Assembly (NCBI GenBank): GCA_951406725.2
Contig: OX597829.1
Span: forward strand, 39,308,001 to 39,372,000
Reading direction: 5' to 3'
Length of the DNA stretch: 64,000 nt
Source of the DNA: Octopus vulgaris
Lineage: Eukaryota
In this document: one piece after another, positions 1-64,000 of the stretch
Position numbering within the stretch: position 1 is the stretch's first letter
Layout: every line of letters begins with the position of its first letter
Position numbers and translations under genes: made by a program
The notes under the pieces: generated by a model
Databases searched by the model: none
Told to the model about the DNA's origin: nothing
Seen by the model: the letters and a program-made list of their open reading frames with translations, nothing else

Positions 1-344
1 TCTATGTATGCATATACTTGCATGCACACACACACAGACACACACACATCTATAAATGCACATACCTGCACACACGCACAAAAAATCGATATACACATCT
101 ATATACGGACAGGGAAAATGCAGGGTGGAAGGCAGAATACCGAAAAAATATGTGTAAAAAATATATATGAGCAATAAACCTATAAAACAATATCTCTATA
201 AATATGTAAAAAATATATGTATAAAAAATATAAATATATATAAAAATATATAAGAAATATAAGTAAAAAGTATAAAGAGATAAGAAAAATTGTACATGGA
301 CACAATATAGAAAGCAAGCCCTATCTGTAATCTCAGGGGGACCA

Positions 345-762
345 AAAACATAAGAAATATTTAGCCACATATGGGCATGATCTGAAAAGTTCAGTTCTTG
401 AATTCAGACATGTAGCGGGGTCTAAGCTGCTTTTCCAGATGAGCCATCTTTCCATATCACAAAGACAGCACTTTCTGTTGGTGTATGGCTTACACTTGGC
501 TAAGATCTTCCAATGGATGTTGTAACTGATACCTTTATTTTTTAAGGACCATTAAAAATGTCCCTAACGGAGGGGAGGCTAGAAATTATTTTGCTAATGT
601 TTTTAACTAAATTTTTAAACACTATGGGGAGATGGCATGAACCTACATTAATATAACTAAGTCTATCATTGGGCTTCCTATAAGGCTTATAAATATTGTT
701 ATTTAGATCTAAGGATACATCTAGGAAAGTGACAACCGTCAGGTTGGTATCTGTAGGTATGC
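345..762 (-). mobile_element. Penelope-like element (PLE) relic: RT thumb fused by internal deletion to the GIY-YIG endonuclease C-terminus
   Basis: Manual minus-strand translation gives TNLTVVTFLDVSLDLNNNIYKPYRKPNDRLSYINVGSCH (PLE RT FLDV..YRKP..SxHP region) and WSLKNKGISYNIHWKILAKCKPYTNRKCCLCDMERWLIW..CLNSRTELFRSC (PLE endonuclease C-terminal CxLC..E..LNSR.EL..C motif). Neither is in the ORF track. Confidence 0.8.
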
Positions 763-1290
763 TATATACATATATATATTACAAGTAAGAAAATGGAGAA
801 ACACATTAGTTGGTTTATCAGCTTTAGGATATTAGAATGTTGTCTTATATAATTAACAAAACTACAACCAAAATCATTGTGAGAAATTTTTATAAGGACA
901 TCAAAAAAGGTTTAATAAAATAAATAAAAAAGAGGATACAATAAGGGAGAATACAAATGGGGTAATAGAGGAAAAAAATCGGATATTTACAAGCAAGTTG
1001 TAAGAGGGGGAAAATAACAGTATAATAATAATAGTAAGAGAGATAAAAGAGAAAAGCAGACAGATATATCAATGTGTATGCACGTCTAAATGTGCAGTAA
1101 ACTATAACATAAAAAAAGAATAAACTACTAACAGATATGTTTAAAAAAATGGTAACAGGTCGAGACAAAATATAATAAACAGAGCCACGTGTGTATTGTA
1201 GAATATAACATAACAGGTGGACTAGTAGAAAAAAAACCATAGTGAGTTATACATATACATATTAGTATTGAAAAACAGAAAAATATATAT

Positions 1291-1329
<39 letters not shown>

Positions 1330-1380
1330 ATATTTTACATGAGGTTAAAAAGTGATAGGCAAGACAGTTTGAAAAAAGTT

Positions 1381-3103
1381 ACTGGTACCACAAACTACAA
1401 ATTCCATTGATGTTGATCAATTTCGATTTTGATTTGATTTTTTGATTTTCACTTGCCTCAACAGGTCTTCACAAGTAGAGTTATGTGTCCCAAGAAGGAA
1501 GGTATGCACAGGTGAACTGACTACGTCCCAGGTAGGGGCCATGGGTTATGGCCTCACTTGTCCTGCCGGGTCTTCTCACGCACAGCATACTTCCAAAGGT
1601 CTCGGTCTCTGGTCATTTCCTCGGTGAGACCTAAAGAGCGAAGGTCGTGCTTCACCACCTCGTCCCAGGTTTTCCTGGGTCTACCTCTTCCACAGGTTCC
1701 CTCAACCGCTGGGGTATGGCACTTTTTCACACAACCATCTTCATCCATTCTTACCACGTGTCCATACCAGCGTAGACGTCTCTCTTGCACACCACAACTG
1801 ATGCTTCTTAGGTCCAACTTTTCTCTCAAAGCACTTACACACTGTCGGGTATGAACACTGACATTACACATCCATCGGAGCATACTGGCTTCATTTCTTG
1901 CAAGCTTGCACATATCCATGTTTCACTGCCGTGTAGCATGGCTGTTCGTACACATGCGTCATACAGTCTGCCTTTTACTCTGAGCGAGAGGCCTTTTGTC
2001 ACCAGCAGAAGTAAGAGCTCTGAACTTTGCCCAGGCTATTCTTACTCTAGCAGTTACACTTTCAGCACACCTGCCCCCGCTACTGACTTGATCACCTAGG
2101 TAAAGGAAACTATCAACTATTTCTAGTTTTTCTCCCTGGAATGTGGCGGAAGATGGTCTCTGCACATTTTCAGTGTTTATAGCACCTGAGCATCTGCCAC
2201 ATACAAAAACTATATTCCTAGTTAGCCTTCCTTTGACATTGCTGCACCTCTTATGTGTCCATAGCTTACACTTGGTGCATCTTATAGAGTTCCTACCTAC
2301 GCCTTTTCTACAAATCGAGCAGGGTCATCTACCTGAAGGCGTTTGAGATTTGTCTACCTTCCCACTTATTAGGACTTTGATTTTAGCTAGGTTGACTCTA
2401 AGGCCATTCAATTCTAATTCTTGCTTCCACGTCTGAAACTTCTCCTCCAGTTCTGATAGTGATTCAGCAATTAGAGCAAGGTCATCAGCATAGAGGAGCT
2501 CCCAAGGGCATCCTGTCATGAATTCCTCCGTTATTGCCTGGAGGACTATGATAAATAGGAGGGGACTGAGGACTGAGCCTTGGTGGACCCCAACCTCTAC
2601 TCAGAATTCTTCACTGTACTTGTTGCCAACCCTCACCTTACTAACAGCGTCCCTGTACATGGCACACACAGCTCTCACTAACCATTCATCTATCCCTAGT
2701 TTCCTCATTGACCACCAGATAAGGGATCGGGGGACCCTGTCAAAGGCTTTCTCCAAGTCAACAAAAGCCAGGTACAGGGGCTTATCTTTGGCTAGGTATT
2801 TCTCCTGCAGCTGTCTCACCAGAAATATGGCATCGGTGGTGCTTTTCCCTGGCACGAAACCAAACTGCATCTCATCCAGGTTGACTCTCTCCCTAATCAG
2901 TTGGGCTATGACCCTTTCCGTAACCTTCATTACCTGATCCAACAGCTTGATACCTCTGTAATTACTTGTATCTAGGGTGTCACCTTTACCTTTGTAGCAG
3001 TTGACTATTATGCTACTACACCAGTCATTGGGTATGACTCCTTCGTGTATCACCTGGTTAACTATACGGGTGACTAGGCTATAGCTAACACTGTCAGATA
3101 TTT
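1381..3103 (-). mobile_element. RTE-clade LINE, 5'-truncated and frameshifted (RT, C-terminus and part of 3' UTR)
   Basis: ORFs 2601-3053 (NYRGIKLL, QFGF, FVDLEKAFDRV), 2325-2519 (LLYADDLALIA), 1959-2165 (FLYLGD) and 1554-1919 (RRLRWYGHV, GRGRPRKTW); stops and frameshifts lie between them. Confidence 0.95.
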
Positions 3104-3136
3104 ACACATACACACACAAATATATATATATATATA

Positions 3137-3640
3137 AATCCGTTTCCCATGCTGGTATGGGTTGGATGCTTTGAATGGGGACTGGCAAGCCAGGATTTTG
3201 CACTAGGCTCCAATCTGACCTGGCAAGGTTTCTACAGCTAGATGCCCTTCCTAATGCCAACTCTCCAAGGGTGTTGTGAGTGCTTTTTTACGTCCTACCT
3301 GCACGTGAGCCAGTCAGGCAGAACTGGCATCAGACTTGTTCTGATGGTACTTTTTTTTTTATGTGCCACTGGCACAGGGAACCAGACAGGTGTCACTGGC
3401 ATTGACTCACACATGAATGGTGCTTATTGCGTACCACCAGCACGGGAGCCAGTCAGGTGGCAATTTGCATTGGCCACAACTGAAATTTTTATTTGATTCC
3501 GATTTGAGTGAGATTCTGATTGTGATTTTGATTTCAATTAGACTTGACTCAATAGGTCTCCCCTAGTGTGTCATGTCGCGCGATGATTCAAAGGTTCCTT
3601 TAAATGGTCTGGTTATGTGACACTGGAGGTATGCTGTGAC
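3137..3640 (-). mobile_element. Decayed RTE 3'-UTR/tail fragment
   Basis: Contains the GATGCCCTTCCTAATGCCAAC motif and GGCAC..AAAAAGCACC-type units shared with the RTE 3' ends at 7736-8850 and 9027-9838. Confidence 0.75.
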
Positions 3641-3699
3641 TGAGAAAACACAGCAAATAAAGTGAGTACACAGCTGAAACCTACACCAGAGCCAGAAAA

Positions 3700-4143
3700 T
3701 CAGTCCACTCAAACATACCTTGGATCGTAGGGCAACATACCGTGCTTGAGGAGACCTATTGACTCAAGTACATCAACATCAACAATATCAAAATCAAATC
3801 AAATGGAAATTGTAGTTGTGAGCCCCGTACCAGTAACACGTAAAAAGCACCATCCGAATGTGGCCGATGCCAGTGCCGCCTTGACTGGCTTCCATGCTAG
3901 TGGCACGTAAAAAGCACCACCCAATCATGGTCGATGCCAGCTCCGCTGGCCCCTTGTGCTGATGGCATGTAAAAAGCACCCACTACACTCTTGGAGTGGT
4001 TGGCGTAAGGAAGGGCATCCAGCTGTAGAAACATTGCCAGATCAGATTGGGGCCTGGAGCAGCCTCCCGGCTACTCAGACCTCAGTTGAACTGTCCAACC
4101 CATATTGGCATGGAAAATGGACATAAAACGATGATGATGATGA
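3700..4143 (+). mobile_element. RTE 3'-UTR/tail fragment ending in (GAT)n
   Basis: Three GGCACGTAAAAAGCACC-type units, GGAAGGGCATCCAGCTGTAGAAA motif, (ATG)n tail at about 4130-4143. Confidence 0.85.
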
Positions 4144-4280
4144 TAATAATATATATACATATATATACAGATATATATACATATATATATATACACACAT
4201 ATACATACATACATATATATATATGTATATAAATAATATAGATATATATACATTTATATATATATATATATATACATATA

Positions 4281-5115
4281 CAGTCAACTCTCGCTACTAT
4301 GCCACCCTGCGGGACTGAGCCAAAGTGGCATAGTACCGAGAGTGGCATAGTACCGAGGGTCTGTTATCTAAACACTACATAACCAAAAATCTACTGAACA
4401 TACGAATAAAAATTCATAGGGTAGGAGGTAAGGCCAATAAGAAGTTCAATGCAATGGTAAAATGAAGACATCCAAGTTTATTAAGTTCAGATTGCTTTTA
4501 GTTAATCCCGAAGCTCTCAAAAATTGTCGGCTGACGCATCTTCTTTCGGCGGATTTCATTCATTTCGTGGTCTAGCCTATCACACGCCTGCATGACGCTG
4601 GGTTTTCCGCTGCTCTGCTGCTGCATAAACTTTCGGATAGTGCTCCATGCTCTCTGGGCATCTGCAAATGAAACGTATTCCTCTTCCACAATTACCTCGT
4701 CGTCTTCACTTTCCACCAGCTCTTCGTTATGCATTACCTCCTTTGCTATTTCTTCTAGAGTGAAACATGTCGGACAATAAAGGGGCGGTAACTTGTATCA
4801 GATATTACTAATGATATGAGGGGCTCGACAATAACGTTTTTCGCAGCATCGATAATCTCCTTCTTTTCCTTCAGCGTAAACTCAGTCTGCTTGCGTTTCT
4901 GAGCTGACATTGTGTGCTACTGAACTTTTCCACAAGATTACAAATACGAAATGTACAAAATGTAGGAGTACAAAATTTCAAAAAGTTGTGTGCGCTTCAG
5001 TTTACAAGTGGCATAGTAAAAATTTTTTGTTTATTATTTGGCCAGGACCACGCAAAACTGGCATAGTAGCAAGAGTGGCATAGTAGCGAGGTGGCATAGT
5101 AGCGAGAGTTGACTG
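4281..5115 (-). mobile_element. Tigger/pogo-family DNA transposon, internally deleted (835 bp)
   Basis: Perfect 26-bp TIRs CAGTCAACTCTCGCTACTATGCCACC, TA on both sides, subterminal GTGGCATAGTA(G/C)CGAG repeats. The minus strand keeps a transposase N-terminus MSAQKRKQTEFTLKEKKEIIDAAK (CENP-B-like HTH start, ATG at 4910) and an acidic C-terminus ending RQPTIFESF (ORF 4498-4734). The DDD core is missing. Confidence 0.92.
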
Positions 5116-5185
5116 TATAATTTCTGTAATTCGAATTAGGTTATGGCCATGAAACGTATGTAGTGGTTTTACTTATTATATAATA

Positions 5186-5583
5186 CTAGCAGTATCGCCC
5201 GGCGTTGCTCGGGTTTGTAAGGGAAATAACTATATAAGCATTTTTAGAGAGTTATAGCAAAAAAATAGCAAAAAAATGCATTAAAAATGGAATAAAAAAT
5301 GATGGTAATTTTTTTTTTAAATCGTTGACTCATCGTAGACATTTTTAGAGAGTTACTTCCCTTATATAATAGCGAAAAAATGCATTCAAATGGAAAAAAT
5401 GATGGTAAATTTTTTTTAAAATCGTAGACTCATCGTAGACGCACGCTAATACCCAGAAGGGCTCGATATGAATCACGACTATAAGATACTCGGTTTTGGT
5501 TAAACTGCACCGCAAAATGTGGGAGTAGTTAGGAATCTAAATCGTAGGAGACAGACACACAACTTCACTTTTGTATATAAAGA
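5186..5583 (-). mobile_element. Non-autonomous Helitron (family H1), copy A
   Basis: On the minus strand it starts TC(TTTATATAC) and ends with hairpin CCCGAGCAACGCCGGG then CGATACTG-CTAG; it sits between A and T with no TSD. Confidence 0.85.
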
Positions 5584-5679
5584 TTTGTGCAACAACTAAA
5601 ACATTCGGTTGTGCAAATTGTTTGCACAGGAAACCTGCCCTGTGTGGCGGTTTTTGCCGTTTTTGTGGATCTGTTTCAG

Positions 5680-6097
5680 CTTTTTTAGCGATTTCTGTTT
5701 TGGCGACCTCAAGCCATGAAGTCGTTGTTCTAAAAGAACGCTGGTCTCCTTGACAACGCTTTACGACGTTGATTTCCTTACACTCCCTTCCCCACAGCTT
5801 CACGAGGGAGGGAAGAAGGGGGAGAAGCAAACAGGTGCAGGTGTGAGCATGGACGCCAACTCCGCTGCCTTCCCTTTATTTAAAAAATATGCGTTAAAAT
5901 GGAAAACAATTATGGTAAATTATTTTTTAAATCGTAGACTCATCGTAGACGCACGCTAATACCCAGACAGGCTCGATATGAATCACGACTATAAGATACC
6001 CGAATTTGGTTAAACTGCACCGCAAAATGTGGGAGTAGTTAGGAATCTAAATTGTAGGAGACAGACACTCACACAACTACAGTTTTATATATATAGA
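5680..6097 (-). mobile_element. Helitron H1 copy B, lacking its own 3' CTAG end
   Basis: 5' end TCTATATATATAAAAC at 6097; internal sequence near-identical to about 6195-6616. Confidence 0.75.
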
Positions 6098-6103
6098 TAT
6101 ATA

Positions 6104-6616
6104 CTAGCAGTATCGCCCGGCGTTGCTCGTGTTTGTAAGGGAAATAACTATATAAGCATTTTTAGAGAGTTACTTCCCTTATAGATGCCAATTCGGGCTT
6201 TCTTAGCCATTTCTGTTTTGGTGTCTTCAAGCCATGAAGTCGTTGTTCTAAAAGAACGCTGGTCTCCTTGACAACGCTTTACGACGTTGATTTCCTTACA
6301 CTCCCTTCCCCACAGCTTCACGAGGGAGGGAAGAAGGGGGAGAAGCAAACAGGTGCAGGTGTGACCATGGACGCCAACTCCGCTGCCATCGACACACGAA
6401 AAATTATGCATTAAAATGGAATAAAAAATGATGTTAAATTATTTTTAAAATCGTAGACTCATCGTAGACGCGCGCTAATACTCAGACGGGCTCGATATGA
6501 ATCATGACTATAAGATACCCGAATTTGGTTAAACTGCACCGCAAAATGTGGGAGTAGTTAGGAATCTAAATCGAAGGGGACAGACACTCACACAACTACA
6601 GTTTTATATATATAGA
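6104..6616 (-). mobile_element. Helitron H1 copy C
   Basis: CTAGCAGTATCGCCCGGCGTTGCTCG at 6104 (3' end on minus strand); TCTATATATATAAAAC 5' end at 6616. Confidence 0.85.
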
Positions 6617-6620
6617 TAGA

Positions 6621-6898
6621 ACTAGATCACCAAAAGTATAAAAATGAATAATCAATATATAATAAGTAATATATAATAAACAATATATAAGTACTTTATA
6701 TTGTTTATTCATTTTTTGTACTTTTTGTGATCTAGTTATATGTTTTATAATATATTTCTTTTTTCTTTATGATTTGGTTTGTGTCTATCATTGTTTGAAT
6801 TACATAATAGTGATTTTTCTCTAATTTATATATACTGTGAAACTTGACTTCATACTAAATTGAATTTTTCCCTGTAAGTTTGTAGTTATACTCCCTAA

Positions 6899-6973
<75 letters not shown>

Positions 6974-7065
6974 CAGTGATGCTTCATAGTAAGAGTTTAA
7001 TTTGTTCCATGACTGAGTTCATTTTACAATTTACTCATTTTACAAATCAATTTTACCCCATTGAA
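6621..7065. repeat. AT-rich fold-back repeat X (inverted copy of about 42180-42645)
   Basis: Near-identical reverse complement of the 42-kb copy, including the (ATT)n(GT)n tract and the inverted-repeat junction centred on AAGTACTT. Confidence 0.85.
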
Positions 7066-7495
7066 TATACATATATATACATACATATATTCATATATAT
7101 ATACATACATATATATATATATACATACATATATATATATATATATACATACATATATATATATATATATACATACATACATATATATACATACATACAT
7201 ATATATACATACATACATATATATATATATATACATACATACATATATATACATACATACATACATATATATATACATACATATATATATATACATACAT
7301 ACATACATATATATACATACATACATACATATATATATACATACATATATATATATACATACATATATATATATACACATACATATATATACACATACAT
7401 ATATATATATATACATACATGTATATATATACACATATATATATATACATACATACATATATATATATTCATATATATATATTCATATAATATAT
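7066..7495. repeat. Compound (TA)n/(TACA)n microsatellite
   Basis: Seen directly; source of the Y/I/H/T/M/C/V pseudo-ORFs. Confidence 0.98.
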
Positions 7496-7735
7496 AGGGA
7501 GATATACTCGCATAGCAAGTGATTTGATCTGAGATCGTGTGCTGAGACGAAAACAATTGCAGCGTGGAAGGTGTTTATAAGCCATTTAAGAAATACACAA
7601 AAGTCGTTCGATTCACTTCAACATTTAAGTTTAATTTGTCAAAATATTTTCGTCGATAAAATCCGCGACCTGTTCACTGACAAAAATCCGTGCTGCATAT
7701 ATATATATATATTGGCATATATATATATATATATA

Positions 7736-8850
7736 TCATCATCATCGTTTAGCGTCCGTTTTCCATGCTAGCATGGGTTGGACGGTTCAACTGGGGTCTG
7801 TGAAGCCGGAAGGCTTCATCAGGCCTAGTCAGATCTGGCAGTGTTTCTACGGCTGGATGCCCTTCCTAATGCCAACCACTCCGTGAGTGTAGTGGGTGCT
7901 TTTTATGTGCCACCCGCACAAGTGACAGACAGAGCTGGCAAACGGCCACGAATGGATGGTGCTTTTTATGTGCCACCGGCACGGGGGCCAGGCGAGGCTG
8001 GCAACGGACACGAACGGATGGTGCTTTTTACGTGCCACCGGCACGTGGCCAGTCGGGGCGGCGCTGGCAATGGTCACGAACGGATGGTTCTCTTACATGC
8101 CACCGGCACTGGTAACACATCTGCAATTTCCATTGATCGATTCTGATTCTGATCCTCACTTGCCTCAACAGGTCTTCACAAGTAGAGTTTTGTCTCCCAA
8201 GAAGGGAAGATATGCATACGTAGGCTGGCTCCATCCCATGTAGAAGGCCACGGGTTATGGTCTCACTTGTCCTGCCGGGTCTTCTCGCGCACAGCACACT
8301 TCCAGAGGTCTCGGTCTCTAGTCATTTCCTCAGTGAGACCTAAAGTTTGAAGGTCGTGCTTCACCACCTCGTCCCAGGTTTTCCTGGGTCTGCCTCTTCC
8401 ACAGGTTCCCTCAACCGCTAGGGTGTGGCACTTTTTCACACAACTATCTTCATCCATTCTTGCCACATGCCCATACCAGCGCAAACGTCTCTCTTGCATA
8501 CCACAACTGATGCTTCTTAGGTCCAGCTTTTCTCTCAAGGTACTTACACTCTGCCGAGTATGAGTACTGACATTACACATCCATCGGAGCATACTGGCTT
8601 CATTTCTTCGAGCTTACGCATATCCTCAGCAGTCACGGCCCATGTTTCACTGCCATGTAGCATGGCTGTTCGTACACACGCATCATACAGTCTGCCTTTT
8701 ACTCTATGCGAGAGGCCTTTTGTCACCAGCAGAGGTAAGAGCTCTCTGAACTTTGCCCAAGCTATTCTTACTCTAGCAGTTACACTTTCAGCACACCCGC
8801 CCCCGCTGCTGACTTGTCACCTAGGTAACGGAAACTATCAACTATTTCTA
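7736..8850 (-). mobile_element. RTE LINE 3' fragment with complete 3' UTR and (GAT)n tail
   Basis: ORFs 8544-8726 ([20 protein letters not shown]) and 8263-8592 are near-identical to the copy at 1554-2100; tail (ATC)n at 7736-7746. Confidence 0.93.
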
Positions 8851-8989
8851 GTTTTATATATATATATATATATATTCATATATATACATACATACATATA
8901 TATATACATACATACATACATATATATATACATACATACATATACATACATACATACATACATATACATACATACATATACATACATAC

Positions 8990-9026
<37 letters not shown>

Positions 9027-9028
<2 letters not shown>

Positions 9029-9838
9029 ACGTGGCGGTAGCCAGTACCACATCGACTGGCCTCCGTGCTGTGGGCACGTAACAAACACCATCCGATCGTG
9101 GCCGTTCGCCAGCCTCATCTGGCACCTGTGTTGGTGGCACATAAAAACACCATCCAAAGACCCGGCAAGACTAGTCAGGCCATAACCCGTGGCCCCTACC
9201 TGGGACGTAGTCAGTCCACCTGTGCATACCTTCCTTCTTATGACACTTGTGAAGACCTGTTGAGGCAAGTATGTGACACTTGTGAAGACCTGTTGAGGCA
9301 AGTGTGTGACACTTGTGAAGACCTGTTGAGGCAAGTGAAAATCAAACCAAATCAAAATAGATGAACATCAATGGAATTTGTATCTTTGTGGTACCAGTGC
9401 CGGTGGCACACAAGAAAACCATCCGAACGTGGCCGTAGCCAGTACTGCATCGACTGGCCTCCGTGCTGTGGGCACGTAACAAACACCATCCGAACGTGGC
9501 CGTTCGCCAGCCTCATCTGGCACTTGTGTCGGTGGCACATAAAAACTCCATCCGAGCGTGGCCGTCTGCCAGCCTCGTCTGGCACCTGTGTCGGTGGCAC
9601 ATAAAAAACACCATCCGAGCGTGGCCGTTCGCCAGCCTCGTCTGGCACCTGTGTCGGTGGCACATAAAATCACCCACTACACTCTCGGAGTGGTTGGCGT
9701 TAGGAAGGGCATCCAGCTGTAGAAACACTGCCAGATCTGACTGGCCTGGTGCAGCCTTCGGGCTCCCCAGACTCCAGTTGAACCATCCAACCCATGCTAG
9801 CATGGAAAGCGGACATTAAATGATGATGATGATGATGA
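9027..9838 (+). mobile_element. RTE 3'-UTR copy with internal tandem repeats and (GAT)n tail
   Basis: Includes the ORF-end sequence GACCCGGCAAGAC, a 33-bp triplication (9241-9336), five units of about 62 bp and the tail at 9821-9838. Confidence 0.9.
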
Positions 9839-9849
9839 TATATATATAT

Positions 9850-10503
9850 ACTGCCGGTGACAGTACACCCTAATTGGCATTTGTGTCAGTGGAACATTAA
9901 AAGCACATCCGAACATAGGGTGTAACCGGCCCACTTATGTGTACCCCTCGTTCATTGGACAATGAACTTTGCATGCAAAGACATATTCAGGCAAGTGTAA
10001 ACAAATCATAATTGCTGACAAGGCCGATGACAGTATTGCCTGATTGGCACTCATGCCAGTGGAACATGAAAAGCACATCCGAGTGTGACTGTTGCCAGGG
10101 CCACGGATTGGCTCCCATGGCGGTGACACATGAAAAGCACCGTTTGAGTGTGAGTATTTCCATCATCGCTTTACCTGCACATGTGTTGGTATAACATGAA
10201 AAACAACATTTGAGCGTGGTCATTGCCAGTGCCACCGGACTGGTTCCCATGCAGGTAGCACATAAAAACACCTTTTGAGCATGGTTATTACCAGAACTGC
10301 CTGACTGGCATTTGGTGTCACATAAAAGCACTCACTACACTCTCAGAGTTGTTGGTGTTAGGAAGTGCATCCAGCTGTACAAACTTTGCCAGATCAGACT
10401 GAGCCTGGTGCAGCCACTGGCTAACCAGTCCTCAGTCAAACCGTCCAACCCATACCAGCATAGAAAGCGGATGTAAAACGACGAGGATGATGATACTGAT
10501 GAT
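9850..10503 (+). mobile_element. Older RTE 3'-UTR copy with about 6 diverged units
   Basis: Repeated ..CACATGAAAAGCAC.. units, the conserved GCATCCAGCTGTA motif and a degenerate (GAT)n tail. Confidence 0.75.
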
Positions 10504-10680
10504 ATAGCTACTACACACATTTTTTTCTCTCCTTGTTTTTTCTGTGTACCTTTCTGTAGAAGAGCTTAGGCTCGAAACGTAAAAGACTTTTTCTATTCCT
10601 GAGCGCTATACTAATACATCTGTTTGTTTGTACACCACCTGCCTTCGTCTTTTGTTTATTTTCGTAAACTCTCCCTTTAT
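10504..10680 (+). mobile_element. Short PLE-like terminal fragment with a hammerhead-like motif
   Basis: CTTT-CTGTAGAAGA-GCTTAGGCTC-GAAA-CG-TA-AAAG at 10550-10585; the core differs from CUGANGA. Confidence 0.4.
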
Positions 10681-10700
10681 ATATATATATATATATATAT

Positions 10701-10920
10701 ACTCTTTTACTCTTTTACTTGTTTCAGTCATTTGACTGCGGCCATGCTGGAGCACCGCCTTTAATTGAGCAACTCGACCCCGGGACTTATTCTTTTTGTA
10801 AGCCCAGTATTCTATCGGTCTCTTTTGCCGAACCGCTAAGTAACGGGGACATAAACACACCAGCATCGGTTGTCAAGCAATGCTAGGGGGACAAACACAG
10901 ACACACAAACACACACACGC

Positions 10921-10955
<35 letters not shown>

Positions 10956-11117
10956 TACGACGGGCTTCTTTCAGTTTCCGTCTACCAAATCCACTCACAA
11001 GGCTTTGGTCGGCCCGAGACTATAGTAGAAGACACTTGCCCAAGGTGCCACGCAGTGGCACTGAACCCAGAACCATGTGGTTGGTAAACAAGCTACTTAC
11101 CACACAGCCACTCCTGT
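10701..11117 (-). mobile_element. tRNA-derived SINE family B (CORE-like), full length
   Basis: Minus strand: A-box TGGCTGTGTGG, B-box GGTTCAGTGCC, CORE-like CCTTGGGCAAGTGTCTT, internal (TA)/(CA) tract, tail (TAAAAGAG)2. Decayed relatives at about 11235-11610, 16250-16672, 32410-32550, 35825-35935, 37915-38110, 38710-38978, 50775-51040 and 61962-62100. Confidence 0.85.
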
Positions 11118-12889
11118 ATATATATATATATATATATACATACATATATATATACACACACACACATACACATATGTATACACACACACACATATATATA
11201 TATATACACTTCAGCAGTGAAGAAAAGCACCACAGAGCGATGGAGTGGCTGGACGCGTTGCAAACACGTGGTTTCCAGTTCTGACCCGCTATGCAGCATC
11301 TTGAGCAAGTGTCTTCAACTTTAGTTCTGGGTCGACTTATGCCTTGTGAGTGAATTCATTAGAAGAAATAGTGTGAAAGTCCATCGCGCGTGTGTGTGTG
11401 TGTGTGTGTGTGCATATATGTGTATTTGCCCCACCCACACGTTTGACAACCGGTATCGATTTGTTTACGTCTCCTAAGTGGTTCGGCAAAAGAGTATAAT
11501 TGAAAAATGTAGTAGACTTCAAAAAATAAGTGCTGAGTCGATTTATTCGACTAAAGCCTGCAATGCCAAATGCCCCAGCATGACAGCAGTGCAACGACCT
11601 AAACAAATAAAAAAAAAAAGTACACACCCACTTACATACATACAAATACACAGGTAATAACACCACTATCTCAACAGTGTTTATAATCAGGACAATGCGT
11701 TTAGAAACAAAAATCTATAAATACAACAATTTAAAATTGATCTCACGGGTTCAGCGTTTTCCCATCGTGACAAATGTCAAGGAATATATGAATAAATTTG
11801 TATGAAATAATAGTTGGTTTTCCACGTAATAAAAAGACGACAACAACAACAACAAAAGTAAGAAAAAAGAAACAAATTGTTTCTCGAACCGCTCAACAAT
11901 CAAAATTAAAACATCTCGAAGAGGAATCTTAACAATCTTTATATTTAATATTATAATATTATATTATAACTAAAAAATAAAATTTTAAGTAACTGAAAGT
12001 TGATGGCTTTTTAATGACTTGAATAATGCGTAAAGTTGAGAGAACGTCATTTCATTCAAAGTAAATAAATAGCTTTAATGACACTTGCGTAAGGCCAATT
12101 AAGAAGTTGACATAAGTTAAGTATATTGTTCCAATGCGTGTCTGTATATAAAGTTAGAAAATTATAAATATTGGTTATTACTTCAAAAGTGAATGTTATG
12201 TATTTTTAAGATTTAGCAGGAGACCCAATGGAATGCCAAATTGAACTTCGCGGCATGTGAAGGCAACACTCTGTGCACTTTTATAGACTTATAGTAATCT
12301 GTGGAAATAGTAACCGAATTTTATTTTCTGAAACTCATTATATGAAACTCATATATCCCTTTGTAGTCTTCTAAAATATGTTCTTGTTTTATCGTGCAGC
12401 GATCAATAAAGAATTCTACACCTACACACACACACACACATACATACATACATACGCAAGCACATACATACACATATATGTAAGTATATATATATGATAT
12501 TCGAAGAAAAGAAACAAGAAAACTAAAACCGAAGGAGTAGGAATTTTGATAACTGTCTCCCCCACGAAATAATAGGACCATTGTATACTGATCAACAATA
12601 CTCAGTGTCCCTTCAACGAATCGATAAAAAAAATAAACAATTAAAACTATGCAAAATGCGAGAGGAAATTTATAAAAAAAAAAGAAAAAAAACAAAACAA
12701 ACGAATGAAAACATTCTAACTATCAACACATTTCCATTGTCAACACCGTAAAGAAAAAAAAAGAAAATTAACGTAATGGATGTAACAAATATTCATTTAC
12801 TAAAAAAAAATTTAAAATGAGGAAAATTAATTAGGAAAAGTTATGGAATGAAAAGATTATAAAACTATTCGAATCATGTGCCAACTCAC

Positions 12890-12908
12890 CAGGTTTCATG
12901 GCTGCCAT
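12890..12908 (-). CDS. Candidate first coding micro-exon (MAAMKP + phase-1 donor) of an unidentified host gene
   Basis: Minus strand AGAA-ATGGCAGCCATGAAACCTG|GTGAGT: good Kozak and YY1-like AAATGGC context, consensus donor, in unique non-TE sequence next to promoter motifs. Confidence 0.45.
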
Positions 12909-12914
12909 TTCTTA

Positions 12915-12950
12915 GTAGTGACGTAACATTTGAGTTGACCAATCAAATGT
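12915..12950 (-). promoter_or_regulatory. Candidate proximal promoter: CRE/ATF site and NF-Y CCAAT box
   Basis: TGACGTAA at 12919-12926 and GACCAATCA at 12937-12945, immediately 5' of the candidate ATG. Confidence 0.45.
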
Positions 12951-13462
12951 CACTTTAAGAAAGTCAGTCAGCTTGGACCATTATCTTACCATTATCTTCA
13001 GTTCTACTAACTCTGTTGTTACTATAATTGCTACGCTATTTTCTGCTGTTGCTGTTTAGCCCCAGGTCAGCTCTGATCAAGCAGGCATATTTGTAAAGAC
13101 ATTCCAGTCAGTCGTCGCTATGCTGTCTTCTTTCTTTTCCGTTTTTTTTTTTATTTTTTTATTTTTTTTTTAGATACAGCCTATTTAGGATCTGTCGCGT
13201 CTCTTATTTAAAATGGATAGAATGTGATTTAGAGGAAAATTTCGGTGATATTCAGAACAGAATGGACAAAAAGTATAAGTGATTATATCGATGTCAAATT
13301 TTGGCACAAGGCCAGCAATTTCGGAGAAGGTCAAAGTCGATAACATCGACTTGTAATGCTCAAATGATACTTATTTTATCGACCCCCCCGCCAAAAAAAA
13401 TGAAAGACAAAGTTGACCCCCGCGGTATTTGAACTCGGAACATAAAGCCGCTGGGAAATACC

Positions 13463-14030
13463 TATTTCTTTACTACCCTCAAGGGGCTAAACACAGAGAG
13501 GACAAACAAGGACAGACAAAGGGATTAAGTCGATTACATCGACCCCAGTGCGTAACTGGTACTTAATTTATCGACCCTGAAAGAATGAAAGGCAAAATCG
13601 ACCTCGGCGGAATTTGAACTCAGAACGTAGCGGCAGACGAAATACCTATTTCCATATTACCCACAAGGGGCTAAACATTGAGGGGACAAACAAGGACAGA
13701 CAAAGGGATTAAGTCGATTACATCGACCCCCAATGCGTAACTGGTACTTATTTAATCGACCCCGAAAGGATGAAAGGTAAAGTCGACCTCGGCGGAATTT
13801 GAACTCAGATCGTAGCGGCAGACGAAATACCTATTTCTTTATTATCCACAAGGGGCTAAACACAGAGGGGACAAACAAGGACAGACAAAGGGATTAAGTC
13901 AATTACATCGACCCCAGTGCGTAACTGGTACTTATTTAATCGACCCCGAAAGGATGAAAGGCAAAGTCGACCTCGGCAGAATTTGAACTCAGAACGTAGC
14001 GGCACTCGAAATACCGCTAAGCATTTTTCC
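13463..14030 (-). mobile_element. tRNA-derived SINE family A, head-to-tail trimer
   Basis: Units begin on + at 13463, 13647 and 13832 (period 184-185). B-box GAGTTCAAATTCC; central GCCTTTCATCCTTTCGGGGTCGATAAATTAAGTACCAG (resembles Meta/MESC-type SINE domains); 3' end ..TAAAGAAATA. Confidence 0.9.
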
Positions 14031-14340
14031 AGCGCGGTATAGGTGATTATATCGATAGTATTATTGTAACAGGTACTTATTTTTACTGTCCTCGAAAGAG
14101 AAAGTCACTGTCAGTTTCGATTTATACTGAGCGAAAATTGATCCCGGCTATCGATCATTTTTGTTTCCTTGACAGCATTAGTAACACTTAGACACAAATA
14201 CTACAAATATTGGTTCGAGGGTAGGATTGATTCCTCCTTTTTATTTTTAATTGGTATGGTTTAGAGAAAAAGGCAGTGACTATGGGCCTTTCCTGGCTCT
14301 CTGAGATCGGTGAAATAACACAGTTAACGATTCTCTAGAG

Positions 14341-14541
14341 CAGTGGTTTTCAACCAGGGTTCCGCCAGTACAGTCCAGGGGTTCCGCAAGAAGTTACAAA
14401 ACTGCTAAAATCGGCAGTAATTTTTAATTCTCCTGTGCAGATATGTGTGCATAAGTCTATTAAATTATTGCACAGGGGTTCCTCGAGCCAGTGGAATGCT
14501 TCCTTGGGGTTCCGCTCCAGCAAAAAGGTTGAAAAGCACTG
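14341..14541. mobile_element. hAT (Charlie-like) MITE
   Basis: TIRs CAGTGGTTTTCAACC / GGTTGAAAAGCACTG; 8-bp TSD CTCTAGAG / CTCTAAAG, matching the nTCTAGAn target preference. Confidence 0.85.
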
Positions 14542-15132
14542 CTCTAAAGTAACAGTATAGCGGAAACAAAGTTCACACTGTGCATTACTTTGAAAACTGC
14601 CCACTCGCACCGCGTTCCTGACTAAACCGGAAAATTCCTTATTTCTACCAGGACTCGCGACTCTTCATGCGAAATGAACTGGTTTTGGAAATGGACTATT
14701 TATTCTGTGCTATAAGCTATTACAGTGTTATGAAAAACTATGTAGATGCAGGGCTGTCTTTGTAGTATTACAGGCCCCCGGACAAATCAATGCTCTGGGA
14801 CCTATAGTATTTATTTATTGACAGCAATACATAAATGAAATTGGGTCCCTTTACCCTTGTCCGATATGCCCACGCCTTCGAAAAGTACTATATAAATGAA
14901 CACTAAATGTCAGGCCAGAACAGAAAAAAGGTTAGTTGTCATAGCCTAGATTTGGCTTTCCCCGCTTCCAAAAACGTAACATAACTTCAACTACAGCAAT
15001 CTCGTGTCAATAAAGCGGCGGCCAAATGTGGTTTGCAGCACACCCTATGTTAGTTATTTATGACCTACGAATTTTGAGGGAGAGAAAACTATTGTTCCTC
15101 AAAAGCAGGACTCTTTGGGAAAGAATTATCTC

Positions 15133-15550
15133 GGATCTTTTCGGTTTGAACGGCAGTTTTTAACATAATTTCTAGATAACTAAAAAAATTTTAACTTCTT
15201 ATACTGGTAGAAATGTGTTTATAAAACATCTTTTTCTCTTGGCTTTATTGAGAAAATTCTATAGTTTGTAAGATATTTGTTGTTTTTTTTCTTCAATTTC
15301 TGCAATTTCAACCAATCACTGACGTCTATTGAGGTAAAAAAAAAATTCTGTGCCGTATGAATATGTCCCTCGTTTAAGTAACAGATTGGGTTTATTTACA
15401 TTTCTGAAGAAAAAAGATACCCTTCCCCCACCCCTAACCCTAACCCTAAAACAGATTGAAATGCAATAGATCGATACTAGGGTCATAATTATGGGTGACA
15501 ATTTCATATGACACCGCTAGAAAAAACTGCCGTTCAAACCGAAAAGATCC
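15133..15550. mobile_element. MITE with 5'-GG TIRs and 8-bp TSD (Merlin-like), carrying (TTAGGG)3
   Basis: 29-bp TIR GGATCTTTTCGGTTTGAACGGCAGTTTTT at both ends; exact TSD ATTATCTC; CCCTAACCCTAACCCTAA at about 15431-15448. Confidence 0.88.
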
Positions 15551-17949
15551 ATTATCTCTATCATAAAGTGTTCTGGTCCAGTTATGAGTACATCTTGCAC
15601 AATATGTGTACATTATATATACATACCTGTGACTCATATGTAAATTATACATTCAGCGCTGATTATCAAAATGCTTAATGAGCAAGTTAACGCGGGGCCT
15701 ATAGTTTACATCTGACTTGGCCCCTTGGTACCAGTTGAAATAATGATAGGAGAGAACAAATGTTTTCCTTTAATTCATTTGTCTGTGTGCGTAAAAATTC
15801 TTATGCGGTGCAAAATGTCTTTCTTTCTATGACAAAAAGCATGTACATACAGAATGTTTGTGCAAATGTAAACCTAAGAATTACTTTTATTTCAGCATGA
15901 GAATAATGACACATTTTAAGCATTAGTCTCTCAGCAATTGCATAGAAATGGTGGGAGGGAGACAAAATTAAATAAAGAAAGAAAAGAAAGTAAACTTCAA
16001 GAAAACCTGTTCTTCTAAATGAGCACAAAGACGATTTATAGAAGTCAAAAGCGAACTTGTTACGACCGATACAGTTGGTTGTGAGATCATTTTCAATAAC
16101 GGTACTAATTAATTGCTACATTATCTTAGATAACTTGTCTTTTGTGCACTGGTTGCGAAATACGTGTGCACGCGCAGAAACTAGAGGGAATATTCAGGTT
16201 GCTACATTTTACACCTGGCCCCCAGCCTGTTAATCAGCTTTTACAGGGCCAGACGTGGCTCTGAGGTTAGTAGTTTGCTTCCCAAAACTCATGATTTCGG
16301 GTTAGGTCCACTACGTGGAACCTTGAAAAAGTGCCTTCTACTATAGACGAGGGCCAACCAAAGGCTCGCTAGAGGATTTGGTTGAAGGAAACTTTAAAAA
16401 AGCCTATCACACACACACACACACACACAGATAATATGTATGTGTGTCTTTGTGATGTCCCCCCACCACGTTTCACAATCGGTTTTGTTTTCTTAGCGTC
16501 CTCGTAACTTAGCGGTTCAGAAAAAAGAGCACGATGGAATAAGTACTAAGCTTCAAAACAAAAACAAACGAAAAAAAAAGGTACCAAAGTCGAGGATCGA
16601 TTCGTTCCTCAAAAAACCCTTCAAAACGTTGCCTCAGTATGACCGCGCTCCAATGACTGCAGCAAATAAAAGGATTCGATTCTATAGAGAAGAAGACTGC
16701 TTGTATGATAATTATCGTGCTGTAAGATTTCTCTGCAGACAAACCAGCTGTACAGCTAGTCCCATTACAATGAAGCAGTCATCAACACGTTGCCTTCTAT
16801 ACCCTACGCAGTTAACAGTGCAAGCAACTAACATTACGAGTCAATAAACAAACAAACACATCGCTTGTGTTCACCGACTTCTCGTGTTATATTTTGGAAC
16901 GTCAACATTACTTCATTTCAGATTAATACAGCATTTTTCCGCGGGGTTGACGGGCAGTTCCCTTCCCTCCCCGGGATAAACACGCGAAAATTGCCAGAAA
17001 AAAATAAAAAATAAAAAAGTTCACTAATTGTTACGTTTAAAACAGTTAAAATGGTTTTAAACTTATTAAAACTTGTCCGACATCATGGCAAAGAAAAGAA
17101 AAAAAGACATAATTATACAAGTTTGACTCCCCGCCGACTTTGTGGTCTCATAACTTTCAGAAAAATTGGTATTTTTTAATGAAATTTTCTTCATATTTCT
17201 TTCGGATAATGTAAATTGTGATTATGCTGAAATTTATTGTGAACAACTTTTTCAGAGGTGGTGGGGAAGAAATTTCGGACAATCCAAACAAGTCGACTAA
17301 CTTGTTTCATTAAAAAATTGGTATTTTTTAATGAAATTTTCCACAAATACCCTTCAGGTGGTGTAAACTACAATTATATCGGAATTTAATGTAAAAAGGA
17401 AAACTGGTGGGTTTCACACATCATATACTTATACGTATCTACAAAATAAAACTAAAAATTTTGGAAGATTTATCAATTGTGTCAATATGTATGCGCGCGC
17501 CTATCAGATTATATTATTATTTTACATCTACTCTACCTGAAAAGTGTTTGTAGAAAATTTCATTAAAAAAATCCATTTTTCTAACAGAGGCAGGGGGCAT
17601 ACTTCTGTAGGTATGACAGAAAATACATACGCGCACACACACACACACGGATACAAAATGCATTTTGCTTTCTCATTAATAAAACATGTGACGTGGGCCG
17701 AGAAGATTTTTCATTGGTACTTCTCATTTTGAAAACCAGTGGTCTAATCATTGCTGATAAGTTGTCAGTAGCGATGAGAACTTTGATCAGTTTTATCGTG
17801 TTTCACTTAATTTTTATTTCATCTTATTTTCTGATCAACAAACATAATTGCAACTATTATTATTAATATTTTTAAAGTAGCAAACTGGCAGAATCATTAT
17901 CATGCCAGTCAAAATACTTAGCGGTATTTCGTCCGTCTTTACGTTCAAC

Positions 17950-20666
17950 TTTGGATCATGATTCTAGCGTTCCGCTCCCTAACTGATGGTAGCTATCTCT
18001 GACTCGAGTTGTCATTCATTAACTAACTGATTGAGTTGTCACGAGCCAACTAATTGATTTTTACTTGGGGTTCTTGCTTTTATAACTATCCAGAAGGATA
18101 AACATATCGCTGAGAACAATGGATTTAGTTGGTGGTATTTGTTATCATAATTCGAGCTTTTGTGGTCTATGAGAGGTTAGAAAGGTCAAGTAGTGAAAAC
18201 ATTATTTTGGCCTAGCTAAGGCATCTGGAAAATGTAAAACTACTGTCACAGAAAAAAAACCCCATTGTTTCACCATGAGAAAAGTTCTGTTGAAATGTTA
18301 ATTTGAATTTGGCTATGGTGGATCGATTCCATTTCATGCCTGCAAGATCCACTACATCCCCCCCCCCCCAGTGCGGCTCCGAGGAAAGGAAACGAACGAT
18401 CGAAGGAGAGAAAGAAATGCATGGTTGAGGAGAAATTTTGCAAATCAGGAGAAGGGATCGTTGAAGTATACACGGGACAATTTTCTATTCGGATTAGTTC
18501 GAATAGCGGTGTCGCTTTGCGTGCCAAAATATGTGCAGTCAGTGACTGGGCAGTACAGCAAATGAGTGTGTCTGTGCGCGTGAGGGCGTATACACGAGTG
18601 CAGGGACACGTATCAAAATTCACTGAAAAATAAGCTCAGGTGAGCGAGCGAGTGAGTGTATTCTCAATCCGTGATATGAAAGATCTTCCTGCAGGGTTGC
18701 AGTGTGTGAAATGCCTTGAAAGTTTTTCCGAAGTGAAATGTGTCTGGTGCTGTTGTCATGGGTAATTGATGAGGTTAGCAAGGACGACAGTGTAAGCGTG
18801 CTGGAGTGATGCGCAAGATAGATAATTTTCTCTATTAACTTCGTGACCAAACAGGGGGGAAATCATGACTAAACATGAGTGCAGAGCATGTGAACGTTCG
18901 ACGTGCATTGAGTCGGGGAAAATGTTGAGCTGATACAGACGTATTGCAAAACAAGGCCGTAGATTCATAATAGAGGTGTATGAGCACAGGGCTTGCAAGG
19001 CTGAGGCAGATATGCTAGTCATTGATTACAAATACAGTGTACAGTATTGAATATGCCAGTGGTTAAGGCAGTGATGAATATAGCAGCCGGTGCATGAGGT
19101 ATCATATGCCTCGATCATGCAGGAGCAAAAGTGTGGCATGCTGGCGCGTTGAAAGGGACAAACAACTTTCTCTATGTATGCGTGACCGACCTAGGGTCTT
19201 ACAGAGATTAGCTGTGTCTACAAGGGCCTAGGGAGTATGAAAAACAAGCGAGAAAGGCATGTGTGGGACATGAATGTGACAGAGTTAATAGGTGTGTGTA
19301 TAACAATGTGTGCAAATGGAAAGGTGCATGCGAAGAAACAAATTACAGACATTCAAAAGAAGAACATTTAGCAGAAACCAGGTAATAAAAACAGGTGAAC
19401 AATGCGTGTGCGGTGCAAACATAACAAAACGAATGAAGTAAAAATGACAAACTTGGTTAGAAAGTCTTCTGGTCCTGGTAAGCTAAAAAGTAGCATTTGA
19501 AATGCAAAAATAGGTGCATGCAAAGTATGTTCAAGCCTATGGCTGTCGAAAAAGTTGCGCGTGTGGGCTTCCATATTTTTATTGGCTTCCATGATCGGCA
19601 AATTCCTTACGTATCAGCAGTGTTGCATTTTCGTGGAGTGCATCGTAGTGTCGATCGCAGGATATAGAGCTTTTTGTAGCAGGTCGAAGGAAGGTGCATC
19701 TTGGTGGTGACGAAGGTTGTCATTCTTTTCCTTTGGTTTAGCGACTATTGATGTGAAGGCGGTAGTTCTTTAGTTCGAAGTCAGCAAAAATGCAGCAGCA
19801 TATAACTTCAGAAGGTAGCAATTCTTTCCACACGGAGTCACCAATTTGATGGTAATGTAGCTTCAGAAGGCAGCAATTCTTTCGCTCGGGGTCACCAGTT
19901 GTTAGGGTTGAAATTTATTGCAACGGCATGTTGTAAGATGTGAAAGATGAACAATGTAAGAAGTTTTGAGGAAATATTTATTTATCGTTACATTGACTAT
20001 ACCTTGCCTCGACGGGCAGGTGATAAAATCCTAGAGCATGCTATGTAAAGTTAGATGTAGTAGATTTTCCTTGTATAGTTTTGTGTACACGTTTTCTTAG
20101 CAGCAATCCACAGATAGCGATAGAATGATGTTGAAAGGGAACATAATTAGAGCTAGTTAAAGTTGTAGAAAGATGCCTCATGGTTGCTGACAGTAAATTT
20201 CATTTCTCCCTTAGACTATTGTCTTTAGTAGCTGCCTTGCTTTGGATCATGATTCTAGCGTTCCGCTCCCTAACTGATGGTAACTGATTGAGTTGTCACG
20301 AGCCGACTAATTGATTTTTGCTTGGGGTGCTTACTTTTATAACTATCCAGAGTGATAGACATCGTTGAGAACAATGGATTTAGTTGGTAGTATTTGTTAT
20401 CATAAATGGCGGTGCCCCAGCATGGCCACAGCTCGTGAGCTGAAACTAGATAAAATAAAATAAAATAAAAATAATTCGAGAAGTTAGAAAATTCAACTGG
20501 TGAAAACATTATTTCGGCCTAGCTAAGGCATGTGGAAAATGTAAAACTGCTGTCACAGAAAAAAAAAAAAACTATTGTTCCACCATGAGAAAAGTTCTGT
20601 AGAAATGTTAATTTAAATTTGGCTATGGTGGATGGAATCCACTTCATGCGTGCAAAATCCATTACA
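17950..20666 (-). mobile_element. Gypsy/Ty3 LTR retrotransposon relic (5' LTR 19900-20666; truncated 3' LTR about 17950-18356)
   Basis: Two direct LTR copies starting TGTA on the minus strand. PBS TGGTGACCCCGA (19897-19886) is complementary to the tRNA-Trp 3' end. PPT G12 (18358-18369) abuts the 3' LTR. Heavily decayed gag/protease/integrase-like residues lie between. Confidence 0.85.
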
Positions 20667-20832
20667 GATCAATCGAAAGCTTCTGACCGTCAACACTTGA
20701 CAGCTCTTCTCACGGCAGTCGGTTTCGGTCCCATCTTCCGTGGTTGGATCCCCGCAGTGTACAGCGATATCTGCTCGGTGATTCGGGTGAACGGTTACCT
20801 ATCCGAATCATTCAACATCATACACTCGTCCA
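20667..20832 (+). mobile_element. L1/Tx1-clade RT fragment, interrupted by the Gypsy LTR
   Basis: DQSKASDR..QHLTALLTAVGFGPIFRGWIPAVYSDICSVIRVNGYLSESFNIIHS matches the Tx1-type RT stretch DQxKAFDRV..GFG..F..WI..LY..VRVNG.LS..F. Confidence 0.8.
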
Positions 20833-21864
20833 TAAAAATCGAAGAAAGTGCTGGCGAAAAACCGAACATATCTGGTTGAGTTCGAGAAACATGTACCATC
20901 ATAGCCTGAGACTAGACACCTTCTAATCTAGTTTACACTGTTTCTGCTTCCTTAATAACTCTTATCGATTCTACTTTAATCACTCTTTTCAGGACGATCC
21001 ACTATTTGTTGTTGACGATCGCCCCAGTCAACAACTAATTCACTAATCTGGTCTGTGTAAACATGACGAGTCGAGAGCAACAAGTTCAGTTTCCGGCAAA
21101 ATTTTTGCGAGGCGGAACAAGGTTGCTTTCGGAACCTACCTAAGATGAGGTAACCCATTAGAAATTTGAGAGGCTCCCCCTTCTATCTCTGACTTCTTCT
21201 TTGGATCCCTGAGCCCTCTGAATATTAGATATTCTGAGGTATGGCCGCATTATGGTTAGAAGCGTGTGGTTTTATGTTTAATCCTCGTACTACACCTTCG
21301 GCAAGGTTTCTCACCACAGCCTTGGACTGAACTGTACTTTGTGAAATAAATTTGATAAACAAAAACTGTAATGAATTTCGTAGTCCGTGATTCGATTCGG
21401 ATCACCTGTTACACCCTGTAACAAAATTTTTATTATTTTTGTCTTTGGTCAGTAAGTGTAATTTCCTTTTTGCTTTTATAGAAATCAAAGGAAATGACTA
21501 CTATTCCCTTCAAATTTTTGTGACCTGGACATCAATGTTTTGAAACTGACCTATTTTCCATTACATTTCAGACAAATTCAGTACCATATTGCTGAAGCAG
21601 AAATATCGTTACAACAAATATTCTGCTCAATCCAACAGATTTGCTTGTCAGTTATTTGACCTTAATCACTTGAGCATGTCTCTAGGTGGCTGATATTATA
21701 TTCATCTCTGATCATGAGCAGAAGTAGTGGGGGAGTACCATAGCCATGGATTCTTTGTGGGTTTGAATAAAAGTAACAAAAGCAAGGTTTGAAGGAAATA
21801 TTAACCATTTTTCATACTTTCTAGGGGTGAGCAAATAGGAAAAAATAGTTTCTGTCCAAGAACA

Positions 21865-22760
21865 TGTAGTGGATCTTGCATGCATGAAGTGGATTCCATC
21901 CACCATAGCCAAATTTAAATTAACACTGCAACAGAACTTTTCCCACGGTGGAGCAATGGTTTTTCTTCGACAGCAGTTTTACATTTTCCAGGTGCCTTTA
22001 GTTAGGCCGAAATAATGTCTTCACCACTTGACCGTCTCTAACCTCTTCTACTTCACCAAAAACTAGAATAGAAATAACAAGATCACCAACTAAATCTATT
22101 GTTCTCACTGATATGTCTGTCCTTCTGGATAGTTATAAAAGCAAGAACACTCCAAGCACAAGTCAATCGGTGACGACTCAATGAGAACGAACTCTGACTG
22201 ATCAGCTAGAACCATGGTCAGAAGGAGAAATGAAGTTAACTGTCAGCAACTGTGAGACAACGTCCCACTCCCTACGACTCTCACTAGCTCTAATTCTGTT
22301 CTCTTACAACATCATTCTATCTCTCTCTGTAATTACTACTAAACATCGAAGAGGATACAAACACAAACTTTACTTCGCATGCTTTTGGATTTATCAAAAC
22401 CTGTCCGTCGAGACAAGGTATTGTAACGTAACGGTAAATAAATACTTCCTTAAAACTTCATGTATTGTTCATCTTTCACATCCTACAGTATGAAATTATA
22501 ACAACAAAAATTTTATCGTTGCAACTGCTGACTCCGACATTTCATATTAATGTGTACCTAATCAATCTTACCCGTTACAATTTGTAACTACTCCGAAATA
22601 AAACCTTACCGTTACAATTGGTGACCCTCGACTTCAACTAAAAACTTTATCGTCACAGACATAATCATGTCTACCGGAAGAATTGTTATCCAAAGCTGCT
22701 CCACCTGAAGAATCGTCACCACTATCTTCAGTGAACAGAGTTTCTACAATTAGAATAATA
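21865..22760 (+). mobile_element. Second Gypsy relic: 5' LTR (21865-22616), PBS and start of gag
   Basis: TG...CA LTR homologous to 19900-20666 in opposite orientation; PBS TGGTGACCCTCGAC at 22619; gag-like ..SSVNRVSTIR, cut off by a Helitron. Confidence 0.82.
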
Positions 22761-22764
22761 TAAA

Positions 22765-23128
22765 TTGGCACTATGACTCGGCAACGCCGGGTCATAGTGC
22801 TAGTGCATGCATATACAGCTGCGTGCGTGCGCACATACACGCGTGTACTGTCCAAATCTCCAACCAATCACATACAGCTAGCTGGCATTCAATTGGCGTA
22901 TCAAGTTTCGGGCATTTTGATTGGGTTTTGGATAGAAAATTCACAAAAAAGTCACTTCTGTCGATTTTTTTAAATGGCATTGCGGGATGACTGGGGAAAT
23001 GTAAAGATGTGCACGACCACCTTTGGATGGTTTTGAATGACCATAGAAAGTGCAAGCCCTCTAACTGAAAAATTGTGGATTTGTATAAAGGACACGCACG
23101 CAGACATTTTGCCGTTTATATATAGAGA
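22765..23128 (-). mobile_element. Non-autonomous Helitron family H2
   Basis: 5' TC(TC)TATATATAAA end, palindromic 3' end GCACTATGACTCGGCAACGCCGGGTCATAGTGC; homologous to 38369-38708. Confidence 0.75.
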
Positions 23129-23479
23129 GAAATATTCCGAGATGTACTGTTCAAGAAAATGATTTGATCTGAAACCGTGTGTTAAAAACTAAAACAATGA
23201 CCGCGTGGGAAACACATATTAGTCACTCGAAAACGCCTAAAGACTTAATTTTACTTCGGTGGATTGTCAACTTCACCTAGACATTTATTATTTAGTGATT
23301 CGACTGGCTGTTTTCCTTTATGATTAAAATATTAATAAAAATAATATATAACTGAAATCACAATATATTTTTTTTAAATTCTCTTTTACTTCTTTCAGTC
23401 ATTAGACTGCTGCCATGCTGGGGCACCACCCCGAAAGGTTTTAGTCGAATAAATCGACTTCAGTACATTTTTTTAAAGT

Positions 23480-23863
23480 CTAGCGGTGTCATATGAAATT
23501 GTCACCCATAATTATGACCCTAGTATCGATCTATTGCTTTTCAATCTGTTTTAGGGTTAGGGGTCGGGGGAAGGGTGTCTTTTTTTCTTCACAAATTTAA
23601 ATACACCCAATCTATTTCTTAAACGAGGGACATATTGATACGGCACAGAATGTTTTTTTTTACCTCAATAGACGTCAGTGATTGGTTTAAATTGCAGAAA
23701 TTGAAGGAAAAAAACAATAAATATCTTACAAACTATAGAATTTTCTCAATAAAGCCAAGAGAAAAAGATGTTTTACAAACACATTCTACCAGTATACGAA
23801 GTTTAAAATTTTTTAGTTAACTAGAAATTATGTTAAAAACTGCCGTTCAAACCGAAAAGATCC
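23480..23863. mobile_element. Merlin-like MITE copy lacking its left TIR
   Basis: Reverse-orientation homologue of 15133-15550; ends AAAACTGCCGTTCAAACCGAAAAGATCC. Confidence 0.85.
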
Positions 23864-23934
23864 TCTGCTTCTTAACACTATCGGTACGTTTTGCCGAATC
23901 GCTGAGTTACGAGAACGTAAACAAACAACACTGG

Positions 23935-24195
23935 GGTACTACTCAAGAAGAGTGGTCCCGGTGCGCGCACTCGCGCATCCACGCTAGCTAGTCGTGACTA
24001 GTCAATCCTACGACTACCTAGCAAAGTAAATAAAACACAAAATAAATAATTTTCTTACACAAAGTAAATAATTTTTTAAAACAAAGTAAATAAAACACAA
24101 AAACATAAAGTAAGGATCAACTAGTCACGACTAGCTAGCGCGGATGTGCGAGTACGCGAGTGCGCGCCCCGGGACCACTCTTCTTAAGTAGTACC
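23935..24195. mobile_element. Mutator/MULE-like MITE nested in a family-B SINE
   Basis: GC-rich TIRs of about 70 bp starting GGTACTACT; exact 9-bp TSD CAACACTGG (23926-23934 / 24196-24204); AT-rich core with CAAAGTAAATAA repeats. Confidence 0.85.
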
Positions 24196-24241
24196 CAACA
24201 CTGGTTGTCAAACCGTGAGATAAGGAACAGGCCCCAACACA

Positions 24242-24464
24242 GAGCTGGCAGAAACGTTAGCACGCTGGGCGAAATGCGTAGCCGTATTTCGTCTGCGGTA
24301 CGTTCTGAGTTCAAATTCCGCCGAGGTCGACTTTGCCTTTCATCCTTTCGGGGTCGATAAATTAAGTACCAGTTACGCACTGGGGATCGATGTAATCGAC
24401 TTAATCCCTTTGTCTGTCCTTGTTTGTCCCCTCTATGTTTAGCCCCTTGTGGGTAATAAAGAAA
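24242..24464 (+). mobile_element. SINE family A monomer
   Basis: A-box TGGCAGAAACGTTAGC, B-box GAGTTCAAATTCC, central domain and tail as at 13463-14030. Confidence 0.9.
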
Positions 24465-25587
24465 CAAAGACACACACACACACACACACAGATACGCGCG
24501 CGCTCTTAGAAATTATTGGAGAATCGTTAGCATGCCAGACTTAAATGTATCGCATTTAGGTAAAAGAATTTTTGTCTAGCCGCTATGACAATGGTATCAC
24601 CTACAAAAATAGCAGCAGCAGTAACTACAACACAACGCTTAGCAGTATTTCGTCCGTCTTTTCATTCCGAGTTCAAATTCCGCCGAGATCGACGTTGCCT
24701 TTCATCTTTTTGGGGGAATCTATAAAATATTTAAACATCAGTCAACCATCGTTCCTCCCAAAAGATTCCAGCCTTTGTTGTTGTAGTTGTCGTCGTCGTC
24801 GCCACCAAACTGTGAAGTCACGGCAACTCGGAGCTCCGTAAGTTTTAAGAGCTTAATCGATCCGCTGATTAAAAACCCGTTCAGACGTTTATTTTCTGTT
24901 AACTTTATTCTTGACACTGTCCGAATTGCAGTGATAATATTTCTGTTTAATTGCGTCCCTTTTTAGGGGGTGCAACTCAGTGTTATGAAATTTCTTGTAA
25001 GAAATTTTCCACTTTTCTAATATTTTAATAAAATTTCAAAAATTGTCAACGTGGTGAATGCCTATTTTCATCCTATTTTCTTTTGAGTCTCTTTTCATGC
25101 TTTTTAAAAAATATTTATTAATGGTATACTTACACAAGTGTTCCGCCCCACTGACTTTGTTGCCTCATAACTTTCAGAAAAGTGAGTATTTCTTACTGAA
25201 ATTTTCTACAAATACCTTTCAGATGGTGTAAATTACGATTATTTAATGCAAAATGAAAAAAGAAAAAGAAAAAAGAAAGAAAAGATGGTATATTCTCATA
25301 GATACATACCAACACACATCACGTAATTTCTCAAAAATTTCATGTTACATTTGTAGACATATGTTGGATGTATGTCAGTATGTATGTGCGCGAGGCCGCC
25401 AATTTTTGTTTTTCCGGAATTTTTCAAAATTTAAAAATTTGGAACGCGACACAACAATAATATAATCGACAGTGGAGAGCGTCCTGTGAGCCCGGTTTCA
25501 AGTGCCAAGGTAGCCATGACAATGGAACACGATGTCCAAAGGCAGGCAAGTTGGGGGCTTGTATCGCATTTAAGTACTAGAATTTTT

Positions 25588-26384
25588 GGATCTTTTCGGT
25601 TTGAACAGCAGTTTTTTTTTCTAGCGGTGTCATATGAAATTGTCACCCATAATTACGACCCTAGTATCGATCTATTGCATTCCAATCCGTTTTAGGGTTA
25701 GGGTTAGGGGTGAGGGGAAGGGAATCTTTTTTCTTTGCAAATGTAAATACACCCAATCTATTTCTTAAACGAAGGACATATTTATACGGCACAGAATGTT
25801 TTTTTTTTACCTCAATAGACGTCAGTGATTGGTTGAAATTGCAGAAATTGAAGAAAAAAAACCAATAAATATCTTACAAACTATAGAATTTTCTCAATAA
25901 AGCCAAGAGAAAAAGATGTTTTATAAACACATTCAACCAGTATACGAAGTTTAAAAATTTTTTAGTTACCTAAAAATTATGTTAAAAACTGCCGTTCAAA
26001 CCGAAAAGATCCTCTGCTTCTTAACACTATCGGTATGTTTTGCCGAATCGCTAAGTTTTTGGGTTAAGGTTAGTTAGGGTTAGGGGTGGGGGAAGGGTAT
26101 CTTATTTTCTTCAGAAATGTAAATAAACCCAATCTGTTTCTTAAACGAGGGACATATTCATACGGCACAGAATGTTTTCACCTCAATGGACATCATTGAT
26201 TGGTTGAAATTGCAGAAATTGAAGAAAAAAACAACAAATATGTTACAAACTATAGAATTTTCTCAATAAAGCCAAGAGAAAAAAAAGATGTTTTATAAAC
26301 ACATTCTACCAGGATACGAAGTTTAAAAGTGTTTAGTTACGTGGAAATTATTTTTAAAAACTGCCGGTCAAACCGAAAAGATCC
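25588..26384. mobile_element. Composite Merlin-like MITE (full copy + captured flank + second right half)
   Basis: Left TIR at 25588, right TIRs ending at 26012 and 26384; TSD GAATTTTT flanks only the outer ends. Confidence 0.85.
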
Positions 26385-26409
26385 GAATTTTTGTTTAGCC
26401 GCTATGACA

Positions 26410-26680
26410 AAAATAGCAGCAGCAGCAGCGACAACTACGACAGAAATGACGTAGTGTACAACAGCAGTAGCAGCAGCAGCAACGACTGCAATAACAGCAA
26501 CAACACTAACATCGTGAACGTCAACAAGAACAAAAACAATAACAGCAAGAATGAGAACGAGAGCATCAAGAATGACGTCAGCAACAAAAGCAATTACTGC
26601 CGTAATAACAACAAAAACTGTGAGCAAAACAACAACAAAAACAACAGCAACAGCAGCAGCAACAACAACAAAACGATAGC
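26410..26680. repeat. (CAA/CAG)n low-complexity tract
   Basis: Seen directly; gives N/S-rich and V/A-rich pseudo-ORFs. Confidence 0.9.
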
Positions 26681-26699
26681 AAAAGTAAAAACTCAGGCA

Positions 26700-26771
26700 A
26701 TCTTTCGTCTCTAGTAGACCTTTCCGTCGATTTACGGAAATCGACGGAAAGGTCTACTAGAGACGAAAGAT
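26700..26771. repeat. Perfect hairpin, 34-bp arms, 4-nt loop
   Basis: ATCTTTCGTCTCTAGTAGACCTTTCCGTCGATTT-ACGG-exact reverse complement. Confidence 0.95.
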
Positions 26772-27147
26772 CACCACTCATTATCTTTTTCAAGGATAGT
26801 TAGCTAATAGATCGTGCATTCGGGGCACAATTTGAAAGGTAAGGCCCTCCAGTATATAAATGGCATTGTCAACCCGGGAGTTAGGTCTCTTAGTGAGAGG
26901 AAAAAATCTCATTCCAAAAGAAAAGTCATTGTTTTAATAAATGTTATTGTCACAAGGACGGTAGTAGACTTAAATTTCTTACTCCAGCAGAAACTGAAAA
27001 ATGCCTTGAAGAATTATACCTCCAAGTTATACACACATATAAAAGGAAACACTAGGGGACTGTACCTGCTGAATGTGTCATCAAAATCAGCAAACAAGGA
27101 AATCAAAGAATGGCAACAATAATATGCACCTCTCAGACGTTTATAAT

Positions 27148-27623
27148 GGTGAGCTGGCAGAAATGTTAGCATGCCTAGCGAAATGTGTAGCCGTATTTCG
27201 TCTGTAGTTACGTTCCGAGTTCAAATTCCGCCGAGGTCGACTTTGCCTTTCATCTTTTTGGGGTTGATAAATTAAGTACCAGTTACGCACTGAGGTCGAT
27301 GTAATCGACTTAATCCCTTTGTCTGTCCTTGTTTGTCCCCTCTGTGTTTAGCCCCTTGCGGGTAGTAAAGAAATATACACACACACACATAAGGCAGCAA
27401 GCTGGCAGAAATGTTAGCACGCCGGGCGAAATGTGTAGCCGTATTTCGTCTGTAGTTACGTTCCGAGTTCAAATTCCGCCGAGGTCGACTTTGCCTTTCA
27501 TCTTTTCGGGGTCGATAAATTAAGTACCAGTTATGCACAGGGGTCGATGTAATCGACTTAATCCCTTTGTCTGTCCTTGTTTGTCCCCTCTGTGTTTAGC
27601 CCCTTGTGGGTAGTAAAGAAATA
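27148..27623 (+). mobile_element. Two adjacent full SINE-A monomers (27148-27375, 27393-27623)
   Basis: Each has its own tRNA-like head; they share diagnostic variants (TGTGTAGCCG, GTAGTTACGTTCCGAG, CATCTTTT), suggesting local duplication. Confidence 0.9.
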
Positions 27624-28074
27624 GGTTCACTGAGATCTGGTAAGAGTTTGAAACATATTGGAGCAGCATGGGTGAATGTGGAGGTGAAATCTCTCCCCTA
27701 TGAACTCAACAGGTCTGGGATTCGTAAGGAGTTCCAGAATTGGTTGCTCCAGGGGAAGTCATTCACATTCTTGATTCTTTTCTGTTTTGAGGAAAGCAAG
27801 CAAATGCCAAAATTAACCAAAGGAAGAAAACCCAAATGTTTTTGTGTGGGAGGAATTCAAACCACTTCAAAGCTTTCTGTCCTGCGGTGGAGAAAACACA
27901 ACACCCTCCATCATTAATATCAACTCTGCCAAAAGAAGCCCTTCATACAGTTAGTGAAAACACTACAACACTCACACGCACACACACACACTTCAGGACT
28001 CATGAAATCAAACACTCTGTTAGGAAATGAAGATCAGATGAAATTGCCCCATAAGGCCTTTGTTGGGGATAAGA

Positions 28075-28608
28075 TGATTGTTCCTTCTCGAGCAATGTCT
28101 GGCTCATAAGGGCCGGTTTCCCGGTTTCCTTGGCGTATAGGTTCCCCACCTGGATGGGACGCCGGTCCGTCACAGATGAGCTGCAAGATGCAGGAGGAAA
28201 GAGTGAGAGAAAGTTGTGGCGAAAGAGTCAGCAGAAGTTCGCCATTACCTTCTGCCGGAGTCGCGTGGAGCTTAGGTGTTTTGCTCATAAACACACGCAT
28301 CACCCGGTCTGAGATTCGAACCCACGATCCCTCGACCGCGAGTCCGCTGCTCTAACCACTAAGCCAATAACCTCCACTAAATAAATGTTCCTTCTCGAGC
28401 CAGTTTCAGTGGTGCAGAAATTCCCCACCTGGACGGGACGCCGGTCCGTCGCAGGATTACTCATTTTTGCCAGCTGAGTGGACTGGAGCAACGTGAAAAT
28501 TAAGTGTTTTGCTCAAAAACACAACGCATCGCTCTGTCCAGGAATCGAAACCACAACCTTACGATCATGAGTTCAACACCCTGACCACTAAGCCACGCAC
28601 CTCCGCAC
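28075..28608 (-). mobile_element. Pair of tRNA-headed SINEs (family C) enclosed by one 13-bp TSD
   Basis: Heads TGGCTTAGTGG..GGTTCGAATC (about 28310-28377) and TGGCTTAGTGG..GTTTCGATTCC (about 28540-28606); shared 3' end CTCGAGAAGGAACA; TSD GTTGGGGATAAGA at 28062-28074 and 28609-28621. Confidence 0.8.
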
Positions 28609-28621
28609 GTTGGGGATAAGA

Positions 28622-29103
28622 GGAAGAGTCAGACACAAGAAGAGGTAATGTGGTGGACAAGGCTGAGAGGAATGAAGATAAATATTTTCCTTTTCAGCCA
28701 ATCCTGCCTCAGCTTTTTCACATTCCACTTGAAAAGGAAAGTAAAGATGGAGAGGGATGTGCTACCTGCAAATATTTTCGTTGAAAGGTGAGCGAATATG
28801 GTGAGGATAGTCCATGTGAATGAGCCTAATCTGACCATGCACCTGTAGGCTGGATGGAATTAAGAGGAGAGGGGTGCATGCCTGAAGTGCTCTTGGTGAT
28901 CAGAGTGTCCAGGTCTTGTGGGCTTCCTTGATTTCCCATAGGTGGAACTCCCCACATTCAGGAAATTTCAATGTTTAATATTTTACTGTTAAATTGTAAT
29001 TGTTTTACTGTCAACACATGCTACATATAAACCCAATTATCCCTTGTTTTGTATCACCCTTTTTTTTTTGTTTTGTGTGGCCCTTGTGATCATTGAAGAA
29101 AGA
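28622..29103 (+). mobile_element. L1/Tx1-clade LINE 3' end (ORF2 C-terminus and 3' UTR)
   Basis: Manual translation EEVMWWTRLRGMK..FFTFHLKRKVKMERDVLPANIFVER* aligns with ORF 63001-63198 and Tx1-type C-termini. Confidence 0.7.
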
Positions 29104-29141
<38 letters not shown>

Positions 29142-29142
29142 C

Positions 29143-29339
29143 ATTCAGTAGTTTTATTTTTATAATGTGCTTTCACTTCACTACCGAGTGCAGCTCTGTG
29201 TGCCTTGGGTATGTGCTGTGATTTGTTGTGATGCTCTGATGGTTATTGTATGGAAAGTGTGCAGTGTCTAGTAGTGCTATTTTCTGTATGTTATATGTGT
29301 TTGTAAGTCCTGGTGTTTTTGTTATGTATTTGTCTGAAA

Positions 29340-29341
<2 letters not shown>
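29143..29341 (-). mobile_element. R4/Dong-like (RLE-type) non-LTR element 3' fragment within (TAA)n
   Basis: SDKYITKTPGLTNTYNIQKIALLDTAH resembles the conserved C-terminal QKxxLLGTAxI motif; (TTA)n tracts on both sides. Confidence 0.7.
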
Positions 29342-29373
<32 letters not shown>

Positions 29374-30031
29374 GAGTGAGAGAGCAGTGCATGCCATCAA
29401 AGTGATACTGGGGTAAAATGTATGAAGCCCAGTATACCCATCATGACTACCCGGTGTGTTTGCATCCCCATAATTTAGTAATTTGGCAAAAGAGATTAAT
29501 AAAGTAAGTACCAGTCTTGAAAAAATATTAGGGTGGATTCGTTTGACTAAAAATAATTCAAGGCATTGCCCCAGCATAGCCACAGTCTGAAGCAAGTAAA
29601 AGATACACACACACGCACACACACACACACACACACATACACACACGCACAATGACAGAGAATTTTCCAAAGTACTTGCTGAAACATTCATATTACTTTT
29701 TTTTTGCTGGTTTTCCTTTTCCTTTTTGTATGTTTAATGCTAAGCAAGGCTAGAGAAATACTTATTAAATCTGCGTTTTATGACCGGATGTCCTCCTGGT
29801 CTACGAAATTCTTCCGAGGTCAACTTTTAACTTTGGTTTCATCCTTCTGAGGTCAACAACATAAAGTGCTTGTCAAGTGTTAGGGTCGATTTAATTGAAT
29901 AACTTCTTCCTCCAACCACCGCTGCTACCACTGCCACCACAACCACCACCACCACCACCACCACCACTACCACCACCACAAATACCAGGCTTTTTGCTTA
30001 GGTTAGATGTGACTATTATTACTATTATTAA

Positions 30032-30814
30032 GGCGGCGAGCTTGCAGAGACATTAGCATGCTGGGCGAAATGCTTAGCGATATTTCGTCTGCCATTATGT
30101 TCTGAGTTCAAATTCCGGCGAGGTCGACTTTGCCTTTCATCCTTTCGGGGTTGATAAATTATGTACCAGTTATGCACTGGGGTCAATGTAATCGACTTAG
30201 TCCGTTTGTCTGTTCTTGTTTGTCCCCTCTGTGTTTAACCCTTTATTGTCCTTGTGGGCAATAAAGAAATAAGAATCGTTAACACACCAAGTAAAATGCT
30301 TAGCAGCAGGCGAAGTGCTAAGTGGAACTTCGTCTGTCTTTACGTTCTGAGTTGAAATTCCATCAAGGTTGACTTTGCCTTTCATCATTTTGGGATCGAT
30401 AAAATATGTACCAGTTGAGCACTGGGGTCGACGCAATAAACTTACCCCTGACCTTGTGTCAAAATTTGCAAACAGTAATTCTATTATTAAAAGCTGAAGC
30501 TTCTTAAATTGTTCATCTGCGATTCTAATCAAACAATTCAATTCATATATGCAAACATTTTGAATACACACACACACACCTACTTATTTCTTTATTGCCC
30601 ACAAGGGTCTAAACATAGATGGGACAAACAAGGACAGACAAAGGGATTAAGTTTATTACATCGACCCCAGTGCGTAACTGGTACTTCATTTATCGACCCC
30701 GAAAGATGAAAGGCAAAGTTGACCTCAGCGGAATTTGAACTCAGAACATAACGGCAGATGAAATACCGCTAAGTATTTCGCCCGGTGCGCTAACGTTTCT
30801 TCCAGCTCACCGCC
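30032..30814. mobile_element. SINE-A cluster: 30032-30271 (+), about 30273-30440 (+, decayed), 30584-30814 (-)
   Basis: Same A/B boxes, central domain and tail; the outer copies are inverted relative to each other. Confidence 0.85.
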
Positions 30815-30892
30815 TACATTAATATATATCCACTTAAAACAGCCTTAGATAAAAATAACAATGTATATAATATTTATATTATATATTCAAAT

Positions 30893-31230
30893 GTGAAGGC
30901 GCATGGCTCAGTGGTTAGAGCATCGAGCTTATGATCGTGAGGTTGTGAGCTTGAATCCCGGACTGGGCTGCGTGTTGTGTTCTTGAGCAAGAAACTTTAT
31001 TTCACGTTGCTCCAGTTCACTCAGCTATAGAAATGAGTTGCAACGTCACAGGTGCCAAACTGTATCGACCTTTGTCTTTCCCTTGGATAACACTGGTGGC
31101 ATGGAAAGGGGAGGCTGGTATGCATGGGCAACTGCTGGTCTTCTATAAACAACCTTGCCCGGACTTGTGTCTAGGAGGGTAACTTCCTAGGTGCAATCCC
31201 ATGGTCTGTGTTGTGACCGAAGGGGGTCTC
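30893..31230 (+). mobile_element. tRNA-derived CORE-like SINE related to family C
   Basis: TGGCTCAGTGGTTAGAGC A-box, TTGAATCCC B-box, TTCTTGAGCAAGAAACTTTATTTCACGTTGCTCCAGTTCACTCAGCT shared with 28470-28530. Confidence 0.75.
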
Positions 31231-31856
31231 AGATATATTCAAAAGGGAGACAGCACCAGCTATAATATTTTGTCTCAAAATATTGCAGCCAGTGTCTTTT
31301 CCTATTTGAATTAAACATTTACAGGGCATTTGAGCTAAATTTGACAATTTTTTTATGTTTCCTCGTTTCAAGAACAGCTTCATGTATTGGTGAACAGTTA
31401 ACAGTGTCGGAGAACCTGAAAATGAAAGTTGTAGTTGAGAAAAAGTTAGCGGGCATGGAGGACTTGAAGCCATCAGAATATTGGAAACAGTTACCTTTAT
31501 TATGATGATTCATACCTAGTATCAAAATTTACTTACTTGTACTTGTGGCAACATTCACCCTGGGTGGGTTGAGTCGGCTTCTTCTACTCATGGAAGAAGT
31601 TTCGTGGGAACATGTGGATTTCACAAGCGGTCCCCAACAATCCCGCATGTGGAGACATCCTGTTTGCCACAGATTGTCCACAGACGCAGGGACAGAATGA
31701 CCAAGGAGCCACCGGTTACCGAAGCAGACACTCTGAGGATTTTCACCAGAGCCCCGTCTGCCGGGTTGTGGCCCTAATACCACTCGGTGTCAGACCAATC
31801 CGCCTTGGGTGGCCCTACCAGGAACTAAAGTTCCTGACGGCATAGCTCTGACACTA

Positions 31857-32211
31857 CCTGGTTTAGGACTAATGTTGCTGTAATTTAGCCCCAGGAGACA
31901 TCATCTCCAGCTGGCTATACAACACGATCAATGTCCTTATATTTTCGAACAAGGGAATCTAGTACCCCCATTCAGTCCAAAACAATATCTGTGTATCATG
32001 ATTTCTGGGTTATTTCTCTTCATCAGCACTGAATAATTGTTCGGCTAGAGGTGGTACTGCCAAATTCCTGTTTGAAATATATAGTTTTCAAAGTGACAAC
32101 TAGTCACTGATCTATAAATTCGAAAATATAAGGACATTGATCGTGTTGTATAGCCAGCTGGAGATGATGTCTCCTGGGGCTAAATTACAGCAACATTAGT
32201 CCTAAACCAGG
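31857..32211 (-). mobile_element. Fold-back mini-element (93-bp perfect arms) enclosing a minimal hammerhead motif; PLE-like
   Basis: 31857-31949 is the exact reverse complement of 32119-32211; minus strand GTG-CTGATGA-N14-GAAA-TCATGA-TA-CAC at 32029-31991. Confidence 0.7.
31991..32029 (-). ncRNA. Candidate minimal type-I hammerhead ribozyme
   Basis: Intact CUGAUGA, GAAA and UH core; palindromic helix III (AUCAUGAU); stem I GUG/CAC; stem II degenerate. Confidence 0.55.
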
Positions 32212-32687
32212 ATTTCCATGTTATGTTGGCAAAAATCTTTACTTCAAAGTACTGTTGCTGAATATCTCTCGCTGTGAGATTTAAAAATAGTAATTTTCTA
32301 ACCACACTTAGGGTTTTGTTCATTGTTGGATACTATTGGAATTGTGGATTACCTAACAACAATGAACTTCCCTTCATTGATGTATGGTTGTATATATGTA
32401 TGTATGTGACAGACTCTTTTCAGTTTCCATCACTCCATAACAGAATACACTTGCCCAAGGCTGATTCAAGGCTATGGTAGAAGACACTTGCCCAAAGTGC
32501 CCAAAGTGCCATGCAGTGGGACTGAACCTGAAACCATATGATTGGGAAGCAACTAATTGTGGCTGTGCTATAATAAAGGATTAATTAGCTGCTTGTCTTG
32601 TGTCATTATTAATTTTGTGTAGCAAATTTGTGGCATGCTTCACTTTGATACGACTCAATCCTTTATGGATCTCCTGCAATAAAAGCT

Positions 32688-32724
<37 letters not shown>

Positions 32725-33587
32725 ACACCACACACACATATGCATTCATAAAAAGTAAAATTTGACTTTTGTAGTACATAATGTGAGGAAGATTTGACAG
32801 CTATTTCTTGCAGATTGACTCTCTGCATAGAGGCTCCCTTAGTGTTATAATTTAGCCCTAGTCCCCAGGATAACCCTAAACAAGCAGATATGTAGTAAAA
32901 AGCACTCCAGCCGTGACCATTCTGTCTCTTTATAATATATCAGTGACAACACTCTCTAATCTGTTATTCCTCAAGTTGAAGACGGTAGAATGTGTGATCT
33001 GAGGGAGATTTGGCTATTACTTCGTGCAGTATGAGAACGAAGCAGATGCTACTATCTTCGATTCTGACAATTAGAGTGTTTTGGCCGTGATATGTATGCA
33101 GCAGTTTTATTTATATCTTGTCTGTTAGGTAAATATAATGATCATGTATATATCGAGCGCGAACACACGCACACATGGCATTTAGAAATGCACACATTTA
33201 AATGCAGCATATACACACACACGTCATATAGAAATGCACACTAACGCATACATTAGACATAGCACACACACACACACGGCATATAGAAATGCACCCAAGC
33301 ACATGCACTAGGCATAGCACGAGCGCGCGCGCGGACACTCGTTCATTACAGCCTGATGCTATTGCTAAGTAAATAGTTGTAAGAATGGAATGTGTTTCGT
33401 TTAATGTCATTTATATATTTGCTTTGTCTAACGAGAAAACACTTGGAAATAGTGACATGAATGCTCTCCTTCCTTTTGCATTCTCTCTCTTCCTTTTTCT
33501 CTCTTCCTTTTCTATTCTCTTTCTCTCTCTCTTTCTTTCTTTCTCTCTCTCTCTATTTTTCTTTCTCTTTCTTCTCTCACTTTCTTC

Positions 33588-33632
<45 letters not shown>

Positions 33633-33946
33633 TAACTTACCATTTCTGTCTCACACTCACACACATAGGTAAACATAAACGTACAAAAACAATAAAAATT
33701 GTATTTTGTTTTGTAATTTCCCTGGAGATTCGAGATCCGTGTTGATAATAACACATAATTTAGAAAATATTGGATCTACAAAATTTTATTTTTCTTGCAA
33801 TTGGTGTTATATAAGAAGCTGTACATTTACAACGAATCACATATTGACAAAAGAATAGAAAAGTATTGTTTTTATATTTTTATGTGTCCTGTGTTTTAAG
33901 TCATAAATACATTTTAACAAAATGAGCAGCTTATATGTAGGTAGAA

Positions 33947-34360
33947 GGTGGCGAGCTGGCAGACACGTTAGCATGCCGGGCGAAATGCTTAGCGGTATTT
34001 TGTCTGTCGTTACGTTCTAAGTTCAAATTCTGCCGAGGTCGACTTTGCCGTTCATTCTTTCGGTGTCGATAAATTGAGTACCAGTTTCGCACTGGGGTCG
34101 ATGTAATCGACTTAATCCTTTTGTCTGTCCTTGTTTGACCCTCTGTGTTTAGCCCCTTGTGGGTAATAAAGAAATAGGTATTTCGTCTGCTGTTATGTTC
34201 TGGGTTAAAATTCCGCCGAGGTCGACTTTGCCTTTCATCCTTTAGGGGTCGATAAATAAAGTACCAGTTTCGCACTGGGGTCGATGTAATCGACTTAATC
34301 CTTTTGTCTGTCCTTGTTTGTCCCCTCTGTGTTTAGCCCCTTGTGGGCAATAAAGAAATA
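33947..34360 (+). mobile_element. SINE-A dimer (second unit headless)
   Basis: Junction AATAAAGAAATA|GGTATTTCGTCTG at 34176/34177. Confidence 0.9.
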
Positions 34361-34536
34361 TATATGTAGATAACCAGTAAATACCTTTTATTCCCCAACT
34401 TAAATTTGATGGAGAACAGCAATAACAACAACAAAAATGTATTTACTACGTGTGGAATTGTGGTCAGGTTTCAGTCCTTAGATGTAGCTGTTTAACTTTC
34501 TACATTTATGTTGTACAAAATAAGGAAGTCAAAACA

Positions 34537-35400
34537 TGTATGTATGTATGTATGTATGTATGTATGTATGTATGTATGTATGTATGTATGTATGTATGTA
34601 TGTATGTATGTATGTATGTGTGAATGTATGTGTGAATGTATGTATGTATGTATGTATGTATGTGGGAATGTATGTGTGTATGTATGTATATGTAAGTATG
34701 TATGTATGTATGTGTGAATGTATGTGTGTATGTATGTATATGTAAGTATGTATGTATGTGTGAATGTATGTATGAATGTATGTATGTGTGAATGTATGTG
34801 TGTATGTATGTATATGTAAGTATGTATGTATGTGTGAATGTATGTGTGTATGTAACGTATGTATGTATGTATATATATATATATATATGTGTATATGTAT
34901 GTATGTATGTAATGTATGTATGTATGTGTGAATGTATGTGTGTATGTATGTATATGTATGTATGTATGTGTGAATGTATGTATGTATATGTATGTATGAA
35001 TGTATGTATATGAATGTATGTATATGTAAGTATGCATGTATGTGTGTATGTATGTATATGTAAGTATGTATGTATGTGCGAATGTATGTGTGTATGTATG
35101 TATATGTAAGTATGTATGTATGTGTGAATGTATGTGTGTATGTATGTATATGTAAGTATGTATGTATGTGCGAATGTATGTGTGTATGTATGTATATGTA
35201 AGTATGTATGTATGTGTGAATGTATGTGTGTATGTATATGTAAGTATGTATGTATGTGTGAATGTATGTATGTATATATATGTATGTGTGTATGTATGTA
35301 ATGTATGTATGTAGGTATGTAGGTATGTATGTATGTATATATATATATGTGTATGTGTGTATGTATGTATGTATGTATGTATGTATGTATGTATGTATCT
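34537..35400. repeat. Large compound (TATG)n microsatellite with higher-order units
   Basis: Seen directly; recurring TGTGAATG and TATATGTAAG variants. Confidence 0.98.
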
Positions 35401-36011
35401 ATGATAAATCTCTCTTAAAACATTCACAGTAACGTAAGTATATAGACACAAGTAATATCAATATACACTTATAGACTAATGAATACACACAGTAATATAC
35501 TCAAATACATGCTGGCAAAGACTGTCACCAGCCTCTGGGCAGTCATTCAAGCTGCTAGAAATAGCAGTTACAACTTCTTCAAATTCCTATTTTTAAAAAA
35601 GGAATAACACATTACATTGTGTAGTTCATGATAAACAAGAATACAGGATGATTTTGATGAAATGTTTCTTACTATAGTTTAATTTGGTCATAGCTAGTCT
35701 AGTGCAAATTAGCAACAAATATGGGAGCCCCCAAGCAGTCATTTGAATTGCAAAAATAGCAGCCAAATTTTATTCAGATCAGAAAAATAGAATTACACTT
35801 AAAACAATGTAGTACATGATATAGGTGCAGGAGTGGCTGTGTGGTAAGTAGCTTGCTTGCCAACCAGGTGATCCTGGGTTCAGTCCCACTGAGTGGCACC
35901 TTGGGCAAGTGTCTTCTACAGTAGCCTTGGGCCGACAGAGTGTGTAATTCTTGGACTTGTCAGATCCTGTCAAACCATCCAATTCATGCCAGCATGGAAC
36001 AAGGCTATTAA

Positions 36012-36043
<32 letters not shown>

Positions 36044-36487
36044 AGTATATATATGGACTTTTGGAACAACACAATATATTGTTCTGTTTGAAAAGTTTAT
36101 TTCTGTCTGATGACCAGTCTGTCTGTCCATCTGTCTATTCCCCCCTCTCTCTCTCTCTACACACACATACAGTGGCCATTAAGTATGAAGCAAAAGCCAA
36201 GCCCCAGGGGGCTGGACAATCTTACACAAAGCACTACATCGAACACATGGAAAGTCCATTCAAGAAAACCATACTAACCATATCACCTCATCTGGGAGGT
36301 GTGATAAACAGAACATAACCTCTTCTGCCTAAGCATACATAATATTTGAAGGAGATGGCTGCTAACTTTGATAACATAGGAAGCAATTAGAGAAATGCAA
36401 GCCATATTCTAATGGCAACAGAAAATGCAGACTATGTTGAGGGGAAAAGAGAAATATGTAAAAACTCTCTTATGTCCAGGTTATACC

Positions 36488-36893
36488 TATTTCTTTACTA
36501 CCCACAAGGGGCTAAACACAGAAAGGACAAACAAGGACAGACAAATGGATTAAGTCGATTACATCGACTCCAGTGCATAACTGGTACTGAATTTATCGAC
36601 CCCGAAAGGATGAAAGGCAAAGTCAACCTCGGTGGAATTTGAACTCAGAATGTAACGGCAGACGAAATACCTATTTCTTTACTACCCACAAGGGGCTAAA
36701 CACAGAGAGGACAAACAAGGACAGACAAATGGATTAAGTTGATTACATCGACCCCAGTGCATAACTGGTACTTAATTTATCAACCCCGAAAGGATGAAAG
36801 GCAAAGTCAACCTTGGCGGAATTTGAACTCAGAACGTGGCAGCAGACGAAATACCGCTAAACATTTCGCCCGGTGTGCTAACGATTCTGCCAG
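36488..36893 (-). mobile_element. SINE-A dimer (second unit headless)
   Basis: Same junction at 36671/36672; period 184. Confidence 0.9.
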
Positions 36894-37524
36894 GAAACGA
36901 AAAAGGATGAGAAGAAGGGAGAAAAAAAAGAGAGTGAGAGAAAGACAGGGTAAAAAGGATAAAGGAAGAAAAGAAGGAAGAGCGAGAGGATAAGCAAAAG
37001 AAGGGAGAAGAGAAAGAAAGTGCTGGTGGAATGAAGCTGAGAAGAAATATAAGATGGAGTAAAGGTGTACAGGTGTACACAAGAAATGTTCAGGTAGAAG
37101 GAACATTAAACCCAATGACAAGTTGAACCCAGTATCTGATTAGATATTTCTGTTCGTGCAAATAAAGTGTAAAGTTCTCTGATTTGGCATTCAGGTATAA
37201 CGCCGTGCACAGGTTATACCTGAATGCCAAATCAGAGAACTTTACACTTTATTTGCACGAACAGAAATATCTAATCAGATACTGGGTTCAACTTGTCATT
37301 GGGTTTAATGTTCCTTCTACCTGAACATTTCTTGTGTACACCTGTACACCTTTACTCCATCTTATATTTCTTCTCAGCTTCATTCCACCAGCACTTTCTT
37401 TCTCTTCCCCCTTCTTTTGCTTATCCTCTCGCTCTTCCTTCTTTTCTTCCTTTATCCTTTTTACCCTGTCTTTCTCTCACTCTCTTTTTTTTCTCCCTTC
37501 TTCTCATCCTTTTTCGTTTCCTGG
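36890..37524. repeat. Near-perfect palindrome: 312-bp arms, 11-nt loop
   Basis: 36890-37201 is the reverse complement of 37213-37524 with one mismatch that I could find; mirrored ORFs 36807-37121(-) and 37293-37739(+) agree. Confidence 0.95.
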
Positions 37525-37614
37525 TACTTTCACTTTTCCTTTCTGTCTTTCTATGCCATGATTCTGCCTTTAGCTTCTCTTTCTCTCTCTTTCTTTGTTT
37601 CTCTCTCTCTCTCT

Positions 37615-37659
<45 letters not shown>

Positions 37660-38368
37660 ACTCTCTCTCTCACCAGGGACATAACTCTTTGCCTCTTAAC
37701 CTTGGGTTACTGTCCCTGCACTGTAACCCCATAATATAAAAAAATATTTTACTTTTGTTTTCCCTGAAGTCTTTGAATGCAAAACGCATTTCCTCTGCAG
37801 CCATCTTTACAGAGTGCATTCTAGATCTTATACGAGCACATTTGGTGCCATTGTGGATTTGTATAAAGGACAGACACACACACAGACATTTTGCTATTTA
37901 TATATAGAGAGATGTGTGTGTGTGTGCATGTGTGTATGTTTGTGTGTCTGTGTTTGTCGTCCCCCCCCCAACATCGCTTGACAACCGATGCTGGTGTGTT
38001 TACGTCCCTATAACTTAGCGGTTCGGCAAAAGAGACCGATAGAAAAAGTTACTAGGCTTACAAAGGAGGTGGTATTCCAGCATGCCCAGTGACAGAAACA
38101 AGTAAAAGCTGAAGGTATATTATTTGGCAAAACGCAAAACAGAATTTTATTTACTGTTCAGACTTTAGCAAAAGAAGGGAGCAATCAGCCTACTAAAAAG
38201 AGCAGCCAAATCTCCCTTACCAAAAAAAAAAAAAAGTAAAGAAAAGCTGACACGGTGGATGTTTAATCTGAAAAACAGACATGATAGTTACAGTTGAAAC
38301 ACATGAAAACCTAAATCCAAACAAGCAGGACTGACTGAAGTTTTGAGAACTATTCTTTTATTCATGAA

Positions 38369-38708
38369 CTAGCATATTGACCCGGCAACATCGGGTCATA
38401 GTGCTAGTGCTTACAAAGTGCTTTCAAAGGAGTGCTTACATACACGCGAGTACTGTCCAAATCTCCAACCAATCACATACAGCTAGCTGGCATTCAATTG
38501 GCGTATCAAGTTTCGGGCATTTTGATTGGGTTTTGGATAGAAAATTCACAAAAAAAGTCACTTCTATTGATTTTTTAATGACTTTGCGGAGTGACTGGGC
38601 GGTTTTGAATGACTATAGAAAGTGTGAGCCCTCTAACTGAAAAATTGTGGATTTGTATAAAGGACACACACACAGACAGACTTTTTGCCATTTATATATA
38701 TATATAGA
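38369..38708 (-). mobile_element. Helitron family H2, complete termini
   Basis: A|CTAGCATATTGACCCGG..GGGTCATAGTGCTAG at left, ..TATATATAGA|T at right (TC..CTAG on the minus strand, A/T target). A further 5'-end fragment lies at about 37850-37912. Confidence 0.8.
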
Positions 38709-38977
38709 TTCTTTTACCTGTTTCAGTCTTTGCTCTGAATCGACCCCCAGTACTTTTTCCTTTTAAGCCTGGTAGTCATTCCATCAGTCTTCTTTGTCAA
38801 AATACTAAGCTGTGGGGATGTAAACACTAAGACTCACACACATCATGGGCTTCTCTCAGTTTCTGTCAACCAAACCCACTAACAAGGCTTTACTTGGCCC
38901 AAGGTACCATGCTGAGGGACTGAACCCAGAACTGTGTAATTGGGAAATAAAGTTCTTATCGCATGGCCACACCTGCA

Positions 38978-39013
<36 letters not shown>

Positions 39014-39052
39014 AACAAACGTACTTAGAAATGGATGCGTGCATTCTGTCGT

Positions 39053-39143
39053 ATAACAAATTAATAAATAAAACATATGCACATATACAAACATATATGT
39101 ACGTACCTACATATATGCATATGTTTTATTTATTAATTTGTTA

Positions 39144-39144
<1 letters not shown>
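39053..39144. repeat. Short fold-back (29-bp arms), same family as 40316-40827
   Basis: Arms 39053-39081 / 39116-39144; spacer ATACAAACATATATGTACGTACCTAC is shared with 40345-40370. Confidence 0.85.
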
Positions 39145-39177
<33 letters not shown>

Positions 39178-39479
39178 CTGATTAACAATGTTCTAGCATG
39201 CATGACACATTAAACTCACGTTTCTACATATTTAATGTAGTCATTGGTTATGGCTGGTCAGAAAGTTACCATTGGTTTCATGTCTGTTACTGCTCTTAGC
39301 AATATAGTCAACTCATCAAAGATGCCGGCCAGAGGGACATAAACTCTTTGCTAATGGAGATAAGAATACCATCTTGGTCAGTAAGTTTGTGAAAAAAAAA
39401 CTCCAGAAATGAAATTTTTTCCATGTGGAACTCCCTTCTATGTGAGATGGTGTTATCTCCCTTTGATCAGCACTATTTG

Positions 39480-39870
39480 TGTACAATTTATGTACAATTT
39501 TTGTTTACTAGCCAGCAAGAGGGGAATTCCATGTCTTTAACATGAATCTTTTCTTATGATGGCACCAACTAAACAACTCGCTTTTAGACTTTATGAAGGC
39601 TCCTCAGTCATGTCCTTAATTTCTTTTGGAAATGCCCTCTAGGTTGACTCAATTCTTGTAATGTTTTGTTTTGTGTGGGGAGGCCACAGTTGGCAGCAGT
39701 GGTCTTTGTGTTGTTGAAAAGGGGGAAAAAAAGGGAAATGATGATACCTTGCTCTCTGGACCTGAAAGTTCTGAGGATCCAAGATCTCATCCTGTGAGTC
39801 ATAATGGTTTTACTGCTGATGTGGGCACTTCAGCTGTTAACTGTTGTCAGCAATCACTCCGGATATTGTA
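39480..39870 (-). mobile_element. Decayed CR1-clade RT C-terminal fragment
   Basis: ORF 39608-39802 ..RMRSWILRTFRSRE.. is typical of the CR1/L2 region after the RT core. Confidence 0.65.
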
Positions 39871-39904
39871 ATTCCCATGAAAGAAGAGAATATGGTTGTT
39901 TAAG

Positions 39905-40296
39905 TAGTTGTGGCTGATGCCAGTGTCTCATACTTGGCACCCATGCCAGTGGCATGTAAAAAGCACTCTTCGATCTTTGCGTTCTCATGGAGGCAGTGAC
40001 AAGTGATCAAGACGTTTGGTAATATACTATTCTTGAGAAGACCTGTAAAGCCAAGTGAAATCATTGTTATGGCCAATGCTGGTGTTTTGTAACTGGCACC
40101 CATGCTGGTGGCATGTAAAAAGCACCCACTACATGCTTGGAGGGCTTGGCATTAGGAGGGGCATCCAGCTGTAGAAGCCATGCCAAATCAGATGGAAACC
40201 TTAGTGCAACTCCTCAGCTTACCAGTTTTCAGACAACCTGTCCAACCCATGCCAGCATAGAAAACAAATGTTAAAGGATGATGAAGATGATGATGA
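39905..40296 (+). mobile_element. RTE 3'-UTR/tail copy
   Basis: GGCATGTAAAAAGCAC units, GGGCATCCAGCTGTAGAA and (GAT)n tail. Similar copies at about 41940-42130, 48735-48970(-), 49660-49897, 59772-60047, 61420-61700, 62150-62355 and 63860-64000(-). Confidence 0.8.
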
Positions 40297-40315
40297 TATA
40301 TATATATATATATAT

Positions 40316-40827
40316 ATAGTGTAATAAATAAAATATATGCATACATACAAACATATATGTACGTACCTACATCTACATGTACATATACATGCATATATAA
40401 ATATATATGTAAGAACAGGACACCACAACTAGACGTAGAACTCATCGAGAAACGAAAACGGAAAAACAAGCATGGAACAAACCATTATTTTATAACAGAA
40501 AAACAGAGTACAAGACAAACTACACAAGGAAAAATCCCCTTCATCAGCTGTCCCTAGTTCGACTTTAGCGTGTTTCGAAGGTAAGACAGAACACGACTCG
40601 TCGAAACTAGCCCTTCCTGTGAGAGAATTAAAATAAAATTACTTCGCAGAGGGGTAAAAACAAGAAAGAAAAAAATAAAATGTAACACAAACATTTTATG
40701 AGTTCTACGTCTAGTTGTGGTGTCCTGTTCTTACGTATACATTTATATATGCATGTATATGTACATGTAGATGTAGGTACGTACATATATGTTTGTATGT
40801 ATGCATATATTTTATTTATTACACTAT
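40316..40827 (-). mobile_element. Fold-back mini-element (130-bp arms) with degenerate hammerhead-like motifs in the spacer; PLE-like
   Basis: 40316-40445 vs 40698-40827 inverted with 2 mismatches; minus-strand spacer CCTTC-GAAA-CACGC-TA..GGACAG-CTGATGA-AGGGG. Confidence 0.6.
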
Positions 40828-40900
40828 TGTTTGACAGCGCCCTTGCGTCGATTCGATTCGATTCGTTTGTTTCGTTCCGTTCTTCTTCTTCTCCAAGTAC

Positions 40901-40943
<43 letters not shown>

Positions 40944-41119
40944 TATATAACTGGGGGGAATTATCTCTAACTCTCCATTCCTGTCTTCATGGCCCTGTTC
41001 ACTGTATCATTGTTATCCAGTAAGTCCCTCCACTACATACCCAGGTTTTCATCATTCACTACATTCTACTCCCCCACTCTATACTCGTGCTTCTTTGGCA
41101 ATACTCTACCACTTATATC

Positions 41120-41520
41120 TATTTCTTTACTACCCACAAGGGGCTAAACACAGAGAGGACAAACAAAGACAGACAAATGGATTAAGTCGATTATATCAGA
41201 CCCAGTGCATAACTGGTACTTATTTAATCGACCCCGAAAGGATGAAAAGCAAAGTCAACTTTGGCGGAATTTGAACTCAGAACATAGCAGCAGATGAAAT
41301 ACCTATTTCTTTACTACCCACAAGGGGCTTAAACACAGAGGGGACAAACAAGGACAGGCAAACGGATTAAGTCGATTATATCAACCCCAGTGTGTAACTG
41401 GTACTTAATTTATCGATCCTGAAAGGATGAAAGGCAAAGTCGACCTCGGTGGAATTTGAACTCAGAACGTAGTGGCAGACGAAATAGCCCCACATGCTAA
41501 CATTTCTACCAGCTCGCCGC
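41120..41520 (-). mobile_element. SINE-A dimer (second unit headless)
   Basis: Same junction at 41303/41304; period 184. Confidence 0.9.
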
Positions 41521-42179
41521 GTTAAATCATGGCCTCCATACCCCAAAGGTATGCCCTGGCACTTGCCACCATCTCTCTCTCTCTCCTTTTACTCAACCAT
41601 CCTATTTATATTCTGATCCTTGTCCCTTGTAAGTATGCCCAGCATTTTGCCATCATCTCTCTCTTCCTCTCTCTCTCTCTTGCATTCTTGCTGTTTCTCA
41701 TTCTCTCTCTCTTCATCTCCTGCTCTTCCACTCAGGTTGGGTAACAATGAATCTCCTTTACAGCAACACACCTGTTTCGGTCCTCATTTTCTTTCTTTCT
41801 CTCTCTCCCTGCGTTCTCTCTGGCTGAGTAACCTTGTACCTCCCCTACAGCAAAATACCTGTTTCTGCCTCTCTGTCTCACTACAGTCTTTTCATCATCT
41901 GACACAAGATCCCCTCCTCCAATGCTCCTCCACTCTTAAAGGATCTTTGTCTTGCAAGTTACTTGATGACTCAGCCAGTGCTGGTGCCACTTAAAAAAGT
42001 ATCCAGTCCACACTGTAAAGTGGTTGGTGTTTAGAAGAACATCCAGCTGTAAAAATCCTGCCAAAACTGACCTTGCATGTGCTTGTGCCATGTAACAAGC
42101 ACTCAGTCCACTCTGCGGAGTGGTTTGTGTTTTTGGTTGGTTTTGGGGGCTGAATGGATTAATTATATTTAAATTAATT

Positions 42180-42288
42180 TCAATGGGGTAAAATTGATTT
42201 GTAAAATGAGTAAATTGTAAAATGAACTCAGTCATGGAACAAATTAAACTCATACTATGAAGCATCACTGTATACACACACACACAAC

Positions 42289-42332
<44 letters not shown>

Positions 42333-42745
42333 TAATAATAATAATAATAATATTAGGGAGTATAACTCCAAACTTACAGGGAAAAATTCAATTTAGTATG
42401 AAGTCAAGTTTCACAGTATAAATATATAATATATATAAATTAGAGAAAAATCACTATTATATAATTCAAACAATGATAGACACAAACCAAATCATAAAGA
42501 AAAAAGAAATATATTATAAAACATATAACTAGATCACAAAAAGTACAAAAAATGAATAAACAATATATAAGTACTTATATATTGTTTATTATATATTACT
42601 TATTATATATTGATTATTCATTTTTATACTTTTTGTGATCTAGTTATATGTTTTATAATATATTTTATTTTTTCTTTATGATTTGGTTTATGTCTATCAT
42701 TGTTTGAATTGCATAATAGTGGTTTTTCTCTAATTTATATATATA
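42180..42745. repeat. AT-rich fold-back repeat X (inverted arms about 42430-42560 / 42613-42745)
   Basis: Long imperfect inverted repeat around a palindromic core centred on AAGTACTT (about 42570); inverted copy at 6621-7065. Confidence 0.85.
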
Positions 42746-43140
42746 CTAGCAGTATCGCCCGGCATTGCTCGGGTTTGTAAGGGAAATAACTATATAAGCA
42801 CTTTTAGAGATGTAAAGTATAATAGCCATCTCAATATGGCTAACCACAAAGGGGGGGTGTTACTGTAGCTTTTTACGTTCTGAGATTTAATAATAAATTT
42901 TTAGAGAGTTACTTCCCTTATATATGCCAAAATGCATTAAAAATGGGAAAAATTGATGGTAAATTTTTTTTTAAATCGTAGACTCATCGTAGACGCATGC
43001 TAGTACCCAGAAGGGCTTGATATGAATCACGACTATAAGATACCCGGTTTTGGTTAAACTGCACTGCAAAATGTGGGAGTAGTTAGGAATCTAAATCGTA
43101 GGAGACAAACAGCACACAACCTCACTTTTATATATAAAGA
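42746..43140 (-). mobile_element. Helitron H1 copy D
   Basis: A|CTAGCAGTATCGCCCGGCATTGCTCGGG ... TTTTATATATAAAGA|T. Confidence 0.88.
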
Positions 43141-43299
43141 TATAACCAGTGTGCCCACAGAGGGACATATTTAACTTCATGTAAATGATAAATTCTCTTG
43201 TTTTGAACAACAAATGAGGGTTCAGTAAAATAAATCGTTAATCATATTCTATGGACACGAATGTGTCTCTTGAGGCCTGCTGGTGCCTTGCAAACCTTT

Positions 43300-46200
43300 T
43301 TGGCAAATGGAACAAATTGAGGACTCAGTTTACTTGAGTGCTTGTGGATCATTTAATATGTTTCCTCCTTCACTTATCTGTCACTTAAGTGGACAGCAAG
43401 GCCTGCCTTGCTTTGTGTCACAAAATCACAAGGATAAGTAAGGTTTCCATTTGAGGGAGCGTCATTTTTCCAGCGTTCCTTCATAATTGCACAAAGTTCA
43501 CCCCGACATTAGCGTCAACTTTGTTCAAATTTTTGAACTAAGGAGAAGTAGGACTGGTACTGCGTCCTGCATTCTGATGCTTTGTTTTTCCAGGAAGAAA
43601 AGGGAATGTTGTATCACTTCATATTGTCTTTTAGTTTGTCCAGCTGACTTTCCCATTGGGAATTGGTCAAAGAGAAGTTGCTTTGGAATTCTGATATCAC
43701 TCATATGTGAAAGATGACTTAACGATCTAAGCAGTATTTTGATGAGGATAGCTTCAACACCTGATTTGTTGCATTTTGTTAATACCGCACTGTTACGAAT
43801 ATGGTCACTCGGTTTTATGTGGAGATAATATGCAAGCATCACATATGAAAAGCCTCAAGCTGGTTGATGTGCTTTCTGTACTGAGTCCAAGATTCAGCAC
43901 CATAAAACAATGATGTCAAGACCACTGACTTATATATACATTGACTTTCTCCTTCAACGATACATCGTGGCTGTTTCAAAGCCTGTGATAAAGCTTATCA
44001 AAAGTGGAACTAACCTTCCCAATTCTGAATTCAGTTTCTTTATCCGTCTTCACACCATTGGACACAATGGAACCACGATAAGTGAAGGAGGAAACAGGTT
44101 TTAATGCTTTCCCATCAACATATACAGTAGAGGCAACAGTGGGAAGATGGTCACTAAAGGGCTGATGGACAAGCTCAGTTTTCTTGGTGCTGATGGTCAG
44201 ACCAAAAGCATTCGATGCATGTGAGAAGTTGCTTAGAATTTGTTGCATGTCCTCAAGAGTGTGTGCTATTGGCACACAATCATCTGCAAAAGGCAAATCT
44301 CAAACTGTTTGCACTAAAGTTTTTGTTTTTGCTTTGAAGTGCTGTTGGCTGAACAAGCCACTACCAGTTCTGTACTTGAACTTTACTCCTTCTTTAACAC
44401 CTTTGAATGCTGTTTCCAACATGATGGACAAATACAAAGCAAAGAAGAGCTGTGCAAGAACACAGCTTTGTTTTGTCCCAATTGAAACTGTGAATGAATA
44501 AAATACTTCCCCGCTAGATCTGACAAAAGCCATCATCGCTTGATGGAAAGAAACGATAACATTGAGCAACTTTTTGGGAACACCTAGCTTTCTAAGGAAA
44601 ACCCAAAGAGCATCCCTAGATACAGTGTTGAAAGCTTTAGTTAGATTTACAAAAGTGACAAAAAGGTCTTGATTGTGCTCACAAGCCTTTTCCTGCAGCT
44701 GTGTTAGGCTAAAGATTATATCCATTGTGCCTCCACCATCCCAAAATTCAGGCAACACCAAGCTGTCAAGGGCATCAGTTAGTCTGTTTAAGATAACACT
44801 TCCAAGGATCTTCCTGACAACATACAAAAGGGAGATACCTCTATGGTTGTCACATTTACATTTGTTGCCTTTGTGCTTATAAAGATAGACAATAGAAGTG
44901 TCTTTAAACTCCTGTAAGACTGATCCTGATTCCCAGATTAAGGAGAAGGGGTTCACATAACTTGTTCAGCACATTTATATATCTCAGCTGGTATGCCATC
45001 ATTTTCAGACAACTTTCCATTTATGAGCTGTTTTAAAGCCTTTTTTATTTCAGGATTTGATGGAGCAACAAGACAGTTTTTCAAGGACAGGGCTTTGTGG
45101 TAGGTTGTTGGTCAGTTCTTTATCAACAATTGAATCCATATTCAGAACATTTGAAAAGTCCTCTGCTCAGCACTTCATGATTTCCGTTTCATCTATCTTG
45201 ATTACCTTCAGTTGAAAGTATGGGAGTTGAGCCACCAGACACAGGTCCAAAAGTACCCTTTAAATTCTGGTAGATTGACCTGGAATCACATCTGTCGACA
45301 GCATCCTGCAACTCTTGTGCCTGCCTTTGCCACCATATCTGTTTCATTTGCTTCAGTTGAGACTGACATGTATTCTTGACCTTTTTAAACTCATTGCATT
45401 TTATGGCATTATTTTTATTTGACATCTATTGACAGTGGCACATGTGAATATTGCCCAAAAGAGGAAAGATGTTTGGATCATTTGAATCAAACCAATCTTG
45501 GTGGTTCCTCTTGACATACCCAAGTGTTTCACAAGATGACTCAAATACAGCATTTTTAAAAGCAGACCACACTAATTCAATATCTGTGTTGCCTGAAATG
45601 CCAGCAATTTTGTTGCTACAGGTTGTTTGAAGTGAGGTTAAATTGTCATTGTTCCTCAACTTTGTCTCATCCACTTTCTGAATTGGTCAATTGTGGATTG
45701 CTATGAATAGGACTGTGGATAGTAAAATTCTCCTTTGACCATATCAGTCTACGGTCAGACCAACACTCCCCAATGGAGAAAGAATGTGTTACTTGGACAT
45801 CTTCTGTTATGAAAGACCCCACAATTATGTAATCAATAAGGTGATAATGATTTGATTGGGGATGCTTCCAGGTAGTTTTGAGGTAGCTTGGGAGTTGGAA
45901 AATAATATTGGTAATCAAAAGTCCATACTTACTGCAAAGCAATAGCAGCAGATGACCATTTGAGTTTGCTTTGCCAACCCCATGCTTCTCTATTACATCA
46001 CCCCATATGAATATATACCCAACATATGCATGCACTGGAATCACCAATGAGAAGTGGAGACACCTCTCAACTGGCTACATAGCTCAGAGTAGAACTGCTC
46101 TTTGATTGCTTCATTTGAGTTCATGGTTGGAGCATAGCAGCTGAAAATAGTTGAATATTTATTTTTGCCAATGCAGATACACAATAATATGAGTCTTTCA

Positions 46201-46425
46201 CTAATGCCAACAGGCAGAGATTCAACATGTTTCACTAAATCATTCTGAATAAAACCCCAACACCTGTCTCTTTCTTTACATCCTGAGGCTTACTCATCCA
46301 GAAAAAAATCTATCCACCATCAACTTCTTGTAGCTGACCACAGTCCACTAATCTGGTTTCTGAAAGAGCTGCAATTCCAATATTTTTTCTTTCAGGACAC
46401 AGGCAACCAAAGCAGTCCTGTGTTC
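43300..46425 (-). mobile_element. Near full-length decayed RTE/BovB-type LINE (APE endonuclease + RT)
   Basis: Collinear ORF pieces: ..AALSETR, SCYAPT (46041-46235), TTWKHPQSNHYHLIDYI (45667-46047), HQDWFD, NHRGISLL..FVNLTKAFNTV (44300-44956), FADD..FGLTISTKKT (43976-44296), RIPKQLLF (43525-43842). Confidence 0.92.
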
Positions 46426-46427
46426 TA

Positions 46428-46757
46428 TACTCTTTACTCTTTTACTTGTTTCAGTCATTTGACTGCGGCCATGCTGGAGCACCGCCTTTAGTCGAGCAAC
46501 TCGACCCCAGGACTTATTCATTGTAAGCCTAGTACTTATACTATCGGGCTCCTTTTACCGAACCGCTAAGTTACGGGGACGTAAACACATCAGCATCGGT
46601 TGTCAAGCGATGTTGGGGGGACAAACACAGACACGCAAACATACGCACACACATACATATATATATATATACATATATACGACAGGCTTCTTTCAGTTTC
46701 CATCTACCAAATCCACTCACAAGGCTTTGGTCGGCCCGAGGCTATAGTAGAAGGCAC
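46428..46757 (-). mobile_element. SINE family B, 5'-truncated, inserted near the LINE 5' region
   Basis: Near-identical to 10701-11040, including the (CTCTTTTA)n tail. Confidence 0.88.
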
Positions 46758-47557
46758 TTTTTTTTTTTTTGCTTTTACTGAAGGGTTCTCACATTCCAAG
46801 ATGCAACAAAAAGGTTTTTTTTATGTTTTCTATTTGCTAAACCACTCCATCAACTCATGATGGTGGTATTTGTTGAAAGTATTTCACTGAACAACTTGCT
46901 CATAGGTTTTGCTTATAGTGGTCATTGCTTGTGCAGCACAATGCACACTCTCTCCATCAAAAATGCATTTACCTGTACTGGTGCACAGTGTGCCATGTGT
47001 CAGATGCTAAAGCAATCGCAGGTTTGCGATCAGAGTGGCCTTCTCTTAGTCTAGTTCAGAGGTTCTCAAACTTTTTGGGCCACTGCCCACCCTCATAACC
47101 AGAAAATACCCCTATTTTTATGTATAAATAAATATTTTATATTTTACTAATTTATATATACTATGAATCATTTGATATTTAATATAATATTATATAATTT
47201 GTATAAAATACTATAATAATATTATAATAAATTCATAGCGCCCTCCAGTTCACTGCCTTCCTCCCAACGCCTCCTTTTTCTCTACCATCCCCTTAGGCAC
47301 CAGCATCCACTTGGACCCTCTCAAAGCCCACCTATGGCCTAGTTGCTCAAAAGCTACAGAGCCCTATGGGTAAGTAGATGCTGATAGTGCACATCAACTA
47401 AGGAGACTGTCACCAACTACAAACCTGATATTATATCAGAGTTTTCCTTCTAGATGGGTTGCTCTCATTATGGCTAAGGAGCTCCGTACATAAATAAACA
47501 AAAAAAGAAAAGTAAAAATATATGAGATTTAAGAATATAAATAAGATATATGAAAGC

Positions 47558-47629
<72 letters not shown>

Positions 47630-47631
<2 letters not shown>

Positions 47632-48085
47632 CGAGCAAACGCCCCCCCTTTCCGATCGTCCCATAGGCCTCCCCTTTGAGAAACACTGATTTAACCTAAA
47701 TTTTAGACACCAGCAAAAGAAGAAATAAAGATAGACTTTTTTTCTATTCAAAGAAAAACGATTTTATTCACACAAATATGCAACTGAAGAGTTTAAAGTA
47801 CCAGTAATGATAAGGCTGTTGACTGGGAGAACACAAACATGGTTTAAACAGTAAGCTTGGCAAAAACAACAAAAATGGAAGGTGCAGTTATGTACAGGTT
47901 GATGGAAGAAAAGCAGGACAAAAACAGCTTTATCGATCGCATTCTTACCTGGAATCGATTTTTGTAATTTTTTCAAGACTTATACACGCCCTGATACCAT
48001 CGGTATCTACATATCAAATTTGAGCGCAATCGGATGGAGGATGCCCAAGATCCGAGAAGACACACAGCACAGACAGAAAGAACAG

Positions 48086-48100
<15 letters not shown>
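47630..48100 (-). mobile_element. Probable third non-autonomous Helitron-like repeat
   Basis: Right end ..CAAATTTGAGCGCAATCGGATG..ACAGACAG..TTTTATATATAT has the same architecture as the H1/H2 5' ends; the 3' end is degenerate. Confidence 0.4.
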
Positions 48101-48153
<53 letters not shown>

Positions 48154-48176
48154 CATACATACATACATATATATAT

Positions 48177-48720
48177 AACTTAACTTAGAATAACTTAGAA
48201 AGGTTTTGGCCAGTATTGGCCCAGGCCATGTCTAACTTAATAGCACCACCTGGCGAAGTCTTTCAGTTCAGGATTTGGGCACCAAGGCCCATTCGAGCAG
48301 AGAGTTATTGTTTGCGGAGACATATCCGGGTGTGGGTGGTTTGTCCGGTACTGTTTGAAGGAATTTGTCCAAAGACTTCTTGAATTTTGTGTGGTCAGTT
48401 TCTTTTTTGACGTGTCCTGGTGTAATGTTGAAGAGAGCGGGTCCAATTGAGGTGAAATAATTGTGCCGTATTGTTGTTATGTGATGCGATTTAGATTTTT
48501 GTTGTGGACAGATGGCACGTGGTCCAAGCCTTGAATGCATTTTGAAGGTGATGCCAACATCATTCGGACAGTGCTGATGGAATATTTTCCACATCATACA
48601 GATAATGTAGCGTTCACGGCGTCGTTGGAGTGAATACAATTTCAGCTTCTCTAGTCTACCCCAGTAGTCAAGGTCTGACATGCCATCTATCTTTTTTGTG
48701 ATTGACCTTTGGGGAGCTTC
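48177..48720 (-). mobile_element. CR1-clade LINE 3' end
   Basis: ORF 48268-48777: QRSITKKIDGMSDLDYWGRLEKLKLYSLQRRRERY..GPALFN..FKKSLDKFLQTVPDKP; short (TTCTAAGTTA)-type tail. Confidence 0.9.
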
Positions 48721-50048
48721 ATATATATATATCTTGATCTGGCAGTTTCTACAGCTGGATGCCCTTCCTAATGCCAACCACTCCGAGAGTGTAGTGGGTG
48801 GTTTTTACATGCCAGTCAGGCGGTACTGGCAATGACCTTGCTCAAATCTTTTTACACATGCCACCAGCACAGGTGCCAGTAAGGCGACTTTGGTAACAAT
48901 CACGCTCAAATGGTACCCTTTTACGTGTCACCGGCACAGAAGCCAGTTGGCTGCTCTGGCAACGATCAGATGTAGTATGTAAAAGAGGAAACTGTATTTG
49001 TATGGGCATGTTGGTGAAAATAGCCTATATAAAGAAGTGCTTATTATTCACAGTGGATGGAAGTAGTGGAAGAAGACCAAAAAGATGTGGCATGAAATGA
49101 TGAGTACCAATCTTAGGAAATTTAGCCTCATGGAGGAGACAATAAATGAGTTGATTGGTGATATGCAACATTTGAGAAGAACCTCTTTGTCTATGTTATT
49201 GCTGAGAAAGTGAGGTTCTGGAAGCATAATATCTATGCATACAATTGAACCTGTCACACCCTATGTGTCTGTCAAGCCTTCGGCTGCTGCCCTTTCCTCA
49301 TCCTCTCATCCTCCACCACTCTTCTAACTATTACATTATGCTAATGCAGAAATTAAGTGAGAGCAGAATTAGACATCATCATCCCTTTCTGTGCAACCAG
49401 TTATCTCACCCTCTTCCTTGAACCACATCTTTGTTATACTTGTCCTTCATTCGTACTCTCTTCTTGTGGAGGTGTGTTCTTACAATTTGTCAGCCTCATT
49501 TTTATCTCTCTTTCCACTTCTACCCCAATTATCTTTGTCCTTATATTATACAAAATAGCCACGTATCTCTTCTCCTATAACCAATCTATTCCTGTCCCAT
49601 TTATCATACACCAAGCGTCTCCTTCTCAATGATTCTCCCATTTGGTCGAAAAGCTTCTTTAGTCTTGTCAATTACATGGTGACCTCACTAGTGCTGGTGC
49701 CAAGAAAAAAAAAATATATATATATATATAAAAAAAGGAATTAGTACACGCACTAAAGTGGTTGATATTATGAAAGAAGGCATCCAGCCATTGAAACCAA
49801 ACCAAAACAGAGATACTGAATAAAATGTTGTCCACAGATCTGTTGATCCACCAAACCAATGCCAGCTTGGAAGATAGACATGTAATGATGATGATGATAT
49901 ATATGTGTGTGTGTGTGTGTATTCATGTGTTACTGTCTCCTTGGCTTATCATCTCATGACTGCTGTCAATGAGTACCATTGGTATGCAAGAAGTGTCATT
50001 CATTTTACAATCTCCTGTGAATATTACCTTCATTGCATATATACATAT

Positions 50049-50471
50049 CCTCTTTTACTCTTTTCAGTCATTAGACTGCGGCCATGCTGGAGCACTGCCT
50101 TTAGTCGAGCAAATTGACCTCAAGACTTATTGTTTATAAGCCTGGTACGTTTTCTATTGGCCCCTTTTGCTGAACTGCTAAGTTATGGGGATGTGAACGC
50201 ACCAGCATCAGTTGTCAAGCGATGTTTAGTGGGGTGCACAAGCACAGACATACAAACACACACACATACACATATATACACACACACACACATATATATA
50301 TATATACATACAACAGGCTTCTTTCAGTTTCTGTCTACTAAATCCATTCACAAGGCTTTGGTTGGCCTGCGGCTATAGTAGAAAGCTCTTGCCCAAGGTG
50401 CTATGCAGTGGGACTGAACCCGGAAGTATGTGGTTAGTAAGCAAGCTACTTACCACATAGGCACTCCTGCA
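50049..50471 (-). mobile_element. SINE family B, full length
   Basis: Collinear with 10701-11117 from the GCAGGAGTG head to the TAAAAGAG tail. Confidence 0.85.
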
Positions 50472-50473
50472 CG

Positions 50474-50503
<30 letters not shown>

Positions 50504-50504
<1 letters not shown>

Positions 50505-50724
50505 TTTATTTTAAGCAGCAGAAAATTCAACAAAATCTGTTACTCTGAGTTTCTCGTTGCCGTTCATCAGACAGTTTTTCAAAAACTGTCTGATGAACGG
50601 CAACAGAAACTCAGAGTAACAGATTTTGTTGAATTTTCTGCTGCTTAAAATAAAGCATATTACTCTACCACTGGTATTTGAGTACTCTTTTTTCCACCTT
50701 GTTTCACATTTATGTGTTTACTCC

Positions 50725-50728
<4 letters not shown>
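50504..50728 (+). mobile_element. Fold-back mini-element with a hammerhead motif on both strands; PLE-like
   Basis: Arms 50504-50579 / 50581-50655 (1-nt loop, one indel), then a unique 3' extension of about 70 nt; flanked by (TA)n. Confidence 0.75.
50586..50622 (+). ncRNA. Candidate minimal type-I hammerhead ribozyme (mirror copy on the minus strand at 50537-50574)
   Basis: CTGT-CTGATGA-ACGGCAAC(G)A-GAAA-CTCAGAG-TA-ACAG: stem I CUGU/ACAG, stem II CG-GCAA-CG in the minus copy, near-palindromic helix III, GUA cleavage triplet. Confidence 0.7.
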
Positions 50729-50776
<48 letters not shown>

Positions 50777-51048
50777 CCTGATACTTACTCAATCAGTTTA
50801 TTTTGCCGAACCGCTAAGTTAAGGGGATGTAAACACGCCAACACTAATTGTCAAGCCGTGGTGGAGGACAAACAGACACACACACACGACAGGCTTCTCT
50901 CAGTTTCCGTCAACCAAATCAACTTAAAAGGCTTCGTTTGGCCCGAGACTATAGGAAACTTGCCTGAGATACCATACAGTGGGACCGAACCGGGGACCAT
51001 GTGTTTGGGAAGCATGCTTCTTATACAGCCACGTTTGCGCCTATATGC

Positions 51049-51211
51049 ACGTCTGCCGTTACGTTGTGAGTTCAAATTCCGCCGAGGTCGACTTTGCCTT
51101 TCATCCTTTCGGGGTCGATAAATTAAGTACCAGTTACGCACTGGGGTCGATGTAATCGACTTAATCCGTTTGTCTGTCCTTGTTTGTCCCCTTGTGGCCA
51201 ATAAAGAAATA
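51049..51211 (+). mobile_element. SINE-A, headless
   Basis: B-box, central domain and AATAAAGAAATA end. Confidence 0.85.
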
Positions 51212-52606
51212 TATATATGCATATGATACATTAATGTATAAGTGTATCTCTCTTTCTGTATACACACATGCGCCCGCGTGCATGTATACACACGCGCACA
51301 CAAACGTGTATTTGTGAACCTCACCTAACATCATTTTAGCGGTATGTTCTGGTGCATGGCATTCGCTATAGTGCTGTGAAATAAACAACAGGTGGAGACT
51401 ACAATGCTATTACTGCTGCTTATATTATTACAGAAGGAAAATGACGGTTCTAAGTAACACATAAAAATTTAAAAATTATATATTTATTCACTCTTGACTC
51501 TCATGACACATCGAATTATATTAGATTATAAATCAAGGCTGGTATTAGACTGTATTATATTATAATTTAGAATAATATATTTTTATATGTTAGTAGGAAA
51601 GGCAGGTTTATTGTTCACAGTAACCGAGTTAAGTCGCATATGACCATTACATAATACAATAACCAACATAAGATCCTAACGTATAATAAGGTACGGTGAA
51701 TCATCTTGTCTCTGATATCGAAAAGCAAACAAGAACAAAAAAATGGGGCTAACGGCCGTTTGACCTATCGATCTTTCTTTTCAGTTATGACTCACTAGGG
51801 GCTGAATAATGACAGCTTCGTTTGTATGTCTATAAGAAACTTAGATTCTATCTTTCAAAACTATTTAAATTATGCTTGTACGTACATAAGAAGCAAAATT
51901 TAAATTCATTAAGATTGGTTTGGGCACATAGTTTAGTACATCACGACTCACCTGAATTTGAACTTACAAGCCAGTGAGAGAATATCTACGCAAGTAATAG
52001 CAGCTAAATCTACCTCAGAACGCCTTCCGTCACTGCCTTAGAAAATGACACGTTGGAGAATATTATGTCGAGTGTACCCTGTAGATTGGGGGGGAAAAAA
52101 AAAGACCACCACCACCACCACCACATCTACCACTAAAGGGGTAGTCACGACTGAATGCCCTTGATCGAAGGTCCACTCGATCAAGACTGATATAGGTTAA
52201 ACGACAGTAACACACTTTTAAATATACACACAAGCGTGTTTAGATATTTTGTATTGATAATTGCTTAGTCGACACGTTGCTAAGTTGACACGTTGCTTTT
52301 TCTACAGAAAAAAACAACAACAACAAAAAAAAAAATCTGCCATCATCATCAGCACCAGTATCACTACAAAGAATAACTTTTAGTTTAGTCCCAAGTCAAC
52401 CCCGATCGAGCAGACCTTTGATTAAAGGAATTCCAGCTGTGACCATTCCGATTTTCTTAATATCAAAGACTACATTACATAACACGCCCTTTTCTTAAAC
52501 ACTTAATGTAAGGACTATTGGCAACTGTTATTATTATTATTTTTTTTGCACGGTCAGCGCTGTTGTGCAGGTCCCATCTTCTTGGTTCGATTCCCACCTC
52601 GTCTCT

Positions 52607-52646
<40 letters not shown>

Positions 52647-53169
52647 TGTGTACAGTGCTCAGGTGCACTACAACTCATCTAAAGTGTATATATAATCAGG
52701 TGTAGTTTCGGCGGATTTTGGGAAAGCATGAGGGCCTTAAAGGATGCAGTGTCATGGCAGTCAACAAATGACGGTCTCAACGCTTATAATTTTGCTTCAC
52801 TGTCATAATTTCTGTCTTGTGTTACCGGCACCCACAAGGAATGAAAGAAAGAAAAAGTGAAGAAAAGGGAGAAAAAGAAAGAAAGAAAGAGAGGAGGGGG
52901 GACGACGACTGCTTGAAATAGAGGAAGTGATAGAGAACTAAACCAAAACACCAAAATGCCACAGATTTAACTCGTCATATGTAGCATCTCCTTAGACAAT
53001 TTTTGGAATTTCCTTGTTCTCAACCAGCGCTTTGACAGTCTCACGAACCTAGCTGGGGTGAGAAAACCCATAATTAACAATACCAAACTGATTGGGGGTG
53101 GGGGGAAACGATATAGTTCGTTCAACAATTGAATAAAAAACAGTTTTATGCAATAGTTCCTGATTTAAA

Positions 53170-53253
<84 letters not shown>

Positions 53254-53489
53254 GACATACACACGTGTATGTATGTGGGTGGGTGTTGGTAATATATCCT
53301 GGTTAAACGCACACACAATTATATATGCATGTGTGTACGTGTGAGCGTGCTTTGTGATATATTGTTTAAAGACAGCTTTCTTCTTTTCGAAATATCTTCC
53401 TTCGTTATGACAAGATCCGCAACTATATTGTGATGACCACCCACAACTAACATCAACACTTAATCGCCAATACACTACTCCCACTACAC

Positions 53490-53897
53490 ATCTATTACTA
53501 CTATTACTACTACTACTACTTTTACCGTAATTACTTCCAATACAACTATTACTACCACTGTACACTTCCGCTTCCCCCACCCTACCACTACTACCATCAC
53601 CTTCTTCACCAACGCAACCACCACCACCACCACCACCACCACTACCACTACCACTGCCATACTCCCCCCTCATTCACAACTACTACTACTACTACTACTA
53701 CGATCGCAACTACCATCATCACGACATACTCCCACTCTTCCCCCTTCACCACCATTACTACTACTACTACTACTACTACTACTACCGATTTTGTCGCCTC
53801 CACCACCACCACTACCACCACCATCAATACACCACCACCACCACCACTACCAACAACATTACCGCTATTCCTACCACCACTACATACCCTCCCGTTT

Positions 53898-53933
<36 letters not shown>

Positions 53934-54020
53934 ACTACTACTACTTCTACTACCACCACCACCACCACCACCACCACTACCACTACTATTGCTATTACTG
54001 TTGTTGCTACTACTACTGCT
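53490..54020. repeat. (CTA)n/(CCA)n/(CT)n low-complexity region, probable 5' UTR or proximal upstream region
   Basis: Seen directly; lies immediately 5' of the ATG at 54124. Confidence 0.85.
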
Positions 54021-54123
54021 ACAATTTACTGCGGTAACCCTCCTCCTTTTTCCATTTCCTCTTTCTCCTCCTCTCCTTTTCTATTCGGCAACCATCGCCG
54101 CCTCTATCGTTTCCCATAGTGCG

Positions 54124-54296
54124 ATGTCTACAGCTGAAATGGGAACACACACTAGGATTTGGGTGCTGCTCATTGTTTTGTCACTTTCGACCACAAACCT
54201 AATAAATTTCTTCATACAAGCAGAGAAATACTCCAACTTGCATTCTTCGACATTGTCCGAGACAAACACGAACAGTCACAGTAGTAGTAGTAGTAG

Positions 54297-54330
<34 letters not shown>

Positions 54331-54577
54331 AATAATAATAATAAACATCACAATAACAATCATAATCATAACAATAATAATAATAATAATAATGATAATA
54401 GGTACGTAAATAGTGGTGATAATAACGATAGTGTCAGCAAAAGGTCCCAAAACCAAAACCCTTCACCTAATGGAATATTTGTAAACGGAGTACCATCGAA
54501 CCCTACCGGCTCTAAACACCAGTCCACGGCGTCTACTAAGAAGAAACTAGAGGACTTTAAAGAATACGACTGTCCAG
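54124..54577 (+). CDS. First coding exon of a secreted or type-I membrane protein (signal peptide, poly-Ser/Asn linker, ending EYDCP; possibly an LRR N-terminal cap)
   Basis: ATG at 54124 or GAAATGG at 54139; hydrophobic RIWVLLIVLSLSTTNLINFFIQA with a plausible IQA|EK cleavage; open frame through non-repetitive sequence; consensus donor CAG|GTAAGA at 54577/54578 (phase 1), after which the sequence becomes intron-like. Confidence 0.75.
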
Positions 54578-54732
54578 GTAAGAATGAGAAGGAAAAGAAA
54601 AATAACAAAAAAAAAACAGAGGAAATATAGAAATGTGCTCTTTATTTATCTGTTTTTAATTTTATCTTATCTATTTCTCTCTGATTGTGTATCGTCTATC
54701 TATCACTATGTCCATCTATCCGTCTTTTTTGT

Positions 54733-54770
<38 letters not shown>

Positions 54771-54791
54771 GTCTGTCCATCTATCTATCTG

Positions 54792-54870
<79 letters not shown>

Positions 54871-54926
54871 GTCTGTCCATCTATCTATCTATCTGTCTGT
54901 CCATCTATCTATCTATCTGTCTGTCC

Positions 54927-55014
<88 letters not shown>

Positions 55015-55111
55015 GTCTGTCTGTCTGTCTGTCCATCTATCTGTCTATCTATCTATCTATTTATCTATCTATATATCTATCTATCTATCTGTCTGTCCAT
55101 CTATCTGTCTG

Positions 55112-55150
<39 letters not shown>

Positions 55151-55215
55151 GTCTGTATCTATCTATCTATCTGTCTGTCCATCTATCTATCTATCTGTCT
55201 GTCCATCTATCTATC

Positions 55216-55263
<48 letters not shown>

Positions 55264-55265
55264 CT
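54733..55265. repeat. (TATC)n/(TGTC)n microsatellite in the presumed intron 1
   Basis: Seen directly; source of the YLSI pseudo-ORFs. Confidence 0.98.
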
Positions 55266-56175
55266 ATCTGTTTGTCTTTTCGTTTTATCTATTTGTCTAT
55301 CCATTTTTTGTCTATCCTTCTATCTTTTTATCCCTCTGTTCATCCTTCCTTCCATCTCTCTTTCTCTCTTTCTTTCTTTCTCCTTTTATTCACTATCATT
55401 TCCCATCTATCCGGCTAGACATCTATCTGTCTATACATCCATCAGCTTGCCTACCCATGTATCAAACTCTATCCCTCTTCAAACATACACACCCTTTTAA
55501 AATACACCAGGTAAGGGACGATGTACTGAATGGTGTACGCAAAAACAAAAACAAAAGAAAACCCACTTCAATCAACGGAAATTTGTCTCTTTTGTTCGAT
55601 TCTAAATTGTCTATTCGTTGAGATTGTCAATTTAAACTTAATAAAGAAAACATTATGCATTTTGGAAAAAGCACGTGTAAATAATATACATGTGTGTATA
55701 CCTTAATACGTCTAAATGGTTGATGTCTTATACATACATGAATTCTGCTTACATGTGTGTTTAATATATGTTAACTGCAATATCTTCTTTCAGTATAATA
55801 TAACGTGTATGTGTGTACACTCAATGGATGTATAATGAACTAACGCACAGGATATTTTATTATGAGTTGCTCTTCAAAACAAGTATATGAATAATTGCTT
55901 TCGCTTACAAATGTCTAGGTTTTTTTGTTTTGTTTTTGTGCATAATTGCACTGTTTTAAACACACATGCGTTTTACACACCCTCAATGTGTGTGTGTGTT
56001 GGTTAGTCTTTGAGGTTATCTTCTCTGTAATTATCGAAATGTTCTGTCAGACGCGAAATTCAGTATTGGCTGAAATCTATAAGATGAAAGAAAATAAATA
56101 TGAACTGTTTCTTGGCAAGGTATTTCCGTGTGTGCTGCAGTTTGTCTCTATTTCTAGTTATGGTTCATCGCTGTC

Positions 56176-56212
<37 letters not shown>

Positions 56213-56269
56213 AACACGCACAACTAACTGCTTATCATTTATGCACTTTATATCCTCCTACACGCATGA

Positions 56270-56302
<33 letters not shown>

Positions 56303-56613
56303 TGCAAGACACCTTCAAAGATATTCATTCATATAATAAACACGCGCACACTCTCGCACATACATGAGTGCAAATATAAGCATAGAGAGAGAGAGAGAAA
56401 GAGGTTTTGATAAATATACACATAACCATATACATGTAGGTATATAAATATATATATATTATCATAAGAGATAATATACACGTTAAACTAAAATATCGTT
56501 TGAAGACATATACACTTTCATCGGGTTAATTTTATGTGCATTTTCTGTCGCAACTCCTACACCGCATTTCCTCTTTAATAACTTATCTCGATTGTGAATG
56601 GGAAAATAATACC

Positions 56614-56867
56614 TATTTCTTTATTACCCACAAGGGGCTAAACACAGAGGGGACAAACAAGGACAAACATAGGTATTAAGTCGATTACATCGACCCCAGT
56701 GCGTAACTGGTACTTAATTTATCGATCCCGAAAGGATGAAAGGCAAAGTCGATCTCGGCGGAATTTGAACTCACAACGTAACGCAGACGAAATACCGTTA
56801 AGCATTTCGCCCGGCGTGCTAACGTTTCTGCCAGCTCGTTGCCTAGATAGATAGATAGATAGATATG

Positions 56868-56909
<42 letters not shown>

Positions 56910-56951
56910 TGTAGATAGATAGATAGATAGATATGTAGATAGATAGATATG

Positions 56952-56985
<34 letters not shown>

Positions 56986-57041
56986 TGTAGATAGATAGAT
57001 ATGTAGAGAAATAGATAGATATGTAGAGAGATAGATAGATA
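56614..57041 (-). mobile_element. SINE-A (56614-56843) plus a 5' (TATC)n tract inside an 18-bp TSD
   Basis: GAATGGGAAAATAATACC at 56596-56613 and 57042-57059. Confidence 0.88.
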
Positions 57042-58974
57042 GAATGGGAAAATAATACCAACGATTTGTGTGTATGTGTGTGTGTGTCACAGGTATGCAC
57101 GTGTCTATGTGAATTAATTTGTGAAATTTTAATGAAGTCAGAAAGGACGGGGTGGATAGCACAGTTCTGCGGAAAACCCATGGTTCCTCATGTTCGCAAT
57201 ATTCGCCATAATAACATTCTCCCCCCCCCCCACCTTTCCCGCCCTCCACGACCAACTAACTTCATTGCTGTCTTGGTGAAACCCCTTTCGGATAAATATT
57301 CTCAATGTGCGTACTATTATTCCCGCACATTGCCGCGCTATACACTCAGTAGTCGTGCCTGTGTGGTCTGTGTGTGTATGTGTGAGTGATTGAATTGTTA
57401 TTGATTATCGATCGACTTGTACCAATAGAAAGCTTTCTTTTGTGCTAATTGAAAAGCATATTTTTCTTTCCCCTTCTTCAAATAGATGGAGTGGGTAAAA
57501 ATTGACGCTTCTTCGGTCTAACACATGGTCGTTCATATGTTCAGCATATATGTTTTCTCCGCATTTCATGTGCGTAAACATTCATAATGTGACGGTGAAA
57601 GTCCTCTTTTATATTGATTTCCCCACCTTCTAATAATTTATATTTGAGCTAGCTTCATGTTAAAATGTGCCCACGCTTTTTTTTCTTTTTTTTTTCGATA
57701 TTCCGTATTTCACTTACTTTGCACAAAATGGAAAATTCCTTCCTTATATATCTAGTACCGGTACTATCTTCCTACCACTTATTAATGTATGAAGTTTATC
57801 AGAAGAATGAAAGAATGATTGAATAACACTATTGTATCTGCAGAGTTGGTTCTAGTGATTTTAAAAAAATTTTTCGCACCGGAGTTCAGATGTACTTCAC
57901 ACATAGAAGATATTAGCATAAATTGTTAGAATATAAAGATACCTTCACAGCAACAACCAGTAATCAATCAAAATTATATATATATATATATATATGCCTA
58001 CGTTATGTCGACTCTTTTCTTGACAAAATACATCTTAAGAAGTGTGTGTGTGTGTTCCTAACGTACTTTCTTTTCCTTGAATAATCTCAATTTATGTTAT
58101 AGACAAGGACCTTGGAAGATAATTGGTTATTATGTATGACAAGTTTTTATTTTTGAATAGAACAAACTGCATACCTAATTGAACTCATTAATGTCCGTTC
58201 TCTGATACATTTTTCGTGACATACAGTGAAAACACCTTTAAAAAAAAAAATTTATTCTTTTGATTAATAACGCCTAAATCCAGAACTGATACAACTGATG
58301 AATGCTTCATTTCTCTTCCTTTCTTCTTTACTTTGTCATTGGTTTTGATCTTGAGGCTGTGGCCGTGACTTTTGCCGGCCCTCTGAGACTAATGAGGTAG
58401 ATACAGGGAGAAATGTCCAGAGGGTTGACGCTCTGAGAATGTAGAACTGGAGTAGAAGTGACACAAGAGTAGCAAGCTCCAATAGTAGAGGATTTTGTAA
58501 TTGCTGTAGATGAGAAAATACATCTAAGATTAGAAGTTTGAAGCGTTGGTGAGCAGCTTCGTACCTTTCTTTTTTAATTTTATTATGGCATGCTTTCCCC
58601 TGATTGCAAATGGTTTGTATTAAATCTCATTAAGATCTGCCAATAACTCTTTTGTCTACTCACAACCTGGCTTATACTTGAGACTAAAATTTGAAGATTC
58701 TTGCTGTTGATTATTGGTGGGCAAGCATCTCTGTAGATTCTCCTTCAGGTAGTAACAATCACACTCAAACTGCATAGCTGTTTAGAAACTGGAAGGACAG
58801 TGGAGAGCATGCACTATATTCAAACTGTGCCATTCAGCACCCTCCATATAGCTGATCATTGACGATCAGGCTACACAGTTATGGTCTTTGTCCCCTTTCT
58901 AGGTGAAGTGGTTGTCGAGCTTAATTGCTTGGCTGGCAGCTCTGTACTGTAGCCCTGCTTAGTCAGAGCTAATC

Positions 58975-59194
58975 TATTTCTTTACTACCCACAAGGGGCT
59001 ACGCACAGAGAGGACAAACAAGGACAGACAAACGGATTAAGTCGATTATATCGACCCTAGTGCGTAACTGGTACTTATTTAATCGACCCCGAAAGGATGA
59101 AAGGCAAAGTCGACCTCGGCGTCGTTTGAACTCAGAACGTAACGGCAGACGAAATACCGCTGAGCATTTTAACCGACGTGCTAACGTTTCTGCC
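58975..59194 (-). mobile_element. SINE-A monomer
   Basis: Same head, core and tail. Confidence 0.9.
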
Positions 59195-59299
59195 AGGGGT
59201 TACCATGTAACAACAGTAACCTACATTATCTTCCCCTTCTACTTCACATTAAATAAAATTCTCAACCTTGAGACCATGGTCACTCCTACATAATAGCTC

Positions 59300-59770
59300 C
59301 AGGCATCCATTAATCATCTTCATATTCCTGCAGGGGTTGTGAGGGATGTCCTCCAGTGGGTTCTGTTAGAAGCATCTTTCAGCAAATGTATTCAGGCTGG
59401 ATCTCCAAATGACAAGTTGATTGGCAATAAATATTATTTTATCCAGCCATCTTGCTTGTGGTCTATCCTTAGGTCTCCTACTAGTTACCCTTGTTCATAA
59501 AAATATACGTCCTGTGATTCTTTCCTCAGATGGTCTAACCACATGTTTGTAGTACTGGAGCTGTGACCTCTCATTCTATAGACACAGTGGCTCAACCTGG
59601 AGTGATTTCCTGATCTCCGAACTATCAAGTAATGTTATTCCAGTGACCCTTCAGAGGAACCCCTTTTCAGCTGTTCACACAATTTTGGTTACTATGCCCA
59701 ATTGATAACTATAGATAAGGGTAGTTATGTTAACTGCACTGAAAATAGCAAGTTTAGCTTTTTCACCTAT
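59300..59770 (-). mobile_element. Old RTE-type LINE C-terminal fragment
   Basis: Minus-strand remnants KAKLAIFSAVNITTLIYS.., RSQLQYYKHVVR, RRPKDRPQARWL. Confidence 0.6.
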
Positions 59771-60761
59771 ATCGTGGCCGATGCTAGCGCCACCTTGACT
59801 GGCTTCTGTGCCAGTGGCATGTAAAAAGCACCGACTGATCGTGGCCGCTGCCAGCCTCCCCTGGCACGTAAAAACCACCCACTACACTCACGGAGTGGTT
59901 GGCATTAGGAAGGGCATCCAGCTGTAGAAACACTGCCAGATCAGATTGGAGCCAGGTGCAGCCTCCTGGCTTCCCAGATCCCGGTGAACTGTCCAACCCA
60001 TGCTAGCATGGAAAACGGACGTTAAACGATGATGATGATGATGATGATCCCTTCTTCCACAATCAAGTGCTACAGCTAGCATGTTATTGCACCAGTGCTA
60101 GCAATTTTTACCACATTTGAGAGTTTTACTTTGCCCTTGTATCTTTGGTCTTTGTGAAGCTGATCTTCACTCCCATGTACACCCGAGGGCGTTATCATGA
60201 TTAAATTTAGAAAACCAGCAAAGTTTCCTCTCTATCTTTCAAGGATGTTCTTCTCTGTAGTAAGAAGAATACTGGATGAGTTCCTGATGGCATGTGTGGA
60301 GGGAGGCCAATTTTTTGTTTTTTATAAATCTAGTGGATGGTCTGCTAGAATACTTCATTTGCTGATTGGAATGCAAATTACCACTTAACCTCAATCAGCA
60401 TCACGCCTGAAGAGTGGAGTTGTCACCTTCCATCCAAATCTATGGTATGGAGCTTTGTAGAAGAAATTCTTGATTATACTTAGCTGGTTAAATTTGGCTG
60501 CTTCTACTTGTTCTTGCTCCTTACCCATAATAGTTGTGATGTTATGGCTACCAATTGCTAGCAGACACTCTCTTTTGAACCCCTTTTTTTGGGGATCCCA
60601 GGACATGCAAACTTTGTGCAATCACCATGTGACTCTTCAGATGTGCTGCCAGCCTATTGCTGGCTCTCCTGGCATTGTTGGGTGGAGACTGCAGTCTTCT
60701 GAATGGACTCTCTGAATTACCTAAGACCTGAATGCATGCCTTGTTATTCTGAGTGAAGAAA

Positions 60762-60825
60762 GCACATTATGGTTACCTGTATGTATTAGATCTGCACATT
60801 ATGGTTACCTGTATGTATTAGATCT
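60762..60825. repeat. Exact 32-bp tandem duplication
   Basis: GCACATTATGGTTACCTGTATGTATTAGATCT x2. Confidence 0.95.
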
Positions 60826-61730
60826 GTCAGTGCAGGTAGCACAATTAGCAACGGGCCTTTTCCAGATATTTCCATTGTTGCCTTCCTCCTGGCTCCATTT
60901 GGGCCATCATGTCCCCGTATGTATCATGTCATACCTCTAACATACTCTAGCCATAATTCAATTTTGTTGATGTTATTTATGCCACTCACCTGCTTGATTT
61001 TTTTTTTTTGTCTTATTCATGAAGACTTGGCCTTATTTAGATGTAGTCTCCATTTTGTCATCTTTACATTGTTGGTTGTGTGTGTTTCCAAGAGTCAACA
61101 ATGTGTCATCTTCTCTGGTACACATTTGGCCCTTGGTGGTTTTATTCATCTGGCTAGGTATAACACTTACATTGCAACAAATTGCAGTATTTGGTGGACA
61201 TGTCACTATTCATTACCTGTGACCTGTTCCATAGCTCTGCTGAGAAACATGATCATTCAACTAGCTAAAAACAGCAGTCATATATCTCTCAAACTACTCT
61301 CTCTGCCATCCTAAAAAGGACATATTGAATGATATAGAAATATGAGGGTCTGCTGAAAAGTTCTTGGTTTTGGGTAAAAGAAAATACAGAGGATCAGTTA
61401 ATTCTGATTTTATTCAACATGTGCGTGGTCGTTGCTAGTGCTGCTGGACTGGCTATCATGCAGGTAGTACATTAAAAACACCTTTTGAGCATGGCCGTTG
61501 CCAGAATCGCCTGACTGGCCCTCATGCCGGTGGCACATAAAAGCACCCACTACACTCTCGGAGTGGTTGGCATTTGGAAGGGCATCCAGCTGTAGAAACT
61601 TTGCTAGATCAGATTGAGCCTCGTGCAGTCTTCTGGCTCACCAGTCCTCAGTCAAACCATCCAACCCATGCCAGCATGGAAAGCGGATGTTAAACGACGA
61701 TTCTCCTCTCAGTATCCGTGTGGTAAGAAG

Positions 61731-61961
61731 GGTGGCAAGCTGGCAGAAACGTTGGCATGCCAGGCGAAATACTTAGCAGTATTTCGTCTGCGGTTACATT
61801 CTGAGTTCAAATTCCACCGAGGTTGACTTTGCCTTTCATCCTTTCGTGGTCGGTAAATTAAATACCAGTTATGCACTGGGGTCGATGTAATCGACTTAAT
61901 CCCTTTGTCTGTCTTTGTTTGTCCCCTCTGTGTTGAGCCCCTTGTGGGCAATAAAGAAATA
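61731..61961 (+). mobile_element. SINE-A monomer inserted in a SINE-B head
   Basis: Flanks GTGTGGTAAGAAG ... AAGCAGCTTGCTTCCCAAC rebuild the family-B head. Confidence 0.85.
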
Positions 61962-62934
61962 AGCAGCTTGCTTCCCAACTGTATGGTTCCGGGTTCAGTC
62001 CCTCTGTGTGGCACGTTGGCCAAGTGTCCTTTACAATAGCGCTGTGCTGATGAAAGACTTGTGAGTGGATTGATTGATAGAAACTGCAGGAAACCTGTCA
62101 TATGTAGTGTATGTATGTGTGCATGTGTACGTGCTTAACTGCCCCTTGTTTAAACAAGTGTCATATTTATGCAAGTGGTGCGCTTCAGTTCTAATCTTCA
62201 GTGGAAATATGTCTGGCTATGGAGGAAATATAACCTTACTAGGAAACAGGTAAGTGTTGTTGACAGGAAGGGCTTCCAACTGTAGAAAAATCTATCTTAG
62301 CAAAATTCCATCCAACCCATGGAAAAGTAGATGTTAAAATGGTGACAACGATGATATATAATCATTTTTATTATTGATGTTAATGTTTATTTCTATTTTA
62401 CGTTTTAACCTACCAACAAGTTCCAATATCCTGTCTGGTAGAGCCCAGCCTTAAGCCTCTCACTCGTTTACAGTGTTTTCTAGTACATATCCATTTCACT
62501 GGTGCTTCTCAATTTCACTCTGTCACAGTGACAACAACAATGCACTGTTCTTAGTCTCCATTAACCATTATTATTTTTTTTCTTTACTTTTCTTTCTCTC
62601 TCTCTGTCTTACTGACAATATTACATTTCATTTATTTGTTTATCTTAATTACTGGTGTACATTCAGTGTCTGTCGAATGACAATAATGTGGGTTAACAAC
62701 AGCAAGACGAAACTCTCCTCTCGTAAATGCATTCGAGCCAGCAAAGGAGTTTCTGTGTTGTTTGCTCAGCCTCTAAGAAACACCAGCAAAATCTTCACCA
62801 TTACCTTATTAAGAAAGAAAAGGACACATTGGGTGATGATAAACTATGCTTGACAACAGCTCCTACCAAAAAAAAAAAAAAATCATTGGATGATTAAAGT
62901 GGATATGTTTTCACAGGTCTATTATTCTAGATCA

Positions 62935-63410
62935 GTGGCTGGATCCCTTTGATACCTGTTCTGCTCTACTGAGGCTTGTTTTCTGTGTACAGTCGCAGTT
63001 ATGAAAGAGTGTGCATGGAGAACCAGAATGCAAGGTTTGACGTCAGGGACCTTCATCTCCGGCTCTGGAATGCTATATTACTTCAGGTACCACCTGAAAA
63101 GCAAGATAGGGCTGGAGAGAAGGCACCTGTCGAAAAGAGCATATGAGGAAAGATGGAAAGATGTGGTAAGGAAGTTGGGAGTGAATGTCCCTACTTAACT
63201 CATCCAGGGTAAAAAGAAAAGGTGTAGCCGTTGGAACTTTAAAAAAAAGTTGGAACTTAAAGTAATATCAAAATTAAAAAAATATATATAAGTCATTTTA
63301 ATGTATTTTTATAAAAAAAAAAACTCACTAAATAACCCTTTTAAATGTTTGTAGTGTCCTGTGTTGTCCCTTCTATGTTCGAGTGTATAATCGTAATAAA
63401 GAGAATTACT
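62935..63410 (+). mobile_element. L1/Tx1-clade LINE 3' end
   Basis: ORF 63001-63198 KECAWRTRMQGL..YFRYHLKSKIGLERRHLSKRAYEERW; 3' end TGTCCTGTGTTGTCCCTTC..AATAAAGAGAA. Confidence 0.7.
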
Positions 63411-64000
63411 GGAGCCTTATGTTAAAGTATCCTATTGTACTTTCATAATTGAATATTACTGGGATTGTATAAAAAAAACAAAAAAACAATCCTTAAAATA
63501 TTTTGTGTGTTGTAAATGTATAACCAATTTGTGGACCCTGGTTGAGAACCACTGATTTATATCAAAGATCATGAGTCTATTAATTTAATGAGTAAACGAA
63601 GGCTGACCTGAGATTTCCACTGTTAGCCAACTGCTTGAAGAGGGGTGAATTCTAGCCTGCTGAATTTCTCTTTGACTCACAATGTAAAGTGGAATCTTTC
63701 GATGGCTATGAAACATTTAGAGGACCCAAATTAAAAGTTACACTCAATGGTTTAGCATTCTTTGGTTTGTCTTTGCAAATTTATTTACCTATCATCGTTA
63801 TCATCATTCCATTACCATTTTCGTGTCTACTTTTCCATACTTACACAGGTTGCGTTGGACGGAGTTTGAGGCAGATTTTTTTTATAGCTGTATGTCCTTC
63901 GTGTCACTGACCCTCACCTGTTTCCAAGTAAGGAAATATTTTCCCATGGTTTGACAGGTTCTTGCAGAAAATTGGAAAGGAATTACAATGACAATCATTC

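Follow-up and report, generated by a model that had tools for sequence, protein, structure and literature searches.

The 64,000-nucleotide window, the whole stretch of Octopus vulgaris DNA analyzed here (OX597829.1, positions 39,308,001 to 39,372,000), contains four arrays of a SINE, SINE-A, at all of the positions given in an earlier note, along with a monomer of the same family. Their parts are listed below, with numbers in parentheses referring to the consensus.

13273..13292, minus strand: 3' copy of a 20-bp TSD, enclosing a head fragment, three A units and a B body
13293..13462, minus strand: headless, diverged SINE-B body with a B2-type tail, entered via a junction of GAAATA with GGTATTTC; 133/174 columns match a mixed B consensus
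13463..13646, minus strand: SINE-A body unit 3 (48-231), 184 nt; 177/184 to consensus A
13647..13831, minus strand: SINE-A body unit 2 (48-231), 185 nt; 172/185 to consensus A
13832..14015, minus strand: SINE-A body unit 1 (48-231), 184 nt; 174/184 to consensus A
14016..14036, minus strand: diverged, 5'-truncated head fragment (about 27-47), fitting the A and B head consensus equally
14037..14056, minus strand: 5' copy of the 20-bp TSD, 19/20 identical to 13273-13292
33932..33943, plus strand: 5' TSD copy of a dimer, 11/12 with 34361-34372
33947..34176, plus strand: full SINE-A unit with a putatively tRNA-like head and A and B box motifs
34177..34360, plus strand: headless SINE-A unit with a C-type tail (GGGCAAT), then a TATA-type TSD copy at 34361-34372
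36488..36671, minus strand: headless SINE-A unit; GGTAT begins the 3' flank at 36487; TSD not found
36672..36893, minus strand: SINE-A unit starting at position 10
41120..41303, minus strand: headless SINE-A unit; the flank begins GATAT
41304..41518, minus strand: SINE-A unit with a small head deletion
56614..56838, minus strand: SINE-A monomer; the 3' flank begins GGTATT at 56613, with (TAGA)n on the 5' side; TSD not found

All five internal A-to-A junctions read GAAATA followed directly by GGTATTTC(G/A)TCTG, as the note had described, and downstream units start at consensus position 48, without 47 nt that include the A box. Some details had to be revised. Repeat periods are 183 to 185 nt rather than 184 to 185 nt, and the supposed trimer at 13463-14030 does hold three A units, but its chain runs on into a headless SINE-B body, all within one 20-bp TSD. 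Of three outer flanks said to begin with GGTAT, those at 36487 and 56613 are true flanks, but the one at 13462 is a sixth junction, into the SINE-B body.

SINE-A has a 231-nt consensus, built from 150 copies, and is short, dispersed, noncoding and high in copy number: exact motif matches genome-wide run into the tens of thousands. Its putatively tRNA-like head contains A and B box-like motifs at approximately positions 10 to 21 and 75 to 85, recognized by eye. ARAGORN found no tRNA genes in the SINE and Rfam gave no tRNA match. T runs in the consensus are no longer than three, with no T4 stop; a T4 run is now present in 112 of 428 genomic units. TSDs are variable, with a core found at 56 of 108 loci and lengths of 11 to 22. 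The family may resemble the octopus OK/OR1/OR2 elements, MetaSINEs or another named family. Frequencies were taken from an unbiased sample of 1.26 Mb (141 SINE loci), and a further 0.7 Mb was picked by pattern. Exact duplicates and overlapping loci (L001, L003, L016, L019, L023, L027, L029, L210 and L239) were dropped, and junction-selected loci were excluded, where so stated in the analysis, from counts of 64C and of AA before heads and from the allele-sharing test at positions 49 to 63.

Arrays are present on all contigs sampled and make up 50 of the 141 unbiased loci (35%). Exact junction matches number 34,787 genome-wide (17,122 + 17,665), far above what chance would give, with none for the reversed control. 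Contigs of four runs (four organism codes) all contain the go-back joint, a result uninformative about circles, RNA ends or level. Genome-wide, this junction is not the only one: among 87 links in the unbiased sample, 70 restart at position 48 and 4 at 47/49 or with a repeated GAAATA, a variant found on several tail types, but a second junction type restarts at position 15 (9 links), and the other 4 restart elsewhere.

From the tail variant one can predict where the next unit restarts and also how ordinary TSDs begin. In genome-wide exact counts, the GTAG tail is joined to 20,831 restarts at position 48 versus 106 at position 15, and the GCAA tail to 480 versus 1,000, an odds ratio of 409. Whether at ordinary targets or inside arrays, GGTAT comes after T-type tails (GGGTA.T) and AGAA after C-type tails (GGGCAAT), the internal restart lying at 48 for the former and at 15 for the latter. 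Terminal flanks begin with GGT after 40 of 83 T tails and with AGA after 1 of 83, compared with 4 and 7 of 24 C tails (P = 1.8e-5 for T versus C); the background frequency of GGT is 1.1%. This match between tail and target is probably due to Pol III run-on past the tail, with post-tail letters pairing with the nicked target; because the consensus lacks a T4 stop, Pol III would run on. A somewhat less probable cause is that each tail variant depends on its own LINE endonuclease. TSD mismatches favor the 3' copy 20:6 (P = 0.009), doubtful microsatellite rows included, and matched searches gave 2/5 versus 3/22; this asymmetry falls short of proving RNA templating of GGTAT.

A headed unit begins 122 of 140 arrays, and a different SINE, SINE-B, ends 53 of 140. 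One TSD surrounds the whole array in 19 of 55 TSD rows among those listed (2 to 7 units), and A+B arrays can also be enclosed this way. Loci with one to six units number 91, 31, 9, 7, 2 and 1 in the unbiased sample, fitting a geometric law (q = 0.37, P = 0.35); six units are reached at only 1 of 141 loci, and one run of 10 junctions was seen elsewhere. Units are paired nearly at random: subfamily-marker agreement is 0.59 versus 0.52 for random pairs (62 pairs without shared rare variants), and 30 of 36 dimers have no rare variant in common. Neighboring units have 137 rare variants in common where random pairing gives 8.9, and the value climbs from 0.09 in dimers to 0.56 in 6-mers. Divergence of first and last A units is 0.027 and 0.029 (n = 61, P = 0.24), an age gap that is not significant; a gap at B ends (0.041 versus 0.077) had been measured against the A consensus and was set aside. 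Sibling arrays from one source were not detected among 89 arrays (P = 0.7), a number at which the test is weak.

The B-type head marker T19, carried by 45 of 50 B monomers, occurs in 8 of 22 A+B dimers compared with 13 of 100 A monomers (P = 0.024), so some A+B dimers keep a host head. At position 61, the first unit has the B type in just 4 of 23 A+B dimers. Because 64C is enriched in second units (19/33 versus 17/71 monomers, P = 0.002), array units are not a random draw. First and last units share derived alleles at positions 49 to 63 eight times versus 2.2 when permuted (47 pairs), an excess that may be a subfamily effect since a similar one appears at 141 to 155. Among 18 B-ending arrays of the unbiased sample, 6 terminate in old B2/B3 bodies. 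A-to-B mosaics occur often: at 61/63, 10 of 29 B1 array ends carry the A type. One site, present in three paralogous segments with flanks 91 to 97% alike, holds one, two and three units, the middle unit of the trimer being foreign. Unit number changed after insertion at this site, and may do so in general.

Some junctions can be seen forming. Self-insertions at position 48 with a duplication of 48 to ∼62 have 126 exact matches, and 12 of 19 inspected position-48 loci show the host head or junction, the new copy and the restart; such inserts with TSDs occur in older A or B copies. An antisense GGTACTT site has 264 exact matches, with a split host and TSD at 11 of 19 inspected loci. Visible events are rare (126 versus 34,787 junctions, <1%), show no excess over site abundance, and by eye accounted for 5 among the first 100 matches listed. 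Only 1 of 52 junctions was a 5'-truncated self-insertion.

The SINE-A tail aligns with the 3' end of an EN-RT-zf LINE from the same genome at 38 of 47 bases, with a score of 49 versus a maximum of 33 in 1,000 shuffles; the SINE-B tail gave no significant alignment to a LINE 3' end. ORFs of the tail-matched LINEs carry PF03372, PF00078 and PF13966 (EN + RT + zf-RVT), and the Atlas names their proteins LINE-1 ORF2 family. The partner would be L1/Tx1-type, a class assigned from domains, family name and microsatellite targets. An RTE partner was considered first and rejected: none of the 30 best PF00078 loci carried a tail matching that of the SINE, and it was among L1/Tx1-type LINEs of the block sample that the match emerged. 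LINEs in the sample target the microsatellites (TATC)n and (ATT)n; the tail-matched family targets (TATC)n, not GGTAT, and no GGTAT-targeting LINE was found in the ∼2-Mb sample. When LINEs joined to position 48 were sought, the first 100 of 1,614 matches were almost all SINE tails with repeated GAAATA.

We lean toward a combination of GGTAT-primed self-insertion, partly seamless, with arrays probably copied whole by read-through and units exchanged later. The linking of each tail to position 48 of another copy would come about because a LINE enzyme likely primes the tail at GGTAT, a word that also stands at position 48 in the SINE head. Borrowed L1/Tx1-type LINEs, to which the tail homology points, would mobilize the SINE, and priming of T-type tails at GGTAT and of C-type tails at AGAA would account for the observed linkage. 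Copies insert at position 48 of older ones, and many of these events would heal without a seam, the incoming head annealing to the resident head; RNA spanning a head and n bodies could then be reinserted whole, with priming at any of its tails, and DNA exchange would later add or remove units. Because visible self-insertions are rare, the insertion and array-copying steps need unseen seamless events or productive source arrays. More tentatively, we suggest that read-through into an element's own TSD or next unit passes a target word from copy to copy as a heritable, noncoded guide. In one lineage the guide may have become its own head, so that it primes on itself, either at copies in the genome or on the cDNA being extended, a positive feedback by which a dispersed repeat could seed tandem ones.

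The geometric unit numbers, near-random pairing, equal ages of first and last units and single TSD per array would also be produced by a template jump in one insertion, where a cDNA end of ATACC at position 48, the same as the nicked GGTAT end, re-primes on the tail of another SINE RNA in about one-third of passes. The location of position 48 at the loop of a predicted head hairpin also counts in its favor. We nevertheless consider it unlikely, since it leaves the B-type heads on A+B dimers and the visible self-insertions unexplained, conflicts with the enrichment of 64C and still requires run-on RNA. The improbable reading that ordinary dimeric SINE amplification started from a few founder dimers, whose copies inherited junction and flank bias and owe all later variety to slippage, unequal exchange and ectopic conversion of DNA, draws on descent, which also predicts tight tail-junction linkage, and on the paralogous site with its foreign middle unit, the private variants common to units of longer arrays and the frequent mosaics. 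It must contend with junctions seen forming, old B2/B3 bodies at array ends, the repeated-GAAATA variant on several tail types and the absent sibling signal. Joining at the RNA level, in which cleavage in the loop of the head yields headless RNAs that an RtcB-like activity circularizes or ligates to tails before reverse transcription, is highly improbable. Headless RNA is predicted to fold its ends together, junctions are precise whereas AA precedes 78 of 114 intact heads, and U6/L1 chimeras are reported as a precedent for joining by RtcB (PMC6789731). A circle, however, would leave even the first unit headless and all units alike, the duplex between the two ends does not stand out significantly from shuffled sequences (P = 0.076), and the matching TSD bias and position-15 junction go unexplained.

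These results lend partial support to the earlier interpretation, which had offered three models. Rolling-circle copying and a single master are both disfavored because heads are kept, subfamilies are mixed, one TSD, where any was found, surrounds the array and one, two or three units occupy a duplicated site. Arrays ending in SINE-B also count against the circle; only the rolling circle is set aside here, the jump at position 48 keeping the low standing given above. The proposed GAAATA/TATTTC pairing is predicted for headless RNA (probability of ∼0.5) but falls to 0 in full-length RNA. A single master must also accommodate two junction types, last units of either A or B type, near-random pairing, no sibling signal and the GAAATA repeat on several tails. 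Targeting of GGTAT is supported in part, by TSD starts with GGT (40/83 T tails), the position-48 self-insertions with TSDs and the LINE tail match, but the preference depends on tail variant and visible self-insertions are <1% of junctions.

Published systems share parts of this pattern. In the blood clam Scapharca broughtonii, TSD1-(SINE)n-TSD1 arrays of 4 to 15 units form ∼3% of SINEs; a tRNA-headed first unit, later units with the same head truncation and one TSD around the array recall the octopus, but inner units are also tail-truncated and the arrays are ascribed to unequal recombination (PMC11481361). Octopus arrays instead occupy 35% of loci; their tails are complete, the two restart sites are linked to tail variants, and the TSD bias matches. 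Squamate sSats are likewise tandem part-SINE repeats of 150- to 180-nt units with a longer terminal unit (the headed unit in 122 of 140 octopus arrays) and greater homogeneity at longer loci, but they comprise hundreds of subtelomeric, homogenized units (PMC10702118), whereas octopus arrays are mostly of 2 to 6 mixed-subfamily units inside a TSD on all sampled contigs. The sSat pattern of at least four homogenized middle monomers does not apply to them, with 6 units at 1 of 141 unbiased loci and heterologous dimers. Crocodilian SINEU-3/Tx1-Mar elements show a SINE target preference ascribed to Tx1-clade LINEs and tandems formed by sequential insertion, but these insert into another transposon, and a TSD separates the tandem copies (PMC4494074); in octopus the SINE carries the target word in its own head, and seamless junctions form the majority. 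RTE-related SINEs such as AfroSINE, nearly identical but with differing 3' ends and correspondingly differing TSD starts, led to a proposal of RNA-target pairing over 1 to 2 bases from a microsatellite tail (PMC6007223), compared with 4 to 5 bases, an L1/Tx1-type tail and a word from the element's own head here. For the seamless step alone, R1A of the Drosophila melanogaster type, an autonomous rDNA-specific LINE, offers an analogy: its cDNA shares homology with the upstream target, and annealing between the two has been proposed to leave precise junctions without TSDs (PMC2718515). Literature searches listed no paper on octopus-type arrays; Ohshima and Okada 1994, Repbase/Dfam entries or paper supplements may describe the dimer.

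Because about one-third of this family's loci are arrays, repeat annotation of this genome is affected. For the origin of tandem repeats from dispersed SINEs, the clam and reptile papers invoke recombination. In octopus the start of this process is visible at scale, with the tail variant predicting both target word and internal junction, self-insertions caught with their TSDs, and unit number differing between paralogues. Since events number in the tens of thousands, RNA pairing versus endonuclease targeting, as well as seamless 5' joining, could be tested by counting.

All four SINE-A arrays that the earlier note described in the window are present (a trimer at 13463-14030 and dimers at 33947-34360, 36488-36893, and 41120-41520), and 5 of 5 A-to-A junctions carry the single internal junction it claimed, GAAATA followed directly by GGTATTTC(G/A)TCTG. 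Across 2.8 Gb in 227 contigs, the exact 22-nt junction has 34,787 matches and its reversed control has 0. The junction at position 48 is a property of the whole family and not peculiar to four window loci. According to a 231-nt consensus derived from 150 copies, SINE-A opens with a tRNA-like head bearing motifs that resemble A and B boxes, continues with a central part, and closes with a tail, and the sister family SINE-B has positions 1-166 in common with it while the tails differ. Two full-length SINE-A copies at window positions 27145-27623 (+ strand), with 95% identity, a 248-nt period, a (CA)n spacer, and private variants in common, are a local duplication of another kind than the position-48 arrays.

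In an unbiased sample of 1.264 Mb from 10 contigs, counting loci with a complete A tail, 91, 31, 9, 7, 2, and 1 loci contained 1, 2, 3, 4, 5, and 6 units, respectively, with arrays at 50 of the 141 loci and a distribution compatible with a geometric law (q = 0.37, p = 0.35). Of all 140 arrays collected, 122 have an intact head at their start. The last unit is A in 63 and a headless B body in 53; the remaining 24 are broken or unclear. Rolling reverse transcription on a circular RNA, an origin suggested earlier, would be expected to yield headless, uniform units and is disfavored by the retained heads, the mixed units, and the frequent B ends. Pairing of the terminal GAAATA with TATTTC, part of the same suggestion, is predicted in headless RNA (about 0.5) but should be precluded in the full RNA by the native head hairpin; a longer end-to-end duplex was not significant (p = 0.076). 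Descent from one multimeric master is likewise disfavored by two junction types, varied array ends, and a GAAATA-repeat variant found on several tail types. In the unbiased sample, 78 of 114 intact heads have AA before them, which internal junctions lack; the two letters were likely added to the RNA 5' end without a template.

Restarts occur at two sites, positions 48 and 15. T-type tails (GGGTA.T) led to position 48 in 67 links and to position 15 in 0 in the unbiased sample, C-type tails (GGGCAAT) led to 15 in 9 links and to 48 in 2, and genome-wide the 48:15 counts were 20,831:106 for T-type versus 480:1,000 for C-type tails. This linkage by itself could be explained by descent, but ordinary genomic targets obey the same rule. 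There, T tails (n = 83) were flanked by GGT in 40 cases and by AGA in 1, versus AGA in 7 and GGT in 4 for C tails (n = 24; T versus C, p = 1.8e-5). The letters after the tail are the TSD start and also lie 5' of the element; GGTAT stands at TSD distance upstream of 2,561 intact heads and is repeated after the tail in 19 of the 22 such loci having a TSD. Because these letters begin the TSD and are present on both sides, the T-tail lineage has a target preference for GGTAT, set by RNA pairing or by the enzyme. Where TSD copies differ, the RNA-like letter stands in the 3' rather than the 5' copy by 20:6, a count that includes doubtful microsatellite cases; a matched comparison yielded 2 of 5 versus 3 of 22. 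What holds of the earlier proposal of GGTAT self-targeting by a Tx1-type enzyme is that the element targets itself in a sequence-directed way. At one locus (L162, contig G000:C28, ~5.012 Mb), a different array has B3 tails, a SINE-B type, that lead to restarts at position 126, so further tail/restart pairs exist.

Self-insertion is real but rarely visible. Exact matches to a duplicated 48-~62 stretch with a new head behind it number 126, and 12 of 19 inspected loci show the expected structure, 5 of them inside an existing junction; another 264 insertions lie at the antisense GGTACTT site, with split host and TSD in 11 of 19 inspected. Both classes are two orders of magnitude rarer than the junction. 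Some of the junctions probably formed scarlessly in place, as argued by the B head marker, present in 8 of 22 A+B dimers (versus 13 of 100 A monomers and 45 of 50 B monomers) and by derived alleles shared between first and last units at 49-63 (8 versus 2.2 in permuted pairs, with an excess also at 141-155). Arguments against an origin purely in place are that A-type heads prevail among A+B dimers, that the first unit is B-type at position 61 in only 4 of 23, that only one truncated self-insertion was found among 52 junctions, and that the first and the last A unit have the same age. For R1A, annealing of homologous cDNA has been proposed as a way to precise junctions (PMC2718515). The main rival, in which reverse transcription would switch templates at position 48 once the cDNA has re-formed the primer end there, strikes us as less likely. 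Head-only tandem repeats with a period of ~64-69 nt (G000:C5:87874181-87875487, C10:17996023-17996501, and C13:69036080-69036321) have probably grown from self-insertion TSD structures, and repeats of full-length SINE plus TSD with a period of ~247-252 nt (C1:12697586-12698358 and C1:29209996-29210288) take the form TSD1-(SINE-TSD1)n known from the clam.

New arrays join different copies, since 30 of 36 A-A dimers have no rare variants in common and subfamily markers agree at 0.59 versus 0.52 at random (62 unit pairs without shared rare variants). Units also get duplicated, as sharing grows with array length (0.20, 0.23, 0.35, and 0.56 for 3, 4, 5, and 6 units; 137 shared rare variants versus 8.9 expected at random). 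At one insertion site, present in three paralogous segments, the unit numbers are 1, 2, and 3, and the trimer's middle unit is foreign; thus unit number alters at the DNA level after insertion. That site lies among duplicated segments with several long C2H2 zinc-finger-like ORFs (L161-L170, G000:C28:5.0-5.1 Mb). No sibling arrays from a common source were detected among 89 arrays. The window trimer does have three A bodies but is more than a trimer: a single 20-bp TSD with 19 of 20 letters identical encloses a head fragment, the 3 A bodies, and a B body that has diverged. As the B body is much more diverged than the TSD copies, there is a weak suggestion that the whole array was pasted in one event from a source already containing an old B body. 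The consensus contains no T4 run (112 of 428 present-day units have acquired one), which makes Pol III read-through beyond the tail plausible.

In the search for a LINE partner, the best PF00078 loci carried tails unlike that of SINE-A. The A tail does align with the 3' end of other LINEs in the sample, at 38 of 47 bases and with a score of 49 versus a shuffle maximum of 33. These LINEs encode AP endonuclease, RT, and zf-RVT, are assigned by Atlas to the LINE-1 ORF2 family, and have (TATC)n or (ATT)n after them. No LINE family aimed at GGTAT or at the SINE head occurred in the sample. Such flanks liken them to Kibi/Koshi-type families of the Tx1 clade, reported to insert at microsatellites (PMC4494074), with Tx1 a candidate clade for the octopus LINEs. 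At L081-L090 (G000:C10, ~20.088-20.097 Mb) and L161-L170 (C28), near-identical L1/Tx1-type LINEs are stacked, with (TATC)n after each copy; (ATT)n follows a relative in the C22 block. Decayed C-terminal fragments at window positions 62974-63186 (+) and 28639-28824 (+) are kin of the tail-matching EN-RT-zf family (tblastn E ~1e-14). At L219 (~1420-1470), the A-like tail of a non-SINE element runs into a SINE head at about position 15, and a long ORF upstream is absent.

Similarly shaped arrays have been published from clam (PMC11481361) and reptiles (PMC10702118), target-specific SINEs from crocodilians (PMC4494074), and tail-dependent TSD starts from RTE SINEs (PMC6007223). The combination of one-third of loci as arrays, two tail-linked self-junctions, and a matching TSD bias had no match in the literature searched. 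We somewhat favor a joint reading in which L1/Tx1-type machinery would prime at GGTAT, the SINE's own head being one target among others and joining partly seamless, whole arrays would likely be copied through read-through, and units would later be exchanged.
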